DNA of 64,000 bases from the IMG/VR virus record IMGVR_UViG_3300012988_000016, positions 1-64,000 of that record. One strand, written 5' to 3'. Numbering within the stretch: position 1 is the stretch's first letter; each line of letters starts with the position of its first letter. The notes under the pieces were generated by a model. The model was not told where the DNA came from and did no database searches. It worked only from the letters and a program-made list of their open reading frames with translations. A program made the position numbers and the translations under genes. Shown here piece after piece: positions 1-64,000 of this stretch.

Positions 1-1197
1 CAATACTTTCAGAAACGCAACGCCCTTTATGGGGATGATCATTCGATCAATCCTTCCCAGAAGCTGTTTCGAACCCGCCTCATGAATAGATTGAGGACTT
101 TGGACCCCGAGAAAGCTACCAAAGTTCAGCAACTATTAGGGCCATTGGAGCACAAGGAGTACAAGGCACTCCATAAGCGCTGGTCTTCTCAATACAGTGC
201 TTGGGCTAATCGTAAGACCAAGCATGAAGAGGCCCTGCAGGCCTACATGAAGAATCCTCAAGGTAAACCTCCAGGAGGATTCGTTGAGGAAGCCCCACCA
301 GAGCCAGAAAAACCAGTCACAGGTTCTCCAGAAGAGGGCCCCGATAAGGCCTCAGATATTTGGGACGATGCTTTTTCCCAGAATCAACATGAGGATGCCA
401 GTCACGAAGCTGTCAAACAGGCTAGTGTTTTTACTTATTCTAGAACCCATGTGATGGGATCTACCAGCAAAACGAGTGTCTATCATGGTGTCGACCCGTA
501 CGCCTATGGGGCACCAGACTATCCAGGTTGGATGCAGCCGCACCAAAGAGACTTGGGAGAGTCTGATTGGACAACCATCTTGGCTGAGGCCCGTCAATTC
601 TTAGGGTCCAGCTTGTTGGATGTGGCCGACCCGGGGGTTGACCCAGATGCTCAATTGAGAGCAGCTCTGGATCTGGCCATCTACTCAAGTCGTTACAACG
701 GTGCAGTGAATGCCACCCAATATGCCAATCTTTTGGCCAAGTTGGCGGGCAAGCCGCAACCCAGCACGACCCAAACCCTTTTGACCGTAACTGAGAAGAG
801 CGGGTCCTCGGACAGCACTTCTTCTTTTAACAACACATTGAGTGCCACCATTGGAGAAGTGACCCCCATGAAATCATCACGCACCGTTCGTGAATTCGCA
901 GCTAAGGTTGCAAAGTTTGATGCCAAGACCGCGTTTGAGATGACCGACTTCGCGGATCGTTTGGCGGAGCAAGAGCAACAAGACAAGGAACAGGAGCAGA
1001 AAACTGCTGGTGAGCTGCCCCCTTGGCTGAAGAAGGACGACGACAAGGAAGAGAAGAAAGACGACAAAGAGGAGAAGAAGGAAGCTGCCAAGTACGCCTC
1101 ACTCAAGGCTCTTGTGATCAAGACTGCTTCTGAGACTCCGGCCGCCGCTCGCGCCGCTTTCCGGCCACTACTCCAGGCTCTCAAGAACCTGGGCTGA
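1..1197 (+). CDS. Head-associated low-complexity protein, 5'-partial
   Basis: The frame of the ATG at 82 is open back to base 1 (QYFQKRNALYGDD...), so the gene starts upstream of the window. Charged/Pro-rich; KQAS, KTAG, KEAA and KTAS motifs; lies upstream of the head genes. Confidence 0.75.
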   Translation, partial: QYFQKRNALYGDDHSINPSQKLFRTRLMNRLRTLDPEKATKVQQLLGPLEHKEYKALHKRWSSQYSAWANRKTKHEEALQAYMKNPQGKPPGGFVEEAPPEPEKPVTGSPEEGPDKASDIWDDAFSQNQHEDASHEAVKQASVFTYSRTHVMGSTSKTSVYHGVDPYAYGAPDYPGWMQPHQRDLGESDWTTILAEARQFLGSSLLDVADPGVDPDAQLRAALDLAIYSSRYNGAVNATQYANLLAKLAGKPQPSTTQTLLTVTEKSGSSDSTSSFNNTLSATIGEVTPMKSSRTVREFAAKVAKFDAKTAFEMTDFADRLAEQEQQDKEQEQKTAGELPPWLKKDDDKEEKKDDKEEKKEAAKYASLKALVIKTASETPAAARAAFRPLLQALKNLG

Positions 1198-1233
1198 ACC
1201 CTTTTTACCTAGAAGGACTTAGGAACCCCACAA

Positions 1234-1629
1234 ATGGCTAACAAACTTTCTGCAGAACAGTCAAAAAAGGCAAGCGAGATTCTCTCTGCTTTCGATCGCA
1301 TCGCTTCCGACATTCAAGCGAACTTCGCCTCTATGGGGTTGTCGTTCGACAATGCCAAGCAACTTGTCAACCACCTCGATAAGGTGGCGGATGAGGCAGA
1401 GGCTCACTTCTTCGGTCCAGAATCGATGGCTCGCCGTCAGGTGGTGGTCCTAAAGAGTGCCAAGGTGATTCAAAAGGATTCGGACGAATCTTACATGGAC
1501 ACCTTCAACAAGCCTATGGCGCCGCTCCAGACGGATGCTGATGAACCGTACATGAGTGCTTACGCCGACGATCAGTCGAGTGCCGTCAATAACGGTAAGT
1601 CGACAACGGGCCGTCCTCTCGCTCCCTGA
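1234..1629 (+). CDS. Hypothetical head-associated protein
   Basis: RBS-like TAGGA upstream; internal DSDESYM/DADEPYM repeat; head cluster position. Confidence 0.75.
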   Translation: MANKLSAEQSKKASEILSAFDRIASDIQANFASMGLSFDNAKQLVNHLDKVADEAEAHFFGPESMARRQVVVLKSAKVIQKDSDESYMDTFNKPMAPLQTDADEPYMSAYADDQSSAVNNGKSTTGRPLAP

Positions 1630-1655
1630 ACTAAGTTTTAGTAAGGGACGGGCAA

Positions 1656-2366
1656 GTGATCGATTACTGGAAATTGACCAAGGACTTCAAGCCTGGGGAC
1701 TTCGTACAGAAGTACATCCCCAGTCGAAGTGTCAGTCTATCGCCCTATGTGGGTCGCGTCACAGCGGTCCTACATGGGATCGGTTTTCTTGATGTCCAGT
1801 GGCCTTTTGACAATGAACGAGTCTCGCCTGAAGAGGTGGTGAAGGTCAACAAGGAATTCGCCGCCTACCTACCACCTAGTCTCAATTTCTCCTACTACCC
1901 TGGTTTGGAGCAAAAGAGAGAGGCTTCGAAGGGTCAATGGCGTTCAATCGAGCTGCCGGCTGGCTTCCATAAAGAGCTAGCTAGACTGTTCCACAAGGGT
2001 GCTCATGAGGTAAGGGCATATGACGAACTGTGGCATCGTTACGCCTCTTTCTCTGATGATACGGCTTTGAGGGACGAGGTGCAGAGATTTTATCGCTTTG
2101 CCTCCAACTCGGTAGACCTGTTCATCAGTGAGTTCGTCCGTAAGACGGCCACCTACTGGGCGGCTCAGAATCGTACCCACAGGGCCACCAGGGCTGAGGT
2201 TGATAACCGATGTCCCAATTGTCCTAGGTGCGGGACAGCGATGCGGAAAACCACCTATAAGATGTCTGAGGGACAGCGAACACGCTTGTTTGCTTGTCCC
2301 AAAGATTTGTACCTGATCAAGCAGGATGACATTCTTGGTCCAGGTGGGGAGCCTGTTGCATGGTGA
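1656..2366 (+). CDS. Hypothetical protein: N-terminal KOW/SH3-like region and C-terminal zinc ribbon
   Basis: FKPGDFV...GRVTAV...LDVQW at the N-terminus; CPRC...CPKD near the C-terminus; GTG start. Confidence 0.7.
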   Translation: MIDYWKLTKDFKPGDFVQKYIPSRSVSLSPYVGRVTAVLHGIGFLDVQWPFDNERVSPEEVVKVNKEFAAYLPPSLNFSYYPGLEQKREASKGQWRSIELPAGFHKELARLFHKGAHEVRAYDELWHRYASFSDDTALRDEVQRFYRFASNSVDLFISEFVRKTATYWAAQNRTHRATRAEVDNRCPNCPRCGTAMRKTTYKMSEGQRTRLFACPKDLYLIKQDDILGPGGEPVAW

Positions 2367-2746
2367 GATCAGCCAACATTCCAGGCACTGTCAAGAATTT
2401 CTTGACCATCCTAGTGGGCCGTCTCACTCGCTATGACAAACTTCTTCAGCAGAACGCCCTAAAGAAGGGTCGTCCAGACAACATCTATCGTCTTTCTCTT
2501 TGGCTGGGTGCCAAACAGGAAGCTGAGCAGTTGGTTCATTCCTATTTGAACGAATCAACTCCTGAGGCGCTAAATGCATTGAAGGCGGCCCTCATTAAGA
2601 AATTCCACGTGAACGATATGCCGCCTGTCAAGGCGGTAATCAAGATGATTGATGAGTTCATTGCGAGCGGTAAATCCCCCAAGTATGCCTCTGCCAATCG
2701 CCTTGTTGATCGATTCCTAGGTTTGCCTCTTTTCGAGGTGTTCTAA
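2360..2746 (+). CDS. Hypothetical alpha-helical protein
   Basis: Overlaps the upstream stop (coupled); ends KYASANRLVDRFLG. Confidence 0.7.
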   Translation: MVRSANIPGTVKNFLTILVGRLTRYDKLLQQNALKKGRPDNIYRLSLWLGAKQEAEQLVHSYLNESTPEALNALKAALIKKFHVNDMPPVKAVIKMIDEFIASGKSPKYASANRLVDRFLGLPLFEVF

Positions 2747-2749
2747 GTC

Positions 2750-4297
2750 ATGGCCTTCTCCAAGTACGCCAATGCGGCAGTGGTTCAGCCCGTCGTAACG
2801 ATGTCGACATGGGACGATTTGCGTGCCAAGTCGATGGGCGGAGCTTTTGCCAAGACAGCCAGCTTGGAAGTGGTCCAGAAATACGACCCCAAAGAATATC
2901 TGCTTACACACTGTACCATCATCGCGTCTGTCGATACCGAGAACGGTCCTGGTCAGTTGGGACGTACGTTTGATAACGGTTTCCAGATCGATCGTCGTTA
3001 TCAAGACTACTACATCACTACCAAGACGGCACAGTATGTCAACAGCAATCAGGATAGCTGGGAACGTAACTTGTTGCTCGCAACGTTCCGCACCTTCATT
3101 GGTGGTCAGAATTACGTAGAACATTTGCAAATACCTGAGTTGTCTAAGGGACGCATCATTGATGCGGCGGCTCGTGATCTTGGAGACACGGTCTACGTAG
3201 ACATCTTGGTAGCAACGGAACTCAAGCATTCCCCTCTGATTGCGGCCATCAAGTCTCAGCAACTACAGACTCTAAGTATGGGTTGCACGGTCGCCCACAC
3301 AACCTGCACACAATGTGGGAATGTGGCGGAAGACGAGACCCAGCTCTGTCAACACATCAAATACTCCAAGGGCAATCAGTTCATTGATGCTCTGGGGAGG
3401 ACTCGTAAGATTGCCGAGCTGTGCGGCCATGTGACAGATCCTCGCTCGGTCAAGTTTATTGAGGCCAGTTGGGTCGCCAATCCTGCTTTCAAGGGGGCGG
3501 TGGTTCGCAACATCCTAACTCCAGATGAATTGGCCAAGGTTGGTAACAAGGTGCAAGTCGCCTTCTCGATGCCCACTCAGGTTCCGGACGCTTCTCAATT
3601 CGGAAAAGCGGCTCATCTGCAGACCAACGATATGAGGGTTGTGAGTCGTGTTCAGAACCCTGCCATTGCTCCTCGTACTAGGATTTCTCTATCGGATCCT
3701 TCGCATCCATCACAGGATCAAGAACAATTTGAAGGGGCTGATCAAGCGGCTCCGGCCAACCCTAAGAAAGATCAGCAACCCATAGATAAGGCAGTCGATA
3801 GCCTGGCTGATCTGATCAAAGAGAAGGCGTTGGAGAAGGTTCGAGGTGAGATGAATCAAAAAGATCTCCCCCCTCGTGCCGATTTGAAAGAAAATCAGAA
3901 CAACACTTTGCTGCGTGAAGCGGTCCAAAAGAGCTCCTCTTGGAAGCGTCTAGCAGAGGTGGTGTTGGCCCAAACACCCAATCCAGAGATGGCTCGCAAG
4001 GTCTTGACTGGCTTGTTGTTGTTCAAGAATGGCGGTTGGCAAGCCGTCAAAGAAGCTTCGTACTCAGGAACGGAAGTACTGGCAATCTCACGCTTTCTGG
4101 ACAACATCCAGGGAGTTAGGATTGCAGGCGAACATCGAATCTACCGCACCGTTTTGACTGTTGGCGGGATGTTGGCTTACGGAGATGCAGATAGCTACTT
4201 GGCGGCTTGTCGTCGAGCAGTTGGACGAGAACTGACCACATCAGAGACCGATGCCTTGATCACAAAAGGCAAACTTTTCGATCTCTCGAAATCGTAA
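2750..4297 (+). CDS. Prohead (capsid maturation) serine protease with Cys-rich insertion
   Basis: YVEH (His), LSMG (Ser) and FIEASWVANPAF match HK97/herpes-type prohead protease motifs; CTQC...CQH...CGH insert; upstream of scaffold and capsid genes. Confidence 0.8.
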   Translation: MAFSKYANAAVVQPVVTMSTWDDLRAKSMGGAFAKTASLEVVQKYDPKEYLLTHCTIIASVDTENGPGQLGRTFDNGFQIDRRYQDYYITTKTAQYVNSNQDSWERNLLLATFRTFIGGQNYVEHLQIPELSKGRIIDAAARDLGDTVYVDILVATELKHSPLIAAIKSQQLQTLSMGCTVAHTTCTQCGNVAEDETQLCQHIKYSKGNQFIDALGRTRKIAELCGHVTDPRSVKFIEASWVANPAFKGAVVRNILTPDELAKVGNKVQVAFSMPTQVPDASQFGKAAHLQTNDMRVVSRVQNPAIAPRTRISLSDPSHPSQDQEQFEGADQAAPANPKKDQQPIDKAVDSLADLIKEKALEKVRGEMNQKDLPPRADLKENQNNTLLREAVQKSSSWKRLAEVVLAQTPNPEMARKVLTGLLLFKNGGWQAVKEASYSGTEVLAISRFLDNIQGVRIAGEHRIYRTVLTVGGMLAYGDADSYLAACRRAVGRELTTSETDALITKGKLFDLSKS

Positions 4298-4343
4298 ATC
4301 TCTTTATACCCCACTACAAGGCATAGGAAAGGGTGATCCCGTC

Positions 4344-5570
4344 ATGCGCGAACGCACCACCTGGAATCGTGAAAAGATTGCACAGAACGTCAGAATTGCA
4401 GAAGACCCCCGTGCAATGAACCAAGACCATTTGAGCCAACAACCGGCAGCCGACAAGTATGAGATCGGTGGACCTTCGGATTTCGCCGAAGATGTTCATC
4501 CATCCAACACTACTTGGAAAGCTGAGTACAGCGGTGGTGAAGTCAAGCGCAACGAGATCGGAATGCCCGAACTACGTGGTGACACTTTCAACCATGCTGA
4601 GAAGACAGCTGCTGAACAGCAAGAAGAAGCTGCTGCGGAAGATGAGGTGCTGGAGAAGAAGGCCTCTCTCTGCATCAAGCTGGCCAAGCGCTGCCTGTCC
4701 AAGAAGGCTTCTGAGTCGATGATTGAAGATCAAGCTCTCGCATTCATGCATATGCCTGATGCAGCTTTGATCGAATCTGTCAATCGTCTGGCAGCCGAAG
4801 AGGAAGACGAAGAAGAGCAGAGCAAACAAGCTCAGCAACAGCAAGCTCAAGACTCGGAAGAGCAGAAGCAAGCTGGTCAGATTCCTGAGAACTTCAAGAA
4901 GAAGGATGAGAAGGAAGAGGGCCAGGAGCAGCAGGCTAAGCAAGCCCAGCAGCAAGCTCAGCAGGCTGACGAAGAGCAGCAAAAGCAGGCTCAGCAGCAG
5001 GCTAAGGATGATGCGGAAGAGCAGAAGAAGCAAGCTGCCTACCAGGCTTTCAAGGCCGCTTGTGATGCGATGGCCCAGACGGGCTTGCAGCAGGATCAGG
5101 TTATGTCGTTGTTCCAGCAAGCTCTGGGTCAAGGACAGCAGCAACAGGCTCCCGCTCAGGTTCAGCAGCAGTTGGGTGATGACCAATTGCTGGACCAGAT
5201 GCTCCAAGACGAGGTTGGTCAGCCAGTGTTGGCCAATAGCTTCAATGACATTGAGTTGGACGGTATCTCGATGGATGTTGGTGAGACTCACATCGCCGCT
5301 TCCGAGGATGAGGTTCTCAAGACCTTGTTTGCTTCCAATCAAGAAGTCATCGAAGCACAGCAAGCAAACGCAATCCTGACTGGTATTCCGGTTCAGGCTT
5401 CGACTGTGCACACAACCCGTACGGCCTCTAAGCGTACGATTGGCACTCAGCCCTCAGTTGGTGTGTCGGCAATCGGTAGCGGTGGAAACGCTGCTACGGG
5501 CGGAGATATCGACAAGTTGTCGAGCCTCTGGCAGTCGGCTCCAGACGTGAAGGGCATCTTCGGCATCTGA
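4344..5570 (+). CDS. Capsid scaffolding protein
   Basis: Acidic, Gln/Ala-rich, helical; between protease and decoration/capsid genes; many KQA repeats. Confidence 0.7.
   Translation: MRERTTWNREKIAQNVRIAEDPRAMNQDHLSQQPAADKYEIGGPSDFAEDVHPSNTTWKAEYSGGEVKRNEIGMPELRGDTFNHAEKTAAEQQEEAAAEDEVLEKKASLCIKLAKRCLSKKASESMIEDQALAFMHMPDAALIESVNRLAAEEEDEEEQSKQAQQQQAQDSEEQKQAGQIPENFKKKDEKEEGQEQQAKQAQQQAQQADEEQQKQAQQQAKDDAEEQKKQAAYQAFKAACDAMAQTGLQQDQVMSLFQQALGQGQQQQAPAQVQQQLGDDQLLDQMLQDEVGQPVLANSFNDIELDGISMDVGETHIAASEDEVLKTLFASNQEVIEAQQANAILTGIPVQASTVHTTRTASKRTIGTQPSVGVSAIGSGGNAATGGDIDKLSSLWQSAPDVKGIFGI
4820..5040 (+). repeat. Imperfect Gln-rich (E/D)EEQxKQAQQQA repeats in the scaffold gene
   Basis: EQSKQAQQQQAQDSEEQKQAG...QAKQAQQQAQQADEEQQKQAQQQAKDDAEEQKKQAA. 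Confidence 0.8.
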
Positions 5571-5651
5571 ATTGCTGAAGACCTAATACTCAATATCTAG
5601 ATGTAAATTTCGTCCCCCAGCAACAAAGCCCATTTTTAGGAGAATTTCAAT

Positions 5652-6269
5652 ATGCCTCTATCTCTCGGCCAAGGCTCGGGTGACTTCAGGGAAACTTCCG
5701 GCAGAGTGCAGATCTTCCACGTCGGTCAACGCAACAGCGTTGGCGTCTTGACGGCGGACGCTTTCACTCAAGCCAACCCCGTGAACGTCACTGCCGGTGC
5801 CAACAAAAGCACAACCCTCGCAGGTATCAGCAAACTAGGCGTCTTGGGCGCCAGCTTCGCATTCACTCGTCCAGACGCTGGTAACGGCTTTCACGGTGGT
5901 CCTGCCCAGGTAGGCGCAGCCTACGTGGTTGGCCAGAAGCCACTCGGCCTCTTCATCAACGATTCGTTGGGTAACGCCTTCGAAAACACCCCTGGTGTTG
6001 CCTCTGGTCGTGGCCCATACCTCTGCGGCTTCGGTACAGTCGGCGTTTCGCTCTGGGAAACCCAGAACCTAGCTTCAGGTAGCGCGGCTCTGACCTACGC
6101 TCCTGGCGATGCCCTCTATGCTTCGGCAAACGGGTTCATCACCAACGTGGCGGCTGACGCCTATGAAAAGTTCGGTGCCCTCAGCGCCAACACACCCACC
6201 ATCGTCGGCATCCTCAAGGTAGCCCCCGATGCGAACAACACGCTCTTGGTATTCGATCTCCGCATCTGA
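5652..6269 (+). CDS. Head decoration/cement protein
   Basis: Small Gly/Ala beta-rich protein directly before the capsid gene; YAPGDALYASANGFIT...VGILK resembles beta-tulip decoration proteins; strong AGGAG RBS. Confidence 0.65.
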   Translation: MPLSLGQGSGDFRETSGRVQIFHVGQRNSVGVLTADAFTQANPVNVTAGANKSTTLAGISKLGVLGASFAFTRPDAGNGFHGGPAQVGAAYVVGQKPLGLFINDSLGNAFENTPGVASGRGPYLCGFGTVGVSLWETQNLASGSAALTYAPGDALYASANGFITNVAADAYEKFGALSANTPTIVGILKVAPDANNTLLVFDLRI

Positions 6270-6316
6270 GCGGGAAACTAGGCCTCTAAGGGAATTCCCG
6301 TAAGGAAAACAAAGCT

Positions 6317-7198
6317 ATGCCTCAGCAAGTAAGCAACGAAGTCAAGCAGCAGATCATCTCCGAGTACATCAAGACCGCCGCCGGTCGTGCCAAGCTCGCA
6401 GCCTCGATGATCCAACCCTTGCGTCTCCGCCGTGACTACACGGCCGTTGGTCGCAAGACCTTCTTGGTAGAACAACTACCGGACGGCGCATTGCCAATCT
6501 ACGACAAGGATCCGGAAGTTACGGCTTTCGTGGTCGGCGAAGAAGGCTCGAACATCTTGGCTATCCAGAAGCCACGTCGTGTCATCTTCCCGTTGTTCGA
6601 GATCGCCTCGAACCCCGAAATACCGTTGACCCAGATCAAGGAGCGTCGTTTCGACCTCATTGAACGCAGCCAGGACCTCGCCAAGGCGCAGATTCAGGCC
6701 GCTGAAGATGAGCGCGTGTTCGCCGTCCTCGACAGCATCGCTGTCTCGGGCTTCGACACCCTCCCCGGCCAGACCAACCCGGATATCGCCGTGGTGGCCC
6801 CGATCTCGCCAAGCGTCCTCGCCGATGCTTTCGCGGAAATCGAACGCCACGACCTCCGTGTTGCTCGTATCTACATGAACGCCACCGACTACGCGGACAT
6901 CCGCAAGTTCGGTCGCGACATCCTGGATATCGAGTCGCAGGCCACCCTGCTCAAGACAGGTTTGCAGGCCACCCTCTGGGGTGCTCAGATCATCACGTCG
7001 CGTCTGGTTCCGGCCGGCTTCGTGTACGTCTGCGGCGAGCCAGAGAACTTCGGTCGCTTCCCCGTCCGCACGGAACTGACCGTGTTGTCGGCGGATGACC
7101 CGAAGGCCCGCACAATTGGTTTCAGCTGTTTTCAGAACGTCGGCATAGGCGCATTCAACCCGCGTGCTATGACCCGTTTGGTCGTCACCCGCATCTGA
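6317..7198 (+). CDS. Major capsid protein (HK97 fold)
   Basis: 293 aa; FEIASNPEIPLTQIKERRFDLIERSQDLAKAQIQAAEDERVF, IYMNATDYADI and LWGAQII match capsid motifs; strong codon bias; AAGGA RBS; terminator follows. Confidence 0.88.
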   Translation: MPQQVSNEVKQQIISEYIKTAAGRAKLAASMIQPLRLRRDYTAVGRKTFLVEQLPDGALPIYDKDPEVTAFVVGEEGSNILAIQKPRRVIFPLFEIASNPEIPLTQIKERRFDLIERSQDLAKAQIQAAEDERVFAVLDSIAVSGFDTLPGQTNPDIAVVAPISPSVLADAFAEIERHDLRVARIYMNATDYADIRKFGRDILDIESQATLLKTGLQATLWGAQIITSRLVPAGFVYVCGEPENFGRFPVRTELTVLSADDPKARTIGFSCFQNVGIGAFNPRAMTRLVVTRI

Positions 7199-7224
7199 AC
7201 CCAATAAGCCTAACGGCTTGATCG

Positions 7225-7262
7225 AAAACGCCTCCAGGGTTATCTCTGGGGGCGTTTTTCTT
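7225..7262 (+). terminator. Intrinsic terminator after the capsid gene
   Basis: AAAACGCCTCCAGGG-TTAT-CTCTGGGGGCGTTTT stem-loop followed by a T-rich tract. Confidence 0.85.
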
Positions 7263-7299
7263 TGGAGCTTAAGTCACCGTTATGCTACGATGTGAGATC

Positions 7300-8229
7300 A
7301 TGAGATCTATATCGTGCCCAGTCGCCCCTGAAGAACTACGTAGCTGGTATCTAGTCGAGAAACTCACAGACGATCAAATAGCTGATCGTTTAGGAGCCCC
7401 TACAACAGTCAAACGAGTCAGATCTTGGCGTCGCCGATTTGGTATTGAGACCATTTGTCGCACAGAAAGGCATCTTATTGTGCCAATCGAAGGTCGACTA
7501 CGATCGGTGCTTGTCGGCTCAATGTTAGGGGATGGTCGAATCTCAAAAAGCTTGAATGTAGCTCGATACTGTGAGCTTCACTCTGAAGCTCAGAAATCAT
7601 ACTTGGATTGGAAAGTCCAGGAATGGGGACCTTGGGTAAAGACTGAGCCTCTATACATCTCCAGAGACTTTCCAGCTTGGCGTTTCGAAACTGTCTCCCA
7701 CACTCAGCTTCTCTCCTGGCATGCCCTGTTCTATCCCAATCCTGGGCCAAAACAGCTGCAACCAGAAGTAGTTGATTTGGTGGATTACTTGGCTCTAGCA
7801 ATATGGTTCATGGATGACGGTTCTTCTGGCTGGTGGCCACGCATCACGTTTGGTATGCAGCCGTCAAGTCATGCAATAGCATTGACCATCTTCGAGAGAC
7901 TTGGATTCAAGCCTCGTTGGGAGGTGTGTGATGGTAACACAGGTAACTTCCACTTTGAGGGTGAAGATCAGGCGGAACGTTTCATCGCCCTGATTACGCC
8001 CCATATGCCAGAGTGTATGCACTACAAGTTGTCGTTTGGATTCCAGGGGCCTCAGTACCAACTACGCAAAAAACTCACATTTGAACGCCTTAAGGAGCTG
8101 GTCGATTGCGGCACTCCAATCAAACGCATGGCGAAGATTCTGGATGAAGCACCCACAACGGTGACAAGGCATCTCGAACGCCTAGGTATCGAACATCCCA
8201 GAACCATAGGCAGACCGCCCAGCAAATGA
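7300..8229 (+). CDS. Free-standing LAGLIDADG homing endonuclease with terminal HTH domains
   Basis: LVGSMLGDGRI and LAIWFMDDGS motifs; HTH-like segments at both ends; probable start is the ATG at 7300 (track gives 7282). Confidence 0.85.
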   Translation: MRSISCPVAPEELRSWYLVEKLTDDQIADRLGAPTTVKRVRSWRRRFGIETICRTERHLIVPIEGRLRSVLVGSMLGDGRISKSLNVARYCELHSEAQKSYLDWKVQEWGPWVKTEPLYISRDFPAWRFETVSHTQLLSWHALFYPNPGPKQLQPEVVDLVDYLALAIWFMDDGSSGWWPRITFGMQPSSHAIALTIFERLGFKPRWEVCDGNTGNFHFEGEDQAERFIALITPHMPECMHYKLSFGFQGPQYQLRKKLTFERLKELVDCGTPIKRMAKILDEAPTTVTRHLERLGIEHPRTIGRPPSK

Positions 8230-9412
8230 CCCTTTTATGCCTCAACTTAGGGGCATGATCCACTATAGCTACGATTATCGAATCCCAGAGTCCTATGATC
8301 GTAGGAAATTGGCTGAGGCGGAAAACATCCTGGCACTTCTGGCCGAATTTCGTCGAGTAGTGGATTCGATGGAGAAGAGGTGGGTCGAACTTAGTGCCGC
8401 TCAGGATGATTCTTTGACTACACTCCGAGCCTCCGTCTATCTGCCAGGGACGTTCGAAGTCCTCAATCGGGTGGGGGCTTATCGCATATTCTGGGGGATT
8501 TTGCAGCAATACAAGATCTCTTCAAGTGCCGATCGAAAGCTGATTGAGCAAGCTTCGAAGGAGTTTTCCAAGAATCGCATCCAGAGAGTTAAACCTGATG
8601 TAGCGCTTGAAGTCCTCAAGAAGAAGGTAGACACCTATCGGTCGTATGCGGATGCGGCGGATCGAGTGATCAAGAAGGGAGAGTTGCATAACGATGAGGC
8701 CTCAGGCACGACTGAGACGGCCGGATGTTTCACGCTCGTCAATACGGGCGACTTTTCGGCCCAGCAGATGGCTGATGTGGCCAAGGTGGTCGATCGAGCA
8801 AGCGCTCTGATCAAAGCCAAAGGGTTCGGCAAGATCTGCTACGGTACCATTCAGGTGACCAATACGGTGAATCGTAGCTCCAATGTGTTGGCCTTCTACG
8901 TTGCTAGAACAGACGAGTTTTTCGTACGTGGTAACCTCAAAGGCAAGCAAGGACCGGCTATCAGTACGATCATTCATGAGTTGGGCCACCGCCTACATCT
9001 CAAGTTCCTGAAGAGCAAAGACGCTGAGATTGAGACTCTCTACAAAACTCTTCTTAACGGGGATGAAACGGCCTTCAGAGAGGCCCTGAACGACAAGGCC
9101 AATTGGCCCAAGCCTGGAGATCTTCACAAGGACAAGGACGGCAAGGTGTATGAGGTGGAAAAGGTAGTGCTCAATCGAGCTTATGATTGGGTGGTCCAGG
9201 TTCATCTCAAAGAGGAGCCTACCATCAAGGCATCAATCTCTCTGAGTGGTTGGATCAACGTCAAAGGCCTCAAGAAAGAAACCTTTGTCAGTCCCTACGC
9301 TCGTACCAGCTATGTAGAGAACTTCGCTGAGATGTTCGATCACTACGTTGAAGAGACCTTGCCTGATGGGCAGGTGCAGATGTTGGAAGCCGTCATCAAA
9401 TGACCCTTTTAT
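8224..9412 (+). repeat. Identical 15-bp direct repeats flanking the metallopeptidase gene
   Basis: AAATGACCCTTTTAT at 8224-8238 and 9398-9412. Confidence 0.85.
8255..9403 (+). CDS. Zincin-like metallopeptidase (anthrax lethal factor/MPTase-like)
   Basis: IIHELGHRLH (HExxH) plus distal SPYARTSYVENFAEMF; probable start ATG 8255 after an AGGGG RBS. Confidence 0.7.
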   Translation: MIHYSYDYRIPESYDRRKLAEAENILALLAEFRRVVDSMEKRWVELSAAQDDSLTTLRASVYLPGTFEVLNRVGAYRIFWGILQQYKISSSADRKLIEQASKEFSKNRIQRVKPDVALEVLKKKVDTYRSYADAADRVIKKGELHNDEASGTTETAGCFTLVNTGDFSAQQMADVAKVVDRASALIKAKGFGKICYGTIQVTNTVNRSSNVLAFYVARTDEFFVRGNLKGKQGPAISTIIHELGHRLHLKFLKSKDAEIETLYKTLLNGDETAFREALNDKANWPKPGDLHKDKDGKVYEVEKVVLNRAYDWVVQVHLKEEPTIKASISLSGWINVKGLKKETFVSPYARTSYVENFAEMFDHYVEETLPDGQVQMLEAVIK

Positions 9413-9429
9413 AGCCTTACCCAGATATC

Positions 9430-10032
9430 ATGTCGCAAGCCAAAAATATCGTCCGCCGGTTTACAGCTCAGAACGACATTCGGTCAAAGCTTGATAAAGC
9501 TAAGACCAGTCTGAACACCATTGCTGCTAAATACATGCGGGACGGCACTCACGACACTAAGGCTATTTTGGAAGCTTTTGATGATGTGGTGGACCAGATC
9601 AAGGACGCATCTCGTCAAATTGACGATACTGCCGCCAAGAAGCACCTTGATCATGTTCTTTCAGCAATCGAACAGGGAATGGATGCTGCTAGGGCCCAAG
9701 ACCAACGTGGGATTGAGGCTGCCGTTCGAAACGCCGTTCATTTCCTCCAAGGTACTGCCGACTACTTGACCGAAAATCCCGAACTGCAAGAGAAGAAGGA
9801 ACAGTTGGCCGATCTGTTGAATCGAAACATTCTTCCAAAGGTAGATAAGGGTGCCGATCGCAGTTTCACTGAGGCTGTCAACCTCTGTCAAGACCTCGCT
9901 GTAGACGAGAGCCCTAGGCTACGTCCTTGGTTCAACGAGCTGGGTCAGGTTATCCAGAGAATGGTTGACGCTAGGCAGGACCTTCGGGCCGCCACCGCAC
10001 AAATGGACAAGATGTTGTTGTCCAAGGCTTAA
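9430..10032 (+). CDS. Hypothetical alpha-helical protein
   Basis: Clean ORF with upstream CCTTTTAT; begins MSQAKNIVRRFTAQ. Confidence 0.75.
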   Translation: MSQAKNIVRRFTAQNDIRSKLDKAKTSLNTIAAKYMRDGTHDTKAILEAFDDVVDQIKDASRQIDDTAAKKHLDHVLSAIEQGMDAARAQDQRGIEAAVRNAVHFLQGTADYLTENPELQEKKEQLADLLNRNILPKVDKGADRSFTEAVNLCQDLAVDESPRLRPWFNELGQVIQRMVDARQDLRAATAQMDKMLLSKA

Positions 10033-10085
10033 ATAGCCGCCGTAATTGGCCTATATGGCCATCCGATGACGGTGTACAGCACCGT

Positions 10086-10421
10086 ATGCCTGACGATCTC
10101 GTCGCCAAATCAGCTGAAGAACTGTTACAAATAAAGCTAACACTGGAATCCGACATCGATTCCATCCGAGCTCAAATTGACGCCGCTCAGGCGAAGGCGA
10201 GAGAGACGGGTGAGTTCGCCGATTCGGACTGGTGGGGTAGGGCCAAGTGGGCACTGAAGAGCAAGGGTCGCCAATGTCAGCAGATCCAGCTGCTGTTGCG
10301 ACAGAAGAACAAGGCCGCTCAAGGGAGTCTGGAGAACTGCTTCATGACCACAGCTCGTGAGCTGTTGCCAGCCGAGCAGTTCCAGGCCATCCTGGATACC
10401 GCTAGGTTGAAGGTAGGGTGA
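10086..10421 (+). CDS. Hypothetical protein
   Basis: Helical; DSDWWGRAKWAL motif; tightly linked to ung. Confidence 0.7.
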   Translation: MPDDLVAKSAEELLQIKLTLESDIDSIRAQIDAAQAKARETGEFADSDWWGRAKWALKSKGRQCQQIQLLLRQKNKAAQGSLENCFMTTARELLPAEQFQAILDTARLKVG

Positions 10422-10424
10422 GGA

Positions 10425-11075
10425 TTGGATTCTTCTTGGAAGCAACGCCTGTCGGGTGAATTCACCAAGCCATACTTCAAGGAGTTGGTTGAGTTCGTTG
10501 CCATTGAGCGGAAGCGTGGTCCTGTTTTTCCTCCCCCACAAGATACGTTCAATTGTTTCAAGCTGCCCTTCGATGATGTCAAAGTGGTGATCTTGGGGCA
10601 AGATCCGTACCATGGGGCAGGTCAGGCCCATGGGCTTAGTTTCTCGGTTCAACCAGGCACCCAACTACCTCCTAGCTTGCGCAATATTTTCAAGGAGCTG
10701 GTGGAAGACCTAGAGATCCAGAAACCAAAGACCGGTTGGTTGGAGCCATGGTGTCGCCAAGGAGTTCTGTTGCTTAACACCACTTTGACGGTCCGAGCTC
10801 ATCAGGCGGGTTCACATCAGGGGCAGGGCTGGGAACAGTTCACTGATGAGGTGATTCGAACCCTCAGCTCCAGAGAGAAACCGGTCATCTTCGTCCTTTG
10901 GGGCCGTCATGCGAGGGCCAAGAAGGACCTGATTGACTCCAGGCATACCATCATCGAGTCGGCCCACCCTTCCCCTATGTCGGCCTCTAGCGGGTTCTTT
11001 GGATCCAAGCCTTTTTCGAAAGTGAATGCGGCCCTTCAGCAGATCGGGGAGGCTCCTATCGACTGGGCTATTTGA
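10425..11075 (+). CDS. ung: Uracil-DNA glycosylase, family 1
   Basis: GQDPYH, HGLSFS, PPSLRNI, GVLLLN, FVLWG and HPSP motifs all present. Confidence 0.97.
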   Translation: MDSSWKQRLSGEFTKPYFKELVEFVAIERKRGPVFPPPQDTFNCFKLPFDDVKVVILGQDPYHGAGQAHGLSFSVQPGTQLPPSLRNIFKELVEDLEIQKPKTGWLEPWCRQGVLLLNTTLTVRAHQAGSHQGQGWEQFTDEVIRTLSSREKPVIFVLWGRHARAKKDLIDSRHTIIESAHPSPMSASSGFFGSKPFSKVNAALQQIGEAPIDWAI

Positions 11076-11135
11076 CCGACTGGCCTATCTTTTTCAACCT
11101 CCTTAATCCTTTATGATTTGAGCCGTTATAGGAAC

Positions 11136-11783
11136 ATGGCTGAAATCAACGCGACAGAAAAGTCTCCGAAAGAAGCCTCTGCCAAAGGCGTGGCAGCTAG
11201 GTTTAAGGCGGCAGCCAACTTCACGATGCCTAGGTCGATCTACCTACCTGCAGAGGTGAGGGATCAAGCTCCGCTCACCCCAGAGGGCACGGATTTGGCG
11301 ATCTGGCAGTGGGAAGGTCAAGGCAAGTTCTACGCGATTGCGTTTGCGGCCAAGCAGAACAAGCCTCTTTGGAACTACTCTTTCAAGAGCGACGCCAATC
11401 GTCAACGTCAGATCGATGAAACGGTCAAATCTCGTAAGCTGAGCTTGGAATTCAAGCAGAAGCGTGTGGATGACCGTAAGAACCACGTTCACGGCTTTGT
11501 GGTGGGCGACATCCTGTATAGCACGTGGGGTTACGACCAAACGAACGTGAACTTCTTTCAGGTGGTCGAAGTCAAGGGTAAAGTGATCGTCACGAGGCCG
11601 ATTGGTTCAAAGGTCGTTCGTGAGTCCCAGGGAGCTAGCTATGTTGTTGCTGTGCCAAACAGCTTCCATGGTCCCGCGGAACGTTCGATTCCTGGCCCCA
11701 ATGGGACTAAGATCGACGGTCATCATGCCAGCAAATGGGATGGCAAAGAGAAGTATGAGACGTCTTCTGGTTGGGGGCACTGA
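11136..11783 (+). CDS. Hypothetical protein with a GDILYSTWGYDQTN motif
   Basis: Probable start ATG 11136 after a TAGGA RBS; N-terminal KEASAKGVAARFKAAA leader. Confidence 0.7.
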   Translation: MAEINATEKSPKEASAKGVAARFKAAANFTMPRSIYLPAEVRDQAPLTPEGTDLAIWQWEGQGKFYAIAFAAKQNKPLWNYSFKSDANRQRQIDETVKSRKLSLEFKQKRVDDRKNHVHGFVVGDILYSTWGYDQTNVNFFQVVEVKGKVIVTRPIGSKVVRESQGASYVVAVPNSFHGPAERSIPGPNGTKIDGHHASKWDGKEKYETSSGWGH

Positions 11784-11789
11784 GGCCTT

Positions 11790-11963
11790 GTGATCTCGCC
11801 CCGTTCCGTTGTAGCCCGCTTCAAAGAGGCCGTGATCCGCAAAGAAAAGGGTCAATACTGCGTGCGCTCGCCTGACAACGGTTCTTGGAGCGGCGGTTGC
11901 TACGATTCGAAGGGTGAAGCCGAGAAGCGCTTGGAACAAGTCGAATGGTTCAAGCATAAGTGA
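11790..11963 (+). CDS. Small protein (57 aa) missed by the ORF track
   Basis: GTG start after GAGG; MISPRSVVARFKEAVIRKEKGQYCVRSPDNGSWSGGCYDSKGEAEKRLEQVEWFKHK; fills the gap between neighbouring genes. Confidence 0.75.
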   Translation: MISPRSVVARFKEAVIRKEKGQYCVRSPDNGSWSGGCYDSKGEAEKRLEQVEWFKHK

Positions 11964-12002
11964 TGATTTGATTTCCTGCCCGCAATCTACTAGCATTGGT
12001 AG

Positions 12003-12221
12003 ATGCGTCAGCCTCAAATAAGCGATTCGGTACACTATCAGGCCTATGGGACTCCAGGGGGAGAATACCTGTCGGTCCCCCGAGCGGCCATCGTCACAGA
12101 AGTCTTGCCAGATGGGAAGGTGCGACTCTGTATCCTAAACCCAACCGGCATCTTCTTTAGCCCACCCTTGGACTACGATGAGGACGGTAAACCAGGTAGC
12201 TGGCGTTACCCTCCCGCCTGA
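12003..12221 (+). CDS. Small SH3-like hypothetical protein
   Basis: VHY...RAAIVTEV...VRLCILNPTG...GSWRYPP pattern. Confidence 0.7.
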   Translation: MRQPQISDSVHYQAYGTPGGEYLSVPRAAIVTEVLPDGKVRLCILNPTGIFFSPPLDYDEDGKPGSWRYPPA

Positions 12222-12288
12222 TTATCCATTTATCTACACTCTCCTTTAGAGGCCTGCTTCGTCTTTGGCTTCTGGGAGATGTATCTAA

Positions 12289-13449
12289 ATGAGTCAACCA
12301 ATCAAATTCACACCTGGCACTCCGATTCGCTTCATTGCAACCCGTACTTTCTCTGTGGGGTTGCCTAACAATCAGAGTTTCAACATCTCCAAAGGTATGG
12401 AGTTGGACTTCGATGGTACGAGCGTAACGCTGGACGGGTACCCTCCAGTGCCAGTCCCTAAGTTGCGCGGTACCATATCTATGGGTTGGATTGTCCCAGA
12501 AGCTGAATACGATCCGAACATCACGTTACAACCCATCTCGGCTGGGATCTCGATGCGGAATCCTGATGGTGGCAATCCGATGGATCCTCAAAAGCCCAGA
12601 ATAGCGGTCACGACTGTAGACGCTGAGGAACGAGAGGTTCGCAACGTCCAGGCTCACGCTCAAAAGACTCGACAACTCAATACCGCACCTCGTGGGCAAC
12701 GTCACGCCAGTGCGGCTGACTCACAAGAAGGGATTCCGGTTCGGACACTTTCTTCAGCTACTGTCCACAGAACCAATCTTGATGATGCTGGGGCGGCCAT
12801 TCGAGAGGCTGAGAAGATCAAGGTCCAGCCAGGCGTGGGCCGTACCCGTGAAGATCTGGCCAATAGTTTGCCAGAGGGTGAGCGAGAAGCTTATTTGGCT
12901 GAAGTTGAGGCATTTCGATCAGCTAGGGAGGTTGAAGAGGACCCTAGGGCATTGCGGGAGCGTGCCGCCAATCAGGCGATCCTGGAACGTCGAGTGGTCG
13001 GACGGGCTCCGGCTTTGAAAAATCAGGACAAGGACGGCTTCAACATCACCAATACGGTGGGGAATGGGATTGAGACTTTCGACCTGGGAGGTACCGGTGG
13101 AGCTGGTGCCGATCATGTCGAAGTGGTTGAGATTGATGGTATCAAGATCACCAATACCAATGGTCCACGCAAAAAGGTAGCTGCCAAACAGACGGCCCCA
13201 GCCCCCACCAGGGTAGTGGCGACCGTAAATCCTCCAGCTACAGACTCTAGGCGTCGCATCGCTAAGTCGATTTGCCCAGACTTTCCGGATAATTACAACT
13301 TTGACGACGCTCCTCGTAAGAAAGTTGCCCGTCTACAGGCCGATTATGAGGATCGTCCGGACGTGATTCGGGCAGTAGCAGCGGCCGAGACAGATCTAGA
13401 GGTCCGTAATCGGTTGGTTGAGGAGTTCCCAGAGGCGTTCGTCGGATAA
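12289..13449 (+). CDS. Hypothetical protein
   Basis: 386-aa ORF with a GGAGA RBS; no recognisable family. Confidence 0.75.
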   Translation: MSQPIKFTPGTPIRFIATRTFSVGLPNNQSFNISKGMELDFDGTSVTLDGYPPVPVPKLRGTISMGWIVPEAEYDPNITLQPISAGISMRNPDGGNPMDPQKPRIAVTTVDAEEREVRNVQAHAQKTRQLNTAPRGQRHASAADSQEGIPVRTLSSATVHRTNLDDAGAAIREAEKIKVQPGVGRTREDLANSLPEGEREAYLAEVEAFRSAREVEEDPRALRERAANQAILERRVVGRAPALKNQDKDGFNITNTVGNGIETFDLGGTGGAGADHVEVVEIDGIKITNTNGPRKKVAAKQTAPAPTRVVATVNPPATDSRRRIAKSICPDFPDNYNFDDAPRKKVARLQADYEDRPDVIRAVAAAETDLEVRNRLVEEFPEAFVG

Positions 13450-13472
13450 CCCGAATTTCCCTAGTCTTCTTG

Positions 13473-13508
13473 TGCACGCCCTTTAGGCGAATCCTAAAAG
13501 GGCGTGTA
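13473..13508 (+). promoter_or_regulatory. Hairpin sequestering the RBS and start codon
   Basis: TGCACGCCCTTTAGG-CGAAT-CCTAAAAGGGCGTGTA: 15 bp with one bulge, ending on the A of ATG 13508. Confidence 0.6.
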
Positions 13509-15004
13509 TGACTGATCCTACTGACAGGTGCCTCAATCGAGGTCATTCAAAAACAGCGTCCCCTATTCTCTATCTTCAAGAGGAGCTTGGGGACGCTCGT
13601 TTGCGTTGCGATCAGTTGGTTCGATACGTGGATGAGGCTGTGAAACTGGTCGAACGGTCCGATCAAAAGGATCATCTGTTCGAGGTGGCGGGCCATCTGA
13701 TCAGGGGGATCCCTGAGTCGGCATTCAAACTACAGAAGGCTTTGCAGGCTGTAGCATTGGCGGCGGATCGTATCGATTACGAAGAACTCAAGCAAGAGTT
13801 ACGCCCTGAAAAGGTAGAAGAGTTAGAACGGGTCCTACAAGAGGTTAGGATTCGGACCGTCCCACATCGTTCGTTTCCAACCCAGGATATTGCTATGCAC
13901 CCCAAACAAGCCGCTCAACAGCTCCGAGAATTCGTCCGTATTGCCCGTGAAGAAGGTCAAATACCTGTACACGAGGTTGCCGCTTTCTTGACCAAACTTG
14001 ACCCGCCAGGCGTCACCGCCTCTCAAGAGATAACGGCAGCTGATAAGTTGGAGAAGCTGGCTGAGATGTTGGAAGATCCCAACCAAGAGCCGTTGAGCAG
14101 GGTTCGTTTGGCGGCGGTGGTTCGTCGGGTAGCGATGGAAGCTACGGTTGATGATGCGGTACGCTTGGCGGCCCAACAGCCGGATGAGGAAGGGCAGTCC
14201 AAGACAGCTCTTCAACTCTCCCCATCTATTCCTGCCTTGTTTGAAGGTATCAAGGACAAGGCCATGAGGGCCATGAGGGCTGCTAATTCGGAGCATTGGC
14301 GCCCCGCTTTCATGCAACTCTTCTTCATCGTTGACGACATTGGGACACTCTTGGTTCAGATGGGTGGCTTGGACACCACCAAATCGGAAGCTCTCAAACG
14401 AGAGATTCGTCAGGCGCTCCCCACCATTAGTCATGGAAAAGGGGACCCCGCTGAAATGGCTCACATGGCCTCAGAAGGGCTTGCTTGGGACGTGGAAGCC
14501 ACCGAGGAGAAGCGGACCAAGTTTGAGGAAGGCAAGCCAGCTGACCCTACTGAAAACATGGACAAGGACGATGCTGCCAAGTGGAAAGACAACACTGACC
14601 AGTATGGTGACAAGTTCAAGGCAGCCCGTTTCCAAGAAGGGGAGTCGGCCGACCCTACTCAGAACATGAGTCCGGAGGATGCCAAAGAGTGGGAAGAACA
14701 GAACGAACAGAACAAGGACAACTTCAAGCAAGCGGGTGGAGTTGAAGACTCGTTCGTTCGGCGTCTCAAGAAGCACGAAAAAGAGATCGGTATGGGGAGC
14801 TTGTCGGCTTTGATGCAGAAGAGTGGTTGGCAAGAATCTGTAAGAGAGATGGCCAGCAAGTTGTTTCAGATCGAAGGTAAACTGCCCAAAGAACAGGCGG
14901 ATCGGAAGGCCAAAGATTGGGTCAAGCCGTCTATGTTTCAAGCCATCAAGGACGGGCTGACTGCAAAGACGGCCTCTGTCGATGATCTGATCTGGAAGGC
15001 CTGA
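13508..15004 (+). CDS. Modular head-associated hypothetical protein
   Basis: Helical segments separated by KTA/RLAA/KAA/KQA; contains a 36-aa tandem repeat. Confidence 0.75.
   Translation: MTDPTDRCLNRGHSKTASPILYLQEELGDARLRCDQLVRYVDEAVKLVERSDQKDHLFEVAGHLIRGIPESAFKLQKALQAVALAADRIDYEELKQELRPEKVEELERVLQEVRIRTVPHRSFPTQDIAMHPKQAAQQLREFVRIAREEGQIPVHEVAAFLTKLDPPGVTASQEITAADKLEKLAEMLEDPNQEPLSRVRLAAVVRRVAMEATVDDAVRLAAQQPDEEGQSKTALQLSPSIPALFEGIKDKAMRAMRAANSEHWRPAFMQLFFIVDDIGTLLVQMGGLDTTKSEALKREIRQALPTISHGKGDPAEMAHMASEGLAWDVEATEEKRTKFEEGKPADPTENMDKDDAAKWKDNTDQYGDKFKAARFQEGESADPTQNMSPEDAKEWEEQNEQNKDNFKQAGGVEDSFVRRLKKHEKEIGMGSLSALMQKSGWQESVREMASKLFQIEGKLPKEQADRKAKDWVKPSMFQAIKDGLTAKTASVDDLIWKA
14519..14734 (+). 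repeat. Two copies of a 36-aa tandem repeat
   Basis: KFEEGKPADPTENMDKDDAAKWKDNTDQYGDKFKAA / RFQEGESADPTQNMSPEDAKEWEEQNEQNKDNFKQA. Confidence 0.9.
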
Positions 15005-15007
15005 TTG

Positions 15008-15304
15008 ATGTCTAACAAATACTCCTACGACCTCACTGCGGCGGCCCCTTCTTTCGACAAGCTCTCAAAGGCCATGAAGGAAAGCGTCGATAGCTTGATT
15101 GAGACACGAGTCAAGATCCGGAAAGTTCATCAGATGCTGTCTGATGTGGGCAACGATGCTTCTGGTGTGTCGTACACCGATAATTACGATGACCCAGATG
15201 TACGTCGCGTACAGAAGATACTGTATGAGATGGATCACGAGATAGGCACAGCCTTCAATGCTGTTGAGAGTTTGGAACGAAATCTGAAAAAGAAGGCCAA
15301 ATAA
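15008..15304 (+). CDS. Hypothetical coiled-coil protein
   Basis: Packed between neighbouring genes; heptad-like composition. Confidence 0.7.
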   Translation: MSNKYSYDLTAAAPSFDKLSKAMKESVDSLIETRVKIRKVHQMLSDVGNDASGVSYTDNYDDPDVRRVQKILYEMDHEIGTAFNAVESLERNLKKKAK

Positions 15305-15306
15305 CG

Positions 15307-16164
15307 TTGGCCCAACCCCTTGTGTCTCGTCCGCCTTACGGCGAAACTCTTGCAGTAGCTGAGCTGCCAGGAGGCGAACCTGCGCAAAAGGGGATCTCCC
15401 TTGACCCTGGGATCCCTGGCTCGTCAACATTTTCAAAACCTGTAGATGACATTCGTAAGCCTGAGAATAAAGACGAGTCCATCTATCGGGTAGAAAGTCC
15501 TGACGATCTGACCAAAGACCAAACTAATCCCGATCAGATCGATCATTCTCAAGCAAAACCTAGTTATAATGGGTTAGGAAAACCGGAGCCTAGAGATACT
15601 AGTCCTTACCCTTACCGAGATGGTATCCCAAACACCCACAACGCTAGTTTTATCGCTGAGCTGTGGAAATTGGGGTCAGCCCACTCCAAAACACTGAAAC
15701 CTGCCAATGGGGTCAAGCTTGCGGCTGTGCCAGAGCAAATCCTTGAGGGCTTGGACTCACAGTTCAAGCAGCGAGCCACCAGCTGCTCCACCACCCTCAA
15801 AAGGGCTGATCTGGGCAATCTCAGATGGATCTTCGCAGTTGACTGTGGGAACGGCCCTAAGGCGGTCAAAATCAAGGCGTCTCGACCTGGCAATGTGATT
15901 GCCTTCGGGAAACTGGATCTTGAGATGTCGTGTTCGTGTCCAGCTTGGCAATGGTTGGGACCAGAGTTCCACGCCAAGCAGGAAGGGTATCAGCTAGGTC
16001 CCTTGGTGGGCACTGCCTCTACCCCGGACATCAAAGATCCTGAACGGGACAACCGAGTCTGCAAACACGTGGCATCGGTCCTCAGCTTCACCAAGAGCTG
16101 GGAAATCCCCAAAGCTAAAGCTCAGAGGGCGGTCAAGAAAGCCCTCAAAACCCAGAAAGAATGA
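15307..16164 (+). CDS. SWIM zinc-finger protein with a long disordered N-terminus
   Basis: MSCSCPAW...RVCKHV (CxC...CxH). Confidence 0.7.
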   Translation: MAQPLVSRPPYGETLAVAELPGGEPAQKGISLDPGIPGSSTFSKPVDDIRKPENKDESIYRVESPDDLTKDQTNPDQIDHSQAKPSYNGLGKPEPRDTSPYPYRDGIPNTHNASFIAELWKLGSAHSKTLKPANGVKLAAVPEQILEGLDSQFKQRATSCSTTLKRADLGNLRWIFAVDCGNGPKAVKIKASRPGNVIAFGKLDLEMSCSCPAWQWLGPEFHAKQEGYQLGPLVGTASTPDIKDPERDNRVCKHVASVLSFTKSWEIPKAKAQRAVKKALKTQKE

Positions 16165-16577
16165 AAATGCCTACCTACACTCTCAAGAATACGGTTGATG
16201 GTACCCTCGTAACTAGACGCCTCACTTTCTCCACATACGAAGAAGTCAAGGCGGGAACTCAAGTGTTGCTCGATGCTGACGGAGCCCCCCTCGAACTAGT
16301 GTTCAATCCTGGGGACATAGGATTTGTCATGAAGGATGGGGCAAGTGGTGGTTGGGCTTCTAAGGTAGGGAAAGAGAAGAAATATCGGGCTGGACGGAAT
16401 GTCGACATGGCCAAACGAGAGAAGGACCATGTATTCAAGTCTAGGTTGATTCCCAATTACCAGGGTCAGGAGGCTCATTCTTGGTCGGATGTACAGGATC
16501 ACGTCCGGACCACCAAAGGGGAGGATTCAGCTAGCACTTATCAGCCGCTTGTTTCTAAGGAACGGAGCACATCCTAA
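16161..16577 (+). CDS. FmdB-like protein lacking the zinc-ribbon cysteines
   Basis: MPTYTLKN...GFVMKDGASGGWASK follows the FmdB MPxYxY...F..KG.GW layout but has no Cys; the start may be ATG 16167. Confidence 0.55.
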   Translation: MKMPTYTLKNTVDGTLVTRRLTFSTYEEVKAGTQVLLDADGAPLELVFNPGDIGFVMKDGASGGWASKVGKEKKYRAGRNVDMAKREKDHVFKSRLIPNYQGQEAHSWSDVQDHVRTTKGEDSASTYQPLVSKERSTS

Positions 16578-17224
16578 TGGCTAGAAGTTTCAGTATCATT
16601 CGGCGTCGTAAGGGCATTGTGGACTTGCTTACTCCGAAACAACCCAATGTAAAGGGTTACCGCCTTCAAGGAGCTGCAAATTTCGATGGTTCCTTCACCA
16701 CTTTGATGACAGCCGACATCAGTTCTGGCTTTCTTGATCCAACCATCAACCCTGCTGTATTGCATAGCGTCAACAACAGGGACCATATCCGAATTGTCTT
16801 CAATCCGGACACCTACAATGGGGCAGGTGTGTTTGACTCCAAGAATTTCTGGCTGAAATTCGTGCCCCTGGACTTTTCAGGCACTCCTGGGACGCCCAGT
16901 CCAGCAACCCTTGTGTTGACCGATTCAGAGCATTACGGCACCAGCCGAATCCTGATTTCTGGGACGGCTCCTCAGGGGGCGGCTTTGGCCAACGCCCAAC
17001 AATTGGACCTGCCGTTCACAACTCAAGACCTGTATATCAAGAATGAGGAGGCCACTGGCGGTCGCAATCTATACATTGCAGTTCTGGCTAGCGGTGGTGA
17101 ACAGCAGGTAGCTCCTCAAGAGACACTCACCATCTTCCACGGCCCTACCGACACCCTATTGGTTCGAGGTGTCGGAGGTACGGTAGCATTTTCGGCCTCT
17201 TTCACCAACTATCTACCACTCTAA
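16577..17224 (+). CDS. Putative virion structural protein
   Basis: Beta-rich Gly/Thr composition; coupled to the upstream gene. Confidence 0.6.
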   Translation: MARSFSIIRRRKGIVDLLTPKQPNVKGYRLQGAANFDGSFTTLMTADISSGFLDPTINPAVLHSVNNRDHIRIVFNPDTYNGAGVFDSKNFWLKFVPLDFSGTPGTPSPATLVLTDSEHYGTSRILISGTAPQGAALANAQQLDLPFTTQDLYIKNEEATGGRNLYIAVLASGGEQQVAPQETLTIFHGPTDTLLVRGVGGTVAFSASFTNYLPL

Positions 17225-17228
17225 GGTT

Positions 17229-17236
17229 CCTTTTAT
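17229..17236 (+). promoter_or_regulatory. Representative copy of the putative late promoter CCTTT(T)AT
   Basis: The same motif, or a close variant, recurs in about 10 intergenic gaps, mostly just after a stop codon and about 10-40 nt before the next start. Confidence 0.55.
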
Positions 17237-17266
17237 CGCTTTTGATCCACAAGCGAGGAGTATTGC

Positions 17267-17869
17267 ATGCTGAGGCTTACACACAACCAGACAGTTTCGG
17301 GCGCCATTCGTGTTGACGACATTGACGACGGTCTTCCCAATAAGAGCGTTCATCGTCTAGGCAGCCGAGGGGACCCGAAGGCATACAGGCGGGATGGTTA
17401 CGCCAATTCGCCCAAGCAGCCTTGTTACATCCCTCGCACCAAGATTGGGGATGCCACCATTGCTGGCTACATTGACGTGTTGGAGACCGAGAAGGTAATC
17501 CTTTCGGCCGCTTCCGGTAAGATCTCGAAATTGGTTCGAGCGGGTCTTATCACCCAAGCTACTGTCACACCAGCTAGCTTGGCCGCTCCCGTCATCACAA
17601 CCGCCACCCTCAACTCACCCTCGGCTGGTGACGTGACGGTAGTAGGTACTGGTTTGGCCTCGGTTGCTCCAGAAGTGACAACGGTCCGATTTGCTGGAAC
17701 TGGCGTTGGCAGCAAGACTTTGACATTGGCTCAAATTACTGGCGCTGGTGGTGGTTCAGCCTCCGACACCGGTATGGTGATCAAGGCGTCTTTGATTGCA
17801 GGTCTGACGACCGGCAATACGATGATCATTCGAGCTGACGCCAAAGATAGCAACACCAAAACCTTCTGA
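17267..17869 (+). CDS. Putative structural protein with a C-terminal IPT/TIG-like Ig domain
   Basis: APVITTATLNSPSAGDVTVVGTGL; paralogous to the C-terminus of 18279..19379. Confidence 0.65.
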   Translation: MLRLTHNQTVSGAIRVDDIDDGLPNKSVHRLGSRGDPKAYRRDGYANSPKQPCYIPRTKIGDATIAGYIDVLETEKVILSAASGKISKLVRAGLITQATVTPASLAAPVITTATLNSPSAGDVTVVGTGLASVAPEVTTVRFAGTGVGSKTLTLAQITGAGGGSASDTGMVIKASLIAGLTTGNTMIIRADAKDSNTKTF

Positions 17870-17883
17870 AGCAAGCCTGTGAA

Positions 17884-18243
17884 GTGCAGTATCGTATCTT
17901 ACCAAGTATCCTTGAGCAAGAGGGGACTGGGTTCTACAAGGTTGACCATCGCTGGCAACCTAAGAGCCTTATCCCTGATCCGTATAGACGGAACTTGCTC
18001 AAAGATGCCTTGGGCCGACTCAATCGGTTGGAAGATGCATTGGAAGAACTCCAAAGCTTGGATCGTTACCCACTTTACATCAAACGCCTTGCTAGAATGC
18101 GAATCCAGATCAAAAAAGCTCAGTTTGCCTGGAGAACTGATGATCTGTCCTTCCTCACTTCAATCTCAGACTTTTTCGCAGATTACGGGGTTGTTCTCCA
18201 GAACCTCAAGATTGACCAAGCCCGAGGACGGTTCTCGGCATAA
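17884..18243 (+). CDS. Hypothetical protein
   Basis: GTG start; fits the intergenic gap; no motif recognised. Confidence 0.55.
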   Translation: MQYRILPSILEQEGTGFYKVDHRWQPKSLIPDPYRRNLLKDALGRLNRLEDALEELQSLDRYPLYIKRLARMRIQIKKAQFAWRTDDLSFLTSISDFFADYGVVLQNLKIDQARGRFSA

Positions 18244-18278
18244 CTGACTTGTTTCACGATCCATCATAGGAGCATACC

Positions 18279-19379
18279 ATGCGTATTGGCGTAATCAGAG
18301 GGGATCTTCCAGGTCCGATTCACTTGATGGATCTGGAGCCCGTTTCTCAATTCAATCCACCAGTCGAAGCTAAGGGCCAGGAGCGGAATATCGGCCGCCC
18401 CACAACGGCCAAGTTGGACGTTGTGTTGTCCGGTTCTACCGGAGCAGGGGCGATCATCCAGGGTAGCGATATCTCTGGTTCGTTCCCGTTGACCATCAAC
18501 GGCACCAACAACGTCCTGAAGGTACGTACCACGTCCTCGGCAGCGTACAGCACAGTGACGATTGCCAACGCGGCCTACGCCAACATCACCAACCTGATTG
18601 CCGCCATCAACGCGGCCCTGTTGGGCTCTGGCGTCTCAGCTTTCACAGGTGTCGGTTCTGGTCAACGTGTGTCGTTTGAAGGTCCCAAAGGTTCTTCTGC
18701 ATACGTCGAAACCGCCACTATCGCCAACTCTGCCTACACCGCTTTGGGCTTGACGGCCACCATCCGGACCACCCCTTCTTCGGCGACCTTCATCACTGCC
18801 TTGAACCCAATTAGCGGCACTCTCAATGTGTCGAATACTGCCATCAATGCGGTGGGCTCTGGCAATAACGCAAACGCCTTGTCGTTGGTTCCCGCAGCTC
18901 GCGGCACCCAGACGGCGATTGCTGATGCGATTGCTCCGAAGTTTGCTGAGACTCCGGTGGTGATTGACAGTTGGCTGGTTGGTATGATTGCTGAATACCG
19001 TTCAGCTAGCTACAATCCAGACTCTCGTCGAGGGCTTGTCAGTGGAGCCGCAATTGCGGTTGTGGCAGATGATGGTTCAACCACCTTCACCACCACATTG
19101 CCAGTCACCAGCTCAGCCACCAAAGACAGCCCCACCTCTGGCGCTCTGACGATCGCGGGAACCGGTTTGGGTGTCTACGATCGCAAAGAGACGACCGTTC
19201 AGCTGACCGGTAAGATCAACAAGACCTTGCATCAAGTGGTGATTGAGAAGGCCGGCGGTTCCGTGACCGCTACTTCGATCGTCATCCCTGCTTCATTGCT
19301 GGCTGGTCTGACGACCGTCACCACCTTCGTTCAGGTGAAGGTTCGTCAACGTGTCTCTACCAAGCGTGCAGTAGCCTGA
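18279..19379 (+). CDS. Putative structural protein (sheath-insert-like domain plus IPT/TIG-like domain)
   Basis: Thr/Ala/Gly-rich; strong TAGGAG RBS; domain similarity to sheath repeats and to 17267..17869. Confidence 0.7.
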   Translation: MRIGVIRGDLPGPIHLMDLEPVSQFNPPVEAKGQERNIGRPTTAKLDVVLSGSTGAGAIIQGSDISGSFPLTINGTNNVLKVRTTSSAAYSTVTIANAAYANITNLIAAINAALLGSGVSAFTGVGSGQRVSFEGPKGSSAYVETATIANSAYTALGLTATIRTTPSSATFITALNPISGTLNVSNTAINAVGSGNNANALSLVPAARGTQTAIADAIAPKFAETPVVIDSWLVGMIAEYRSASYNPDSRRGLVSGAAIAVVADDGSTTFTTTLPVTSSATKDSPTSGALTIAGTGLGVYDRKETTVQLTGKINKTLHQVVIEKAGGSVTATSIVIPASLLAGLTTVTTFVQVKVRQRVSTKRAVA

Positions 19380-19390
19380 TAGCTACATGA

Positions 19391-19413
19391 GGGCCCCCTC
19401 CATGAGGGGGCTC
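19391..19413 (+). terminator. GC-rich hairpin after a structural gene (no U-tract)
   Basis: GGGCCCCCTC-CAT-GAGGGGGCTC, 10-bp stem. Confidence 0.5.
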
Positions 19414-19482
19414 AGATATAGACCCAAATCCTAGATCCAGATGACCTAACGATCCCTAGAAGGGTCGAGATTGGAATCCAAA

Positions 19483-19734
19483 ATGAAATCATCTACTCCT
19501 GATAACGAGTTCCGTACGTCCGACCTCTATTTCGCAGCCTATTTGCAGGTTGCTGGGGTCACGATGACTCGCCACGATCGGAACGGCACTGGCAAGGTTA
19601 GCTTCATATTCGACACCTCGATATCGAATATGGACGAACTAAAGAACGCCTGGTTCAGTCAAACTGGCAAGGTGGCAGCACTGCCGTACGCAAACGCCGT
19701 GAAAACTCTCAAGAGCATCTGCCACATGCCCTGA
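19483..19734 (+). CDS. DUF5659-like small protein (probable winged-helix)
   Basis: FRTSDLYFAAYL...VSFIF...KTLKS pattern recalled for this family. Confidence 0.65.
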   Translation: MKSSTPDNEFRTSDLYFAAYLQVAGVTMTRHDRNGTGKVSFIFDTSISNMDELKNAWFSQTGKVAALPYANAVKTLKSICHMP

Positions 19735-19755
19735 CATTTACCTACATTACCAGAC

Positions 19756-20439
19756 ATGAAAAAATGTAGTAAGTGTGGGGAAGCGAAAGAGCTGGACGAC
19801 TTCCAGAAGGACAAGAGTAAGAAGGACGGTCGATATCCAGTCTGCAAGCTCTGTCGTAGCCCTCTGACGAAGACTTCCTACGCCAAGAATCGTGAATCGG
19901 TTCGTAAGAAGGCCAAAGCCAAGTACGACGCTGATCCGGTTACCCACAGAGCCATTTCCAAGAAGTTCCGCGAAGAACATCAAGAGTACTACAAAACCTA
20001 TCTGGCCAACTACTACCAGCAGAACAAGGAACAGTGGGTTGGTTATGCGGCCAACCAAGACAAGGAAAAGGTCCGCAAGCGTCGAGCTGTCTATGTGGCG
20101 GCCAATCGTGAGAAACTGCGAGCTGGCGTTCGAGATTGGTTTCGACGGAACCGTCATGCAGCCCGTCTACAAGGGGCCAAGTACAGGATGCGTCGTTCAA
20201 AGGCTGAAAACACGCTGACTGCGATTGAGGTTGACCAAATACTAGAGGTCTTTGACCATCGTTGCGGGTATTGCCTGGTAGACCTCAGGACACTGGCTAT
20301 CGAGAAACGTACATTGGATCACTTGCAGCCCCTTATTCATGGGGGATCCAACACGGCAGACAATGTGGTTCCCTGCTGCAAGCCTTGTAACTCTCGAAAA
20401 GGGTCCCGACATATAGCTTTGATGGCACGGTACCTCTGA
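19756..20439 (+). CDS. HNH endonuclease with an N-terminal zinc finger
   Basis: CSKC...CKLC; CGYC...LDHLQP..HGGSNTADNVVPCCKPCNSRKG. Confidence 0.92.
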   Translation: MKKCSKCGEAKELDDFQKDKSKKDGRYPVCKLCRSPLTKTSYAKNRESVRKKAKAKYDADPVTHRAISKKFREEHQEYYKTYLANYYQQNKEQWVGYAANQDKEKVRKRRAVYVAANREKLRAGVRDWFRRNRHAARLQGAKYRMRRSKAENTLTAIEVDQILEVFDHRCGYCLVDLRTLAIEKRTLDHLQPLIHGGSNTADNVVPCCKPCNSRKGSRHIALMARYL

Positions 20440-20819
20440 TGAACAAGAGTGATTACCTAGCAAACCAGATACTCAACGGATGGTTGAGAGGAATCACGCC
20501 TACCCTCCCAAGTGCCCTGTATGTGGCGCTCTACACGGTAGAGCCTACGAGTGCTGGAGGTGGGGTCGAGGTGGTGGGTGGGGCGTATCAGCGTCAGACG
20601 GTTGTGTTTGGAGCACCTTCAGGGAAGATGGTGGCCAACACAGGGGCGATCAATTTCCCAACACCTACTTCTGCGTGGGGTTCGGTGGTGGCGGTAGGCA
20701 TTTTTGACGCTTTGACGGCAGGCAACATGCTGTATTTCAAGGCAGTGCAGACAACCAAGAACGTTGACACCAAACCAGTCTATTTCCCAGTCGGTTACCT
20801 GACCGTTCAAGAGCTGTGA
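20439..20819 (+). CDS. Phage tail-fibre/collar-type structural protein
   Basis: YLANQILN...LYVALYT..PT.AGGG.EV.GG.YQRQ.V.F...N..AINFP...WG.V..VGIFDA..AGNMLY is a common fibre-associated domain. Confidence 0.75.
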   Translation: MNKSDYLANQILNGWLRGITPTLPSALYVALYTVEPTSAGGGVEVVGGAYQRQTVVFGAPSGKMVANTGAINFPTPTSAWGSVVAVGIFDALTAGNMLYFKAVQTTKNVDTKPVYFPVGYLTVQEL

Positions 20820-20841
20820 TTTCCTTTTACGAAATGGTTAG

Positions 20842-21231
20842 ATGATGGCCGCTACCTTTCGTAATCGACAAGTGCAGGTGAACCGGATCACGTTCGATCA
20901 GGTCAACATCTTTCAGTCGGACCAATACAACCCCGTAACGGGTTTGATTCCGTCCAATGTCGGGCTAATCCTCACGCTCAACAATCAGACCGTATCTTGG
21001 CCGTTGGTGGATGGTACGACCGTCCAAGACAGCCAGGTGGTTTCGGGAAGCATCTATTGGAATCAGTTGACTGGTGGAGCTTACGGGATACGCTTCTATG
21101 CTAACCAGTTGGGTCATTGGAACCTGACTTTCAGCTACGCTCCTATCCCACAGCTGATTGTGATTGACTACGATGTCGTCAACCAACCGGCCGCAAGCCA
21201 AGCCTCTTTCATCAAGACTGGCTCCTGTTGA
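20842..21231 (+). CDS. Small beta-sandwich structural protein
   Basis: Beta-rich; GAYGIRF...GHWNLTFSY resembles Ig-like adaptor domains. Confidence 0.55.
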   Translation: MMAATFRNRQVQVNRITFDQVNIFQSDQYNPVTGLIPSNVGLILTLNNQTVSWPLVDGTTVQDSQVVSGSIYWNQLTGGAYGIRFYANQLGHWNLTFSYAPIPQLIVIDYDVVNQPAASQASFIKTGSC

Positions 21232-21240
21232 GAGAATCAG

Positions 21241-21852
21241 ATGACTCAGATTGATGAGGTTTTGGCTGACACTCTATCGATCTCGGCAGATGCTATCGCA
21301 CTGGCGATGGCGTATCAATTTGCCCTAGCCGATTCGGTGGGATATTCGGATCAGGTCAATGTCGAGTCCAACTTGAGTGCTGGTGCGATTGATGCAGTTT
21401 CGACCCAGGACAGTGCCCTGACTAGCAACGGTTATGAACGCAAGCCGTTCGATGGTTCCAACCTTACGGATCAAGTCTTGGTGGCGATGTTCTACGGGGT
21501 GGCTCCTTCGGATTTGATGTCCGTTGTGGATGCTATCCAATCAGGTAGAGTACAAGATGCGTTCGGTACCGATCTACTGACCCTGACTGAGACGACAGGG
21601 TTGGAATTCCAGTACAATCGTGTATCTTTGGATGGTCTGGAGACCACCGATGAGGTATACCCATGGATTGATGGTGTGCTACAAATCGCTTTTCAAGGGG
21701 ATGGTTTGCTGAGCGCTATACCAACATTCCAAGAGCCCCTACCATCCCTACAGCCCGCCATACCCCCAAAGACCAAGCAGCTTCCCAAGCTTCCCCCAGA
21801 AGAGATTCGTAGTTACATCATAGACCCACACCCTATTCGCAAACGTGAGTAG
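21241..21852 (+). CDS. Short Asp/Ser/Thr repeat structural protein
   Basis: ADTLSISAD, ADSVGYSDQ and DAVSTQDS repeats, like those of 25655..29791. Confidence 0.65.
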   Translation: MTQIDEVLADTLSISADAIALAMAYQFALADSVGYSDQVNVESNLSAGAIDAVSTQDSALTSNGYERKPFDGSNLTDQVLVAMFYGVAPSDLMSVVDAIQSGRVQDAFGTDLLTLTETTGLEFQYNRVSLDGLETTDEVYPWIDGVLQIAFQGDGLLSAIPTFQEPLPSLQPAIPPKTKQLPKLPPEEIRSYIIDPHPIRKRE

Positions 21853-21870
21853 TAGAGGACCCCAGATAAG

Positions 21871-23742
21871 ATGCAAAATGAAGATCTACACAACCTGACC
21901 GAAAAACCTCCCACTGGCCCTAGGAAGCCAGATATGATGCTCCAAGCCTCCGCTGCGGATATGGCTGAATCGAGAGCAGCTGAGAGGGCGGCCCGATCTG
22001 CCAATAGCCCTGACCTTTGGAATCGCCTGTGGGCAGAGAAGGGGGAGGAAGAGTGGCGGGTCAATGCTTTGCGGCAAGTGTACACTCGTGTCGAAAGAAT
22101 TTTGCCTGAGGGGGCTAATGTGGTAGACCTGGGCGGCGGTGTAGGTGCATTGGGACGACGCCTCCGCGATACGAAAAAAGCCAACGTCCTGGTGGTGGAT
22201 CACAGTGAAGAAGCTCTCAAGAAAGCGGCTGAAGAAGGCCTGGAAACAGCTATTGCTGACCTGGAGAACGAAGCCGATCTTCAGCGAGTCGTTACTGGCC
22301 GCGATGTAGTGGTGGCGACTGAGGTGGTGGAGCACCTGAGCGCCGCCACTCGACATCTACTGTTCAGCACAGCGGCCAAAATAGGTAAAGCGCTGCTCTC
22401 TGTTCCCAACGATCGTTTGGGACCGGACGAAGAACCGCAACACACCATCAAATACACGGCCATGTCCTTCAAACGGGACTTGCAGCAGCACTTCAACGAC
22501 GTGCGGATTGAGGTGCTGGGGCCCTATCTGTTGGGCGTATGTGGGTATCCCAAAGGTTTCACCTTGTCGGTGACGATGCCCTGCCGTGATGAGGGTGCCG
22601 ACCTGGAGGCCACTCTGGCCAGCTTCCGTGGAGTGGCGGACGAAATAGTGATTGGTATCGACCCTAGGACGGTCGACAACACCAGGGAAGTGGCTGAGAA
22701 GTACGCCGATGTGATCTTTGATCTCAAAGATCCTGAGGGACCAAAGGATGATGAGACTCCAGATGGTGGAGTCCACTTTGGTTGGATTCGCAACCAATGC
22801 ATGGACCGTTGCACTGGCCAATGGATCTTCATGACCGAGGGGCATGAGCGTCTGATCAGTGGTTGGGAAACCCTCCTCTCTCTCAATAACCTGAATCAAG
22901 CTATCAAGGTCGGATTCGTCCTCCGGACGGGTCATGATCAGCAATGGGCGTTCCCCTGGTTGTGCAAAAACCAGAAGGATATCCGATACAAGCGTAAGAC
23001 CCACAATGTTCTGGACTACCCAGATGGGTCTTATGTGGTCCAACTACCGACCATCCGAACCCTACATGATAGGGTGCATGACCGTGAGCTCTCAAGAGCC
23101 GAGCAACGAAAGACCCAGAACCGTCTGACTCTCTTGGAAGATTGGAGAGCCAACCGCAACGAGAATTCGCTGCACTACTTGGGTACTGAATGGCGGGAAT
23201 ACGACCCTGTAAGGGCCAGATCCTACATGGAGGAATACATCCGTTTGCCCAGAAAGAATGGGGCAATGCGGTATCATACTCGCCTCCAACTGGCCAAACT
23301 GTACGCCCAAGAGGCAGAAGAGGCCGCCAAGAAGGGTGAGCAGGCCAAGGTCAAGGAAATACTAGCCCAGGCTAGGGAAACCTTGATGGGTTGTTCGGGC
23401 GATGACTGGAGTCGCACTGAGCATTGGGTTTGGTTGGGGGATCTGGCCTTCAATGAAGAGAAATACGAGGAAGCCCTTCAATTCTACTTGTATGCGGGAA
23501 CTAAAGTAGGAGAGCCCCCCTTCACCCTTTGGTGGGTAGATCTGTCCTGCTACTCTTGGATGCCTTGCCAACGACTGGCGATGTGTTTTGGAGAGCTAGG
23601 GAGGCTTAAAGATTCTCTTTATTGGGCACGTAAAGTACTAGAACTGCTTCCGGATAATGCTGCTGCTTGGGCATTCGAAGAGGCGCAAGCCAACATCAAT
23701 CTGTTGGAGGAGACTATCGAGAATGTCAGACAATCTGAATGA
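21871..23742 (+). CDS. Class I SAM methyltransferase - GT2 glycosyltransferase - TPR fusion
   Basis: VVDLGGGVG, VVDHS and ATEVVEHL (methyltransferase); LSVTMPCRDE...ADEIVIGIDPRTVDNTREVA and HFGWIRN...TGQWIF (GT2); helical TPR-like C-terminus. Confidence 0.85.
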   Translation: MQNEDLHNLTEKPPTGPRKPDMMLQASAADMAESRAAERAARSANSPDLWNRLWAEKGEEEWRVNALRQVYTRVERILPEGANVVDLGGGVGALGRRLRDTKKANVLVVDHSEEALKKAAEEGLETAIADLENEADLQRVVTGRDVVVATEVVEHLSAATRHLLFSTAAKIGKALLSVPNDRLGPDEEPQHTIKYTAMSFKRDLQQHFNDVRIEVLGPYLLGVCGYPKGFTLSVTMPCRDEGADLEATLASFRGVADEIVIGIDPRTVDNTREVAEKYADVIFDLKDPEGPKDDETPDGGVHFGWIRNQCMDRCTGQWIFMTEGHERLISGWETLLSLNNLNQAIKVGFVLRTGHDQQWAFPWLCKNQKDIRYKRKTHNVLDYPDGSYVVQLPTIRTLHDRVHDRELSRAEQRKTQNRLTLLEDWRANRNENSLHYLGTEWREYDPVRARSYMEEYIRLPRKNGAMRYHTRLQLAKLYAQEAEEAAKKGEQAKVKEILAQARETLMGCSGDDWSRTEHWVWLGDLAFNEEKYEEALQFYLYAGTKVGEPPFTLWWVDLSCYSWMPCQRLAMCFGELGRLKDSLYWARKVLELLPDNAAAWAFEEAQANINLLEETIENVRQSE

Positions 23743-24205
23743 CGAACTGAACGCCTCGGGCGTATACATCATCGAAGTGATTCGTGACGGTAAGACTGGC
23801 CCTGAGGTGTTGGAACGGCGCGTTGTTCCGAATCTCGTGGTCAACACCGGCAAGCGCCAGATTTGGCGTATGAGCACGGGTCTCAACACGCACTCATTCA
23901 CCAGGATGCGTATCGGCACCTCTGGTGTGGCTGCCTCTTCCGCTCAAACCAATCTCATCACCCCTGTGACCGGCACTTTGGCGGCCGCTGCCGTCACTCT
24001 GTTGAGCGGCACCCGCACCATGCAGTGGATCGTCTCGTACGCTTCTGGTGCTGGTACCAAGTCGGCCACCAACATCCGTGAAGTAGTTGTGATGAACTCG
24101 CCCACCAGCCCTGGTGGTTCGGCCTTGTCTCGTTCGACGTTCACAGCCGTCAACAAGACCACGGCGGATAAACTACGTATCACCTACCGCGCCCGTGTGA
24201 CCTGA
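23723..24205 (+). CDS. Phage fibre/collar-type structural protein
   Basis: NLVVNTG...MRIGTSG.AASSAQTNL pattern; true start probably ATG 23723, overlapping the glycosyltransferase stop. Confidence 0.7.
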   Translation: MSDNLNDELNASGVYIIEVIRDGKTGPEVLERRVVPNLVVNTGKRQIWRMSTGLNTHSFTRMRIGTSGVAASSAQTNLITPVTGTLAAAAVTLLSGTRTMQWIVSYASGAGTKSATNIREVVVMNSPTSPGGSALSRSTFTAVNKTTADKLRITYRARVT

Positions 24206-24245
24206 TTCTTCTACGACTTGACAACATATCGGAAGTTGTCAAAAA

Positions 24246-24291
24246 GAAATGCCGTACTCGATGCTTTTGCTTCGGTACGGCATTTCTGTTT
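24246..24291. terminator. Probable bidirectional terminator
   Basis: GAAATGCCGTAC (24246-24257) / GTACGGCATTTC (24275-24286), a perfect 12-bp stem flanked by A and T tracts. Confidence 0.75.
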
Positions 24292-24437
24292 AAAGGGGTA
24301 TTGTCTGTTCCAATGAGATGACTAACTACTTAGCCTTCTTATTAGCGCACCTTTGTGAGGCGATCTAATCAGACAGTCTCCAACCCATAAGAACCCTTAT
24401 TGGGCGTTCTAGGTTGCCCCCTACAAGGAGTTTTGAG

Positions 24438-25298
24438 ATGCTCTGGACGCCCAAAGGATTGACTGGATACGGTTGGAGTTTCTCTTCTACGGGTAGTACT
24501 CGTATTGCCGCCTCCTGGGGCACTTCTGTGACTCCTGGCAATAATACGATGGGGTCGTATGCCCAGGTTTTGACTTCCGGCAACGTATCGAAGGATGTTT
24601 TCGGACTTCAGATCCAATTTAGCTCAAATGCTGTTTCTACAGCCGCTAGGGATACGATTTGTGACATAGGTATTGATGCCGCTGGCGGTACCTCGTACAC
24701 GGTTCTCATTCCGTCCTTGTTAGCTTCCAGTGCAGCTCCTTCATTGGGAGCAACTGGTTCTGGCCTGAACTACTTCTTCCCACTTTACATCAAAGCTGGG
24801 TCTACGGTCGCTGTCCGAGCGTCGGTCAACAATGCAACAGTCGGAACCCTTCGATGCGGTATTCGGGTATACGGGGCTCCTAGAGACCGTAGAAACGTCT
24901 TGGTAGGTTCCAAAGTTATTGCCTACGGGATCAGTACCGGTAGCTCGACAGGTACCGCAGTGACTCCAGGAACAACCTCCGAGGGCACTTGGACTTCGTT
25001 GGGGACCATTGCTTCTGGAGACAATCCGTGGTTTTGGCAATATGGTGTAGGTATAAATCAAGGCACCATTACAGCTGTGGCCTATACGGGGGATCTGGGA
25101 ATCGGGGACGCTTCGAATAAGGTCATAGTCGGAGAAGATAGGGTCTGGCAAGGCACTACAACCGAACAGTGGTACGACAACGGTATCGCTGTGGGAAGCC
25201 TCTACCAAGCCAAAGCAGGGGATATTGTGTACGGGCGCCTCCAATGTAGTGGTACCGCAGTGTCTGGTATCTCAATGGGCGCCTATGGAGTGAAATGA
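24438..25298 (+). CDS. Putative fibre/receptor-binding-associated structural protein
   Basis: Gly/Ser/Thr beta-rich with two internally similar halves; AAGGAG RBS places the start at ATG 24438. Confidence 0.65.
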   Translation: MLWTPKGLTGYGWSFSSTGSTRIAASWGTSVTPGNNTMGSYAQVLTSGNVSKDVFGLQIQFSSNAVSTAARDTICDIGIDAAGGTSYTVLIPSLLASSAAPSLGATGSGLNYFFPLYIKAGSTVAVRASVNNATVGTLRCGIRVYGAPRDRRNVLVGSKVIAYGISTGSSTGTAVTPGTTSEGTWTSLGTIASGDNPWFWQYGVGINQGTITAVAYTGDLGIGDASNKVIVGEDRVWQGTTTEQWYDNGIAVGSLYQAKAGDIVYGRLQCSGTAVSGISMGAYGVK

Positions 25299-25301
25299 AC
25301 A

Positions 25302-25655
25302 ATGGCCTTAAATAATGCTCTTTACTCTCAATCTGCTCAGACGATCTCTTCTACTGAGTACAGCCTAACCGCCAACTCTACCTCTTTAGCTACGGTCACA
25401 ACTGTAGCAGTGATATCTGTGTGGATCGATGTCAATGCTTTAGCAGCTGGTGATGAATTTGAACTAGCTATACTTGAAAAGGCTGTAAGCGGCGGCACCC
25501 AGAGAAGAATGGTCATTGCCACTTTGGTGGGGGCTCAAGCTGACCCCCTGTTCGTCACAGCAGGGTGGCAGGTGGGAGTAGGTTGGGACGTCACTCTGAA
25601 GAAGATTGCTGGAACTGACCGCGCCTTTTCTTGGACAATACGATCGATTAGCTAA
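25302..25655 (+). CDS. Small beta-rich structural protein
   Basis: Coupled to both neighbours. Confidence 0.65.
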   Translation: MALNNALYSQSAQTISSTEYSLTANSTSLATVTTVAVISVWIDVNALAAGDEFELAILEKAVSGGTQRRMVIATLVGAQADPLFVTAGWQVGVGWDVTLKKIAGTDRAFSWTIRSIS

Positions 25656-28600
25656 TGTCTTGGAGTTTTGGTTTCGTACTATTCGGCGAGGGTGTTTTAC
25701 CTAGCACCATCGATGTAGTTACGTCTACTGATTCCATAGCTGTCACCGATATTGGGTTCAACCCATATCTCCAACTCAGCGACACAGTAGCGGTCACCAG
25801 CTCAGCCGTCATCGAATTCTTCGACGGCAACGTGATCGCGATCACTGATTCGAGCGTCGCTGATTTTCCAACCACCTCAGCGATAGATCGATCCGCCAGC
25901 GACACCGTTGCAGTAACCGATTCCGCTACTCTTCAAAACGTATTCGATCGTTCTTCGAGCGATACGTTGGTAGTCACTGAAGACGTGGTCTGGGACCTGT
26001 ACTTCAATGTTGACAGTATTTCAACCTCTGATTCTACTCTAAGAAGCCTTGAGTACAACAGGAGTGTTTCGGATACCGTCTCAGTCACAGATTCTGAGAG
26101 CAATCAGGTCGACAAGACCCTTTCGGATTCGGTCACACTCACCGATTCCACTGTAGCTTCTCGTGAGTATTCGATCCTCTTAGGAGATACCGTCTCGGTC
26201 ACAGATGCTGAGAGTAATCTGGTCGACAAGGGGGTGTCAGATTCGATCGCTCTGACGGATTCGATCACGGTCACTCTAGGTACCCTCATCGACATTTCGT
26301 TGTCGACCGACACGATTGCCACTACTGATGCGGCCAACACCTCCATGGTGTTCAATGTGTCGGCGAACGACACTGTGAGTACGACGGACTCAACTGTCGT
26401 CGAGTTCATCATTAGTGTGATTGATCGATCGGGCAACGATTCGATCGCTGTCACTGACAGCATCTTTGAAGAGCGCTTCCTAGAGGTAGCTGCTTCAGAC
26501 ACCGCATCGATCACCGACTCTATTGTTGTCTCGGCTACGTACGAACGAGCGTCTAACGATACGGTCGCCACCACCAGCTCAGCTGTTCTTGAGTTCTATG
26601 ACGGCAACCAGGTCACAATCACTGATTCCAGTGTTGCTGATTTCCCCGTTACTGGTGTGATTGATCGATCGGCCAGCGATTCGATCTCTATTACCGACTC
26701 GGCGACTCTGCAGAACGTGTTCGAACGTCTGCCGAGTGACACGATTGTGGTCGCTGAAGACCTCGTTTGGGACCTGTATAGGCCTGCAGACACCATCACG
26801 TTGACTGATGCGAATACTCTAAGTGTAGAATACGGCAGAAGTGTTTCGGATACTGTCTCGGTCACAGACGCTGAGAGTAATCAGGTAGATAAGGGAGTAT
26901 CGGATTCGATCGCTCTCACCGATTCTGCTGCCCTGTCAATCGAATACGGTCGAACCGGATCGGATTCTATTGCTGTCAGCGATCAAATCCAAAGAGAGAC
27001 ATCGTTCCCTCAGGACAGCGTATCAGTATCGGATACTGCCGTCATCAGTTTGGAGTACTCTCGTTCTGCCAACGATACTCTAACGGTCACAGACAATGTG
27101 TCGATCGGCCAGACGATCGACACCGCACTATCTACCGATAGTGCGGCCCTGACTGACTCGACCTTGCTGTCTATCGAATACGGCAGACTGGTCTCCGACA
27201 CAATCAGCACTTCTGATTCGATCTTGGTATCGGCAGAATTCGGCCGTCTGCTGTCCGACACTTGCTCGATTGCAGAACAGACTTTCATAGAGAAGACGTT
27301 CCCACAGGACAGCGTTACTGTCACCGATTCGACGATTGTTGGCTCAGAGTATAGTGTCATAGGATCGGATGCCATTGTCCTGTCGGATTCGATTCAGACT
27401 AGTTCTCAGTTTGATAGGACAATCCAAGATTCAATCGTCACGTCTGACTTCGCATTCCCTGAAATTGAGTCCGCTCTAACGGATGTCATCTCGATCCTGG
27501 ACACTTCTGCTACCAGCATCGAGTACGGGGTCAGCACGTCTGATTCGATCCTTATTACAGATCAGACTCTTAGAGAGAAAACGTTCCCTCAAGACACAGT
27601 TTCAGTCACAGATCAGACCACCCTGTCTTCCGTCTACAGCCTGACGGCTTCTGACGCATTGTCGATTATCGATGATGTCTCGGCTACTACCAGCCAATCG
27701 ATAGACCTGTTCCTAAATGACAGTATTACGGTCACTGATCTGACCAGCACCTCATCCGAATACGCCAAGAGTTTGTCGGATACGTTGGCGGCTACGGACC
27801 AAGGCAGCACAGAGGTTACGTTCAACCGCACCCTCACAGATTCAATCCTAACTTCAGAGCAACTGCTCGTAGAAAAGACGTTCATTTCGGACGTGGTGAC
27901 GCTCGTCGACAGTCAGAGCACGAGCCTTGAGATTGGGGTGCTGGCTAGCGACACGATCCAAGTATCGGATCAGACCCTTAGGGAGAAAACCTTCCCCCAA
28001 GATGCGATTCTCGTCTCTGATTCGTTGGTCCTGTCTTCTCAATACCAGAGGTATTTGGCCGATACTCTCCAGATCCTGGATGACGTCTCAGCCACAGCTA
28101 GCCAGGCGACGGACCTATTCTTTAACGACTCGATCGTTGTCACAGATCAGACGCTCCTTTCGTCCGTCTACTCTCTGACAATATCTGATTCGCTGGCCAT
28201 TTTGGACTCGACTGTTGTTGATGTTCAATCTACCAGCTCAGACACGATCAGTGTCTCAGATGCTGTAACGGCCGGTCTAGAGAAGGCCCTGGCTCTTTCA
28301 GATTCTGTGACGACCGCTGACAGTTTCCTGTTGGGGTTTGAGTACGGTAGAAATCCGATCGATTCGATAGTTTTGGCGGATCAGACGATCCCAAGCATTG
28401 ATAAAGATCGTTCGGCTTCCGACACAATCAGCACCTCTGACTCCTTCTTGCGTAGTTTGGAGTACGGCCGCCTACTGTCGGATTCGATTTCCCTCACCGA
28501 CTCCTCCATTGTTGATCTGTTCCAAGGCTTGTCGGTATTCGTTGCCGATTCCGCAGTCATCACGGATCAACTGATCCCGTCTACTGACTACATCCGCTTG

Positions 28601-29791
28601 ACTGCGGATGCGGTAACCCTATCGGATTCTCCCCTTGTATCTCTGTTTTCTGAAAAGGCCGCCTCTGATACGATTCAGGCCACAGATCAAAATACACTCT
28701 CGCTAGAGTTCGGCCGATTCCTGGTTGATTCAGTGACAGTGTCCGAGCAGTTGGTTCCAGACACCAGCTATGTTCGCCCTGTTTCTGATGCGATCGTTGT
28801 TTCAGACCAGAGCTCAATCTCCTCGGTCTACGAAAAGACGATTCTGGACACAATCTTCGTTGTGGATAGCCGTGCCGTAAGTTTGGACCAGAACCGGTCA
28901 AACAATGACGTCATCAGCTGTCTGGACCAGTGCACCCTGGCGTCTGAATACGTCAAAGTACTTCAAGACAGCATCCAGCTAGCTGAACAGCTGATCCCGT
29001 CTACCGACTACATCCGAAGCATCGCTACGGATTTGATCGACACCACTGAGCAGTTGATCGTTGAGAATGAGCGGGGGACAGTTGTTGAAGACGCCCCCAT
29101 CAGCGTCTCTGACGCGCTGTTGGCCGAAACTTCGTACCGTAGGTCAGCTTTTGACGCCTTGGACATCTCTGAGGTCTTGCTAGCGGAGACCCAGTACGTC
29201 AGAGACACTCAGCCGGACTCTATCAGCTGTCTGGATGGAGCTGAGGCTGCTATCGAGACCTTCCTTAACTTTTTGGATGACCTTGAGGTTTCGGATCAGA
29301 TCGTCATCTTCACCGAATCCAATTTCTCAATCGTCGAAGATGATGGGATTACGGTGTTCGACGACACGATCGTCAGAATCCTTAACAATGGGGTCGGTCC
29401 CAGCATCTCGGCGGATACTAACGCTGTCAAACGCTTCCGGTACATGCAGCAACTTCAGCGTGGGGACCTCTGTATCAGGACTTCAGATGCGACGGGTCCG
29501 TATGGGCCGGCGGCGGTCTATTACCGGCTCTACCAGATTTCTAAGTCTGGGGCCCCTATGATGGTAGGAGGGCGTCAGAAAGCTGTCAATGGGGCTGTAG
29601 GGGAGTTCTACGTCATAGGTTTGGCGGGTGAACACGGTCAACCAGGCGAATGGTTGATCAGATGGGAAATCCAAGATTCGGCTCAATCACCTATCCAGAC
29701 GGTGGACCAACGATTCCTGGTTTTGGATGCTTTGGCGTTGAATCCCAATGGGGGTTTTCCGCCTAGAGTCAACAAGTATGGTTGGGAATGA
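25655..29791 (+). CDS. Giant Ser/Thr/Asp-rich repeat protein (putative fibre/whisker) with a C-terminal Ig-like domain
   Basis: Dozens of SDTxSxTDS-type repeats; globular C-terminal region of about 100 aa similar to the N-terminus of 29830..30720. Confidence 0.8.
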   Translation: MSWSFGFVLFGEGVLPSTIDVVTSTDSIAVTDIGFNPYLQLSDTVAVTSSAVIEFFDGNVIAITDSSVADFPTTSAIDRSASDTVAVTDSATLQNVFDRSSSDTLVVTEDVVWDLYFNVDSISTSDSTLRSLEYNRSVSDTVSVTDSESNQVDKTLSDSVTLTDSTVASREYSILLGDTVSVTDAESNLVDKGVSDSIALTDSITVTLGTLIDISLSTDTIATTDAANTSMVFNVSANDTVSTTDSTVVEFIISVIDRSGNDSIAVTDSIFEERFLEVAASDTASITDSIVVSATYERASNDTVATTSSAVLEFYDGNQVTITDSSVADFPVTGVIDRSASDSISITDSATLQNVFERLPSDTIVVAEDLVWDLYRPADTITLTDANTLSVEYGRSVSDTVSVTDAESNQVDKGVSDSIALTDSAALSIEYGRTGSDSIAVSDQIQRETSFPQDSVSVSDTAVISLEYSRSANDTLTVTDNVSIGQTIDTALSTDSAALTDSTLLSIEYGRLVSDTISTSDSILVSAEFGRLLSDTCSIAEQTFIEKTFPQDSVTVTDSTIVGSEYSVIGSDAIVLSDSIQTSSQFDRTIQDSIVTSDFAFPEIESALTDVISILDTSATSIEYGVSTSDSILITDQTLREKTFPQDTVSVTDQTTLSSVYSLTASDALSIIDDVSATTSQSIDLFLNDSITVTDLTSTSSEYAKSLSDTLAATDQGSTEVTFNRTLTDSILTSEQLLVEKTFISDVVTLVDSQSTSLEIGVLASDTIQVSDQTLREKTFPQDAILVSDSLVLSSQYQRYLADTLQILDDVSATASQATDLFFNDSIVVTDQTLLSSVYSLTISDSLAILDSTVVDVQSTSSDTISVSDAVTAGLEKALALSDSVTTADSFLLGFEYGRNPIDSIVLADQTIPSIDKDRSASDTISTSDSFLRSLEYGRLLSDSISLTDSSIVDLFQGLSVFVADSAVITDQLIPSTDYIRLTADAVTLSDSPLVSLFSEKAASDTIQATDQNTLSLEFGRFLVDSVTVSEQLVPDTSYVRPVSDAIVVSDQSSISSVYEKTILDTIFVVDSRAVSLDQNRSNNDVISCLDQCTLASEYVKVLQDSIQLAEQLIPSTDYIRSIATDLIDTTEQLIVENERGTVVEDAPISVSDALLAETSYRRSAFDALDISEVLLAETQYVRDTQPDSISCLDGAEAAIETFLNFLDDLEVSDQIVIFTESNFSIVEDDGITVFDDTIVRILNNGVGPSISADTNAVKRFRYMQQLQRGDLCIRTSDATGPYGPAAVYYRLYQISKSGAPMMVGGRQKAVNGAVGEFYVIGLAGEHGQPGEWLIRWEIQDSAQSPIQTVDQRFLVLDALALNPNGGFPPRVNKYGWE
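25778..26926 (+). repeat. Internal 372-nt (124-aa) duplication: 25778-26149 and 26555-26926
   Basis: DTVAVTSSAVIEFFDGN...NQVDKTLSDSVTLTDS vs DTVATTSSAVLEFYDGN...NQVDKGVSDSIALTDS. Confidence 0.9.
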
Positions 29792-29829
29792 TGGCGCTTT
29801 CATTGATTAGGTGGTCTTAAGGAGTAGAG

Positions 29830-30720
29830 ATGTCGGTAGCATTTTACAAGGGTCAGCAATTGGGTTCCAAGGACCTTGACATTTGCCTAGCAAATGCGTC
29901 GGACTACCCTATCAATGCGGCTGAAATATCCTACGCTCTATACGACCTGACCACTGGCAAAGAAGTGTTGCTGGGAGTACCCCGCAGAGATCCGGCCAAC
30001 GATTCGGTCGGACATTACTATGCCAGTATCGTGATCCCCAAAGACGCTCGTATCGGAGATTACCGAATTCGCTGGGTATTCAGGGAAGTGGCGGGGGGTA
30101 AGATTCATCAGGTGGTGCAAGAATTCAACGTCATCGACGGGGCGGCCGGACCGATGGTGATCGTCCCCTGTTCAGAGATCGCGTTGGTGAGGAGTCTTCG
30201 GATCCTTCTCAGGGACAACAACCCTGACCGAAATTACCACTTTCGACCGCCTGCCCATGAGGAGACGATCACTCAGTTAAATCGAGTGTTCGGCTACATT
30301 TGGGAAGATGAGGAACTGGCTGAATACTTGCTCCGCTCTCTCGACATGGTGTCGGCTGCCCCTCCCCGTACCCCCATTCCTTCTTTTGACGCCCTGTTTC
30401 GAGACTACCCTGACTGGCGAACCTTGGTGATCAATGGGGCGATGATGTACGCCTTGCGGGCAGTTGCGATCAATTGGGTGGCAGATGAGTTTGGCTACAG
30501 TATTGGAGGAATCTCTCTAGATCTGGAGAAATCGTCCAAATACCAACAACTCTCCCAGGATGTCAAAGACTCCTTTGACAGCCAACTTGAGAAAGCTAAG
30601 GCGACGGTCAAGATCATCAAAGGTTTGCAGCAGCCCCGATACGGGATCGGTATTCGGAGCTCGTTTGGGCCGTATGTGGGATCAGGTGTGTTGAGCCCAC
30701 GAAAGTTCGTCGGATTCTGA
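29830..30720 (+). CDS. Head-tail adaptor (neck) protein with an N-terminal Ig-like domain
   Basis: RSLRILLRD...IWEDEELAEYL...YSIGGISLD resembles the SPP1 gp15/HK97 gp6-type adaptor pattern. Confidence 0.65.
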   Translation: MSVAFYKGQQLGSKDLDICLANASDYPINAAEISYALYDLTTGKEVLLGVPRRDPANDSVGHYYASIVIPKDARIGDYRIRWVFREVAGGKIHQVVQEFNVIDGAAGPMVIVPCSEIALVRSLRILLRDNNPDRNYHFRPPAHEETITQLNRVFGYIWEDEELAEYLLRSLDMVSAAPPRTPIPSFDALFRDYPDWRTLVINGAMMYALRAVAINWVADEFGYSIGGISLDLEKSSKYQQLSQDVKDSFDSQLEKAKATVKIIKGLQQPRYGIGIRSSFGPYVGSGVLSPRKFVGF

Positions 30721-30799
30721 ACTATTACACTTTAGATGTAATTCGCTTCATAAGGCGAATGCCTTCTAGCTGAGGTGGGGCTGGTGTAAGTTACCGGCC

Positions 30800-31090
30800 A
30801 TGGACATCAAGACGTGTGCTTGTGGTCAGGTGTTCTCCTCTTTTAGAGTGTTGGCAGCTCACCACAAGGACTGCACTGTGTGGCAGGATCAATTGGGTCA
30901 GTGTGAAATATGTAAGCGGCGCCACTATCGCCATGTACAGGTTTGCCCAAATGAAGGTGAGGACCGCAATCGTCGGCGCCTCATTGAGAAACATGGTATA
31001 CCTCAAGGCCTGTTCGAGGATTGTTTGCGAGAACTGAACAAACAATACTCGGACGGCCGCCTCAAATCAAAGAGAGCCTATGACAACTAA
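30800..31090 (+). CDS. Small zinc-finger protein
   Basis: CACG...HHKDC; CEIC...H...C. Confidence 0.65.
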   Translation: MDIKTCACGQVFSSFRVLAAHHKDCTVWQDQLGQCEICKRRHYRHVQVCPNEGEDRNRRRLIEKHGIPQGLFEDCLRELNKQYSDGRLKSKRAYDN

Positions 31091-31370
31091 GAAGAATCTG
31101 ACGACAGAGGACCCTGTAGAACCTTCTACTTTGGAGGAATTGCGTAGTTTGCAGGAGGCTAGAGCAGGGATTGCCGACAACTTGCTGTCGCTGGAGCAAG
31201 AACGGATCCAGTTGTTGGCGGCGGCCCGAAAGGTTGACGATCAACGCACTCGACTTTTCGAGAAATGCTTGATTGATCGTGGGCTGAGCAGCAATACGAT
31301 TGCCGAGATAGATGCCAAGACTGGCAAACTGTTGGTGATTCAGACGACCGCTAGTCCCCCGAAGACCTGA
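31080..31370 (+). CDS. Small coiled-coil protein
   Basis: Heptad LEELRSL...LLSLEQERIQLL. Confidence 0.7.
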   Translation: MTTKKNLTTEDPVEPSTLEELRSLQEARAGIADNLLSLEQERIQLLAAARKVDDQRTRLFEKCLIDRGLSSNTIAEIDAKTGKLLVIQTTASPPKT

Positions 31371-31411
31371 TTTTTTTATCAGATGGCTGAATGGAGAGGT
31401 GCCATTCAGCC

Positions 31412-32767
31412 ATGCCTTACGCTTCAAATCGAGACCGCGATCCGCCTACACTCGAATTGGTGAAAGTTGCTGAACCCGCGGCACCTCTCAACCTTTTCAT
31501 GACGAGTGGGTATCAGCCGGGGGTGGTAGACCTATCTTGGACGGACCCTTCCCAACTTTCGGTCAACAGTAATTTCCAGATCTGTGGGGTCAACATTTAT
31601 CGGAGCTTTGACTCCGAATTTGGCCCCTACGATAGGATCAACCCCTATCCTCTGGGCGGCACGTTTTGGCGAGATCAGACCAACAATGTGTTGGTTCAGG
31701 ATGAGCAGGTTACCGATTGGGTAATGTTTGGGGATGCGGTAGCCGCGCAAAGAAACGCTCCTCGATACGTCTTTAGGACTAGTTTTGGCCCGATCGTCAA
31801 GGAGGGTTCTCAAAACATCCCCGCCAACACACCCTCTGACGTTGAGGTGAGAATTGATGGGATGGTGGCCCGAGTGGCCCGAGTGACGGGTGAGACGTGG
31901 GAGGTGGAGATAGACCCCAATCCCTATCCAAACGTCACCACTCAGCTGATGGACCCTGGGATCGTTCCAGGCCCTGACAGTGTGGTGACGGTCTCCTATC
32001 GGTACAACAGGTCTTTCGTTAGAACAGACCTGAGTCAGCGTATCTTCTATCGTGTCACCACCGTGGGGACGATGCTTAGCACACTTGCTGGCCCAGCAGA
32101 TCCTCATGAGCTGTTGGAGACGCAACTTGCCCGAGCCACTCTCACCAGCACCTTCGAATTAGAGAAGGTGGATTGGGTGTGGCGGGAAGCGGTTCGTCGG
32201 AATCGGTGGATTCTTGACCAGGGTGGGGAGCGGGTCAAAGTTTTCATTCGGAAGCAGGTTGGGCCTGTTTGCCCTTGCTTCAATACCCTCACCCATCACC
32301 AACCTGTAAGTGACTGTACCATCTGCTATGGGGTGGGCGTCATAGGCGGGTATGAAGGGCCGTACGACATCATCCTCGCCCCTGACGATGCGGAACGGAA
32401 GATAGGTCAGCGAGACACAGGCCGCACAGTAGAGCACTCGTACGAGGTCTGGACGACATCCAGTCCGTTGCTTTCTCAGCGAGACTTCATCGTCAAGATC
32501 AACGGTGAGCGATACAGTATAGGTCCAGTCAGGATGCCCTCCAACCGAGGTATGTTGCTACAACAACATTTCAACATAGGTCATCTGGACGAGAAGATGA
32601 TCCAGTACAGAGTTCCGATTGACGGGCCGAATCGCTTCTTGCCCAACCAGGCGGCTGAACTGGTGCCTCCTCTAAACTCTCCCGCTCAGATCACTGATAA
32701 GCCTGAGATTCCGGATGAACGGGAACTAAAAGGCCGCACCAAAACATGGGTTAACATCGTTTACTGA
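31412..32767 (+). CDS. Head closure/neck protein with an FN3-like N-terminus and a Cys cluster
   Basis: PAAPLNL...VDLSW...NIYRS (FN3-like); CPC...CTICYGVG..GGY typical of large-myophage head-closure proteins; GGAGAGGT RBS before ATG 31412. Confidence 0.65.
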   Translation: MPYASNRDRDPPTLELVKVAEPAAPLNLFMTSGYQPGVVDLSWTDPSQLSVNSNFQICGVNIYRSFDSEFGPYDRINPYPLGGTFWRDQTNNVLVQDEQVTDWVMFGDAVAAQRNAPRYVFRTSFGPIVKEGSQNIPANTPSDVEVRIDGMVARVARVTGETWEVEIDPNPYPNVTTQLMDPGIVPGPDSVVTVSYRYNRSFVRTDLSQRIFYRVTTVGTMLSTLAGPADPHELLETQLARATLTSTFELEKVDWVWREAVRRNRWILDQGGERVKVFIRKQVGPVCPCFNTLTHHQPVSDCTICYGVGVIGGYEGPYDIILAPDDAERKIGQRDTGRTVEHSYEVWTTSSPLLSQRDFIVKINGERYSIGPVRMPSNRGMLLQQHFNIGHLDEKMIQYRVPIDGPNRFLPNQAAELVPPLNSPAQITDKPEIPDERELKGRTKTWVNIVY

Positions 32768-33264
32768 TGATCGCTCTACCCAAAATACGTATCAATTACA
32801 AGCCCTTGGTACCCAAAGGAGCACTCGATAAGTTTGAGCCCAAGAAGGTATTGAAGTCCCTTCAACGTCAAATCCTCGAAGAAATACGACGAGAGATTGA
32901 GGAATACGCCTTTTCCCCTAGAGCCAAGAGGGCTTTGAAGAAGGGTCTGAAGACCAGAATCTACGAGAGCAGCCTCATAGTGACCGCCACTCACCCCGCT
33001 TTCTTCCCCTTGTTGGAGGGGCGCAAGAGGGAACAAATGACTTGGCTGACCAAGGCTAGGCGGCCCATTCCAATCATCCTCGATACAGGAGAACTGATCT
33101 TTAGGTCCGCCACCCCCAGATCGATGGCTAGGGGTCGATGGTATCACCCTCGACGAGAATCTACCCATATTATCGACAAAGCGAGAGATGCTGCTCGAAC
33201 CGTCATCAAGAGACGTCTGGTGAGAGCGCTCCAGAAAACCCTACAAGATACCCTAAAGAGATAA
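32767..33264 (+). CDS. Neck/tail completion protein (HK97 gp10-like position)
   Basis: Very basic, 165 aa; WYHP..ESTHIIDKA resembles the gp10-like HPG...P.F end; directly follows head closure. Confidence 0.55.
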   Translation: MIALPKIRINYKPLVPKGALDKFEPKKVLKSLQRQILEEIRREIEEYAFSPRAKRALKKGLKTRIYESSLIVTATHPAFFPLLEGRKREQMTWLTKARRPIPIILDTGELIFRSATPRSMARGRWYHPRRESTHIIDKARDAARTVIKRRLVRALQKTLQDTLKR

Positions 33265-33265
33265 A

Positions 33266-33868
33266 ATGAGCGATTCAGGCGGAGTTTCAGTCGTGTGTCT
33301 GACTATGGGTGGGCACTTTGTACCAGACATCAAGGTCGATATCCCCCATCGAGAGCAGATCTTCATAAAGATGGAGGACTACCTCAGATCGAGAGACCTT
33401 CATCGAGCCATCAATTCTGGGATCGTTTTTAAACTAGACACGGTGACCGTACGTCAACCAGTGGAGTCTGCCGTGGATATTGAGAGAATGGCCCAGCTGG
33501 AACTAGAGAACGCTCGCCTCAAAGAGGCTCTGGAACGGGCCAATAAGGTCAACTCAGACCTACATTCGGGGATGGCCAATCTCCAGCAACAGATGACCAA
33601 CGTCCTGTCTGCTTTGGGGCGCATAGAAGCCGCCCCAACCACGACTATTGTGCAACAAGTATCTGGACCTGGGGGTTATGTGCCGGCAAGTCAGAATACT
33701 GGTCCAGTAAGCGAAGCGGTGGGTGGGGAGGCCCCCATGTTTCTCCCAGACCTGAGTCAGGACTTGGGGGAGGCCAGAATCCAAATCACTGAGCAAGTTA
33801 GTGATGGGGATGTCTCTGGACCAGCTTCTAAGCTCCGTCAACTACGTGGTGGCGGCAAGAAGAAGTGA
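33266..33868 (+). CDS. Coiled-coil protein with a basic C-terminal helix (putative actin adaptor)
   Basis: N-terminal small domain (SRDLHRAINSG), heptad coiled coil, disordered linker, ends ASKLRQLRGGGKKK. Confidence 0.7.
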   Translation: MSDSGGVSVVCLTMGGHFVPDIKVDIPHREQIFIKMEDYLRSRDLHRAINSGIVFKLDTVTVRQPVESAVDIERMAQLELENARLKEALERANKVNSDLHSGMANLQQQMTNVLSALGRIEAAPTTTIVQQVSGPGGYVPASQNTGPVSEAVGGEAPMFLPDLSQDLGEARIQITEQVSDGDVSGPASKLRQLRGGGKKK

Positions 33869-33903
33869 TTCTTCTTTTGATTCGATCAGCCTAGGGTAAG
33901 CCT

Positions 33904-34551
33904 ATGCTGAAGCGAATTGCACAAGACCCCCATCAGGAGAACATTCGTGTAGTCTGGCACGAACCTACGCAATTCGATCATTTGCGGCACGGCCCTCCCT
34001 ATCTGCCAAAATCCTATGAGGCTGTAAAGCTTGGTAAGGATCAAAGACTCGAAGTCAAACAGATCGTCAGGACCTCGGCGGTCAAGATGGCTGGTGGGGG
34101 GACGATGCTTTCGATGTTGGCCATGCTTCAGGCGTTGGCTTTGCTTCATCAAACTCATCACTGGAGCACCTCAGGGGTTAGCTTCAGTGGGGACCACTTG
34201 CTTTTCGAGAGACTCTACAACGAGTCTCTCGAACTTATTGACCAATTGGCTGAACGGATCATTGGGTCGGGAGATTCAACCACCATCACTGCATTCGAAC
34301 AAGCGACCGTTATGGCGGACTTGTTGGTTGCGTTGGGACCGGTCAAATCTCCCGAGGACATGGTTCGCATCAGTCTGGGGGCCGAGGCCACGTGTGTGAC
34401 TGCCATTTCTCAACTGATTGCCACCATGAAGGCAGCCGGTACTCTGAGTCACGGTATCAGCAAACTGTTGGAAGACATTGCAGATAAGCACGAGACCTTC
34501 GTCTATCTGCTCAAGCAACGTTCTCAAACGGAGACCTACGATTTCCGTTGA
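33904..34551 (+). CDS. Dps/ferritin-like protein with an N-terminal extension
   Basis: HQTHHW...GDHLLFERLYNE...IDQLAERI and IADKHETFVYLL match the Dps ferroxidase signature. Confidence 0.8.
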   Translation: MLKRIAQDPHQENIRVVWHEPTQFDHLRHGPPYLPKSYEAVKLGKDQRLEVKQIVRTSAVKMAGGGTMLSMLAMLQALALLHQTHHWSTSGVSFSGDHLLFERLYNESLELIDQLAERIIGSGDSTTITAFEQATVMADLLVALGPVKSPEDMVRISLGAEATCVTAISQLIATMKAAGTLSHGISKLLEDIADKHETFVYLLKQRSQTETYDFR

Positions 34552-34571
34552 AAAAACCAAAGGTAAAACAC

Positions 34572-35600
34572 ATGAAAAAAGATGAAGGTAAATCTGTCAG
34601 TCTAGGTGTCGGTCTGGACATTGGTACCATGAACATCGTTTCCGCCAGATCGAAAGATGGTGGCGTGGTGACCAAGCGAGTGCGTGACGCCTTTTTGGAC
34701 TTAGAACTAGCTGCAAAGCGTAGCTTGAAAATGTCCAAAGTCGACTACGTGGAACGTGAGACAGATGGAGCCTTGTTGGTGCTGGGTGATTCGGCATTGA
34801 CGATGGCCAATCTGTTCAAGCGTGAGGCTCGACGGCCCCTCAGCCGAGGCTTGATTGCCGCTGGCGAAATCGACGCTCAAGAGGTGTTGGGGCTGCTGAT
34901 CAATCAAGTGCTGGGCGATCCCCAGGAAGACGGTGAGCACTGCTTCTACAGCGTGCCAGCGGCCCCGATCGACGACCCCTCTCAGGACGTGATTTTCCAC
35001 ACAGAAGTCTTCCGTAAGATCGTCCGAGACTTCGGCTACCACGCCCATCCGATGAATGAAGCCATGGCAATCATCTACAGCCAGTGTGCCGAGGAGAACT
35101 TCTCCGGCTTGGCGGTCAGTTTCGGTGCGGGTATGGCGAACATTGCCCTGTCCTACCAGGCCAACAAGGCCTTGGATTTCGCTCTAGCGCGAGGTGGTGA
35201 CTGGATTGACGCTCAATCGGCCAAGGCGCTTGGAAAGACAGCTTCTCAGATGTGCACCATCAAAGAGAAGGGGATCGACCTCCGTAAACCCAATGGTCGT
35301 GAAGAACAAGCGATCGTTCTCTACGTCAGGAGCCTGATTGACTACACCCTTCAGAATGTGGCGGCACAGTTCAAGAAGGTGAAGAACGACATCGCTCTAC
35401 CAGACCCAATTCCGTTTGTCGTTTCTGGCGGCACCACCAAAGCGGGCGGCTTCCTCGATATTTTCAAGGAAGAGTTCGAATCTCACAAGAAGCGCTTCCC
35501 GATCCAGATTAGCGAGATCCGTCTCGCCAAGGATCCGATGACCGCTGTGGCGGAGGGCATGCTGGTACTCGCCTCTGAAGAACACGAATCAGATAAGTAA
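34572..35600 (+). CDS. Actin-fold ATPase (volactin-like)
   Basis: GLDIGTMNI (phosphate 1), MNEAMA (connect 1), VSFGAGMANI (phosphate 2), VVSGGTT (adenosine), DPMTAVAEG (connect 2). The start could extend to TTG 34548. Confidence 0.9.
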   Translation: MKKDEGKSVSLGVGLDIGTMNIVSARSKDGGVVTKRVRDAFLDLELAAKRSLKMSKVDYVERETDGALLVLGDSALTMANLFKREARRPLSRGLIAAGEIDAQEVLGLLINQVLGDPQEDGEHCFYSVPAAPIDDPSQDVIFHTEVFRKIVRDFGYHAHPMNEAMAIIYSQCAEENFSGLAVSFGAGMANIALSYQANKALDFALARGGDWIDAQSAKALGKTASQMCTIKEKGIDLRKPNGREEQAIVLYVRSLIDYTLQNVAAQFKKVKNDIALPDPIPFVVSGGTTKAGGFLDIFKEEFESHKKRFPIQISEIRLAKDPMTAVAEGMLVLASEEHESDK

Positions 35601-35614
35601 GGGAGAGTGGGCCA

Positions 35615-36754
35615 GTGTACTACAACTTGGTAGGACCCCTGAAGCGGCGAGTCATCCTTGAACTGAAGGACAGCTTTTCGAATCATCCTGTCTACAACAA
35701 GATCGTTCCGTTCATTCAGAACCGATTCTCGTTTGAGGAACGTCCTCAATTCGGGATCGTCATCAAGGGGTCCAGTACCAATAAGGTGCAGCTGGCGGCG
35801 GACAACTACGTGGGCACTGTTCAAAGCCATGTAATGTTGGCCTATGTGGGGCAACCTGAGTATCCTTTGGAATGGGTAAGAGAGGATTCTAGGGTAGTGA
35901 CCAAGAATGGGGGGATGCCCACTCCTCCTGGGGTCTATTTGATGGAGATCCTGACTGCTCCTACGGTCAACGGTGAAGACGGCTTCTTCGTCATCGATCC
36001 TATGTATACGGTAATCGATCGTCCCTTGATCGTCACTAGAGCGGGCATGACAGTAGACGCTCAATTGGAAAACCTGCCGCTTCAGAATACGTTGCGGCTC
36101 TATGCCAACAACTCTTTCTTTCTCAAAGAGGGGTTGGACTATACGGTAGATTACGATACCGGTAGGGTTACCTTCATCACCATCTTGCCAGCCAACACAC
36201 AGGTGTCGGCGGACTATAGGTGGGCAGGAGAATCGATAGGGCCAGTGGCGTTTCAGTGGAATCAAGCCAATTGGACCACTCTTCCAGGGGTAGTGTTGGC
36301 TTTTGGGAAAAGGTCCGCCCCAAAACAGAAGGTGGCGGTGGTGGTCTACCAGGATCGAATCGATGCTGCCGAGGCGTACGGCGGGAAGTTCGAAGTCAGT
36401 TTTGACTTCGATGTGATTGCCAGGGATCCGATGCAGATGGAGGAGATCGCAGATCTGACCACCATGTATCTGTTGGCTGACAAGAAGAGTCAATTGGAAT
36501 TCGAAGGAATCGAGATCTTAGATGTCTCGATGGGCAGCGAGGCTGAGGAAATAGCAGATGAGACGGGAGAGAACTTCTTCTACCAAGCCTCTATGTCGCT
36601 GCAATTGAGAGCTGATTGGGAAGTGCACGTGCCGCTTCCATTGGTGATTAGCAAGATTAATTCCGGAGGTATCACTCCTGTTGCTTCCGACGTGTTGTTC
36701 AGAACACACCCTATTCTTCAGAGAAGAGATGATGATTATGAGAGGATCGGCTGA
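35615..36754 (+). CDS. Tail completion/terminator protein
   Basis: Precedes the sheath; C-terminal FEVSFDFDVIARD...YQASMSLQLRADW beta pattern fits tail terminators. Confidence 0.55.
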   Translation: MYYNLVGPLKRRVILELKDSFSNHPVYNKIVPFIQNRFSFEERPQFGIVIKGSSTNKVQLAADNYVGTVQSHVMLAYVGQPEYPLEWVREDSRVVTKNGGMPTPPGVYLMEILTAPTVNGEDGFFVIDPMYTVIDRPLIVTRAGMTVDAQLENLPLQNTLRLYANNSFFLKEGLDYTVDYDTGRVTFITILPANTQVSADYRWAGESIGPVAFQWNQANWTTLPGVVLAFGKRSAPKQKVAVVVYQDRIDAAEAYGGKFEVSFDFDVIARDPMQMEEIADLTTMYLLADKKSQLEFEGIEILDVSMGSEAEEIADETGENFFYQASMSLQLRADWEVHVPLPLVISKINSGGITPVASDVLFRTHPILQRRDDDYERIG

Positions 36755-37173
36755 TGCCTAAGTTCAGTTTTGAATGTGCCTGTAGCACACAATTCACCCG
36801 CACCCTAAAGATGGGGGACCATGCGACTCATGAGTGCCCTGCTTGTGGAGCTGAGGCCCCTAGACTTTGGGAAACCTTTGGGTTTGATTTCGCCAAAGGA
36901 GGCAAGTCACCTGCCAATTCAGGAGTATCGAAGCACGATTATCCAACAGCTGACAGGGTGGTAGGAGTTGATGCTGAGTCCAGGTGGAAGGATCAAGCTG
37001 CTAGGGAAGTGGTCAAGTCCAAGGTCAGGAAACAGGTGGGGACCCACGCTTTGATTCGAAAGAATGGTAAAGACTTCATCGATTACGAGGGCGGTACTCC
37101 CGAACTGATCGAACGTCGTAAGAATTTGGCTCAAGAGGTGAGAACCATTCAGGCCAAACAAAAAGACGAGTGA
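36754..37173 (+). CDS. FmdB-family zinc-ribbon protein
   Basis: MPKFSFECAC...CPACG...RL. Confidence 0.8.
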   Translation: MPKFSFECACSTQFTRTLKMGDHATHECPACGAEAPRLWETFGFDFAKGGKSPANSGVSKHDYPTADRVVGVDAESRWKDQAAREVVKSKVRKQVGTHALIRKNGKDFIDYEGGTPELIERRKNLAQEVRTIQAKQKDE

Positions 37174-37284
37174 CCTCACTACTCCTCTTGTTTCCACGTT
37201 CTAGGTAGAACCAGATTGAGATTTAGACCCAAAGCGCCCCTAGATATGATGTAAAAACAAAAACCCTAATCAATTCGAGGCTTT

Positions 37285-40200
37285 ATGGCGATCGGCCCCT
37301 ACTCAACTTACGTTCCCCCTGGCGTCTACACCCGTACATTGTCGGATGCCAATGCTGCAAATCTGGTAGTTGGTCTTAAGATCCCAGTGGAAGTTGGGGT
37401 GGGTCAAGAGGAATTGACTCAATCCGATTACGAATTGGTGCGTGGTTCTAGCGCAGGACTGGATCAGCAGATCATCAATGAGGATGTGAGCGCCAGCTTC
37501 GTTGTGGATGACTCGAACCCCAACCACCCTATCTTGGGTTTGGCGAATGGGACATCAACACAGTTCATCGTCAGAAACGCTCCCATTGTGACGGGGCAAG
37601 GGATTGGGAAGATCTCTAACGACATCAAGACCCTCTCGGTGACGATCAACGGCGTCCCAGTAGCGGTAGGGTCGGTTCAGGGTGCAAGTGGATCGGTGTT
37701 TCTCCAGATCCCGCCCCAACCAGGAGACAACGTTCGTTGCACCTATTGGTTCCATCGTTCGGACACGAGTTTCACGGATGATGTGTCGAACCAGGTAACC
37801 ACAGTAGCCGCGTCATTGACCACACCAGGTTACGCTCCTTTCCAGGTTGTGACTGGTTTGACCGATACTTTCGTGTTCTCGGTAGATGGTACGCCCAAGA
37901 CGTTGGTCTTTGGGGCAGGTAGCTACACAGCCGTTGGCCTCAAGAGTGTGATCGATGCTGCGGCCGTGTCAGGCTTGGCTGTGTCGGTTTCGACTGACGG
38001 TCAGGGACGTGACCACCTCACCTTCACAGCTGCCCGCTCATTGTCGATCGGTGGTGGTAACGCGAACGGTGTGCTGGGTTTCTCGCCCAACACGAACACG
38101 AACCGTAACGCTACCTTCCGCGTATTTCAGCGTCCAATCGTAGACGGTACGGACGGCGGTATCACCACCACAGACCCGACTAAGGTTGTGGCGGTGGTCA
38201 ACAATGTCCAAGTGGTGGTGTCGGCTGTCGACGGTACGAACGGTTTGGTCACCCTGCCTTTCGCTCCAGCAGCTGGGTCGACGGTGAAATTGACCTACTT
38301 CGCCAACACCTGGCAGGACACATTCGACTACTTGCCCAACACACTGGTGACGGACGTGATCCGTTGCGGTTTCGCGGCAGGTCGTAACGACTACATTCAA
38401 GGCCAAGACTTCGTGGTCTCGAATCCGAGCCCGGACGTGTCGATCATCCACTGGGGCAGCAGCTTCGTTGTTTCTTCGGCTCAACACACCAGTGGCACTA
38501 CCCCCTTCAATGAGGTTCAGATCCTCCCCACCTTGGTGGATGATCGTCTCTTCTCGGTGGAAGCCACACGTGTCGTGGATACGACGGTCATCCCTGCTTT
38601 GGTGTCTTCGAACCAATTCCTCCTACCTGAGGTGCCGACCACAGGTAACGGACGTGACACGCCCCTTGGGGCAACGGTCTATGGTGCAGTATCGAACGGC
38701 CGCAATGGTCTGGATACCAATCGTCCTGACTTGGTGACGGTTCACACTGGCCGAGATTTGGTAGATGCGCTGGGCCGTGCGGCGGCGGTGGTGACGGTGG
38801 TTGATGGGGAGAATCGCAAGATCACTCTCAAGAACCCTGTTCCCCCGGATCACAAGGCGTATGCGACTTTCTGGTACAGCCGTTTGACGGATGACACGTT
38901 CATCCTGACCAACAAGGTGACGGGTCCGGTTGGTACGGGTCAGTTCGAAGTGCTTGATACCACAACAGGCAAGAACCTTTATCAGGTTCGCTTCGGAACC
39001 AAGTCTGGCCTTTCTGAGATTGTTCAATGGCCTCGCGGTTCAGAACAAGTGACGGACGGCTTCCACACGGGCGCCGGCACTCCTGTTGCTGAAACAGTCA
39101 CTGTGACGTTTGGGTCTACTTTGGCCGAAAATGCCATCTATACCAACCTAGGAGCAGCTCCTTACTCGTTCTTCCAGACCTACAGCAATAACTGGAGAAC
39201 CACCATCAATGGTAACGCCCTAGTTACCAACTTGACCACAGCTGTGCCGGCTTACTTGGTGTCAGCCAGAACCCCCACCAGCGGATCGAATTCGATCACC
39301 ATTCCAGCCTCTCCCGCCAATGTTTTCAACATTACGGTCGATGGCGTGAATGTGGCGGTGACATTGACGGCTGGCGCTAGAACACCAACACAAATTGTTG
39401 GTGAAATCAATGCAGCGATTGATGCCAACGGCGCTTTCAGCGGCACCGCTCCCAACACCTTGGCAAGTTTTGTTCAGGTGAACGGTACAAACGGTGATGT
39501 GTTCTTCGTTATCAAATCGTACACTACTCCTGGCGCACTGCCTGGTGGTTTTGATAACGCATCTACTGTGGCGATTCGTCAAGGTACGGTCGAGAATGTG
39601 CTTGGATTCAGCACCTTCCAATCGGCTCAAGGCACTCCCACAGCCACCAACAAGCCAGCCACCATGTTGGGTGGTATTGCAGGGCCGTTCAACATCACCT
39701 CTGGTGTCAACGATGTGTTGACCTTCCGTCTAAACGGAATCGACTACACCACGACCTTGCCAGCAGGTGCCGCGGTTACGGCTTCTTCAGTGGTGACCGC
39801 CATCAACAGCACCCCTGGTTTGACAGGTGTTGCTTCAGCGGGTACTTTGGGCAACCTGAACAAGATTCGTCTAACCAGCACAGTGGCGGATCCAAGCTCC
39901 AGCATTGTGATGTTGGATGGTTCGGCCAACGATGTGTTGGGCTTCCTTGATGATGCGACAGCTAGCCAAACACTAGTTGCGGCTTCTGAGGTGGTGGATG
40001 CCCTAAACGCTACCTCAGGCTTCTCGGCCCGCGGTGTGGCGTACGTCAGCACCATCAATGGCTCACAGTATGTGACCATTGAGTCTCTGACGGTCGGTGC
40101 TGCAACATCAAGCATCGTATTTGTCAGTGGTTCGGCCTCGGCCTTCAACCCCACTACTGGAACTGGAATCGTTCCAGGAACTAGCGGTGACAATGGTGCT

Positions 40201-41550
40201 GATGCTCAGGACAAGTTCACTGTCAGCTCGAACAATGCAAGCGGTTCGGCTGGTTCTGGTATCCCAGGTCAGACCTACACAGATGCAAGGACGGGGCTAC
40301 GTTTCACCGTACTGCCTGCCACAGACGGCAGCTACACTTCTTCAGGCTTCTTTACCTTGGAAGTGTCCCCAACCTGGAAGGTCAATCCAGCAGTTCCGTA
40401 CTTGTCGCTTCCAGGTTTGGAAACGGTGGTTACCGACACGGTTGGTATTGGGGTGAACGACACCGCTACTGTCAACACTTTCAATCCTTCTGGACTGGAA
40501 CCAGCGATAGGCGACTTCTACTTCGTCACCTACAATTTCAGGAAGCAGGACTTTTCGACCAAACTTTATCAACAGTTCAAGACTGTGGAGGCCAATTTCG
40601 GGCCTCTCTCGGCTGAGAACAAGGTAACGTTGGGTGCCTACCTGATGATCCTCAACGGAGCCGTGTTGGTGGGTATCAAGCAGGTGCTGAAGGTTCAAAA
40701 CACCAATCAAGCTAGCGATCAAGACTTCATTGAAGCGATCAGTGAGCTTTCGATCCCTCTGCCTGGTAACGTCAAGCCGGATGTGTTGGTGCCTCTAACG
40801 GGAAGCAGCACGGTTTTCGCGGCCCTCATGCAGCACTGTGAAATTCAGTCTAATGAGCGCAACCAGTCAGAACGCATGGGCTTCGTCGGGTTCTCGTCGG
40901 GCACCACTCCAACCACTGCTCAATCGGTGGCCAGGAGCTTGCTCTCGAAGCGTATGATGGCTTTCTACCCCGACAGTGCGGTCATCACGCTTTCGGATCA
41001 GTTGGGTGCCAGCTACGAGACTTTGGTGGATGGTTCGTTCATCGCGGCCGCTATTGCGGGCGCGGCTTGTTCACCAGCCGTCGATGTGGCGACTCCCTAC
41101 ACCCGTCGTCGCATCCAAGGGTTCACCCGTATTCCTCGGATTTTGGATCCGATTACGGCCAATCAAACGGCGGTCGCTGGCATCACTCTCTTGGAGGACT
41201 TGGATCCTTTGATCCGTATCCGCCAAGGTTTGACGACCGATATGTCGGACATCTTGAAGCGTCTGCCGACCGTCACTCAGATTGGCGACTACGTTCAGCA
41301 GCAAAGCCGCGTAGCTCTGGACAGCTTCATCGGTACCAAGTTCCTCGCTAGCCGCACTAGTGAGGTTGAGGTCTCGATGACGGCCCTGTTCAAGCAGTTG
41401 GTTCAAGCTGAGATCGTCGGTGGTTGGATGGGGATCTCGGCCACCATCAACCCCATCGACCCGACGGTTATGGACTTCGAAGCTTGGTACCAGCCAATCT
41501 TCCCGCTCTTGTACATCCAGATGACGTTCTACCTCAGAGCTCGCATCTGA
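37285..41550 (+). CDS. Contractile tail sheath protein with large insertions
   Basis: N-terminal PPGVYT; sheath-type C-terminus (RMGFVG...FYP...AGITLLE...IRIRQGLTT...FIGTK...FEAWYQPIFPLLYIQMTF); 1421 aa. Confidence 0.92.
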   Translation: MAIGPYSTYVPPGVYTRTLSDANAANLVVGLKIPVEVGVGQEELTQSDYELVRGSSAGLDQQIINEDVSASFVVDDSNPNHPILGLANGTSTQFIVRNAPIVTGQGIGKISNDIKTLSVTINGVPVAVGSVQGASGSVFLQIPPQPGDNVRCTYWFHRSDTSFTDDVSNQVTTVAASLTTPGYAPFQVVTGLTDTFVFSVDGTPKTLVFGAGSYTAVGLKSVIDAAAVSGLAVSVSTDGQGRDHLTFTAARSLSIGGGNANGVLGFSPNTNTNRNATFRVFQRPIVDGTDGGITTTDPTKVVAVVNNVQVVVSAVDGTNGLVTLPFAPAAGSTVKLTYFANTWQDTFDYLPNTLVTDVIRCGFAAGRNDYIQGQDFVVSNPSPDVSIIHWGSSFVVSSAQHTSGTTPFNEVQILPTLVDDRLFSVEATRVVDTTVIPALVSSNQFLLPEVPTTGNGRDTPLGATVYGAVSNGRNGLDTNRPDLVTVHTGRDLVDALGRAAAVVTVVDGENRKITLKNPVPPDHKAYATFWYSRLTDDTFILTNKVTGPVGTGQFEVLDTTTGKNLYQVRFGTKSGLSEIVQWPRGSEQVTDGFHTGAGTPVAETVTVTFGSTLAENAIYTNLGAAPYSFFQTYSNNWRTTINGNALVTNLTTAVPAYLVSARTPTSGSNSITIPASPANVFNITVDGVNVAVTLTAGARTPTQIVGEINAAIDANGAFSGTAPNTLASFVQVNGTNGDVFFVIKSYTTPGALPGGFDNASTVAIRQGTVENVLGFSTFQSAQGTPTATNKPATMLGGIAGPFNITSGVNDVLTFRLNGIDYTTTLPAGAAVTASSVVTAINSTPGLTGVASAGTLGNLNKIRLTSTVADPSSSIVMLDGSANDVLGFLDDATASQTLVAASEVVDALNATSGFSARGVAYVSTINGSQYVTIESLTVGAATSSIVFVSGSASAFNPTTGTGIVPGTSGDNGADAQDKFTVSSNNASGSAGSGIPGQTYTDARTGLRFTVLPATDGSYTSSGFFTLEVSPTWKVNPAVPYLSLPGLETVVTDTVGIGVNDTATVNTFNPSGLEPAIGDFYFVTYNFRKQDFSTKLYQQFKTVEANFGPLSAENKVTLGAYLMILNGAVLVGIKQVLKVQNTNQASDQDFIEAISELSIPLPGNVKPDVLVPLTGSSTVFAALMQHCEIQSNERNQSERMGFVGFSSGTTPTTAQSVARSLLSKRMMAFYPDSAVITLSDQLGASYETLVDGSFIAAAIAGAACSPAVDVATPYTRRRIQGFTRIPRILDPITANQTAVAGITLLEDLDPLIRIRQGLTTDMSDILKRLPTVTQIGDYVQQQSRVALDSFIGTKFLASRTSEVEVSMTALFKQLVQAEIVGGWMGISATINPIDPTVMDFEAWYQPIFPLLYIQMTFYLRARI

Positions 41551-41571
41551 GAAGATAGCGTCTGATTAGGC

Positions 41572-41614
41572 CAAAGGGTCGGTGCTCAAACGAGTATCCG
41601 ACCCTTTGCTTTTG
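41572..41614 (+). terminator. Intrinsic terminator after the sheath gene
   Basis: CAAAGGGTCGGTGCTC-AAAC-GAGTATCCGACCCTTTG followed by CTTTT. Confidence 0.85.
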
Positions 41615-41686
41615 GTGTATTTCTATTATCTGAAATCTAGCTTGCGAGGCTAAAGTTTCGGAATTCTTAGCCGTTATAGGACAAGC

Positions 41687-44600
41687 ATGGAACGTTGGGC
41701 TGAAACGAGCGAAGACGAGCTGATTGGCGAATTCCAAGTAGCCGAGTATTTGATCTTTCTGTTCGCACTGGATACCTATCTGAGGTATTCGGAGGAAACG
41801 ACGGGCCAAGACCAGTTGGAAGGGGATACGATCCGGAAAGGGGTCACCATCCTTCGTCTGGCCGATCATTCGTTAGATTCGATCAAGTCTTACCTTGACA
41901 ATCACTTGCCCTCGCCCACCCACAAGATGATGCTCAATCGGGCGATCAATATCTCGATCTCTACCGCGAATGGAGTGGCGAGACGAGCCCTCCAGTTCCG
42001 GACCTTGCTTTCTCGTGGCGGTCCCTCGACCATGAAGGGTATCTTCGATACCACCAAATACATCCGTCAGGTGCGTGAAGCCATCAGTGCGTCGATGTTG
42101 GAAGATGCCGATCGTGCGCTCGATATTTTTGCCGCTTTGCCGATGCGAAATACTCGTATGCGGGCTTGGATAGATCTGGCGGCCAAGGTGGCAGGTTCGG
42201 GAGAGGCCGCTCCTAGTGCGGTAGACGCTGGCTCAAGAGAGGCTGGAGAAACCTCCACCGAACTGGTGATTCATCAGGTGCAACAGATCGCCGCTTCTGG
42301 CGCGGATGAATCGCTCAAATCTCAAGAGGCTCAAGCAGAACTGTTGGATACGGTTGAGCGAGAGGCCACCAACGCAGCCAGACGATCGCTTGAGATCAAT
42401 TCTCAATCTGATGAGCCTCCCACTCGTTCGGAAGTGGTTGGCGTGGCGGTAGCGGCCGCTACTGCGGCGATGAGTGACCCGTCCAAACCACAGAACATCC
42501 CCACTCCTTTGCGCCGCTTGGACGACGAGCAACGTGCCGCCGCTTTGACGGATGGCAAAGTGAGGGTGGCGGCCGGTGCGGGTAGCGGTAAGACTTCTAC
42601 GGTTGTGGCTCGTGTCGAATACCTGATCAAAGAACGTCGAGTTCTACCTAGCCGAATCTTGGTGACAAGCTTCAACAATAAGGCTTCTGAGGAGCTGAAA
42701 GAGCGTCTTGGAAAAGCGGTGGGCGGTGAGTCGCTCCAACAGATGAGTGTAGGGACCATGCACTCTCTGTTCAAACGCTTCATTGGTGAGTACGGCACCA
42801 ATGCTGAGAAGGTCACCATGGGACAGTTGAAGAACGGCCCCAACGGCTTCATTGGGGACGGTAAGAAGATCGGTTATGCGGTCCAGAATATTTGGGAGGA
42901 TTGCTACGGGAAACAGAAACCAATTCCGAAGCTTCAATCTGTTTTATTGCTGAAAGCTCAATGGGCGGGAAACCACGTTACGCCCCTCGAAGCGGCCGCA
43001 AAAGCACGATCCTCCTCAGAAAGGGATGCAGCTCTTTGGTATGAGATGTACGAAGGCCTCAAAGGTTCGATTCCTGGTTGGAAACCCGTTTGCCATTCAA
43101 AGAGCTACGAATCTTTCATGACAAAGGTGCGCCCAAACAACATCCCGTTGGGCGACTTCTCCGACATGTTGTCTACCTTTCTCAAGATCCTGAAGCGTGA
43201 ACCCAGGGTCCAAATCACCATCCAGAAGATGTACGACCACATCATTGTGGATGAAGCCCAGGACCGTAATTCGGTCATGAAAGAGGTTTTGGATCTGTGT
43301 GCTGGACACGTGACCGATGGATCTGACGGCAAATCCTACTGGGTGGTGGGCGACGATAAGCAGGCCATCAATAGCTTCCAAGGGGCTCGCTCCGAATTGT
43401 TCATCAATATGGGTGAGGAAGATGGTTGGAAGACCCGCTCAATCCGCACCAACTACCGTTGCGAACCTGAATTGGTGGATGCTGCCAACAAGCTGATCGC
43501 TCACAATAAGGGCCAGATTGAGATGGAATCGGTGCCTAACCCTCAGAAGGTTCGTGGTTCCGGTAGCATTCAGGTAGTCACTCCTATGGATGAGGCGGGG
43601 GCGGCTCTGGGAGTCGTAGAGGGCATCAAACAGAACCTCGTCTTGGGTGCCAATGTGACAGACCACGCGGTATTGACCCGAACCAACAAGGAACTTCACG
43701 CCTACGAGACTGCTTGCATCATTCGAGGAGTTCCGTATGCCCGTAAGGGTGCATCATCTTTCTTGGGGTCTCCAGAGACGACTGCTTTGCTGGGGTACGT
43801 GCAGTTGGTGACTGGTTCTGACTTCACCAAAATGCAGAAGGCGTTGGGCAATGCGATCAACAAGCCTCGCCGATTCTTCTTGACCGACCCCAAGAAAGCG
43901 CCTGAGGCGGTTGAAGCGGCACTCTCTGCCTATGCACGTCAACGAGACGTTGACGTGAAGTCGATCAATCCGATGACGGCCCTTCAGGATCGGTCCTTTG
44001 TGCGTCACTTGGTGGACGCTTTGGCCAAACTGACCCGTTCTGGAAAAGCCTTCAAGTTCGAAGAAAAGATCGAAGACTTGGCCCAATCTTTGCAGGAAAT
44101 GAAGGCCCTGACTACTGACCCAGATTACACTACCAAGAATCTGTTTGACGATATCTTGGGTCTCAAAGGCACGGGCATCGTTGGTGGGGCGTTCGTCGAA
44201 CAGTCGTTCCGTGAGTCTCTTCAGGCTGACTTGAAAAACTCCACCTCTGCAGACGATGACGAGGCGGTAGATGAGGATGACGAGGAAGACAGCACCCAAG
44301 GGTTGGGTAACATTTCGTTCCTCTACCAGTTGGCGTTGCCCGATCCGACGGATGAGGACGATGAACTGAACCCGCCCACCACCCCCATGGGGTTCAAGCA
44401 GAAGATGGAACGCTACGCTTCCAAGATGAAGGATCTACGTACCGACATCACCAAGTGGTACAAGGAACAGTCCGCCTTGCCGCCAGAAAAGCGTTCTCCT
44501 CCACCAGGTGTCTATCTGGGCACGTGTCACTCGACCAAGGGAGCTCAGTGGCCTACCGTGTTCGTGGCTATGCCGGCCGGCAAATTCCCCATGGTGCCGA

Positions 44601-44878
44601 TCGTCAAACCAGGGGAAGAACCACCACCTCCAGAGGAAGTGGAGCAAAAGTTGGAAGACGAGCGTCGTCTGGCTTACGTGGCGATCACGAGGGCAGCGAA
44701 GAACTTGACGATCGTCTGCCCCAGTAGTGTGGGTGGCAAGGCAGGCGGAGTTAGCGAATTCGTGTACGAGGCCGGCCTCAACTTGGGTCAAAATATCAAG
44801 CCGGCAGAGCCTAATGAAAAGCAAGCTTTCGACGTAAGCAATGTTGATTGGCAACCTCATGATGGGATGGATGCCTGA
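41687..44878 (+). CDS. uvrD: UvrD/PcrA-like SF1 helicase with an N-terminal extension of about 270 aa
   Basis: AGAGSGKT, HIIVDEAQD, VGDDKQAINSFQGA, TNYRC, HSTKG and ERRLAYVAITRA motifs. Confidence 0.93.
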   Translation: MERWAETSEDELIGEFQVAEYLIFLFALDTYLRYSEETTGQDQLEGDTIRKGVTILRLADHSLDSIKSYLDNHLPSPTHKMMLNRAINISISTANGVARRALQFRTLLSRGGPSTMKGIFDTTKYIRQVREAISASMLEDADRALDIFAALPMRNTRMRAWIDLAAKVAGSGEAAPSAVDAGSREAGETSTELVIHQVQQIAASGADESLKSQEAQAELLDTVEREATNAARRSLEINSQSDEPPTRSEVVGVAVAAATAAMSDPSKPQNIPTPLRRLDDEQRAAALTDGKVRVAAGAGSGKTSTVVARVEYLIKERRVLPSRILVTSFNNKASEELKERLGKAVGGESLQQMSVGTMHSLFKRFIGEYGTNAEKVTMGQLKNGPNGFIGDGKKIGYAVQNIWEDCYGKQKPIPKLQSVLLLKAQWAGNHVTPLEAAAKARSSSERDAALWYEMYEGLKGSIPGWKPVCHSKSYESFMTKVRPNNIPLGDFSDMLSTFLKILKREPRVQITIQKMYDHIIVDEAQDRNSVMKEVLDLCAGHVTDGSDGKSYWVVGDDKQAINSFQGARSELFINMGEEDGWKTRSIRTNYRCEPELVDAANKLIAHNKGQIEMESVPNPQKVRGSGSIQVVTPMDEAGAALGVVEGIKQNLVLGANVTDHAVLTRTNKELHAYETACIIRGVPYARKGASSFLGSPETTALLGYVQLVTGSDFTKMQKALGNAINKPRRFFLTDPKKAPEAVEAALSAYARQRDVDVKSINPMTALQDRSFVRHLVDALAKLTRSGKAFKFEEKIEDLAQSLQEMKALTTDPDYTTKNLFDDILGLKGTGIVGGAFVEQSFRESLQADLKNSTSADDDEAVDEDDEEDSTQGLGNISFLYQLALPDPTDEDDELNPPTTPMGFKQKMERYASKMKDLRTDITKWYKEQSALPPEKRSPPPGVYLGTCHSTKGAQWPTVFVAMPAGKFPMVPIVKPGEEPPPPEEVEQKLEDERRLAYVAITRAAKNLTIVCPSSVGGKAGGVSEFVYEAGLNLGQNIKPAEPNEKQAFDVSNVDWQPHDGMDA

Positions 44879-45534
44879 TGGCCGCTCAATACACTGAAGT
44901 CACTCTCCAAGACATGGAAACCTTTCTCAAGCGGGGCTTCCGTGCGCTCCGTCCTCAGAAAGGACACTCAAATGGAGGGGAGTACTATTACGACCTCCAA
45001 CTAAGTGATGCGGTCCATCTGAGGATTTGGACCTCAATCCGTAAGTCCTCCGATATGGGAGCCGGGGTGGGGGAAGACGCGATCCGTGTGCAGATGATGG
45101 GTGTCAAGTCCAACAGGCCTTTGATGAAAGGCAAGGCTCCCATCGTCAAGCGAACGCAGGGCTGGAAAAACTCTCTTCAGAACCGCATTGAAGACGCAAT
45201 TGAGGCTTATGAGGAAAAGCCTGAGTACTGGGATGCCAGCGGCAGCAAGTCTCCAGAGACCCCCAAGACGACCGAACCGTCCACCAGTGCACCGGTTCCT
45301 TCTGGCGGCCCCCGAGCGACTGATCCTCAGCTCAAATATTTGGGGTTCCTCACTTCAAGGATTCGTAGTGCAGAACAGTGGGCACCCTACGCCAAGATGT
45401 TCCCTGATTTGAAGTGGCCGTTCACGCGAGACGATCTTCGCAAACTGTCGATCCGTCAAGCCGCCACTTTGATTGATCTTCTGAAGAACAGCGGGGGCAG
45501 CCGCTATGCCGATGATTACGACTACAGCCGTTGA
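44878..45534 (+). CDS. Hypothetical two-domain protein
   Basis: N-terminal RIWTSI...GEDAIRV domain; C-terminal ATDPQLKYL...QAATLIDLL motif. Confidence 0.7.
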   Translation: MAAQYTEVTLQDMETFLKRGFRALRPQKGHSNGGEYYYDLQLSDAVHLRIWTSIRKSSDMGAGVGEDAIRVQMMGVKSNRPLMKGKAPIVKRTQGWKNSLQNRIEDAIEAYEEKPEYWDASGSKSPETPKTTEPSTSAPVPSGGPRATDPQLKYLGFLTSRIRSAEQWAPYAKMFPDLKWPFTRDDLRKLSIRQAATLIDLLKNSGGSRYADDYDYSR

Positions 45535-45552
45535 TCTGGTGTAGGTGCAGAG

Positions 45553-46386
45553 GTGGAATCTATAGACCTTAAGGTAGTTCTGGATCCAAATCTACCTCAG
45601 GTGGTCAATTCGGTGGTGGGGTTTGGGGAATTCACAACTGAGGACCCCACTACTGAGACAGCTCTCTACCAACTACTCGAACTGCCTAGATTCCATCGAG
45701 ACTTGATCTTGGGGCGGCCCTTCCCCCTGGTGTTCGTGTCAAGAGGGTTGGCCAACCTAGGGACCATTTTTGCCATCGCTCTCTTTCTCAAAAGAGAGAT
45801 TGCCATCAATCCGTCGATCCCTGGCCTGGTGGCGGCAGTCGACTTGGTGGACCAATATGGTGTGGGTGGAATGGCCCACATCGACCGAGATTTGGCACGA
45901 TTCTTTCGACTCCTTAGGGCCTATCTATCTGACACTCCTCAAAGCAGTCTTGAGGTGCGTCTCAATACGGTGTTGGAGTGGATCTACCAGTATGTAGGTG
46001 ATGGGGGCCTTCCAGCTCTGACAGCAGACGACGCTCACCCGAACATCATCGACCGAGGTACGAACGGCTTCGTTTTGGCGGAAGTTGAGCGTTGGGGGCA
46101 GGGCTCTTTGGAAGCCGGTTGGGAAGAACTGTATCGGGAGGGGTATCTAAGAGGAGCCGTTTTTAGCCCCATGCATAAAGAGACTGGGCGTAGGATGGTG
46201 TTAGGAGCTCGCAAGAGCGGGTATCTGACGTTCAACCTACTGATGGCGGCCCAAGCCCTCAATGATGCGGAAGACTCGATGGGGGAGCCCGCAGAATGGG
46301 TCTCCGATGGCTTATGGCTCAGATCCCCTCCTAATGGGACGCTGATCCCCATCTCGGCCTTGACCCAGTTGTTGATTCGCCTGTAG
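45553..46386 (+). CDS. Hypothetical protein, possibly a degenerate DHH/MYG1-like fold
   Basis: LVAAVDLVDQYG and W...LRSPPNGT resemble DHH-like families, but there is no DHH motif. Confidence 0.5.
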   Translation: MESIDLKVVLDPNLPQVVNSVVGFGEFTTEDPTTETALYQLLELPRFHRDLILGRPFPLVFVSRGLANLGTIFAIALFLKREIAINPSIPGLVAAVDLVDQYGVGGMAHIDRDLARFFRLLRAYLSDTPQSSLEVRLNTVLEWIYQYVGDGGLPALTADDAHPNIIDRGTNGFVLAEVERWGQGSLEAGWEELYREGYLRGAVFSPMHKETGRRMVLGARKSGYLTFNLLMAAQALNDAEDSMGEPAEWVSDGLWLRSPPNGTLIPISALTQLLIRL

Positions 46387-46422
46387 GGTTAACTTATCTC
46401 CATGGTTTCCGTTCTACCTGAC

Positions 46423-46548
46423 ATGGAACAGTTGATTGAGAAGGTCAGCATCGAGGAAATGGGTGAAGACCCTCGTCCGTGCATTTGGCTGGTGTCGGAA
46501 TCCAAAACTCCCGATATCGAGCTGGATGAAGACGACTTTCCGTTCTGA
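46423..46548 (+). CDS. Small acidic protein (41 aa) missed by the ORF track
   Basis: MEQLIEKVSIEEMGEDPRPCIWLVSESKTPDIELDEDDFPF fills the intergenic gap. Confidence 0.45.
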   Translation: MEQLIEKVSIEEMGEDPRPCIWLVSESKTPDIELDEDDFPF

Positions 46549-46596
46549 TTGTCTGTGATCCCCCAATAGAGCTTTCGTGCCCCGCCACAAGTAGGC

Positions 46597-47370
46597 ATGG
46601 GCACACTAACTACTGTTGTGATCGGTAGCGATGGCGTTACCGATTGGATCAAAACAGACGGGCAGCGGTACAATCTAGGGCCGATATCGGCTCTACGATT
46701 CGTATCTAGTTTGGTAGATAGGCGCCAAGCCAAGCGAGTCCTGGACACCTTTCTGTCTGGGAAAGAGGCCAAACTGTCGGTGGACATGGATCGGATGTGG
46801 GAGCTATTGGCACCACATCGAGCCCGATGGTCTGCCGTTAGTCCTTCTATGGTTTCCCAAGAAGAGAACACAAGGAATCCCACCATGAGCACTATTTCTG
46901 AAGATCTGAGCGTTTTTGAGAGTCACTTGGCCGCCCTGAAAGAAGCCGGCAGCCGCAAGGCATCGAACCTCCAGGACGGCGTGAAGGTGCTGTTCAAGCT
47001 GGCGGGTAAGATCAAGTCCCCCAATCAATCAAAGAATACCACCTACTACAATCTGGGAGCCCCCAAGGTTCATGAGGTGGGTGACAAGGTGGCTACCGAT
47101 GGTTTGACCTTCGACACCTATCAAGCCAACACCGATCTTGCCAATCAGATTATTGCCAAGTCGGAAGAAACCTCGCAGAAGATTGCTAGTTTGGCCAAAG
47201 CGGGTCGTAAGTTCAACGCTTCTAAGGCTCAATCGGATGTACGGACTGTTGCCGATAAGGTGGCGGGAATCCTCAAGGCCGATTTGACTGCTTCTTGGGT
47301 CAAGGCTGATTTGACCAAACTCGCAGCTCGCGCTGACGAACTCCATGGTTTGTTTGTGAACGCTAAATGA
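46597..47370 (+). CDS. Hypothetical protein (beta N-terminus, helical C-terminus)
   Basis: TAGG RBS; clean ORF before the tail tube gene. Confidence 0.7.
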   Translation: MGTLTTVVIGSDGVTDWIKTDGQRYNLGPISALRFVSSLVDRRQAKRVLDTFLSGKEAKLSVDMDRMWELLAPHRARWSAVSPSMVSQEENTRNPTMSTISEDLSVFESHLAALKEAGSRKASNLQDGVKVLFKLAGKIKSPNQSKNTTYYNLGAPKVHEVGDKVATDGLTFDTYQANTDLANQIIAKSEETSQKIASLAKAGRKFNASKAQSDVRTVADKVAGILKADLTASWVKADLTKLAARADELHGLFVNAK

Positions 47371-47415
47371 ATAACCACCCAATCTGGGTGGTGGTCAATG
47401 TGAAGGAGATGAGTT

Positions 47416-48138
47416 ATGGCCAAGCCGTCTGATGCCGCAAACTACATATACAGAATGGGTACAGCCCCTAATACTAGGGCTGCAATTTCCCAGAAGAACA
47501 AAGTGTTCTCCTACATCGTAGGCACCAAGGAATTCAAGCAAATAGGTGTCTTGTCGGAATTCGGTCAGGACGAAAGCCGTACGATTGATCCGGTTCGTGG
47601 TGTGGGTTTCGGAGATCAGATTGCTGAGTTGGTGCCCTCCGTCACAGAGCCCATGACTCTAACGGTCAACAAGACATTGATGAACACAATGGACCTGTTT
47701 CAGTCAATGGGATATCGTGGTGGCGTGAGCGGTTTGGTCCGCTCTCTCAAGCACCACCGTTGGCCGTTCGATATCAAGCAAGAGATGGTCATCTCTGAGA
47801 TCTCGTCCAAGCAGGATATGGATGGTGTGACCATTCAGGCGGCCCCCAATGCGTCCAAGCAGGCGAATGGCGAGCAGTTCTTGACCCCCGTCAGAGCTCT
47901 GTTCACCTTCTTTGAAGGCTGTTGGTTCAACAGCTATTCAAAATCTTCGACCTCGGATGCCGCTATCATCACCGAGAACTCAAGTGTTACGGTGACCGAC
48001 ATCCTCGATGGACGTAGCCAATATGGTGAATTCGTCGACACGGGGCTATCGCCCGTGCAGGCTAACGGCACTGCAGGTTCTGGTTTCTCCCTCCGTTTCG
48101 CTGGTAACAGTGCGACGGTCGGCACGCCAAACATCTGA
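47416..48138 (+). CDS. Tail tube protein
   Basis: IGVLSEFGQDESRTIDPVRGVGFGDQIAELVP...LTVNK...FEGCWFNSYS pattern; AAGGAG RBS; upstream of chaperones and tape measure. Confidence 0.85.
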   Translation: MAKPSDAANYIYRMGTAPNTRAAISQKNKVFSYIVGTKEFKQIGVLSEFGQDESRTIDPVRGVGFGDQIAELVPSVTEPMTLTVNKTLMNTMDLFQSMGYRGGVSGLVRSLKHHRWPFDIKQEMVISEISSKQDMDGVTIQAAPNASKQANGEQFLTPVRALFTFFEGCWFNSYSKSSTSDAAIITENSSVTVTDILDGRSQYGEFVDTGLSPVQANGTAGSGFSLRFAGNSATVGTPNI

Positions 48139-48156
48139 TCAGAGACCTAGCCGACA

Positions 48157-48188
48157 AGGGCCTCTTGGGGTGATCCTCAGGAGGCCTT
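48157..48188 (+). terminator. Hairpin after the tail tube gene
   Basis: GGCCTCTTGGGG-TGAT-CCTCAGGAGGCC stem; weak U-tract. Confidence 0.5.
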
Positions 48189-48217
48189 CACCATACCCAG
48201 ATTAGAGGAGATTAGAT

Positions 48218-49390
48218 ATGACGACATTGAAAGCGAAGCGGCTCAATAGCGCCCTTCAGAAGGTACAGAATGTAGGACGAGTAGAAGAAAGCGTCACCAT
48301 TAGTGGCTGCTCTCTTGTCTTACAGAACCTGTCTTCCAAAGAGTACGATCAGATCGTACCAGAGCTCAAAGACTTGGATGGGGAAGAGTATCTACATACT
48401 CACATGGTCTCTCATTTGAGCCGGTCGATAGTTGAGATCGAGGGTGTCGATCTTCGTGATGTTCAGTTCATCGAAGACGAAATACCGGTTGGGGCCTATA
48501 CCTTGTCGGCTGTGGTCAGTAATGAGGCGAAGGCCAAGAAAGCCCAAGAGTTGTTGTTGGCCGAGACGGGCATCAAACTGACAATCGAACCTCCAGATGA
48601 TACTAGTGAGGTCAAGACAGTCAAGTTAGAGAAGTCGGAGTGGCTCAAGCGGAAGCTAGTGAGCTGGGGTCGAGAAGCCATTCTGGTTGCTAGATTGAAA
48701 TTCTCTGAGGTGGTTGACAAGGCTAACGTCCATGCCAGAGAGGGTGTTCAATTCAATATTCCTGATGAGAGTGCGGCGGACAAGTTCAGACGTTTGCTTG
48801 TTGAGGCGAAAGAACTTGAGGTAGAGATGCCCGATGACTTGTTGGGTAAAATCCTAAGTGATGTCGGATATATGCAACAATCGTCTCAAAAGGAGTTGGA
48901 CGAAATTCATCAGTCGGCCCTAGCCTTTGATGATGAACGAGCGACCGAACAAGCGATTGAAGAGAGGGAACCGGCGCCCTCTATCCGACCATTGCCAAAG
49001 CCCCCAGTCGAGTTACAGCCTGATCCTGAGGTAGCGTCAAGAGCTGCTACCTCCAGACAGATTGCTGCGGAATTGATGCAAAGCCGTCAACCCCTCAATC
49101 AAGGGGACTTCACGGCTCCTACTCCCGTATCAGAGTATGTCGCAACCCCTAGAGTACCTCCCCAAATTCGTGGAGCTGCTGTCCCATCGGATCGGACGGC
49201 TGAGATATCAGCATTAGAAGGTCAGATAGACCCTGCCTTGATTCAAACCCTCGATCAAGCCGTACAGGCCAATGCCCCGATGGATCTGATGAAACAGAAA
49301 CCTGTTGATGGCAAGGGAGTCAACACCATCCTCAACCAACCCCCTGTTGTTGGTCTGAATCCAAAATTCCGCCCCATTCAGAAGGTCTGA
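48218..49390 (+). CDS. Putative tail assembly chaperone 1
   Basis: Located between tube and tape measure genes; acidic. Confidence 0.55.
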   Translation: MTTLKAKRLNSALQKVQNVGRVEESVTISGCSLVLQNLSSKEYDQIVPELKDLDGEEYLHTHMVSHLSRSIVEIEGVDLRDVQFIEDEIPVGAYTLSAVVSNEAKAKKAQELLLAETGIKLTIEPPDDTSEVKTVKLEKSEWLKRKLVSWGREAILVARLKFSEVVDKANVHAREGVQFNIPDESAADKFRRLLVEAKELEVEMPDDLLGKILSDVGYMQQSSQKELDEIHQSALAFDDERATEQAIEEREPAPSIRPLPKPPVELQPDPEVASRAATSRQIAAELMQSRQPLNQGDFTAPTPVSEYVATPRVPPQIRGAAVPSDRTAEISALEGQIDPALIQTLDQAVQANAPMDLMKQKPVDGKGVNTILNQPPVVGLNPKFRPIQKV

Positions 49391-49393
49391 CCC

Positions 49394-50656
49394 ATGGCAG
49401 ATCCCGATTACGATCAGGATCAAGCCCGCCTCCGTGCACAGCAAGAAGGAGACTCTGATGAAGAATTTCAAGCAGAGATTCCGAAGCTGCCGGAGATCAA
49501 TCCCGAGATCTACAAGGACGTCGAACCCTTGTTGTTTCGTGGATTCCTCCACGTTTCGGGTGAAATCAATGATGTGAGATTCATATTCAAGTCCTTGAAT
49601 CATCATGAGTTTTCGATGCTCAGTCTGATGAATCCCAAGGATGAGATGAACCACAAGAACCTTCAGAGGTTCTACGCCATGTTCCTGGCGTATGGGGTGA
49701 TGATGATCGGTCAAGACAACATATTGCTTGACAGAGATCGCTGGATCCCACGATTGGTGGAGGTCTTTACCAATATGGAGGAAGGTCCGAAAATCAAGGT
49801 AATTCGGTACCTTAGTGAGATCAATCGCCGTGCCACCCAAGCCACCGTTCTGACCGAAGCCTTTTCGATGGATACCTTCTCAAGATTGCGTTGGGCACAA
49901 CTCAAGGGTTCTGACCTGACCAGCACCTCAGTGACCGGCGTGTTGGGCACCAACAGTTTGGGGATGAACTGGGCACAACTCACTTGGCGGGCAATCAATC
50001 ATTACGCCGATCTCAAAGAACAGGCAGAAAGAGAATGGGAGAACGCCAAATTTATCGCTAGCTCGATGGCCGGAAAAGGGATGGTACGGATTCATAATCA
50101 AGACAAGAGGCGTCGAGAACAAGAAGCCAAAGACCAGATAGAACGTAGAGATAAGATCATTCGTTTCGCCCTCTTAGGGGAGTCTATGGACACCAAAGGG
50201 TCTCAACTGGGGCCTATCAAGGTAGCTAGGACGGTTGAGGAATTGAACCGACAACTTCAACACGACTTGAGAGGGGAAAAGGATTGGCACGACACAGTGG
50301 TCGACGCCCATGAAGCTCAAGTACGCGAGCAAAGTCGGCAGCGGATGGAACAGCTGCAACAGATGCAAAGAACGTATGAGGAAACCTACGGCACTCAGAG
50401 TCTGGTCGGGTCGTCCACCCGCTTGGAAGGTTTGACTGCCGAGGAAGCCAGGTTCCAAATCGAAAGAAAACGACAATTGGTGGCACAAAAGCTGTCCTCA
50501 CAGCAAGTACCCCCGGAACTGCTGGACCCTAAATACGCAGAATTTGCGGACAAGTGGGCCAACGTAAGACCCAGATCGGATCAAGATCCTCAGAAGATTC
50601 AATTAGTACCAACTGTCAATAGAGCCCCCGGATCCCCATTCAACCTGAAGAAGTGA
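49394..50656 (+). CDS. Putative tail assembly chaperone 2
   Basis: Directly upstream of the tape measure; FKSLNHHEF...RW pattern like T4 gp26/gp51-type chaperones. Confidence 0.55.
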   Translation: MADPDYDQDQARLRAQQEGDSDEEFQAEIPKLPEINPEIYKDVEPLLFRGFLHVSGEINDVRFIFKSLNHHEFSMLSLMNPKDEMNHKNLQRFYAMFLAYGVMMIGQDNILLDRDRWIPRLVEVFTNMEEGPKIKVIRYLSEINRRATQATVLTEAFSMDTFSRLRWAQLKGSDLTSTSVTGVLGTNSLGMNWAQLTWRAINHYADLKEQAEREWENAKFIASSMAGKGMVRIHNQDKRRREQEAKDQIERRDKIIRFALLGESMDTKGSQLGPIKVARTVEELNRQLQHDLRGEKDWHDTVVDAHEAQVREQSRQRMEQLQQMQRTYEETYGTQSLVGSSTRLEGLTAEEARFQIERKRQLVAQKLSSQQVPPELLDPKYAEFADKWANVRPRSDQDPQKIQLVPTVNRAPGSPFNLKK

Positions 50657-50660
50657 GCCC

Positions 50661-53600
50661 ATGGTCGATCAGAATAAAGAAGTCCTTCAGATTGGTGTTG
50701 ACGCCAAAGGGGCGATCTCTGACTTTGACAAGTTCGAGCGAGCCCTGACAGCTGGTCTCAAAGAGGTGGCCAATGCGGTTGCCTCGATGGGTCAAAAGAA
50801 TGAGGAGGTCAGCCGACAAGCGGTAGAAGACACTGAGCTTTGGACCGACAGTGTTGATGACCTGAAGGACGCCTACAAGTCTGAAGGGCATGAAATCACC
50901 AAGCTTGAAAAGTTGATTGTGGCTCTCCACAAGAAGACCGCCAAAGCCAATGCTGCTGAGTTGAAACAACTCAATCAGCAGATCCAGCAGCTCAAGAAAA
51001 TGCGGTCTGAGAAGGTCAAAAACCTCAAAGCTAGGGCCGGAAATGACCAGAAGTTCTCTAGAGGGGCTGAGGACCTTCGATCAGAGATGAAGGATGCGTT
51101 CAGCTCCTTCTTTGGCAAGGATTTCAAACGAGCCTCTGAGTCTGGGTTGAAGAGCTTGGTCAAGAGTCTCAAGATGGGTGGCCCCTTGGCAGAAAAGATG
51201 CGCTACAAGGGGATGGACTTGCAGCAAAAGGGTACTGTAAAGGGTGGCGTGCGTGGTGGGGTGATGAATGCGGCTGGGACGGCTCTCAAGGGGGCAGGAG
51301 CGGCCGGCGCTAAGCTGAACGACCTGTTTGCCAGTTTGGAGAAGATGGGCCCCATTCTGGCTATGGCAGGGACGGCGATCGTTGGTTTGGTCAAATTGTT
51401 TCTAGACCTGGATGCCAAGGCCAAAGCCTTCAACAAGGACATCCTTGCCAGTGCAGGCAGTGCTGACGTGTTGGCCCGATCGGGGGACGATGCTGAGGTG
51501 GCGTTCTCGAACATGTCGGATACGTTGCGGGAAATGCGAGACGCTAGCTATGATCTGAGCAACATCACTTGGGGGATCTCCTCAGATGAACACAAGGCCA
51601 TCCTCAATGTCTTGAATCAGGAAGGTGTCAGCATCAGTCGCATCAAAGAAGAAGCTGATTTGGCTGGTAAGTCGGTCAAAGAGTTCCAGCTTGATTTGGC
51701 TCACGTGAGTGTGGCGTACAGTCGAGCATTCGGGGTGCCGCTCCAAGAAATCAATCAGCTTCAAGCTGAGATGATGACCGAGATGTCGGCCAACCTACAG
51801 GGTACTACTGTGGCGTTCCAGCAGATGGAGCGAGCGGCCGATGAATCAGGCATCAAGGCCAACAAGTTTTTCAGCATGATTCGTGGAGTGTCGGCTGATC
51901 TGTCGTTGTGGGGCACCCGCATGGAAGATGCAGTCAAACTATTGGGCCGCTTGGGGAAGGTGATGAATCCCAGAGAGGCTCAGAAGTTCATGAATGTGGC
52001 GGTCCAAGGACTGAAGAACATGGGCCGCACAGAACGTCTTCGAGCCACCTTGCTGGCTGGTGGTGGGGCCACCAAGGGGATTGTTGATCGAGACTACAAG
52101 CGTAAGGCCGATAGTTTGGCCGAACAGCTCAACATGTCGGGGGACGAACTGATCAAGAAGATGAATGAGAAAGGCCCCAAAGGCTTGGAGGATGCGGTCA
52201 GTCAACTTCCGAAAGAAGCCCAGGGGGCAATGCGTAGTGCCCTGCAGGACATGAACCTCCAGAACAAACGTCGTAACAAGGGTACGTTTGGGATGTCGAC
52301 CGCCGCTAGGAATGTGGGCCCAGGCGGAGCTTTGGAGATCATGCAGAAAGCGATCCTTAGGTTGACCGGTAAGGGTAAACTATCGGACGCTGCGGGGGAT
52401 ATTGGTGGTGAGATGATGGCGGAGAATCTGGGTATCTCTGAGGAGCAGCTCGATCAGATGATCAAATTCGAATCCACCATCGATGCTCAGCGGGATGATC
52501 TGAAGAAGCTGCTTGAGAGTGGCACCGAGCAAGAGAAAGAAGACGCTCGCAAGGCCCTCAAGAAGGCTGGTCTGTACGCTAAGACGGATGAAGAGCTCAA
52601 GAAGAAGATCGACGGGGCGGGCTACGATCAGATCATGGACACGCTGGACGCTGACACCAAGAAGACGTTGGAAGGGGCGGCCAAGACAGAAGATTGGGCC
52701 AAGAAGCAGGCTGACCTACAGACATCCATGTTGGACAAGCTTGGGATGCTGGTCGACTTCATCATGAACAAACTCTATGATGTCATGATTGATATTTGGG
52801 ATGCCGTCACTTCTTTGACGGTCTTCGGTGGGGACAAGAAGGGCTTAGATCTGAAGAAAGCAGTCCTTGAAGTCCGAGACCCCGAGCAGTCTAGACTGCT
52901 CAAAGAGGTGGGTGGGGACATCTACAAGTTCCGTGGGGAGATGATGAAGCAGGGTTCGCCTTTCAGCAAGAACTTGGCAGACGCCCTTCACGGCAAAGAC
53001 AAGGACAAGGCTGAGGAAGCTATTCAGAGCCAGTTCTTCAAGATGACGGACGCAGATAGGACCAAATCTCTCACCAGTGCGGCAAGGGCGGCGGGCGTGT
53101 CGGAAGATAAGGTAAAAAACCTGGGTGGGCCTTGGGACGGTAGTCTGACGGGTCAGCTGGACAAGCAGGGGATCACTGGCGAACAGCGGGCAGCTTTGAT
53201 GCATCAGTTGGTCGGGCAGTTGGATCCTGCATTGCTTCCCAAGCTGATCAGCAAGATGGGTGGGGGGAGTTCGACTCAAAGTGCTGCGGTCCACCCCACC
53301 ACTCCTGGAGTCAGCACCCCTTCCGCTCCAACACCTGCCAGCAAGACGATGGAAACCAACTCATCTGACAGTCTGGCTCTAAGTAAAGACCAAGCTGAGA
53401 CTATGCAATCCATCGACAATCAGATGGATCGCTTCAAGATGGACACTGGTTTCCTTTCAGGACCGTACTCTAAGGCGGTTGAGAGCTCAGTGTTGGCGGC
53501 TGTGCGAACTGCCCTGTTTGAGTACTACATGTACAAGGACTTGAATCAGACTGACGTGGCGGCCGCTATTGGCGGTCTTGGCATGACAGGAAGGTCTTTC

Positions 53601-53918
53601 AGCCAAAACATCGGAGAGACAGCCGGACAGGGGTACGGTGGCGACATTGCTCTTAGAGTCATGAGCAACAAGCTGCCTGGACACGCGGGAGGCGGTATGG
53701 TGACCGGTATTGCCAACGGTATGGCCGTCACAGCTGCGGCGGGAGAGGGGTTGGCCTCTGTTGGTAAGGGGGAACGGATCGTCCCTGCAGGTAAGGGGGG
53801 TGGAGGGAATCTCACCTTCAACATAAATGGTGTGGGCGGAGCCGATTTGGCCAAGGTGATCGAGGCCAAGGTGATTGACGGGATCTACGAATACAAGCGA
53901 CGTGAGCGCTTCACCTAA
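50661..53918 (+). CDS. Tail tape measure protein
   Basis: 1085 aa, helical, Ala/Gly/Lys/Met-rich; C-terminal HAGGG...GERIVP...LTFNING motif. Confidence 0.88.
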   Translation: MVDQNKEVLQIGVDAKGAISDFDKFERALTAGLKEVANAVASMGQKNEEVSRQAVEDTELWTDSVDDLKDAYKSEGHEITKLEKLIVALHKKTAKANAAELKQLNQQIQQLKKMRSEKVKNLKARAGNDQKFSRGAEDLRSEMKDAFSSFFGKDFKRASESGLKSLVKSLKMGGPLAEKMRYKGMDLQQKGTVKGGVRGGVMNAAGTALKGAGAAGAKLNDLFASLEKMGPILAMAGTAIVGLVKLFLDLDAKAKAFNKDILASAGSADVLARSGDDAEVAFSNMSDTLREMRDASYDLSNITWGISSDEHKAILNVLNQEGVSISRIKEEADLAGKSVKEFQLDLAHVSVAYSRAFGVPLQEINQLQAEMMTEMSANLQGTTVAFQQMERAADESGIKANKFFSMIRGVSADLSLWGTRMEDAVKLLGRLGKVMNPREAQKFMNVAVQGLKNMGRTERLRATLLAGGGATKGIVDRDYKRKADSLAEQLNMSGDELIKKMNEKGPKGLEDAVSQLPKEAQGAMRSALQDMNLQNKRRNKGTFGMSTAARNVGPGGALEIMQKAILRLTGKGKLSDAAGDIGGEMMAENLGISEEQLDQMIKFESTIDAQRDDLKKLLESGTEQEKEDARKALKKAGLYAKTDEELKKKIDGAGYDQIMDTLDADTKKTLEGAAKTEDWAKKQADLQTSMLDKLGMLVDFIMNKLYDVMIDIWDAVTSLTVFGGDKKGLDLKKAVLEVRDPEQSRLLKEVGGDIYKFRGEMMKQGSPFSKNLADALHGKDKDKAEEAIQSQFFKMTDADRTKSLTSAARAAGVSEDKVKNLGGPWDGSLTGQLDKQGITGEQRAALMHQLVGQLDPALLPKLISKMGGGSSTQSAAVHPTTPGVSTPSAPTPASKTMETNSSDSLALSKDQAETMQSIDNQMDRFKMDTGFLSGPYSKAVESSVLAAVRTALFEYYMYKDLNQTDVAAAIGGLGMTGRSFSQNIGETAGQGYGGDIALRVMSNKLPGHAGGGMVTGIANGMAVTAAAGEGLASVGKGERIVPAGKGGGGNLTFNINGVGGADLAKVIEAKVIDGIYEYKRRERFT

Positions 53919-54550
53919 TGCCTAGAATAGCTTCAGCCAACCCTGATTTTAAGAGGATCAACGCCCCTTCTTCGGAGGATGCTTACGTCCATCCGGCGAC
54001 ATCCAGACAAGGGGCTATTCCGATGGCATTTCAGGTCACTAGTCCGTTCAATCAGAACACTTTGCTGATGCCTCATGCACTTGTGATGCACGTCAACCCA
54101 GCCTCACTACAGGAGAACTCCAACCAAAAAGTGGAACGAATTCAGACCATGGGTGGATTTGTCGAGCAGCACTGGGGGACAGATCTTGCTGAACTCTCTG
54201 CAGACGGAACTACAGGGGCGTTCATGAATATCTACACAGGTCTTACCTCGGCTCTTCGACAGAAGACGATCGCGTGGGACAGGTATCGAGATCTTCATGA
54301 TCTGTATCGGAACAACGGGTCGGTATACGACCCCTACGGCAACATCGTTCTTCAGGGGCATATTTTGCTGATGTACGATCGTGGCAACTATCTGGGGACC
54401 TTTAGAAGCTTTGAAGTAGAGGAGACGGACGACTCTCCGTTTGCTTTCCACATTAGTTGGAACTTCAAGGTTGAGCGTACGTTACTCTCTATCTCACCGC
54501 AGTACAACCTCCGGCCATCCCCTAATTTCCAGAGGCAGAACAATGGCTGA
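53918..54550 (+). CDS. Tail tube initiator / baseplate tube protein 1
   Basis: MHVNPASL...IQTMGGFVEQHWG...YLGTFRSFEVEE..DSPFAF.ISWNF; follows the tape measure. Confidence 0.7.
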   Translation: MPRIASANPDFKRINAPSSEDAYVHPATSRQGAIPMAFQVTSPFNQNTLLMPHALVMHVNPASLQENSNQKVERIQTMGGFVEQHWGTDLAELSADGTTGAFMNIYTGLTSALRQKTIAWDRYRDLHDLYRNNGSVYDPYGNIVLQGHILLMYDRGNYLGTFRSFEVEETDDSPFAFHISWNFKVERTLLSISPQYNLRPSPNFQRQNNG

Positions 54551-56174
54551 TTCGAAGATTTACAAGCAAATAGAGAGTACGGCTGCCCTCAATCCTCCTG
54601 GAACCTACAGCTTTAGCCCAACTTCGTTTCTCACCTACTACAACGATTTGACGCTAGCTCAAGATCCGTTGGCTGCATACTTCATCCCACTATCAACGGT
54701 TGCCCAAAGGTCTCTGAATCCTAAGATCTTCGCCATAGGCGTCATCCCACCTTCGGTGAGTCTGACGGGTAATTTGTTGGATCGCAGTAGTACGATCAAT
54801 TCGATCCTATCGGCAGATCCGACATACACTGGTACTGTCAGTGGAATTTCCGCGGATCGTAGCACCTATGTGAGAGAACTGTTGGAATGGGCCTGTAGCC
54901 CTCCTCAAGGCCGTAGTGAAAACGACCCCATCTATCAAGAGGTGGTGGAAGGAAGGGATCAGGGGGCTAGTCAAAAGTCCTACAGTTCGTGTGGAGACCT
55001 GCCCAATTGGATGCTTTACAGCCTAGGAGTTAGAACCGATTACGTCAATCGAGCTGAGAATGGTGGTTGGAAAGAAGGGCAGAATATCAGCAAATTGGCC
55101 TTCAGCCCAGTAGCAGCCCAAATCACTCCAGACACTCAGTATAGTGCTGGAGACACAGTGGTGATTTACAGTGAGGCCAACGGAAGCGACGCCCATGCTT
55201 TGGTGGTGATAAGTCAGCAGGGCAATAAGCTGGAGACTGCCGAATACGGCCAACCTGGAGGAGCGATTCGTAATCGCACCGTCACTTTGAAAGATGGTGT
55301 GCCCTATATGGGCAAGCGCCAGATGCAAAAAATACTCCCATTGAAGGATGTATTGGCTGATGCAGAATCGAAAGGTCAATTGGGAGACGTTCGTCTTCCC
55401 AACGGGGTTCTGACATCAGTCAAAGCTGACGGTCCTACTAGTAAGTGGGACGGAGATTTGGCAGATACGGCTCGTAAACAACAGCAGAAGTTGGCCAACA
55501 CCCCATTGACTCCAGATGAGGTGGGTAAAGCATTCTTGGCCGCTCAGCAGGCTCAAATATCAGCCATCAAAGCGACCCTCGACGCGATGGCCAACACCCC
55601 ACCTTTGCGTATGCTGGTCAACCCCAAATCTTTCTCAATCAAAGGGGACAAGATCGCCTCTGATGGTAATTGGGGGCGAAATGGGCCGATCATCGAGCAT
55701 TGGGGCGACAACCAGGACAAGATCTCCGCTTCTGGTAAAGTGGCGGGCTATTACGCCATAGATATCATGCAAGCGGGTGGGCCTGGTTTGACCAGAATGG
55801 CTCGTAACTATTCTCAATCGTGGCAAAATCTGCAGAGCCTGTATCTGTTCTACAAGAACAATGGGGCCCTCTATACCCAAGATTACGCTGCTCCTGGGAC
55901 AGGTCAGACCAATCTTGCTTTGATGGGTTCGATCTACATCTACTACGACAACATCCTGTACATAGGGTCTTTCGACAACTTCAACCTTTCTGAGGCGGAT
56001 ACCGGCCCATTCTCGGTGGAATACAGCTACGACTTCACCATTAGAGCTGCATTTTTGATGGATCAGCCAGACACTGCACAGACTTATGGTAGAGTCAATG
56101 TCCCCAACTCGGCGGCTGCCCTCCAAACTTCTGCCCCACCCCAAATACTAGACGGAGCGAACGGACCTTTCTGA
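54543..56174 (+). CDS. Tail tube initiator paralogue 2 with a papain-like (CHAP/NlpC-P60) amidase domain
   Basis: C-terminus paralogous to 53918..54550 (LVNPKS...EHWG...YKNNG...YIGSF...PF); central SSCG...AHAL...AEYG putative Cys-His-Glu triad; start ATG 54543. Confidence 0.65.
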   Translation: MADSKIYKQIESTAALNPPGTYSFSPTSFLTYYNDLTLAQDPLAAYFIPLSTVAQRSLNPKIFAIGVIPPSVSLTGNLLDRSSTINSILSADPTYTGTVSGISADRSTYVRELLEWACSPPQGRSENDPIYQEVVEGRDQGASQKSYSSCGDLPNWMLYSLGVRTDYVNRAENGGWKEGQNISKLAFSPVAAQITPDTQYSAGDTVVIYSEANGSDAHALVVISQQGNKLETAEYGQPGGAIRNRTVTLKDGVPYMGKRQMQKILPLKDVLADAESKGQLGDVRLPNGVLTSVKADGPTSKWDGDLADTARKQQQKLANTPLTPDEVGKAFLAAQQAQISAIKATLDAMANTPPLRMLVNPKSFSIKGDKIASDGNWGRNGPIIEHWGDNQDKISASGKVAGYYAIDIMQAGGPGLTRMARNYSQSWQNLQSLYLFYKNNGALYTQDYAAPGTGQTNLALMGSIYIYYDNILYIGSFDNFNLSEADTGPFSVEYSYDFTIRAAFLMDQPDTAQTYGRVNVPNSAAALQTSAPPQILDGANGPF

Positions 56175-59100
56175 TGGCAAGAGGCCCTTTTCAAGGAACA
56201 TGGCAACAAGGTGTCCGCCCCACTGTGGTGACGGCTCCTGATGCGCTCGTGTATATCAATGGTGAGACCGACATTGTGGGGTGTCCGTCCTGTCGTCGGC
56301 GTTTCGATTGGAACAAGTACATTACCTCGATAACTACCGAAGCCTCAGTCGAGAGTTCCCCAGGGTCGGCATCCATCAATCTCTCGGTTCCAAGGCATGC
56401 GATTGATGACCTGTACTTCGACGGTACCCCTCTGATCTCCCCAATGATGGAAGTGGAGATCTACTCTAAGGGTTACTACACTGTTGAAGGGGTTCCCCAA
56501 TACTACCCCATCTTCTGGGGATTGGTGACAGATGTCAGTAAAGGGTTTTCTAACGGAGAGCACACCCTTTCGATCAATTGCGCCGATATTCTCAAATGGT
56601 GGGAAATCTGCAAGATGAACATCAACCCCGCTTTCACTCAAACGACAGGACAAGCAGGACGGAGCATCTTTGGGAACGTCTTCTTCGGAATGAATCCCTA
56701 TGACGTTATCTGGACCCTTGCTCAACAGTCGTTCGGAGATGTGATCGTTGGCACTGGGTCTCTAGTTAGTGTGTACAAGGAACCTCAACAGAAGGCCACA
56801 TTCAATTCAGCTTTGGGCGACATTATGCAATACTGGAACAAGCGTTTCAGTAAGATCCGTTCCAATCTGTTGCTTTACGGTACCACGGGAACGGCTGTTA
56901 GAGGTGATGTCATTCAGGCGGCCTACCAGTCTAAGAAGCCGCAGTTTGGCAAGCCTTTCGTCTCGCAGCTGGTCAGGCAAGCAAATGGTAATGACTCGGC
57001 TCAGTTGGATTTCGATCCTACCGACCCTGCAGTGGTGGCCTACAGGACTCAATTCTCTCAGGCCGGTCAGGTGAATTTTTGGCAGAGTGAGTATCAGACC
57101 AAACTAGAACTAGCAAATGCCGCCAAAGAAGCGATTGGCTTTGAGTTCTATATGGATGTGACGGGGGAGATCGTATTCAAACCTCCTTTCTACAATCTGG
57201 ACACCCTTTCAAACAAGCCGATCAGCTGGATTCAAGCGATCGATATCATCGATTGGGATCTGTCTGAATCTGAAGCCGAGGTGGTGACCCAGATTCAGCT
57301 ACAAGGGAACTACGGGGGCAATGTGGACTACGGCTTCCCAGAGGAAACTGTCCCCTACACGTCAGTGACAGACTACCATCTGCTTCGCAAGTATGGATGG
57401 AGATCCCACACTTACAATTCTGAGTTCATGGCCAACCCTCTTCAGATGTTCTACGTAGGGTTGGACCTGTTGGATCGTATGAATTCCAAACGATTCAGAG
57501 CCAACATCACAATCCCCCATCGTCCGGAGCTTCGCCTCGGCTTCCCTATCTATCTAGCTCCGGAAGATCAGATGTGGTACATCCAAGGGATAAGCCACAA
57601 TGTTGCGTTTGGAAGTCGTGCCACCACAACCCTAACTTTGACGGCTAAGCGGGAGAAGTTCAAAGCCCCTTCTGGTATTGGTGCCATCAAGCTTGTGGGA
57701 TACAAGGGACCCAAGGAGCAAAAGCCAAAAACTCTGCTTGCCTCGGAAGGGGCTAGTTTGACCACCAGGCAATTGTCAACAGGCGGTCAATTCAAGGCAG
57801 ACGTTGGGCGGGCGGCCGAGATTCCTCCTTCCAATTACGCTGTCAATCCCGGGGACGACGATCCTTACGCCCCCTTGATACTCCGACATCCTAAGACTGG
57901 GAGGGTGGTGGGGTACCCTAATGTGGTGTTGGCCTACACCAGACCCTTCCAAGCCACCCCAGAGACATTAGCCAAGTTGGCAGGTCAGAAGCCATCGACC
58001 GATCCCAGGACAGCTCAGAGCAAAGTGCAGGCATTCAATAAAGCTGCCCCTGATTTGCTCAATAGCTTCAATCAATACAACCATACGGCCACAGCAGATG
58101 ATCAGCTCAGAGAGAAACATCTGACCAACCGTTATAGTTACGGCCTGAATTCGGCAGGTGTCTACACCTATCTACACGATCAGTCCAAAGTGGTGAAGGA
58201 GATGTTGCTCCTACCTAGCAAGAACATCGACTTTGGCAACAGCTCGTTGAAGTTCCAAGGCGCTACAGGAATGATCCGCCCTGTCTCTGACGAGAGAGGG
58301 TTCGAGGTGATCGGTCATCATCGATACGGCCGAGGAGTCTCGTTGAGGGACGGTTCTTTGGTACTGAGCCTAGATGGGGGCAACACCAAAGCCAACATAG
58401 GCACTCAGCTGGCTTTGGGCGGCGGACTGTATGAAACCCTCCAGGCTCAATCGCAAGGTTTGACGACCGTCAGTACCGCCTACACGAATCCTGCTGATGC
58501 GGTGGCAAGGATGGGTCAAGAAGCCCTCCAGACTGCAGGAATGATCAATCCGGAGACTCAAAAACCTGAGTTCACCAATACCGACACCACATTCACCGAC
58601 ACCGCCACTCTTAATTCTGCTGAGCAGAAAGGAGCTGTTGTCGATGTTGAGGCCAGTCAGCTGAGTAAAGCTTTGACCTTGGCAGAAATGCAGGTAAAGG
58701 ACAGCTATGCACCCGCATCGAAAGACTGTATCTGTCTAACGGGTCGAGCCGATTTGGCTTTCCTCAATGTCGGGTATCAGATCAAAGTTATTCGACCCAC
58801 CACTCTAGACGACACCAAAATTCCTGCATCTAACAGCTTGTTGGAAGAAGCTTTGAATGACGGGACCCCTGTTAGCGATTCGGCCGCCACGCCCAGCAGA
58901 GACCAGCTGATCAACAGGGTCGAGGCCTTCCTATCGGACCTGTACCGAGCATTGGACGATCCTCATCAGCAATATGAGAAAGAGCTTCGTGGAGAGTTGA
59001 TCAAAGTGCCAACAGCCGCCCCTGGGGATATCCGATTTGGACAGAACCCTACTTCGGTGGACGACTTCGCACCCCCATACTCTACGCCCAACAGAGCGGC

Positions 59101-59416
59101 TGGCGGCGATCCAGCTGCTTTGGCCGTCCAAGCTGAAACGGCGCTCAATCAGGCGAGTTCGGCTTGGAGTCAATTTAGTGGTAAGTTGAAATCCAACGCT
59201 CAAAAGGCCGAACTACAAGGCTTGATTGATAAAGACATGGCCGATATAACGCGGCTTCAGGAAGAACAGCAACGTTTGCAAGAAGCGGTGGACAATCACA
59301 GCATCATCAACGGTGATACAGCGGCCGCTTTGAAGACTGTTACTGAGGATTTGGCCAAAGCAGAGCAAAGTTTGGCTAACCATCAAGGCAAGCTTAATCT
59401 TGTGGAGGCCGGCTGA
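56174..59416 (+). CDS. Baseplate hub protein (gp27/gp44-like) with a C-terminal extension
   Basis: IFWGLVTDVSK...LSINCAD, FEFYMDVTGEIVFKPP and ITIPHRPELRLG..YIQGISH motifs; C-terminal coiled coil. Confidence 0.8.
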   Translation: MARGPFQGTWQQGVRPTVVTAPDALVYINGETDIVGCPSCRRRFDWNKYITSITTEASVESSPGSASINLSVPRHAIDDLYFDGTPLISPMMEVEIYSKGYYTVEGVPQYYPIFWGLVTDVSKGFSNGEHTLSINCADILKWWEICKMNINPAFTQTTGQAGRSIFGNVFFGMNPYDVIWTLAQQSFGDVIVGTGSLVSVYKEPQQKATFNSALGDIMQYWNKRFSKIRSNLLLYGTTGTAVRGDVIQAAYQSKKPQFGKPFVSQLVRQANGNDSAQLDFDPTDPAVVAYRTQFSQAGQVNFWQSEYQTKLELANAAKEAIGFEFYMDVTGEIVFKPPFYNLDTLSNKPISWIQAIDIIDWDLSESEAEVVTQIQLQGNYGGNVDYGFPEETVPYTSVTDYHLLRKYGWRSHTYNSEFMANPLQMFYVGLDLLDRMNSKRFRANITIPHRPELRLGFPIYLAPEDQMWYIQGISHNVAFGSRATTTLTLTAKREKFKAPSGIGAIKLVGYKGPKEQKPKTLLASEGASLTTRQLSTGGQFKADVGRAAEIPPSNYAVNPGDDDPYAPLILRHPKTGRVVGYPNVVLAYTRPFQATPETLAKLAGQKPSTDPRTAQSKVQAFNKAAPDLLNSFNQYNHTATADDQLREKHLTNRYSYGLNSAGVYTYLHDQSKVVKEMLLLPSKNIDFGNSSLKFQGATGMIRPVSDERGFEVIGHHRYGRGVSLRDGSLVLSLDGGNTKANIGTQLALGGGLYETLQAQSQGLTTVSTAYTNPADAVARMGQEALQTAGMINPETQKPEFTNTDTTFTDTATLNSAEQKGAVVDVEASQLSKALTLAEMQVKDSYAPASKDCICLTGRADLAFLNVGYQIKVIRPTTLDDTKIPASNSLLEEALNDGTPVSDSAATPSRDQLINRVEAFLSDLYRALDDPHQQYEKELRGELIKVPTAAPGDIRFGQNPTSVDDFAPPYSTPNRAAGGDPAALAVQAETALNQASSAWSQFSGKLKSNAQKAELQGLIDKDMADITRLQEEQQRLQEAVDNHSIINGDTAAALKTVTEDLAKAEQSLANHQGKLNLVEAG

Positions 59417-61593
59417 TGCCTATGCCACGTAATCCCAAACATTTGCCTGGTACGATTCCAGGTAAAGACTTCGTAGACACTCATGACGCCAATGGTATCA
59501 AGATCGGCATGATCACTCGTGTAGACGAAGTGAACTTGAAGGCAGATATCAAGATCCTTAGCGGGAGCAGTGAGCGTTATGAAATAGACTTGACTCAATC
59601 GATGTCTGGCCCCCGAAGCTTTTGGGGCGGTATCCCTGAAGTCAACAGTATGGTGGTGGTAGGGTACCGTCGTATCCAGAAGCACTTGACGGATGCGGTC
59701 ATTTTGGGCTACATCCCCACGGGCAATCGTAGCGGTTTGCGGTTCGATCCTTTCTCGCCTGATAATCCTGCAGAAATCAGTGATGCGGATAGGGAATCAT
59801 TCGAGCGAGTCATCGGCACCACCAGGCGTATCAAACGTCTAAATCTACGGCCTGGTGATGTGGGCGGCATGTCGTCCTCTGGCGCTGAATTGACCCTCAC
59901 TAAAGATGTGAAGTTGGTCAATCGGGCAGGCGACTTGTTCGAGCTGCGGGACGCCGATAGAACCATCATCTCTCAAGCGATTCACCGTGTGGAGTCTGAA
60001 GCGGGGGTGAAGCGTATCTCAGGACCGATCCGTCGAGGGACCTTCTTCATCCCCAACGATCTTCTCAAAGCAGACGGAACCCTTAGAGACACCGATACTG
60101 AATACTACGGAAGGGATACGCTGCAACTAGCCGGCCCTGGTGTAGGGTCTGGATCTAATGCCAAGTTCTCCAATCAGAACGGCAAACTGCTCCCACTGTT
60201 CAACGATACGAACCAGTTCCCTCCGGTCACGTACTCCAATGGTCGTCGGGTGCATTACCCCCCAACCTCTCCCGCGGTCAGCATTGAGGACCCCAACACA
60301 GCAGCTGACGCCTTCGTTGAAGATCGTTTGGAACTAAACCACACCTCCGACTTGACTCAAGATGTCATTGAGGAGATTGACGGATTTTCGATGGACCGCC
60401 GAACTCCCTACATCGAACGGGTATTGGGGACGATGGTTGGGAACGATGCCTCTACTACTAGAGGTCAACGTCAATACGCCAAAATCTTGAAACCCAGGAT
60501 ATTCCCCGACTTCTTGGCTCAAGGTTTGGGTAAATTCACACTAGAAGAGGTGGACCGTAACCCTACGGTTCCAGACATTGAGGCCACCACCTCGGCGGCG
60601 GCGTTCTTCTTTCGAATGAGGCCGCCAAGATCGACTGGTGACAATGCTTTCGTAGCAGCGGTCAGCAAACAAGGGAAATTGTTTCTGAATGTGCCGGCCT
60701 CAACCGTTGAGGACTACACTAGCGGCTCCAAAAAGGTATCGGTGGAAATGAACCTGGAAGGCGCTTTGAAAGCGTTCATTGGGGCTTCCAATCCAGATCG
60801 TATTTCGGCCCACATCACCTTAGAAGGTGGGTTGCACCTGGACATCGGCAGAGATGCGGCCGGCAATGCGATCACGACCCGCTACCACTCTGGGACTCGA
60901 ACTATCTATGAGGGCAACCCCAACGAAGACGATGTGACGGCCGATCTTCAGGTGCGAGGTGTCAAACAGTCGGCCATTACTGGCGCAGAACTGAAGACCA
61001 TCGAGGGGTCGAAAAAGACCATTGTGAGTGGGCAGTACAAGTTGAGTGCGGATCGCATCAACCTGAACGCTTTCCAAGGGGCTTCGTTCAATTTTGGCGA
61101 AGTCAACCAGATGGTGAACGGGAAGACTCAGCTGAACTATGCCTTGCAGGTGTTGGAAAACATCGCTTTGGGCGGCAAAGTGTCGACCATCCTAGCTGGA
61201 GGTTTGACCCAGAATGTGGTGGCAGGGGCGATCTCTTACAGTGCCCTGGCGGGCGCCATCAGCTTCAACGCACCAGCTGGTGCCTACTCGGTGACAGTCG
61301 GCACAGGAGCCATGTCGATGACAACCGCCGCGGGTGCGGTTACGATCTCAACCGCCTCAGGGGCGATGTCGTTAGCGGCAGGAGCGGGGGCTATGTCATT
61401 GACGGCCGGATTGGCTATGAATCTAGCCGCCTCGACCAATATCTCGATGGTGGCTCCTCAAATACTGTTGGGGGGCCCAACCGCTACCTTTGGTGTCCTT
61501 CGAGGAATAGCTTCTTTGCCTCCAGGGGCCCCCACCTTAGACCCCATCACCGGCACCCCTTTGCTAGGGAGCGCTCTTGTGCGATCCATCTGA
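59416..61593 (+). CDS. Baseplate central spike (gp5/gpV-like)
   Basis: N-terminal OB-fold (GMITRVD...IPEVNSMVVVGY...ILGY); C-terminal 9-aa xGAxSx repeats typical of a triple beta-helix. Confidence 0.8.
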   Translation: MPMPRNPKHLPGTIPGKDFVDTHDANGIKIGMITRVDEVNLKADIKILSGSSERYEIDLTQSMSGPRSFWGGIPEVNSMVVVGYRRIQKHLTDAVILGYIPTGNRSGLRFDPFSPDNPAEISDADRESFERVIGTTRRIKRLNLRPGDVGGMSSSGAELTLTKDVKLVNRAGDLFELRDADRTIISQAIHRVESEAGVKRISGPIRRGTFFIPNDLLKADGTLRDTDTEYYGRDTLQLAGPGVGSGSNAKFSNQNGKLLPLFNDTNQFPPVTYSNGRRVHYPPTSPAVSIEDPNTAADAFVEDRLELNHTSDLTQDVIEEIDGFSMDRRTPYIERVLGTMVGNDASTTRGQRQYAKILKPRIFPDFLAQGLGKFTLEEVDRNPTVPDIEATTSAAAFFFRMRPPRSTGDNAFVAAVSKQGKLFLNVPASTVEDYTSGSKKVSVEMNLEGALKAFIGASNPDRISAHITLEGGLHLDIGRDAAGNAITTRYHSGTRTIYEGNPNEDDVTADLQVRGVKQSAITGAELKTIEGSKKTIVSGQYKLSADRINLNAFQGASFNFGEVNQMVNGKTQLNYALQVLENIALGGKVSTILAGGLTQNVVAGAISYSALAGAISFNAPAGAYSVTVGTGAMSMTTAAGAVTISTASGAMSLAAGAGAMSLTAGLAMNLAASTNISMVAPQILLGGPTATFGVLRGIASLPPGAPTLDPITGTPLLGSALVRSI

Positions 61594-62165
61594 TGCCCGT
61601 CACACCCCCTGGAATCATTGGGGCGATCGTTCCCAGCCTGGTTAGCTGTTCTTTCTTGGGGACCAGTGTGCCCAAGTATGCTAATGGGGTAGCCCAAGGG
61701 CTGGTCAGGTGGGTTCCCCTTATCAAGATTCAGACGATCGACGGAGGAACGGCCGGCGTGGGGAGCAACATTCCACTCCCGTTGGTGGTACAGACCCCTG
61801 TCTTGTATGCCAACATCTTGTCTGGAATGTTAAGCAATGGCCTGAACGGCCTTTTGATGTCAGCTTTTGTGTCTGGCCTATCGACCGGTCTGACGACGGC
61901 CTTTGCTCAAATGCTGATCAAGACCACCCATCCTGGAGTGGGGGTGGGGACGGGGGTTGCTTCGTTCAGAGCTCCGCCTGCTTTTGCCTCTATCAGCTCA
62001 GGATTTGCAACTGCGGGGATGAACGGGCCAGCCTCCCTGCAGGCCGCCCGAGCGTTGGCGACAGGGCTAGATATAACTTTCGCTAGTTTGCTGATTCCCG
62101 TGGCCATTGTAGGAAGTCCCTCTACGATAGGGGCATCCAGTACCGGCTTTGGTACCATAATATGA
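61593..62165 (+). CDS. Gly/Ala-rich spike-associated protein
   Basis: Coupled to the spike stop; hydrophobic Gly/Ala-rich. Confidence 0.65.
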   Translation: MPVTPPGIIGAIVPSLVSCSFLGTSVPKYANGVAQGLVRWVPLIKIQTIDGGTAGVGSNIPLPLVVQTPVLYANILSGMLSNGLNGLLMSAFVSGLSTGLTTAFAQMLIKTTHPGVGVGTGVASFRAPPAFASISSGFATAGMNGPASLQAARALATGLDITFASLLIPVAIVGSPSTIGASSTGFGTII

Positions 62166-62180
62166 AATGGAGATAGCATC

Positions 62181-62384
62181 ATGGCAAGAGCGACGTTTGG
62201 AGTAGTGTCTGAGGTGGTGGAGAAGCGCGAAATAGACGCCGAGGGCAATATCGGCGATCTGAAAGTTCGGCTGAAACTAAATCTCAAGAACACCCTGAAT
62301 CAGACCCTGGAAGTTTGGGTGGACGCCCCCACAGAGGTAAACGATTTCTTCGCACCGGCCAATGGCCTGCCTGAGGCCAAATGA
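62181..62384 (+). CDS. Small hypothetical protein
   Basis: GGAG RBS; shares a WVDAP motif with the next gene. Confidence 0.7.
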   Translation: MARATFGVVSEVVEKREIDAEGNIGDLKVRLKLNLKNTLNQTLEVWVDAPTEVNDFFAPANGLPEAK

Positions 62385-62803
62385 GCAAGCGTGCTAGGAA
62401 GAAGCGCCAGACTCCACAGCTTCTGGGCTACATCGTAGGTATGAGCGAGTCCAGGGACTTGCTGACCATCAAAGATACGTTAGGCAATGTGGCTGAGCTG
62501 CGGCCGTTGAAAAACGACCCCATAACTTTGAGACTGAAACTACAGATGCCTCTGGCTTCTGGGCGTTCCATTGAATTCTGGGTGGATGCCCCTCAGGAAA
62601 TCTCTCAATTGCTGGAAGAGTACGCTATGGTCCCCAGGTCTGTGCAAGAATTGCTGAATCAGTTTGAGAACGACTTGAAGGGGGTCAAAGACGATCACGA
62701 TAAAGTGGTGGATGCACACGAGCAAGGTGCGGTCTATGCTGGAAATCCAGAATCTTTTGAGCGTCAGGAAGCTTTCGAGTCAAGACTGAAGTCAGGGGAG
62801 TGA
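62381..62803 (+). CDS. Hypothetical protein, paralogous to 62181..62384
   Basis: LRLKL...EFWVDAPQEI. Confidence 0.7.
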   Translation: MSKRARKKRQTPQLLGYIVGMSESRDLLTIKDTLGNVAELRPLKNDPITLRLKLQMPLASGRSIEFWVDAPQEISQLLEEYAMVPRSVQELLNQFENDLKGVKDDHDKVVDAHEQGAVYAGNPESFERQEAFESRLKSGE

Positions 62804-62806
62804 TCT

Positions 62807-64000
62807 TTGGGCCTCTCGATACAAGGCTACGTCCTAGAACCTCCGCGAGTCGGTCAGGCGAATTCTCCGTTCACCTACACGCCCAACGTGTATTTGTCCA
62901 ACCCGTCGGCCTTCAACACGGCCTATCCCTCAGATGAGTCGGTACCTAGGACGGAATACCATGTATTCGTTTTGGATGATGCTCAACTGCCAGGCACTGG
63001 TCCAAACAACCAATCCTCCTTCGTTGAGGCTAAGTTTGGTTGGACCAAGAACGAGGTGTTGCAGCGATTTGACTACCAAGGGGCTGACGGGCGGTTCAAG
63101 ACCTTGCCTGGCTCGGCCCCTACTCTGGTTGGAAAGCTGACGGCCACCGCCAACACGACACGGCTTCAGGTGGTGGCCCCCATCAGTCTAAACTTGGGGG
63201 CCTATCCGGTTCGACTGTATGTGGGTGATACCGGTTCAGGAACAGCCTTTACGGTTGTTCTGGTCTTGACAGACGGTGGGTTCAGCCCACCTCCTGCTGG
63301 GACGGTTCAAATCTCACTCGCAACCGGCAACCTCAATTGGAATGCTGGAGACTTGACGACTTTTGCTGGACAGTCGGTACACTTTCAGCGTCAGACATTC
63401 TATGCCTTTGCTGATTCGACTGGCCGCATTGGAGTGGTGGGGGACGTGTTGTTGCTCAGCCCATTGCCCGCCACAGGGCAATTCCCTCTGATCCGAATCG
63501 GATACGCTGAATACCTGACACCAATCGAGAAAGCGTCAGAGGCTGGCTTTTCCGTCAACCCAACCGCTGGGACGGTTGAATGGGCCGTCAGTACTGGTCG
63601 ATTGAAGCTAAATTCGGCTGATGTGTCGGCCAACACCGGCCGAGCTATCTATTATGATGGGGTAGCGTTCTCTTTTGGTCAGAATCTGGCCCCAATCAGC
63701 ATAGGGACGATCGCCAGTCCTACAGCCCTAGCTCCCATCCCTCCAGAAGAGAGCGACACTTTCTTCCGTGTGTCGGGGGTGGTTCAGTTCGGTCAAACAC
63801 AATGGGTCGACACCCTCACCACCCCTGGCAAGAAAGGGGTGGTACAGATCCGTCGAAGTGATGGTCAGGTTAGATTTTCCGATTCTGATGTGGGACGTTA
63901 CGGATCTCAACAGGCACAAGTTATCACAGCTGACCTGCTGATTGAACGTGGCATCTCACTCAGGATGTTTAGGAATCCTGTCAATCTAGATGATGCCGAC
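62807..64000 (+). CDS. Baseplate/tail structural protein, 3'-partial (missed by the ORF track)
   Basis: TTG start after AGGGGAG; open to the window end (MGLSIQGYVLEPPRVGQANSPF...); internal GTVxxxxxTGxLxxN-type repeats. Confidence 0.75.
   Translation, partial: MGLSIQGYVLEPPRVGQANSPFTYTPNVYLSNPSAFNTAYPSDESVPRTEYHVFVLDDAQLPGTGPNNQSSFVEAKFGWTKNEVLQRFDYQGADGRFKTLPGSAPTLVGKLTATANTTRLQVVAPISLNLGAYPVRLYVGDTGSGTAFTVVLVLTDGGFSPPPAGTVQISLATGNLNWNAGDLTTFAGQSVHFQRQTFYAFADSTGRIGVVGDVLLLSPLPATGQFPLIRIGYAEYLTPIEKASEAGFSVNPTAGTVEWAVSTGRLKLNSADVSANTGRAIYYDGVAFSFGQNLAPISIGTIASPTALAPIPPEESDTFFRVSGVVQFGQTQWVDTLTTPGKKGVVQIRRSDGQVRFSDSDVGRYGSQQAQVITADLLIERGISLRMFRNPVNLDDAD

What the first reader, a model, noticed from the sequence alone, without database searches (positions are those of the whole stretch)
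1..16164. [K/R]-x-A motifs at domain boundaries suggest a head-protein processing code and polyproteins
Seen: K/R-x-A-(S/A/G) recurs at segment boundaries in head-region proteins. Examples: protease FAKTA|SLE; scaffold (many KQA, KTAA, KKAS); capsid IKTA|AG; 1656 (KREA|S and RKTA|T separate the SH3-like, helical and Zn-ribbon parts); 13508 (SKTA, RLAA, KAA, KQA, KTA); 15307 VKLAA|VPE; Dps VKMA|GGG. Known: large-phage prohead proteases (T4 gp21, phiKZ gp175) cleave many internal proteins at short consensus sites ending in Glu. Inference: here the protease cuts after Ala in K-x-A, turning several genes into polyproteins. K-x-A is low-complexity, so the enrichment must be tested.
Basis: inference. 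Interest (0 to 1): 0.7.

Follow-up and report, generated by a model that had tools for sequence, protein, structure and literature searches.

The report
Predicted Lys-x-Ala cleavage code of head proteins
The head-assembly genes of this huge phage and its relatives are specifically enriched in conserved Lys/Arg-x-Ala motifs that most likely mark where a T4-gp21-like prohead protease cuts, a specificity different from the Glu-ending sites known for other giant phages, but no cleavage has been shown.

Summary
In the head module (1-16164), [KR]-x-A-[SAG] occurs 36 times against about 15.5 expected (z 5.5). K-T-A occurs 11 times against 1.8 (z 7). This holds under local shuffles and without the scaffold. 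Other spacings, the reversed motif and [SAG]-x-E are not enriched, nor are the remaining 48 kb.

An unbiased scan of all 400 a-x-b pairs ranks K-x-A first or second in the head modules of four diverged relatives: the window, LR745208, Tunturiibacter phage Tunturi_5 and Bacillus phage G. It is unremarkable outside those modules.

In ortholog alignments, several sites are conserved islands in variable linkers. The clearest lies just after the protease catalytic domain: K/R 93% and A 90% across 69 representatives, with flanks under 20%.

The protease (2750-4297) models confidently as a T4 gp21 / herpesvirus-assemblin fold (Z 11.2 to 5JBL).

My best reading, at about 0.6: it is a gp21-fold prohead protease whose P3-x-P1 specificity is [KR]-x-A, with a small P1' residue. 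It trims the capsid protein, scaffold, itself and internal proteins.

"Polyproteins" is only partly supported. The 13508 family carries 1-4 copies of a 42-residue module, nearly all ending in F-K-x-A.

No direct cleavage evidence exists.

The parts
1..1197 (+). C-terminal 398 aa of a 944-aa post-portal head protein. It is truncated by the contig end; the full gene is L004:2047-4881, with the portal at L004:176-2008. Candidate sites: K139-A141 (nt 415-423), K334-A336 followed by G-E-L-P-P (nt 1000-1008), K374-A376 (nt 1120-1128).
   Evidence: L004 is 99.95% identical and extends 3.7 kb upstream. (site conservation 0.54-0.58 against a local background of 0.16-0.40). (shared module). (third most enriched ORF of 454).
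1656..2366 (+). 236-aa head-module protein of unknown function with five [KR]-x-A-[SHT] sites between residues 88 and 165. The best conserved are K114-A116 (nt 1995-2003) and K163-A165 (nt 2142-2150).
   Evidence: both sites kept in 0.81 of 32 orthologs. (family-wide observed/expected 4.25; 97% of orthologs are enriched).
2750..4297 (+). Prohead protease, 515 aa. The gp21/assemblin-fold catalytic domain is residues 1-246 (nt 2750-3487). Invariant H125 (nt 3122-3124) and S176 (nt 3275-3277) are the inferred catalytic pair, with a Cys-rich insertion (C186, C189, C200). Disordered linkers are 294-342 and 371-383. The helical C-terminal domain is 392-515 (nt 3923-4294).
   Evidence: phrog_18299, head maturation protease, E 6.8e-11. 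(AlphaFold2 model, mean pLDDT 82.9). (T4 gp21 5JBL Z 11.2, 144 residues aligned; herpesvirus proteases Z 5-7). (invariant columns).
3605..3613 (+). Protease K286-A287-A288. This is the strongest candidate self-cleavage site, at the end of the catalytic region just before the disordered linker.
   Evidence: K/R 93% and A 90% in 69 representatives that are at most 50% identical to each other, with flanking columns at 0-19%; motif kept 1.00 against a local background of 0.15; pLDDT drops below 50 from residue 294.
2852..2860 (+). Protease K35-T36-A37 followed by S. This candidate site lies in a lower-confidence loop inside the N-terminal part of the fold. [KR]-x-A is kept in all 28 aligned proteases, including Tunturi_5 and phage G. 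In the wider family only A-[SA] is conserved.
   Evidence: alignment A1. (A 78%, S/A 78%, P3 variable). (pLDDT 61 for residues 31-40).
3914..3922 (+). Protease R389-E390-A391. This candidate site is at the entry to the C-terminal helical domain, within the conserved N-x-x-[LIV]-[IV]-[KRH]-x-[ASG] motif.
   Evidence: K/R/H 81%, A/S/G 86%..
4344..5570 (+). Scaffolding protein, 408 aa, with 14 [KR]-x-A motifs. Conserved sites: K87 (nt 4602-4610), K105 (4656-4664), K120 (4701-4709), K175 followed by G-Q-I-P (4866-4874), and R359 (5418-5426, kept in 100% of orthologs).
   Evidence: (observed/expected 5.8; all orthologs enriched). (most enriched ORF in the genome). (the K-x-A-G-x-[LIV]-P module occurs in 1-3 copies in orthologous scaffolds).
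6317..7198 (+). HK97-fold major capsid protein, 293 aa. Candidate N-terminal processing sites are K19-T20-A21 followed by A (nt 6371-6379) and K26-L27-A28 followed by A (nt 6392-6400).
   Evidence: phrog_2522, PF05065. K-T-A-A in 38 of 44 orthologs, R-T-A-A in 4, K-S-A-A in Tunturi_5, and E-T-E-E in phage G.
13508..15004 (+). 498-aa head protein of unknown function. It has a candidate N-terminal propeptide site at K15-T16-A17 followed by S (nt 13550-13558). Two tandem 42-residue modules (residues about 337-409, nt 14516-14734) end in F-K-A-A and F-K-Q-A (nt 14726-14734).
   Evidence: sites 15 and 407 kept at 0.91 against local backgrounds of 0.45 and 0.22. (48 modules in 28 proteins; 45 end in F-K-x-A and 2 more in K-x-A shifted by one residue).
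15715..15723 (+). ORF 15307-16164, K137-L138-A139 followed by A. A conserved island in a variable region.
   Evidence: [KR]-x-A kept 0.88 and A kept 1.00, against a local background of 0.25 (26 orthologs).
5652..6269 (+). Probable capsid decoration protein, in the position of phage G gp26. It is depleted in the motif, as expected for a protein added outside the shell.
   Evidence: synteny with phage G gp26/gp27. (observed/expected 0.25 over 42 orthologs).
34084..34092 (+). Ferritin/Dps-like protein (33904-34551), K61-M62-A63 followed by G-G-G, between a conserved about 60-residue N-terminal segment and the ferritin domain. A possible cleavable extension. It lies outside the finding's coordinates.
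   Evidence: (PF00210, residues 72-197); each of three orthologs has a K-x-A in this linker, at shifted positions.

Best explanation
The gene at 2750-4297 encodes a prohead serine protease with the T4 gp21 / herpesvirus-assemblin fold. I propose that it recognises a three-residue P3-x-P1 motif, as its characterised relatives do. Here the motif is Lys/Arg at P3 and Ala at P1, with a preference for a small residue (S/A/G) at P1', and the cut falls after Ala. Inside the procapsid it would do the following. (1) Remove about 21-28 N-terminal residues from the capsid protein. (2) Chop the N-terminal two thirds of the scaffold into short peptides and detach its C-terminal tail. (3) Free its own catalytic domain from the linker and C-terminal helical domain. 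(4) Remove short N-terminal propeptides or repeated targeting-like modules from internal head proteins (the post-portal protein, 1656, 13508, 15307 and possibly the portal). Shown here: the enrichment, its restriction to head genes, its replication in relatives, positional conservation, the protease fold, and the modular repeats ending in K-x-A. Inferred: that the motif is a cleavage site, which bond is cut, which copies are used, and the catalytic pair H125/S176.
For: (1) The enrichment is specific to i,i+2 spacing, orientation and a small P1' residue. It survives local shuffles and removal of the scaffold. (2) K.A ranks 1-2 of 400 gapped pairs in the head modules of the window, LR745208, Tunturi_5 and phage G, and ranks 63-284 outside them. 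(3) [KR]xA is the commonest class among conserved islands in variable surroundings (8 of 78; odds ratio 5.5, p 3e-4). The protease 286-288 site is almost invariant across 69 representatives within hypervariable flanks, and it abuts a predicted disordered linker. (4) The protease fold gives Z 11.2 to T4 gp21, followed by herpesvirus proteases. Known gp21-type enzymes use P3-x-P1 motifs (AXE for SPN3US gp245, PMC10052503). From my own knowledge, assemblins cut Ala|Ser. (5) The set of enriched proteins matches the usual substrates of a prohead protease. Scaffold, post-portal protein and 13508 rank 1, 3 and 4 of 454 ORFs. The external decoration protein is depleted, at 0.25 of expectation. (6) In the 13508 family, 45 of 48 modules of 42 residues end in F-K-x-A. 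Scaffold and post-portal proteins share a K-x-A-G-x-[LIV]-P module. (7) There is no enrichment of [SAG]-x-E and no x-E class among conserved islands.
Against: There is no direct evidence of proteolysis. Capsid-protein residues 10-21, upstream of the proposed cut, are as conserved as the mature part, so they may not be a discarded propeptide. Phage G's capsid protein has E-T-E-E at the homologous position and no K-x-A at all. The 35-37 site lies within the gp21-like fold, and its P3 Lys is not conserved in the wider family. Many K-x-A copies are unconserved or sit in well-folded regions, so the motif alone over-predicts sites. The four lineages share ancestry, so the replication is not fully independent. 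A protease-plus-capsid-N-terminus complex prediction gave no answer.
Confidence: 0.6

Rival explanations
1. K-x-A is a short linear docking or assembly motif that is bound but not cut. It might be contacted by the capsid shell interior, the portal, the scaffold or the protease's C-terminal domain to recruit proteins into the procapsid.
For: The motif is embedded in longer conserved modules: K-x-A-G-x-[LIV]-P-P in the scaffold and post-portal protein, and the end of the 42-residue module in the 13508 family. The capsid-protein segment on both sides of K19-A21 is equally conserved.
Against: A three-residue motif with one free position is a weak binding determinant. The small-residue preference at the next position and the location at linker boundaries are typical of protease sites. 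The clearest conserved copy (protease 286-288) stands alone in hypervariable sequence with no surrounding module.
Confidence: 0.15
2. The enrichment is a structural or compositional by-product of Lys/Ala-rich helical, scaffold-like proteins and of inherited repeats, with no sequence-specific function.
For: The enriched proteins are Lys-, Ala-, Gln- and Glu-rich and largely helical. A.[KR] is mildly enriched too (z 2.4). Part of the count comes from internal repeats in the scaffold and 13508.
Against: Local shuffles preserve composition, and the excess remains (z 5.5). The helical spacings i+3 ([KR]..A) and i+1 are not enriched, and neither is the reversed motif. K-T-A, which is not a helix-favouring triplet, is the top tripeptide. 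Conserved islands occur in non-repetitive linkers.
Confidence: 0.1
3. The phage protease does process these proteins, but the true determinant or scissile bond is different. It might cut after the Lys/Arg, or recognise a longer or structural determinant of which K-x-A is only a correlate.
For: Sequence statistics cannot place the scissile bond. At protease site 35-37, the wider family conserves [QRK]-A-[SA] rather than K-x-A. In some portal orthologs P1 is Ser rather than Ala.
Against: Characterised gp21-type proteases cut directly after the third residue of a P3-x-P1 motif (PMC10052503). From my own knowledge, assemblins cut Ala|Ser. The small-residue preference falls after the Ala, not after the Lys.
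Confidence: 0.1
4. A host protease or a second phage protease is responsible for any cutting at these sites. One candidate is the HExxH protein at 8237-9403.
For: ORF 8237-9403 has an HExxH motif and weak Peptidase_Mx hits.
Against: That ORF is present in only 2 of the related loci, whereas the motif enrichment is family-wide. The enrichment tracks genes next to the conserved gp21-fold protease in phages that infect unrelated hosts: Acidobacteriota (Tunturi_5) and Bacillota (phage G).
Confidence: 0.03

Closest known systems
T4 gp21 prohead protease (PDB 5JBL) and its giant-phage relatives phiKZ gp175 / SPN3US gp245
   Same: The catalytic-domain fold is the same (Z 11.2, 144 of 164 residues aligned). 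The gene lies between the portal and the scaffold/capsid genes. Many head proteins appear to carry short three-residue P3-x-P1 motifs. Candidate self-processing sites flank the catalytic domain.
   Different: There is no detectable sequence similarity: no Pfam hit and no PDB sequence hit. The predicted P1 is Ala and P3 is Lys/Arg, instead of P1 Glu with P3 Leu/Ile (T4) or Ala/Ser/Gly (phiKZ, SPN3US; PMC10052503). This enzyme also has a Cys-rich insertion and a 225-residue linker plus helical C-terminal domain.
Herpesvirus assemblin (e.g. VZV 1VZV, PRV 4V08, HSV-1 8BQ1)
   Same: The fold is related (Z 6-7). From my own knowledge, assemblins cut Ala|Ser at a release site just after the protease domain and at a maturation site near the C-terminus of a fused scaffold-like region. 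Here a conserved [KR]-A-A-[SAR] follows the catalytic domain, and a further site precedes a C-terminal domain.
   Different: P3 is basic rather than hydrophobic. The structural match is weaker than to gp21. The scaffold is a separate gene. The catalytic triad was not mapped.
HK97 gp4-type capsid maturation proteases (Pfam PF04586, MEROPS S78)
   Same: The role and genomic position are the same, and the capsid protein is an HK97-fold protein.
   Different: No PF04586 match for any of the 28 family members scanned. The capsid protein has no delta domain. A separate scaffold gene is present.
T4 capsid-targeting sequences of internal proteins
   Same: Short N-terminal or modular segments end in the protease motif. 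Examples are the 17-residue N-terminus of 13508, the 42-residue modules, and the K-x-A-G-x-[LIV]-P module shared by the scaffold and post-portal protein.
   Different: A targeting function is purely inferred here. The modules are repeated internally, not only at the N-terminus.

Membership tests
gp21 / assemblin-fold prohead serine proteases (MEROPS clan SH) | Characteristic catalytic-domain fold | tested here: met
   The AlphaFold2 model has catalytic-domain pLDDT of about 95. VIA-align gives Z 11.2 to 5JBL over model residues 1-246, well above the next hits, which are herpesvirus proteases at Z 5-7. Foldseek's top three hits are also 5JBL.
gp21 / assemblin-fold prohead serine proteases (MEROPS clan SH) | Catalytic His and Ser (plus a third residue) in the order His...Ser | tested here: inconclusive
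   H125 and S176 are invariant in 87 sequences and lie 51 residues apart. Other invariant or near-invariant His and Ser residues exist (H54, S60, H160, H227, S240). No coordinates were available to map them onto the gp21 active site.
gp21 / assemblin-fold prohead serine proteases (MEROPS clan SH) | Encoded in the head module next to portal, scaffold and major capsid genes | tested here: met
   The gene order is portal (L004:176-2008), post-portal protein, small ORFs, protease, scaffold, decoration protein, capsid protein. The order is the same in Tunturi_5 and phage G.
T4/phiKZ-type specificity subgroup (cleavage after Glu) | Substrates carry [LI]-x-E or [SAG]-x-E sites | tested here: not met
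   [SAG].E is 80 observed against 80.4 expected in head proteins. No x-E class appears among the top enriched pairs or among conserved islands. This is indirect evidence, since actual cleavage was not assayed.
Herpesvirus assemblin-type processing | Cleavage between Ala and Ser at a release site after the protease domain and a maturation site further downstream | not testable with these tools
   The sequence pattern is compatible: [KR]-A-A-[S/A/R] at 286-289 and [KRH]-x-[ASG]-[SA] at 389-392. The scissile bond can only be established experimentally.
HK97 gp4-type protease (PF04586) | Match to the family profile | tested here: not met
   No Pfam hit for the window protease or any of 28 relatives at E up to 1.

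The most novel reading that the evidence does not exclude
A large, globally distributed lineage of huge phages shares a head-protein processing code. The protease family has more than 2,000 clusters at 50% identity. The lineage includes cultured phage G and Tunturi_5. In this reading, a gp21-fold protease has switched its P1 preference from Glu to Ala, as in herpesvirus assemblins, with a basic P3. Short repeated modules ending in K-x-A would act as cleavable capsid-targeting tags that load cargo into the head, possibly including a ferritin/Dps-like protein, much as encapsulins load their cargo.
Probability: 0.3. Interest if true: 0.75.

Novelty: new variant of a known kind. Interest (0 to 1): 0.55.

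Why it matters
If the motif is the cleavage code, the mature virion proteome of hundreds of uncultivated huge phages can be predicted from sequence. That covers propeptides, scaffold fragments and packaged internal proteins. It would also document a specificity switch within the gp21/assemblin protease fold that parallels the Ala|Ser specificity of herpesviruses, which bears on the shared ancestry of tailed-phage and herpesvirus assembly. The hypothesis can be tested directly in two cultured relatives, phage G and Tunturi_5. The repeated modules ending in K-x-A are candidate targeting tags for loading proteins into large capsids.

Tried and rejected
- **Phage G mass spectrometry paper:** Gonzalez et al. 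2020 (PMC7316594), which might list mature N-termini, is not held. Other phage G and jumbo-phage papers gave no cleavage sites. A literature search for a phage Ala-specific prohead protease found nothing relevant.
- **Sequence links to known proteases:** Sequence searches of the protease against Pfam and PDB found no known protease.
- **First structure model:** The model built from 23 sequences was poor (pLDDT 55.6) and was replaced by a model from 87 sequences.
- **Complex prediction:** Protease 1-293 with capsid protein 1-50 gave no answer, so it is evidence neither for nor against.
- **1656 domains:** A language-model atlas search gave only weak leads, so the SH3-like and Zn-ribbon claims were not verified.
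- **Myrna:** My simple ORF caller failed on high-GC mycobacteriophage Myrna. With the annotated genes, the two large proteins upstream of its capsid gene show a 2-2.7-fold excess, too few counts to conclude anything.
- **Truncated protease representatives:** Short representatives looked like fragments and were not used as evidence for a domain boundary.
- **Portal site:** The portal N-terminal K-M-A-S is only partly conserved, with [KR]-x-A in about half of 15 orthologs.
- **Rejected explanations:** Circular closure of the genome does not explain the open ORF at position 1; the contig is simply truncated. Recent gene transfer does not explain the near-identical capsid proteins, because synonymous sites are close to saturation.


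Full report
**What the window is.** The 64-kb window is the first part of a single 308,895-bp contig of a huge tailed phage.

- Its capsid protein (6317-7198) is an HK97-fold protein (phrog_2522, PF05065).
- The capsid protein is 83% identical to that of the uncultured 485-kb phage LR745208, 47% to Tunturiibacter phage Tunturi_5 (309 kb) and 38% to Bacillus/Lysinibacillus phage G gp27.
- 504 relatives were found in IMG/VR.
- The contig is truncated at its 5' end. IMG/VR contig 3300012985_000006 (locus L004) is 99.95% identical over window 1-17195 and continues 3.7 kb upstream.
- The open frame at 1-1197 is therefore the C-terminal 398 residues of a 944-residue protein (L004:2047-4881) that follows a 610-residue probable portal (L004:176-2008).
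- Head-module gene order: portal, post-portal protein, 1234-1629, 1656-2366, 2360-2746, protease 2750-4297 (phrog_18299), scaffold 4344-5570, probable decoration protein 5652-6269 (position of phage G gp26), capsid protein.
- A block of accessory genes follows: a LAGLIDADG endonuclease, an HExxH protein, a UDG-like protein and others, most with few orthologs in related loci.
- Conserved head genes then resume at 12289-13449, 13508-15004 and 15307-16164.

**Check of the observation.** The "Dps" example lies at 33904-34551, outside the stated range.

| Pattern, head ORFs (5,162 aa) | Observed | Expected | Source |
|---|---|---|---|
| [KR].A[SAG], whole-protein shuffles | 36 | 15.2 +/- 3.9 | |
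| [KR].A[SAG], 15-residue local shuffles | 36 | 15.8 (z 5.5) | |
| [KR].A[SAG], 30-residue local shuffles | 36 | 15.5 (z 5.6) | |
| [KR].A[SAG], scaffold excluded | 29 | about 14.5 (z 4.0) | |
| K.A[SAG] | 26 | 8.8 (z 6) | |
| KTA | 11 | 1.8 (z 7) | |

- The signal is specific. [KR]A, [KR]..A, the reversed [SAG]A.[KR] and the gp21/phiKZ-like [SAG].E are at expectation.
- None of the patterns is enriched in the other 15,361 residues of the window.
- KTA is the most enriched of all tripeptides in the head set.
- Genome-wide, 11 of 32 KTA lie in 5.3% of the proteome (binomial 4e-7).
- Ranking all 454 ORFs of the contig by their own excess of [KR].A[SAG] puts the scaffold first, the post-portal protein third and 13508 fourth.

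**Replication in relatives.** An unbiased scan of all 400 a-x-b pairs was run on four diverged head modules.

| Phage | Rank of K.A in head module | z |
|---|---|---|
| LR745208 | 1 | 4.5 |
| Tunturi_5 | 1 | 4.2 |
| This window | 2 | 4.0 |
| Phage G | 2 | 3.3 |

Outside the head modules of the same records, K.A ranks 63-284.

Observed/expected for [KR].A[SAG] across orthologs collected from 80 IMG/VR loci, whose proteins are typically 35-60% identical to the window's:

| Protein family | Observed/expected |
|---|---|
| Scaffold | 5.8 (every ortholog enriched) |
| 1656 family | 4.25 |
| 13508 family | 2.8 |
| Capsid protein | 2.5 |
| Post-portal protein | 1.7 |
| Decoration protein | 0.25 |
| Downstream control gene 16161 | 0.44 |

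**Positional conservation.** In the ortholog alignments, [KR]xA is the commonest residue-pair class among "islands". An island has both positions at least 80% conserved while the surrounding 20 residues are at most 50% conserved. [KR]xA accounts for 8 of 78 islands, which is 10.5% of all [KR]xA positions against 2.1% for other pairs (odds ratio 5.5, p 3e-4).

The clearest sites are listed below.

| Protein | Site | Motif kept | Local background |
|---|---|---|---|
| Protease | 286-288 | 1.00 | 0.15 |
| Scaffold | 87 | 0.8 | about 0.3-0.5 |
| Scaffold | 105 | 0.9 | about 0.3-0.5 |
| Scaffold | 120 | 0.8 | about 0.3-0.5 |
| Scaffold | 175 | 0.9 | about 0.3-0.5 |
| Scaffold | 359 | 1.0 | about 0.3-0.5 |
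| 13508 | 15 | 0.91 | 0.45 |
| 13508 | 407 | 0.91 | 0.22 |
| 15307 | 137 | 0.88 (Ala 1.00) | 0.25 |
| 1656 | 163 | 0.81 | 0.46 |

- In the capsid protein, residues 19-22 are K-T-A-A in 38 of 44 orthologs.
- A profile search of 1.84 billion representatives found 2,014 protease-family clusters.
- Among 69 full-length representatives that are at most 50% identical to each other, position 286 is K/R in 93% and position 288 is A in 90%. The flanking columns are 0-19% conserved and rich in indels.
- Pooled over conserved sites: P3 is K 70% / R 30%. P2 is T, L, A, S or V. P1' is A 30% / S 17%, with no strong preference elsewhere.

**The enzyme.**

- The protease has no Pfam or PDB sequence match.
- An AlphaFold2 model built on 87 sequences is confident: mean pLDDT 82.9, about 95 in the catalytic domain.
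- It aligns to T4 gp21 (5JBL) with Z 11.2 over residues 1-246. Herpesvirus proteases follow at Z 5-7.
- H125 and S176 are invariant and 51 residues apart, in the His-then-Ser order of this clan. Their catalytic role is inferred, not mapped.
- The model shows disordered linkers at 294-342 and 371-383, and a well-folded helical domain at 392-515.
- Candidate site 286-288 therefore sits at the exit of the catalytic region, and site 389-391 at the entry of the C-terminal domain.
- A third candidate, 35-37, is conserved as [KR]-x-A in all 28 close and distant proteases aligned, including Tunturi_5 and phage G. In the wider family it is conserved only as A-[SA].
- Site 35-37 also lies in a loop inside the gp21-like fold, so it is less convincing.

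**Modules.** Two kinds of short repeated module carry the motif.

- K-x-A-G-x-[LIV]-P-[PE]-x-[FL]-K occurs in the scaffold (1-3 tandem copies in orthologs) and near the C-terminus of the post-portal protein. It also occurs in the Tunturi_5 and LR745208 scaffolds.
- In the 13508 family, a 42-residue module (F-E-E-G-K-P-A-D-P-T ... W ... F-K-x-A) is present in 1-4 copies. 45 of 48 copies end in F-K-x-A, after which the sequences diverge.
- These are plausible cleavable targeting or docking modules.

**Interpretation.** Characterised gp21-type proteases recognise P3-x-P1 motifs and cut after P1, for example AXE for SPN3US gp245 (PMC10052503). From my own knowledge, herpesvirus assemblins of the same fold cut Ala|Ser at a release site behind the protease domain and at a maturation site downstream.

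Five features together fit a gp21-fold protease with [KR]-x-A specificity better than the alternatives:
- the i,i+2 spacing;
- the small residue after Ala;
- the substrate set (capsid N-terminus, scaffold, protease flanks, internal proteins);
- the depletion in the external decoration protein;
- the absence of any Glu-motif signal.

I put this at about 0.6.

The caveats are substantial:
- Nothing here shows proteolysis.
- The segment upstream of the capsid site is as conserved as the rest of the protein.
- Phage G's capsid protein has E-T-E-E at that position.
- Many copies of the motif are unconserved or buried.
- The lineages compared share ancestry.
- A complex prediction gave no answer.
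- The one paper likely to hold mature N-termini for phage G could not be read.

**Verdict.** The cleavage-code interpretation is the best-supported reading but unproven. The "polyprotein" claim is only partly supported. Relative to known systems, this is a new variant of a known kind: prohead-protease processing of giant-phage heads with a different, assemblin-like P1. Its practical value is that it can be tested directly in cultured relatives.

Noticed in passing
window 1-1197; L004:1-4881: The genome contig is truncated at its 5' end inside a gene. A 99.95% identical IMG/VR contig supplies the missing 546 N-terminal residues of this 944-aa Pro/Glu/Lys-rich post-portal protein, and the probable portal upstream of it. 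Joining the contig ends does not restore the frame.
   Followed up: yes
orthologs of window 2750-4297 (e.g. L005:5122-7959, P0004, P0014): About half of the 150 best protease-family representatives are 600-1,963 aa long because of one to several inteins (Hint plus LAGLIDADG domains). The inteins are inserted at conserved positions of the catalytic domain (profile positions about 101, 125, 181, 189, 202 and 228). The window's protease is intein-free.
   Followed up: partly
window 6317-7198 and 80 IMG/VR loci: The capsid protein is 93-96% identical at the protein level across phages with contigs of 140-530 kb. Neighbouring head proteins are only 35-60% identical, and fourfold-degenerate sites of the capsid gene are only 30-60% identical. 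This points to extreme purifying selection rather than recent transfer.
   Followed up: partly
window 7282-8229: A free-standing LAGLIDADG homing endonuclease with an HTH domain lies immediately downstream of the capsid gene. Homologues were found in 32 of the related loci.
   Followed up: no
window 8237-9403: This ORF has an HExxH zinc-metallopeptidase motif and weak Peptidase_Mx hits. It is present in only 2 related loci, so it is an accessory gene inside the head module.
   Followed up: no
window 10425-11075: This ORF (phrog_12143) carries a G-Q-D-P-Y-H motif typical of family-1 uracil-DNA glycosylases. It is embedded among the head genes.
   Followed up: no
window 33904-35600: A ferritin/Dps-like protein (PF00210) with a conserved 60-residue N-terminal extension is followed directly by a strong match to the actin-like Volactin family (PF25216, E 1.7e-73). 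The two genes are also adjacent in locus L087.
   Followed up: partly
window 46597-47370: This 257-aa protein of unknown function is the second most enriched ORF in the whole contig for [KR]-x-A-[SAG] (6 against 1.1 expected), although it lies outside the head module. It may be another substrate or assembly protein.
   Followed up: no
L084 (Mycobacterium phage Myrna gp96, gp97, gp99): This is a distant relative by capsid protein (28% identity). The two very large proteins upstream of its capsid gene have a 2-2.7-fold excess of [KR]-x-A-[SAG]. Its capsid protein has T-K-L-A-H just before the conserved N-terminal region. The motif may extend to cluster C mycobacteriophages.
   Followed up: partly
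window 19756-20439 and 41687-44878: An HNH / endonuclease VII-like gene and a UvrD-type helicase are interspersed with the structural genes.
   Followed up: no

Follow-up and report, generated by a model that had tools for sequence, protein, structure and literature searches.

A portable terminal peptide tag on diverse proteins of huge phages

A short basic peptide (roughly R-V-A-x-R-F/Y-K/L-x-A) is attached to the ends of many otherwise unrelated proteins of a 308,895-bp phage genome (IMG/VR record IMGVR_UViG_3300012988_000016) and its relatives. It behaves like an interchangeable address label, most likely for loading proteins into the capsid, although this function is inferred from sequence alone. 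The original prediction, made on the first 64,000 nucleotides of the record (referred to as the window), claimed that four unrelated proteins share an amphipathic V-x-x-R-F helix at a terminus, usually next to a K-x-A site, and that this is a new capsid-packaging tag comparable to that of T4. The four peptides and their shared, non-random character were confirmed, while the capsid-targeting interpretation is only partly supported. All four peptides lie in the head region of the window, among the following features.

1..1197 (+), 3' part of the 944-aa gene that follows the portal gene; its last 31 residues (1102-1194) are a second kind of terminal label (type 2), preceded by KYAS; the full-length protein, read from the near-identical contig L045, also has a type-1 tag near residue 66.
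2693..2722 (+), C-terminal type-1 tag (ANRLVDRFLG; residues 112-121, 7 residues from the end) of the 128-aa protein 2360-2746, preceded by KYAS (2681-2692).
2750..4297 (+), prohead (head maturation) protease, 515 aa, with a catalytic region, a disordered linker and a helical C-terminal domain (381-515) in the structural model, and two conserved [KR]-x-A motifs in its N-terminal region.
4344..5570 (+), acidic, Q/E-rich scaffold-like protein, judged from its composition and its position between the protease and capsid genes.
5652..6269 (+), probable capsid decoration protein, by position in the gene order (as gp26 of phage G); no family hit.
6317..7198 (+), major capsid protein, HK97 fold, phage-G type (PF05065, phrog_2522; PDB 6WKK gp27, E = 9e-61).
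7282..8229 (+), LAGLIDADG homing endonuclease gene (PF03161, E = 1.4e-21) directly after the capsid gene, opening a variable stretch of genes (the island) that holds the tagged genes.
8237..9403 (+), HExxH (zincin-like) protein with weak Peptidase_Mx hits, untagged here.
9442..9471 (+), N-terminal type-1 tag (KNIVRRFTAQ) of the 200-aa helical protein 9430-10032.
11184..11213 (+), N-terminal type-1 tag (KGVAARFKAA) of the 215-aa protein 11136-11783.
11802..11831 (+), N-terminal type-1 tag (RSVVARFKEA) of the 57-aa protein 11790-11963.

Apart from the tag, the four proteins show no significant similarity to each other. Whether the motif merely occurs at background frequency was tested on our own gene call of the whole genome (483 genes). 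[VIL][VA]xRF occurs 16 times against 6.8 expected from composition, however, 8 of these lie in the first 30 residues of proteins against 1.04 expected. A position weight matrix trained only on other genomes finds 6 hits of at least 14 bits in this genome against 0.4 in shuffled proteins; the 11136 tag scores 19.8 bits, while the 9430 tag, the weakest of the four, falls below the 10-bit listing threshold. The excess is replicated in a 485-kb relative, LR745208, with 7 strict hits in the first 30 residues against 1.45 expected, and 13 against 4.2 when Y is allowed. The 9430 tag resembles the KN-VV-x-RF subclass seen in LR745208, and its protein has an orthologue only in L045. Codons differ freely between copies (four Val codons, five Arg codons and both Phe codons), so selection acts on the protein. 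The consensus is longer and more basic than the V-x-x-R-F originally proposed, about [L-A]-[KR]-R-V-[AV]-x-R-[FYHW]-[KL]-x-A, roughly 13 residues. The proposed proximity to K-x-A holds for three of the four peptides (RFKAA and RFKEA overlap the tag, and KYA|S lies just before the C-terminal tag) but not for the 9430 protein. The proposed amphipathicity is not supported statistically, as the helical hydrophobic moments of the tags are reached by 6-46% of shuffles. An AlphaFold2 model nevertheless places the 11136 tag in a separate helix (residues 16-27), with lower confidence than, and apart from, a confidently predicted globular domain (33-215), for which Foldseek found no PDB match. Pfam and PHROG scans of the carriers were mostly empty.

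The tag is a movable module, which sits at N-termini, C-termini or domain junctions, and which orthologues gain, lose or duplicate. The orthologue of the untagged HExxH protein in contig L046 starts with two tandem tags and its homologue in LR745208 with one. Orthologues of the 11136 protein have one or two tags. Orthologues of the 2360 protein keep PKY[AS] followed by the tag, and one has two tandem C-terminal copies. Orthologues of the 11790 protein keep the tag and an invariant Ala before the conserved VIRKEKG core. A 1009-aa protein (genome positions 128228-131257) carries tags near residues 6, 532 and 924, and in LR745208 a separate tagged protein aligns to its residues 531-929 and another to residues 161-285. 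The tag is also only one of at least three interchangeable labels in this clade: 120 homologues of the 11136 protein share one globular domain but carry type 1 (R-V-A-x-R-F/Y), type 2 (L-R-S-K-L-I-R-L-A-H-x-N-P...L-L-P-L-L) or type 3 (S-x-L-W-K-V) labels at the N-terminus, or none.

Tagged genes are associated with the head module. Three lie within 5 kb downstream of the capsid gene, one sits just before the protease gene, and the protein that follows the portal gene is tagged as well. In 79 related loci, 25 of 31 tagged ORFs start within 4 kb downstream of the capsid gene. However, only about 10 of 133 genes in the variable island are tagged at the N-terminus, which rules out that almost every island gene is a carrier. 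The carriers at 117355, 128228 and 131281, and a weak one at 114893, lie among non-structural genes, 110-130 kb from the head genes, and lack the motif seen upstream of head genes; no late promoter shared by the distant tagged genes was found. The carriers include enzyme-like proteins of the kind phages package: one is a zincin-like HExxH polyprotein, directly upstream of which lies a topoisomerase IB gene.

A conserved Ala, often in K-x-A, marks the junction between tag and protein. Ala occupies position +7 of the tag in 20 of 48 seed tags and, by inspection, in most listed tagged members of the 11136 family. [KR]-x-A is kept at two sites of the protease N-terminus in most of about 40 full-length orthologues and in Tunturi_5, and the scaffold-like protein has the strongest K-x-A excess in the genome (11 against 3.6 expected from its own composition, z = 4.4). 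K-x-A alone is not a sufficient site, however, since the K-T-A in the N-arm of the capsid protein lies in a segment conserved with phage G and is therefore probably not cut. The protease matches phrog_18299 and phrog_2774 and the proteases of phage G, Tunturi_5 and actinophages, while no Pfam family was hit at E <= 0.01; it gave no hit to the T4-type (gp21) family.

We propose that the peptide is the core of a basic, probably helical, portable docking module, fused by a short linker to either end of diverse proteins. Its most likely role would be to tether these proteins to an inner component of the assembling prohead (scaffold core, shell interior, protease or portal), so that they would be enclosed and possibly later delivered with the DNA. 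The label would then be cut off by the prohead protease at the Ala junction, often [KR]-x-A, which lies after an N-terminal label or before a C-terminal one. Our analysis establishes that the tag exists, is under protein-level selection, is modular, is enriched at termini and is linked to head genes; that tagged proteins enter capsids, that the peptide is necessary and sufficient for this, that it is cleaved, and which component receives it are inferences, made without a virion proteome for this phage or any tagged relative, and the only indirect support for a necessary and sufficient role in incorporation is the linkage to head genes. We consider this reading about as likely as not. A complex prediction of the C-terminal domain of the protease (residues 344-515, with alignment) with the 90-aa tagged protein, a pair chosen because the domain is absent from the proteases of the untagged relatives Tunturi_5 and phage G, scored 0.13 against a mark of 0.32, which counts neither for nor against binding, and no receptor was identified from this single pair. 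Three label types coexist in one head module, which a model of one tag and one receptor does not explain.

Several alternatives were considered. The peptide may be a docking motif for some other phage hub, such as a chaperone, an unfoldase, a replication or transcription factory or a membrane site, the clustering near the capsid gene reflecting only a recombination hot spot. Several carriers at 114-131 kb lie next to a ClpX-like AAA+ gene and a topoisomerase IB gene, and the island is highly variable and holds homing endonucleases. This is possible but unlikely, as the tag is on the protein that follows the portal gene and on a small protein just before the protease gene, and the C-terminal version sits behind a conserved PKYA motif, like other head-protein termini. 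A ClpX-type degradation or adaptor tag in particular was dropped, since LR745208 has many tags but no homologue of the ClpX-like protein. Less likely still, the peptide may be only an extended recognition or propeptide element for the prohead protease, which would keep enzymes inactive until cleavage without directing incorporation. The tag often runs straight into K-x-A (RFKxA), and the protease N-terminus has a related F-x-x-[KR]-x-A pattern. However, the spacing between R-F and the next K-x-A varies from 0 to 2 residues, some tags have no K-x-A, tandem and C-terminal copies are hard to explain as a cleavage site alone, and other candidate sites (KYA|S, KTA|S) lack the V-x-x-R-F part.

It is doubtful that the peptide is a generic basic helix that binds nucleic acid, with carriers riding or acting on phage DNA and the terminal position being incidental. 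All tags carry net positive charge, the matrix also hits, as internal false positives, DNA-binding helices (a C-terminal helix of an apparently HU-like protein and an HTH segment), and a topoisomerase IB has a tag-like segment, so a generic basic-helix function remains possible. Strict conservation of the aromatic and the small residues, the strong terminal bias, and interchange with the non-basic type-2 and type-3 labels on the same domain all point to a specific protein partner, and the topoisomerase segment is conserved inside its homologue and may be part of that fold. A twin-arginine (Tat) signal peptide was rejected because, although many tags read R-R-V-A-x-R-F/Y-L, what follows is polar or a linker instead of a hydrophobic stretch, and many copies have a single Arg before the Val. 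A DNA-level repeat (a promoter or ribosome-site cassette, or the end of a mobile element) or chance is refuted by the codon variation; the enrichment is far above chance and replicated, and the upstream DNA of the 15 phage G and head-region genes inspected is not conserved, even though a rare CC(T)TTTAT motif lies upstream of several of the head-region genes.

The closest known system is the capsid targeting sequence of the T4 internal proteins IPI-III and Alt (Mullaney and Black 1996, as cited in PMC5694885 and PMC9024508), likewise a 10-20-residue N-terminal peptide shared by unrelated proteins of one phage and followed by a maturation cleavage site (here only a candidate), with cargo that includes enzymes and cargo genes in variable regions. 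The sequence is unrelated, however, and the proposed cleavage rule differs (Ala at the junction here). In T4, the junction residue is Glu. The present tag also occurs at C-termini, in tandem and at internal junctions, and coexists with at least two other label types; function is shown by experiment in T4 and only inferred here. In P1, the N-terminal 30 residues of DarB direct a large enzyme, and a reporter, into the capsid (PMC9024508), but this signal is described for one protein, is not a consensus shared by many, and has no apparent sequence relation. SPN3US and phiKZ-type giant phages have many internal or ejected head proteins processed by the prohead protease (PMC5694885, PMC10052503), though their N-terminal propeptides are mostly over 100 residues and specific to paralogue families, and are not a short portable motif. 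Encapsulin cargo-loading peptides and microcompartment encapsulation peptides are short terminal peptides on a flexible linker that load diverse enzymes into a protein shell; in encapsulins the shell has the HK97 fold and the cargo gene lies next to the shell gene, as the tagged genes do here (0-5 kb downstream of the capsid gene). Their consensus differs, those peptides are not known to be removed, and those shells are not known to carry DNA, a portal or a protease, while portal, protease and capsid genes of a tailed phage are present here. No description of the present tag was found in the literature searched.

Phage G, a cultured relative of the same capsid and protease lineage, has its own N-terminal tag (MKRLIKK) on at least 10 otherwise different proteins, such as gp13, gp17 and gp38, again with varied codons, which makes the idea testable. 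Its pattern is basic-hydrophobic-hydrophobic-x-basic, without an aromatic residue at the position of F/Y, and the gp13 copy runs on into A-A-R-Y. We found no paper describing this peptide, and its function is equally unknown.

If the label works as inferred, a simple sequence rule would list the proteins carried in the capsids of a large, widespread and almost wholly uncultured clade of huge phages (504 capsid-gene relatives in IMG/VR, on contigs up to 529 kb). Such proteins are usually the first weapons against host defences, and the rule would also give a handle for loading foreign proteins into very large capsids. Label swapping on one cargo domain would be a clear natural example of address-label shuffling in viruses. 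More tentatively, and less likely than not, the clade may use a combinatorial address-label system, in which at least three terminal peptides are swapped among cargo genes by recombination, direct enzymes to different sites or at different copy numbers inside giant capsids, and are removed by a protease that cuts after Ala. If so, the injected proteome of hundreds of uncultured phages could be read from sequence alone.

K-[TY]-A is not enriched over the whole genome (41 against 36.7 expected), it is only concentrated in the head module, where 13 of the 41 lie in the first 15 kb.

The 64-kb window is the first part of a single 308,895-bp contig, and its coordinates 1-16,000 hold a head module, all on the + strand. 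The contig begins inside the gene that follows the portal gene and its ends do not overlap, so the genome is probably incomplete or cut arbitrarily. The near-identical IMG/VR contig L045 supplies the portal gene, which lies just upstream (176-2008 of L045), and the full 944-aa protein encoded after it. The head module and the variable stretch of genes that follows the capsid gene (hereafter, the island) are arranged as follows:

1-1197 (+), 3' part of the large gene that follows the portal gene
three small genes (+), the last at 2360-2746
2750-4297 (+), head maturation protease (phrog_18299)
4344-5570 (+), acidic, Q/E-rich scaffold-like protein
5652-6269 (+), probable decoration protein
6317-7198 (+), HK97-fold major capsid protein (PF05065, phrog_2522), matching gp27 of Bacillus phage G (PDB 6WKK) at E = 9e-61
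7282-8229 (+), LAGLIDADG endonuclease, first gene of the island
8237-9403 (+), HExxH protein
9430, 10086, 10425, 11136, 11790 and 12003 (+), starts of the further genes of the island

IMG/VR holds 504 contigs with a related capsid gene, of which the best 80 are at least 92% identical, on contigs of up to 529 kb.

Relatives of the phage by capsid protein (genome size; capsid identity)
Uncultured phage LR745208: 485 kb; 83%
Tunturiibacter phage Tunturi_5: 309 kb; 47%
Phage G: 498 kb; 38%
Mycobacteriophages, Gordonia and Rhodococcus phages: 135-165 kb; about 27%

The original prediction held that a V-x-x-R-F tag is shared by the C-terminus of the 2360 protein and the N-termini of the 9430, 11136 and 11790 proteins. 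This observation is correct: all four peptides are present at the stated places, and the four proteins are otherwise unrelated. Among the 483 genes called on the whole genome, [VIL][VA]xRF occurs 16 times against 6.8 expected, but 8 of these lie within the first 30 residues against 1.04 expected. Besides the three N-terminal cases in the window, carriers sit at genome coordinates 117355 (239 aa, two tandem copies), 128228 (1009 aa, copies near residues 6, 532 and 924), 131281 (90 aa) and, more weakly, 114893. In LR745208 the same pattern occurs 7 times in the first 30 residues against 1.45 expected, and with Y allowed 13 times against 4.2 expected from the internal rate (p = 4e-4), often in tandem, while Tunturi_5 shows no excess. 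A matrix trained only on LR745208 and IMG/VR loci, with no sequence of this genome, gives 6 hits of at least 14 bits here against 0.4 in shuffled proteins. Positions outside the pattern first proposed also carry information: Arg just before the Val, Ala or Asp at x, Leu or Lys after the aromatic residue, and Ala three residues after it. The codons of the copies differ freely, so the conservation is at the protein level.

The tag is a movable module. The HExxH protein has no tag in this genome, however, its orthologue in the related locus L046 starts with two tandem tags and its LR745208 homologue with one. Orthologues of the 11136 protein carry one or two tags, with F, Y, H or W at the aromatic position, and orthologues of the 11790 protein keep the tag and an invariant Ala before the conserved core. 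The C-terminal case is genuine: orthologues of the 2360 protein all end in PKY[AS] followed by the tag, and one has two tandem C-terminal copies. In LR745208, a separate protein that starts with tags aligns to residues 531-929 of the 1009-aa protein and another tagged protein aligns to residues 161-285; an internal tag sits at the 531 junction.

A search of a large protein collection found 161 homologues of the 11136 protein (phrog_37844), of which the best 120 were listed and examined. These share one globular domain but differ at the N-terminus. In an AlphaFold2 model of the 11136 protein (window 11136-11783), the tag is predicted as helix 16-27 at pLDDT about 70, followed by a short linker and a domain at pLDDT above 93. 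The globular domain of this widespread family has a confident model (pLDDT 91), for which Foldseek found no match among the solved structures of the PDB.

N-terminal labels among the best 120 of 161 homologues of the 11136 protein (form; number)
Type 1: R-V-A-x-R-[FYWH]-[KL]-[EQ]-A; 44 strict, more in relaxed form
Type 2: about 25 residues, L-R-S-K-L-I-R-L-A-H-x-N-P...L-L-P-L-L; about 12, estimated by inspection
Type 3: S-x-L-W-K-V; about 10, estimated by inspection
Longer form: a longer helical extension ending in type 1; about 8, estimated by inspection
None: the domain starts directly; about 9, estimated by inspection

The type-2 label (in fuller form L-R-S-K-L-I-R-L-A-H-x-N-P-x-L-R-x-x-L-L-P-L-L) is a second portable label. 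It lies at the C-terminus of the protein that follows the portal gene, both here (window 1102-1194) and in four related loci, and is also found in eight proteins of LR745208 (loci L003-L043; record positions 20283, 30891, 274678, 351543, 351838, 398171, 431502 and 433231), at or near the N-terminus in seven and internal in one, besides some homologues of the 11136 protein. The third label (M-I-P-x-x-S-x-L-W-K-V) is N-terminal on the same domain as that of the 11136 protein (L151 10001-10636; proteins P0005, P0012, P0026, P0030 and P0039); in one case it is followed by a type-1 tag, and it is seen in tandem on another protein (in locus L083). In L151, another member of the clade, labels of types 1, 2 and 3 occur together in one head module.

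Tagged genes are linked to the head module. In the window, three lie within 5 kb downstream of the capsid gene and one lies directly before the protease gene. The full-length protein that follows the portal gene has a type-1 tag near residue 66, in addition to its C-terminal type-2 label. In the related loci, 25 of 31 ORFs with a tag in their first 45 residues start within 4 kb downstream of the capsid gene, the ORF counts being 25 of 477 there, 3 of 735 upstream and 3 of 386 further downstream. The stretch between the capsid gene and the next conserved gene varies from 0.9 to 7.4 kb and differs in content between phages whose capsid proteins are over 92% identical; only 10 of its 133 called genes are tagged at the N-terminus. 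A rare motif, CC(T)TTTAT, lies about 24-62 nt before the start codons of the genes at 1234, 8237, 9430, 11136, 12289 and 17267 of the window. It has 41 copies in the genome on both strands, and 11 genes have it within 80 nt upstream against 2.6 expected, 7 of them in the first 18 kb (one of those lies inside the truncated first gene). It is a candidate late promoter element.

At the junction between tag and protein, Ala at the seventh position after the Val is present in 20 of 48 seed tags and, by inspection, in most listed tagged members of the 11136 family. Type-2 labels on the same domain also tend to end in [KR]-[EQ]-A, while C-terminal labels are preceded by Y-A or K-Y-A. The N-terminus of the protease (window 2750-2866) keeps [KR]-x-A at two places in most of about 40 full-length orthologues, including Tunturi_5, although the surrounding residues vary. 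K-x-A is more over-represented in the scaffold-like protein than in any other protein of the genome, about threefold (11 against 3.6, z = 4.4), whereas K-[TY]-A is not enriched genome-wide, although 13 of its 41 copies lie in the first 15 kb. These candidate sites fit a protease that cuts after Ala and removes the labels, which is inferred from sequence alone; the K-T-A in the capsid N-arm lies in a segment conserved with phage G and is unlikely to be cut. In several relatives the protease ORF is 900-1030 aa long, with an inserted endonuclease-like segment (a weak Hom_end_hint hit in L151) which looks like an intein (L046 5122-7959, L075 5123-7903, L085 4737-7841, L110 4921-7878, L115 5094-7919, L121 4694-7642 and L151 2167-4896).

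Searches with the carriers returned no family for most of them. The 1009-aa protein has an HExxH motif (HELGH) and a weak, sub-threshold zincin-type hit. The gene directly upstream of it (L044 15234-16226; genome 127234-128226) encodes a topoisomerase IB (PF01028, E = 1e-27), whose homologue in LR745208 carries an extra N-terminal domain and lies in the head module. A ClpX-like AAA+ protein is encoded next to a tagged gene (L044 4191-5318; genome 116191-117318).

We propose that the tag is a docking peptide that tethers diverse proteins to an inner component of the prohead and is probably removed afterwards, in parallel to the T4 capsid targeting sequence and the N-terminal signal of P1 DarB (PMC5694885, PMC9024508). 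While the peptide, its conservation as protein sequence, its modularity and its linkage to head genes are shown by the analysis, docking, loading into capsids and removal are inferred, and our confidence in the proposal is moderate; the original reading of the tag as a capsid-targeting signal is partly supported. A receptor was not found. The helical C-terminal domain of the protease was the first candidate, since it is present in tagged phages and absent from Tunturi_5 and phage G, but a single complex prediction decided neither for nor against it. This domain (residues 381-515; window 3890-4297) is confidently modelled as all-helical, follows a disordered linker of about 90 residues and is present in this clade and LR745208. 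Rival readings are that the peptide is a docking motif for a hub unrelated to the capsid, a protease propeptide without a targeting role, or a generic nucleic-acid-binding helix. A ClpX tag is disfavoured, a Tat signal is excluded by the lack of a hydrophobic stretch, and a DNA-level repeat is excluded by the codon variation.

The concept of a capsid-targeting peptide is known from T4 and P1. This motif, its breadth across a large uncultured clade, its use at either end and in tandem, and the interchange of several label types on one cargo domain appear to be undescribed in the literature that could be searched.

In phage G, several proteins of the head region start with M-K-R-L-I-[KS]-K, and across the genome (NC_023719, loci L126-L150) at least ten otherwise different proteins begin this way, with starts at 11937, 16055, 28218, 39023, 73330, 147651, 179219, 245985, 254652 and 446697. 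Their codons vary and their upstream DNA is not conserved. Literature searches found no paper that mentions this peptide. It has the same pattern as the tag studied here (basic, hydrophobic, hydrophobic, x, basic), and in gp13 it continues into A-A-R-Y. Three of the proteins give weak, sub-threshold hits to ADP-ribosyltransferase folds, and one has a SLOG domain. As phage G is cultured, the whole idea is directly testable.

Between the tagged genes of the island, the untagged protein encoded at 10425-11075 contains G-Q-D-P-Y-H, a hallmark of family-1 uracil-DNA glycosylases, to which it may be related on the basis of this motif alone.

What the first reader, a model, noticed from the sequence alone, without database searches (positions are those of the whole stretch)
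21241..29791. Probable virion glycosylation and methylation system: MTase-GT2-TPR fusion next to Ser/Thr-rich fibre proteins
Seen: a single polypeptide fuses a SAM methyltransferase, a GT2 domain and TPRs. It is translationally coupled to a fibre-type gene (23723) and lies between two Ser/Thr/Asp repeat proteins (21241 and the 1378-aa 25655). Known: GT2-TPR enzymes (SunS type and flagellin glycosyltransferases) glycosylate proteins, and some mycobacteriophages glycosylate their virions. Inference: this phage decorates long fibres with O-linked, possibly methyl-capped glycans for shielding, adhesion or host mimicry. The one-chain methyltransferase fusion appears unusual.
Basis: partly seen in the sequence, partly recalled or inferred. 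Interest (0 to 1): 0.76.

Follow-up and report, generated by a model that had tools for sequence, protein, structure and literature searches.

The report
Phage fibre-modifying glycosyltransferase–methyltransferase fusion enzyme
An uncultured soil phage, like hundreds of its relatives, encodes one enzyme that joins a methyltransferase to a protein-type sugar-adding domain, always overlapping a small neck-fibre gene, so these phages probably put methylated sugars on their own fibres, though nobody has tested this.

Summary
Gene 21871-23742 encodes a 623-aa soluble protein with three domains, all conserved: a class I SAM methyltransferase, a GT2 domain and a C-terminal helical-repeat (TPR) domain. 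Its AlphaFold model has pLDDT 90. The GT2-TPR part is homologous to enzymes that glycosylate proteins or peptides: GmaR (flagellin O-GlcNAc transferase, E 4e-11) and SunS/ThuS (Foldseek E 4e-13).

The enzyme's end overlaps a 160-aa gene (p160, start 23723). This pairing is kept in 34 of 35 full-length loci, down to 30-34% enzyme identity. p160 has the fold of phage whisker and chain-fibre 'bead' proteins (GP4 gp80, Bas63/Sf14 whiskers).

The 1378-aa neighbour consists of about 60 tandem 20-residue repeats plus a C-terminal domain related to the head-tail adaptor. It is frequent near the enzyme (22 of 28 loci) but dispensable. It may be a 'rope' that carries beads rather than a mucin-like acceptor.

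Best reading: a late, cytoplasmic enzyme glycosylates neck-fibre proteins with a host nucleotide-sugar and probably methylates that sugar; p160 is the prime acceptor. This is inference only. The family is common in metagenomes but absent from cultured phages and cellular genomes. I rate it a new variant of a known kind.

The parts
20439..20819 (+). Gp80-like chain-fibre monomer (126 aa)
   Evidence: Pfam PF23140 Gp80 E 2.5e-34. phmmer to GP4 gp80, PDB 8jou_a, E 3.7e-8.
20842..21231 (+). p129, an unknown 129-aa protein conserved together with the Gp80-like gene
   Evidence: Found after the Gp80-like or DUF5659-like gene in 5 loci. No family hit.
21241..21852 (+). p203, a short member of the 20-residue-repeat family (about 7 weak units); candidate short 'rope' or fibre shaft
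   Evidence: HMM iteration merges it with the REP1378 family. Repeat-unit HMM gives 7 domains, E 0.023. Its orthologue L002_182 gives 6 units, E 3e-5.
21871..23742 (+). ENZ: 623-aa fusion of an N-terminal helical region, class I SAM methyltransferase (aa ~61-225), GT2 domain (aa ~226-400) and helical-repeat/TPR domain (aa ~401-623)
   Evidence: Pfam. PDB profile hits to GmaR E 3.8e-11 and SunS E 8e-5. AF2 pLDDT 90.4. Foldseek to ThuS/SunS E 4e-13. Invariant GGGxG 88-92, E151/E154/H155, E323-G-H325, H378 and H399.
23706..23712 (+). Shine-Dalgarno-like GGAGGAG inside the ENZ coding sequence, 10 nt before the p160 start codon
   Evidence: Read directly from the sequence.
23723..24205 (+). p160: 160-aa whisker/fibre-bead-fold protein that overlaps the end of ENZ by 20 nt; prime candidate acceptor or partner
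   Evidence: phrog_5417 E 1.6e-11. AF2 pLDDT 86. VIA Z 11.2 to an HFTV1 tail chain, 7.5 to GP4 gp80, 5.2-5.5 to Sf14/Bas63 whiskers. Follows ENZ in 34 of 35 loci and in 4 further contexts.
24414..25298 (+). p294, unknown function, S+T 22%
   Evidence: Homologue found in only one other genome (L022). No family hit.
25302..25655 (+). p117, a small jelly-roll beta-sandwich protein (F5/8-type-C/CUB-like)
   Evidence: ESM Atlas model pTM 0.84, TM 0.61-0.63 to F5_F8_type_C/MAM/CUB clusters, with Bbp16 as a lead.
25655..29791 (+). REP1378: about 60 tandem 20-residue repeats (aa ~24-1254, consensus x-S-D-[ST]-I-x-V-[TS]-D-[SQ]-x3-S-x-E-[YF]-G-R-x) plus a C-terminal beta domain (aa ~1265-1361)
   Evidence: 54 units by motif scan and 60 by unit HMM; lag-20 autocorrelation. 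The C-terminal domain is 30% identical (E 6e-9) to the N-terminal domain of p296. Family members range from 182 to 1636 aa, all with 20/40-residue periodicity.
29830..30720 (+). p296, probable head-tail adaptor relative; its N-terminal domain is a paralogue of the REP1378 C-terminal domain
   Evidence: The corresponding gene after the repeat protein in L089 (366 aa; p296 relatives of 366-367 aa) hits phrog_442 head-tail adaptor E 5e-6 and is followed by a Neck1 protein (phrog_222, E 2e-16). Domain match.

Best explanation
ENZ is a soluble, late-expressed, bifunctional enzyme that modifies the phage's own neck-fibre proteins inside the infected cell.

Proposed mechanism:
- The C-terminal helical-repeat (TPR) domain binds the acceptor protein. 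GmaR binds flagellin this way and SunS/ThuS bind their peptide substrates this way.
- The GT2 domain transfers a sugar from a host nucleotide-sugar to Ser/Thr side chains. It uses an unusual, family-invariant E-x-H motif in place of DxD.
- The fused class I SAM methyltransferase then methylates the product, most likely a hydroxyl of the added sugar.

The prime acceptor is p160. This small whisker/bead-fold protein has its gene overlapping the enzyme's stop codon, and it has three conserved Ser/Thr/Gly/Pro-rich loops. p160 probably assembles on the 20-residue-repeat protein REP1378, which is anchored at the neck by its adaptor-like C-terminal domain. The result would be a long bead-on-rope fibre.

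Shown here: the domain identities, homology to protein glycosyltransferases, conservation of catalytic-type residues, the strict ENZ-p160 gene pairing, the fibre-type fold of p160, the repeat architecture, and the head/neck genomic position.

Inferred, not shown: that any glycan is added, its linkage, the donor, the target of methylation, the acceptor identity and the bead-on-rope assembly.
For: Enzyme type:
- A profile of 36 homologues hits GmaR at E 3.8e-11 over the GT domain and SunS at E 8e-5.
- The AF2 model (pLDDT 90.4) aligns over about 410 columns to ThuS/SunS, E 4e-13.
- In the GmaR alignment, GmaR's D-A-D aligns with ENZ's invariant E323-G-H325. H378 and H399 align with GmaR histidines.

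Methyltransferase:
- Methyltransf_23 scores over its cut-off and GGGxG is invariant.
- The nearest structures are small-molecule, sugar and ribose O- or C-methyltransferases (Hen1, UbiG, MtmC, AtmM, CouO), not DNA methyltransferases.

Solubility and conservation:
- No transmembrane segment (maximum KD19 hydropathy 1.07), and all three domains are conserved.

Pairing with p160:
- p160 lies directly downstream in 34 of 35 full-length loci, including the 34%-identity L038 with a 29-nt overlap.
- The same is seen in three further contigs chosen from the p160 side, and in L090, where a 30%-identity ENZ relative overlaps a p160 relative by 23 nt.
- More distant members of the p160 superfamily lack ENZ upstream.
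- By BLASTP, ENZ and p160 are far more widely conserved than the surrounding virion genes: 35 and 25 loci against about 5.

p160 fold: whisker/Fiber-I/baseplate-fibre type.

Genomic position: between a capsid-like protein and the head-tail adaptor and Neck1 genes in L089.

Donor: the 309-kb record has only this one GT2. It has no GT1/GT4-type (PF00534) or second GT2-like (PF13641) glycosyltransferase, no epimerase and no nucleotidyltransferase. A host donor and a short glycan are therefore the simplest reading.

Independent parallels:
- A ~970-aa GT4-MTase-GT2 fusion lies one to two genes after the major head protein in another phage lineage.
- A GT2-TPR-GT4 fusion plus two GT2 genes lie between head and tail genes in a temperate siphophage.
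- PBCV-1 A064R builds and methyl-caps the capsid glycan (PMC9614988).
- Mycobacteriophage capsid and tail-tube glycosylation, as cited in PMC12619734.
Against: - There is no biochemical, proteomic or transcript evidence. No RNA run was found to hold the sequence in a search of all run kinds, which was not a dedicated RNA search, and the phage is uncultured.
- The canonical DxD is absent. E-x-H is only presumed to bind metal.
- TPR Pfam matches are below their cut-offs.
- Gene adjacency does not identify the acceptor. A TPR protein encoded next to a fibre gene could instead be an assembly chaperone.
- One locus (L024) has ENZ without p160 within 10 kb.
- p160 shows no sequence similarity to Gp80 by hhalign, and its structural Z of 7.5 is in the range the tool calls 'middling'.
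- The bead-on-rope idea rests on analogy: 20-residue periodicity also occurs in the GP4 protein next to gp80, but that protein is not in the PDB, so I could not confirm it is the published rope.
Confidence: 0.5

Rival explanations
1. The enzyme O-glycosylates the long Ser/Thr/Asp repeat proteins (REP1378 and p203), coating long fibres with methyl-capped glycans. p160 is only a co-expressed fibre component. This rival is not exclusive of the best explanation, since both proteins could be acceptors.
For: - REP1378 is 26.6% Ser+Thr, with Ser/Thr favoured at five positions of each 20-residue unit.
- In the whole 309-kb genome, repeat proteins of this family occur only beside ENZ.
- They lie within 10 kb of ENZ in 22 of 28 loci with enough flank, and in L087 and L089.
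Against: - The association is not obligatory. Six of 28 loci lack a detectable family member, and L088 has a Laminin_G_3 protein there instead. p160, by contrast, is almost invariant.
- The Ser/Thr residues alternate with Ile/Val in a regular beta-strand pattern, with invariant Asp at both strand ends. This is typical of a structural repeat, not of disordered mucin-like acceptor tracts.
- Repeat number varies from about 8 to about 80 while ENZ stays constant.
Confidence: 0.22
2. ENZ is mainly an assembly factor or stable partner of p160. The TPR domain would chaperone or dock the fibre protein. The catalytic domains would act on something other than the virion, such as a small molecule or a host envelope glycan, to block superinfection or change the host surface.
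For: - TPR domains commonly mediate protein-protein binding.
- GmaR itself has a second, non-catalytic role as an anti-repressor (PMC9638930).
- The overlapping genes suggest coupled synthesis.
- Some PHROG relatives of the GT part are annotated as host-takeover glycosyltransferases.
Against: - There is no transmembrane segment and no lipid-carrier-type GT2 features. Seroconversion enzymes are normally membrane-bound and encoded in lysogeny regions, not between capsid and neck genes.
- The closest homologues and structures are protein or peptide glycosyltransferases.
- Catalytic-type residues are invariant in both enzyme domains.
Confidence: 0.15
3. ENZ modifies phage DNA, by base glycosylation plus methylation, to evade host restriction.
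For: Phage glycosyltransferases and methyltransferases are classically DNA-modifying, a point made in PMC12619734.
Against: - The GT is a GT-A/GT2 with a TPR domain of the SunS/GmaR type.
- The MTase matches Methyltransf_23/25/12 and small-molecule or sugar methyltransferases. No DNA methyltransferase family appeared among the matches.
- The gene sits in the head/neck module and is locked to a fibre gene.
Confidence: 0.05

Closest known systems
GmaR of Listeria monocytogenes (flagellin O-GlcNAc transferase; GT2 + TPR)
   Same: It is the best sequence match to the GT domain (E 3.8e-11 over about 190 residues). It has an N-terminal GT2 followed by helical repeats. The conserved His residues align. 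It modifies Ser/Thr of a surface filament protein in the cytoplasm (PMC9638930, PMC3150276).
   Different: GmaR has a canonical D-x-D where ENZ has E-x-H. GmaR has no methyltransferase domain. It is bacterial and doubles as a transcription anti-repressor. Identity to ENZ is low.
SunS / ThuS glycocin S-glycosyltransferases (SunS is encoded by prophage SPbeta)
   Same: They are the best structural matches to the GT2 plus helical-repeat region (Foldseek E 4e-13, about 410 aligned columns). From my own knowledge, not tested here: the acceptor is a gene-neighbour polypeptide recognised by the helical domain.
   Different: From my own knowledge: they glycosylate Cys (and some Ser/Thr) of small secreted bacteriocins. 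p160 has no conserved Cys. They have no methyltransferase and no link to virion genes.
Chlorovirus PBCV-1 A064R (GT-GT-methyltransferase)
   Same: It is a single viral polypeptide that combines glycosyltransferase and SAM methyltransferase activities. It builds the terminal sugars of the capsid-protein glycan and methylates the last one at O-2 (PMC9614988). This is the direct functional precedent for 'methyl-capped' virion glycans.
   Different: It comes from a eukaryotic giant virus. Its domain order is GT-GT-MTase, it has no TPR domain, and it extends an N-linked glycan rather than initiating on protein. Sequence relationship to ENZ was not tested.
Mycobacteriophage virion glycosylation (Che8/Corndog/Myrna type)
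   Same: Phage-encoded glycosyltransferases decorate the phage's own structural proteins (as cited in PMC12619734 and PMC11256854).
   Different: The acceptors there are the C-termini of capsid and tail-tube subunits. Actinobacteriophage genes have separate GTs. ENZ has no homologue in 50,697 cultured phage records.
Bead-on-rope chain fibres and whiskers (GP4 Fiber-I gp80 with its rope; A1002 gp40/gp41 on nozzle-rope gp39; Bas63/Sf14 collar-whisker)
   Same: The window encodes a true Gp80 homologue and p160 has the same fold class. REP1378 has an N-terminal repeat tract and a C-terminal globular anchoring domain, like the Bas63 collar with its rope extension. The rope length per bead is about 20-24 residues in A1002 (about 270 residues for 11 dimers, PMC13730344). 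The GP4 protein next to gp80 has a 20-residue period.
   Different: No enzyme is associated with any described chain fibre. REP1378 would carry up to about 60 bead sites, against 4-22 monomers in known examples. There is no sequence similarity between REP1378 and known ropes. Assembly is untested.

Membership tests
Glycosyltransferase family 2 (GT-A fold, Pfam PF00535) | Match to the family profile above the curated cut-off | tested here: met
   24.0 bits against a cut-off of 23.3. 26.4 bits in the genome scan. The margin is narrow.
Glycosyltransferase family 2 (GT-A fold, Pfam PF00535) | GT-A Rossmann-like fold | tested here: met
   AF2 model pLDDT 90.4. Foldseek matches to the ThuS/SunS GT-A domains with probability 1.00.
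Glycosyltransferase family 2 (GT-A fold, Pfam PF00535) | Canonical DxD metal/nucleotide-sugar motif | tested here: not met
   The position that aligns with GmaR's D-A-D is E323-G-H325, invariant in 36 sequences. It is a conserved variant. From my own knowledge, it resembles the D-x-H of polypeptide GalNAc-transferases.
SunS/ThuS/GmaR-type protein or peptide glycosyltransferases (GT2 + C-terminal helical repeats) | GT2 domain followed by a TPR-like helical-repeat domain in one chain | tested here: met
   Helices at 403-622 in the model. About 410-column structural alignment to full-length ThuS/SunS.
SunS/ThuS/GmaR-type protein or peptide glycosyltransferases (GT2 + C-terminal helical repeats) | Detectable sequence homology to characterised members | tested here: met
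   GmaR E 3.8e-11 and SunS E 8e-5 with the family profile.
SunS/ThuS/GmaR-type protein or peptide glycosyltransferases (GT2 + C-terminal helical repeats) | The acceptor is a polypeptide | not testable with these tools
   Only genomic linkage to p160 is available.
Class I SAM-dependent methyltransferase | Profile match above cut-off, a GxGxG SAM-binding loop and a Rossmann fold | tested here: met
   Methyltransf_23 32.1 bits against 27. G88-G89-G90-x-G92 is invariant. Foldseek probability 1.00 to many SAM/SAH-bound methyltransferases.
Class I SAM-dependent methyltransferase | Identity of the methyl acceptor (sugar hydroxyl, protein side chain or other) | not testable with these tools
   The nearest structures span sugar, ribose, quinol and small-molecule methyltransferases and do not discriminate.
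Phage virion glycosylation systems (mycobacteriophage type) | Phage-encoded GT located among virion structural genes | tested here: met
   In L089, ENZ lies between a capsid-like protein (phrog_1623) and the adaptor and Neck1 genes. In the window it lies beside Gp80-like and fibre genes.
Phage virion glycosylation systems (mycobacteriophage type) | Glycans demonstrated on virion proteins | not testable with these tools
   The phage is uncultured and no proteomic data exist. The source is soil metagenomes.
Gp80 / Fiber-I / whisker fold family (for p160) | Match to Pfam PF23140 or sequence homology to gp80 | tested here: not met
   No Pfam hit. hhalign probability below 1% against the window's own Gp80 homologue.
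Gp80 / Fiber-I / whisker fold family (for p160) | Shared three-dimensional fold | tested here: met
   VIA Z 7.5 to 8jou_a (115 residues), Z 5.2-5.5 to the Sf14/Bas63 whiskers, Z 11.2 to an HFTV1 tail chain. In the ESM Atlas, the model of the top feature hit (not of p160 itself) has TM 0.87 and 0.82 to clusters carrying PF23140 and PF12571.
'Rope' proteins of chain-like fibres (for REP1378 and p203) | Periodic docking segments of about 20-24 residues, encoded next to the bead gene | tested here: inconclusive
   The 20-residue period is present and family-wide. The GP4 neighbour of gp80 has the same period, but I could not confirm it is the published rope.
'Rope' proteins of chain-like fibres (for REP1378 and p203) | Beta-sheet augmentation with bead dimers | not testable with these tools

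The most novel reading that the evidence does not exclude
A large clade of uncultured phages builds neck fibres of an unprecedented size on the bead-on-rope plan. The rope would have up to about 60-80 docking repeats, carrying p160 beads. Each bead would be enzymatically glycosylated and then methylated by a dedicated three-domain enzyme whose gene overlaps the bead gene. This would be the first fibre-specific post-translational glycosylation system in phages outside the actinobacteriophages. It would use a GT2 with an E-x-H metal motif, and a methylated O-glycan as a virion surface coat.
Probability: 0.2. Interest if true: 0.8.

Novelty: new variant of a known kind. Interest (0 to 1): 0.6.

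Why it matters
Glycosylation of a phage's own virion has so far been shown only in some mycobacteriophages and, among viruses generally, in giant algal viruses.

Here a single, highly conserved enzyme is locked to a fibre gene. The enzyme family counts at least 280 clusters at 90% identity in metagenomes, on contigs from 28 kb to 450 kb. If it works as inferred, virion glycosylation is widespread among environmental phages, and a compact two-gene module (enzyme plus acceptor) can be tested directly in E. coli.

It would also give a new protein O-glycosyltransferase/methyltransferase pair with a non-canonical metal motif. It could show how surface glycans on fibres affect adsorption, stability or recognition.

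Separately, the 20-residue-repeat proteins extend the recently described 'chain-like fibre' architecture to much longer forms, if the rope reading is right.

Tried and rejected
- Nucleotide and protein searches of 50,697 cultured phage records with the region, ENZ and p160 found nothing. No annotated relative exists.
- A scan of 185,579 species-representative prokaryote genomes for the family's signature motifs gave only two weak partial GT2 matches. ENZ is therefore not a prophage or cellular gene there, and no flagellar or S-layer context could be used.
- PHROG and Pfam scans of most neighbouring genes gave no hits.
- Sequence-profile searches of p160 against PDB and Pfam gave nothing. hhalign of p160 against the window's Gp80 homologue and p129 gave nothing. 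Only structure comparison placed p160.
- I tried to identify GP4's rope protein through PDB sequence searches. The 326-aa and 568-aa GP4 proteins are not in the PDB, and only gp77 and gp80 are. The rope analogy therefore stays unconfirmed.
- The REP1378 C-terminal domain and p117 show no similarity to GP4 gp77. The ESM Atlas lead to PF23148 Gp77 (score 0.70) was not substantiated.
- Promoter and terminator scans were no better than shuffled sequence.
- No RNA run was found to hold the sequence in a search of all run kinds, so I gave up on expression evidence and did not lay reads.
- Cluster look-ups returned no names or accessions.
- The 'moraphage' paper (PMC12619734) mentions core glycosyltransferases, but nothing ties that lineage to this one.


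Full report
**Setting.** The window is the first 64 kb of a 308,895-bp IMG/VR virus record. The sequence comes from soil metagenomes. Nearly all genes are on the + strand. Recognisable genes include a head maturation protease (2750-4297), a helicase (41687-44878) and a baseplate hub/lysozyme relative (59416-61593). Most other proteins have no PHROG or Pfam hit, so this is a very divergent phage.

**The enzyme (ENZ, 21871-23742, 623 aa).**
- Pfam gives Methyltransf_23 (aa 65-187) and Glycos_transf_2 (aa 233-324), both above their cut-offs. TPR_1/2 match only below cut-off.
- A search of 5.8 billion proteins returned 280 homologues. The best 120 are all full length at 49-80% identity, on contigs up to 404 kb. 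IMG/VR loci reach 452 kb.
- In an alignment of 36 homologues, all three domains are conserved: mean identity 57% (MTase), 65% (GT2) and 54% (helical/TPR). Invariant residues include GGGxG (88-92), T150-E151-x-x-E154-H155, the R182-L-G-P185...E188...H191 block, D264/D269, F-M-x-E323-x-H325-E326, H378-N379 and H399.
- There is no hydrophobic segment, so the protein is cytoplasmic.
- The AF2 model is confident (pLDDT 90.4, pTM 0.85).
- A family profile hits the solved structure of GmaR, the Listeria flagellin O-GlcNAc transferase, at E 3.8e-11, and SunS at E 8e-5. Foldseek ranks ThuS and SunS first (E about 4e-13, about 410 aligned columns spanning GT2 and the helical domain).
- In the GmaR alignment, the D-A-D motif aligns with E323-G-H325, and two GmaR histidines align with H378 and H399. 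ENZ therefore belongs to the protein/peptide-glycosylating GT2-TPR group but carries a fixed E-x-H variant of DxD.
- The methyltransferase domain's nearest structures are small-molecule, sugar and ribose methyltransferases (Hen1, UbiG, MtmC, AtmM, CouO and others). No DNA methyltransferase family appeared among the matches.

**The partner (p160, 23723-24205).**
- Its ATG lies 20 nt inside ENZ, preceded by GGAGGAG.
- tblastn and an HMM find a p160 orthologue immediately after ENZ in 34 of 35 loci that hold a full-length ENZ. This includes L038, where ENZ is only 34% identical and the genes still overlap. Only L024 lacks it.
- Starting from the p160 side, three further long contigs all have ENZ directly upstream. 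A more distant p160 relative (E 1e-23) still follows a 30%-identity ENZ relative with a 23-nt overlap.
- Still more distant superfamily members (E 1e-12 to 1e-14) follow unrelated small genes.
- The p160 superfamily is large: 1,060 representative clusters at E ≤ 0.001, of which only 18 at E ≤ 1e-30. The ENZ-linked form is a distinct, tight subfamily.
- By BLASTP, ENZ (35 loci) and p160 (25 loci, median 60% identity) are far better conserved than the surrounding virion genes (about 5 loci).
- p160 has no Pfam or PDB sequence match. Its model (pLDDT 86) matches phage fibre and whisker proteins: an HFTV1 tail chain (Z 11.2), A511 gp105 (7.6), GP4 Fiber-I gp80 (7.5), phi812 and phiKZ baseplate-periphery proteins (6-6.9), and the Sf14 and Bas63 whiskers (5.2-5.5). 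The ESM Atlas agrees.
- Three loops of the model are rich in conserved Ser/Thr/Gly/Pro: aa 66-89, 107-114 and 125-133. S108 and T128 are invariant.

**The repeat proteins.**
- REP1378 (25655-29791) has 54 units by motif scan and 60 by unit HMM. Most are exactly 20 residues, with consensus x-S-D-[ST]-I-x-V-[TS]-D-[SQ]-x3-S-x-E-[YF]-G-R-x.
- Relatives range from 182 to 1636 aa, and essentially all show 20/40-residue periodicity.
- p203 (21241-21852) is a short, weak member of the family.
- In the 309-kb genome the repeat HMM finds only these two genes.
- A family member lies within 10 kb of ENZ in 22 of 28 loci with enough flank. Some loci have other proteins there instead, for example a Laminin_G_3 protein in L088.
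[quoted passage not shown] The corresponding 366-aa gene in L089 hits the head-tail adaptor family and is followed by a Neck1 protein.
- In L089 the gene order is: MuF-like protein, S78 protease, scaffold-like protein, capsid-like protein (phrog_1623, E 2e-74), four small genes, ENZ, p160, a 1410-aa repeat protein, adaptor, Neck1. The module therefore sits at the head-neck boundary.

**A different reading of the repeats.**
- The window also encodes a true homologue of GP4 gp80 (20439-20819; PF23140 E 2.5e-34; 8jou_a E 3.7e-8).
- Published structures show that gp80-type proteins form dimers threaded on a 'rope'. [quoted passage not shown]
- The GP4 protein encoded next to gp80 has ten 20-residue repeats, and entry 8JOU holds ten gp80 chains. 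I could not confirm that this protein is the published rope.
- REP1378 has a long periodic tract plus a neck-type anchoring domain, and it lies downstream of a bead-fold gene. It may therefore be a giant rope, with p203 as a short one for the Gp80 homologue. This is analogy, not demonstration.

**Function.**
- The genome has no other GT2, no GT1/GT4-type (PF00534) glycosyltransferase, no epimerase and no nucleotidyltransferase. A short glycan from a host nucleotide-sugar is the simplest expectation.
- The fused methyltransferase most plausibly methylates that sugar. PBCV-1 A064R does exactly this on the capsid glycan (PMC9614988).
- Two other phage lineages place multi-domain glycosyltransferases in the same kind of position. 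One has a ~970-aa GT4-MTase-GT2 fusion one or two genes after the major head protein (phrog_1005, E 2e-58). The other has a GT2-TPR-GT4 fusion with two more GT2 genes between head and tail genes.
- I therefore favour virion-protein glycosylation plus methylation, with p160 as the main acceptor (confidence about 0.5).

**Novelty.**
- The family is absent from cultured phages and from 185,579 species-representative genomes.
- My searches found no paper describing this fusion or a fibre-linked glycosylation enzyme.
- Virion glycosylation, GT-MTase fusions and GT2-TPR protein glycosyltransferases are each known. This is a new variant of a known kind: a three-domain enzyme locked to a fibre-bead gene.
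- Nothing here is experimentally shown.

Noticed in passing
window 19756-20439: An HNH endonuclease ORF (227 aa; PF14279/PF01844; phrog_1035 endonuclease VII) sits between the DUF5659-like gene and the Gp80-like gene in this genome only. Relatives L004, L010 and L011 lack it. It is likely a homing-endonuclease insertion inside the fibre gene cluster.
   Followed up: partly
window 17267-17869 and 18279-19379: The 200-aa and 366-aa proteins are paralogues: each retrieves the other's family by HMM iteration. Neither has a family hit apart from a weak SpaA/prealbumin-like lead in the longer one.
   Followed up: partly
window 29447-29737 and 29854-30147: [quoted passage not shown] This suggests both dock at the same neck site.
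   Followed up: yes
window 25302-25655: p117 is a confident small jelly-roll (ESM Atlas pTM 0.84) resembling F5/8-type-C, CUB and MAM carbohydrate- or ligand-binding modules. Small ORFs of about 105-119 aa follow p160 in many relatives, but their homology to p117 was not established.
   Followed up: partly
L084 2206-3183 (Ralstonia phage GP4, MH638294.1 57947-58924): The 326-aa virion-associated protein encoded next to Fiber-I gp80 has about ten 20-residue repeats (lag-20 autocorrelation 0.21). That number matches the ten gp80 chains in PDB 8JOU. The protein itself is not in the PDB.
   Followed up: partly
L052 7099-10023 (also L046, L048, L051, L066, L070): A separate lineage of smaller phages encodes a ~970-aa GT4-methyltransferase-GT2 fusion one to two genes downstream of the major head protein, after the protease and scaffold/cement genes.
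   Followed up: partly
L042 9995-14248: A temperate siphophage (integrase, ParB) carries a 672-aa GT2-TPR-GT4 fusion followed by two GtrB-like GT2 genes. They lie between the MuF-like head protein and the tape measure gene.
   Followed up: no
window 41687-44878: A 1063-aa DNA helicase (phrog_1967, E 3e-86) lies between the virion genes on either side (head/neck genes upstream, baseplate hub at 59416-61593). The structural region is therefore interrupted by replication genes.
   Followed up: no
window 24206-24413: A 209-nt stretch with no ORF of 60 aa or more on the + strand separates p160 from the next ORF, which begins with TTG. It is the largest such + strand gap in the cluster and was not examined for a small ORF or RNA.
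   Followed up: no
own genome G000:C1:77198-83026 (outside the window): A 1942-aa ORF gives 17 very weak matches to the 20-residue repeat HMM (E 0.61). This is not significant, but it is the only other candidate in the genome.
   Followed up: no
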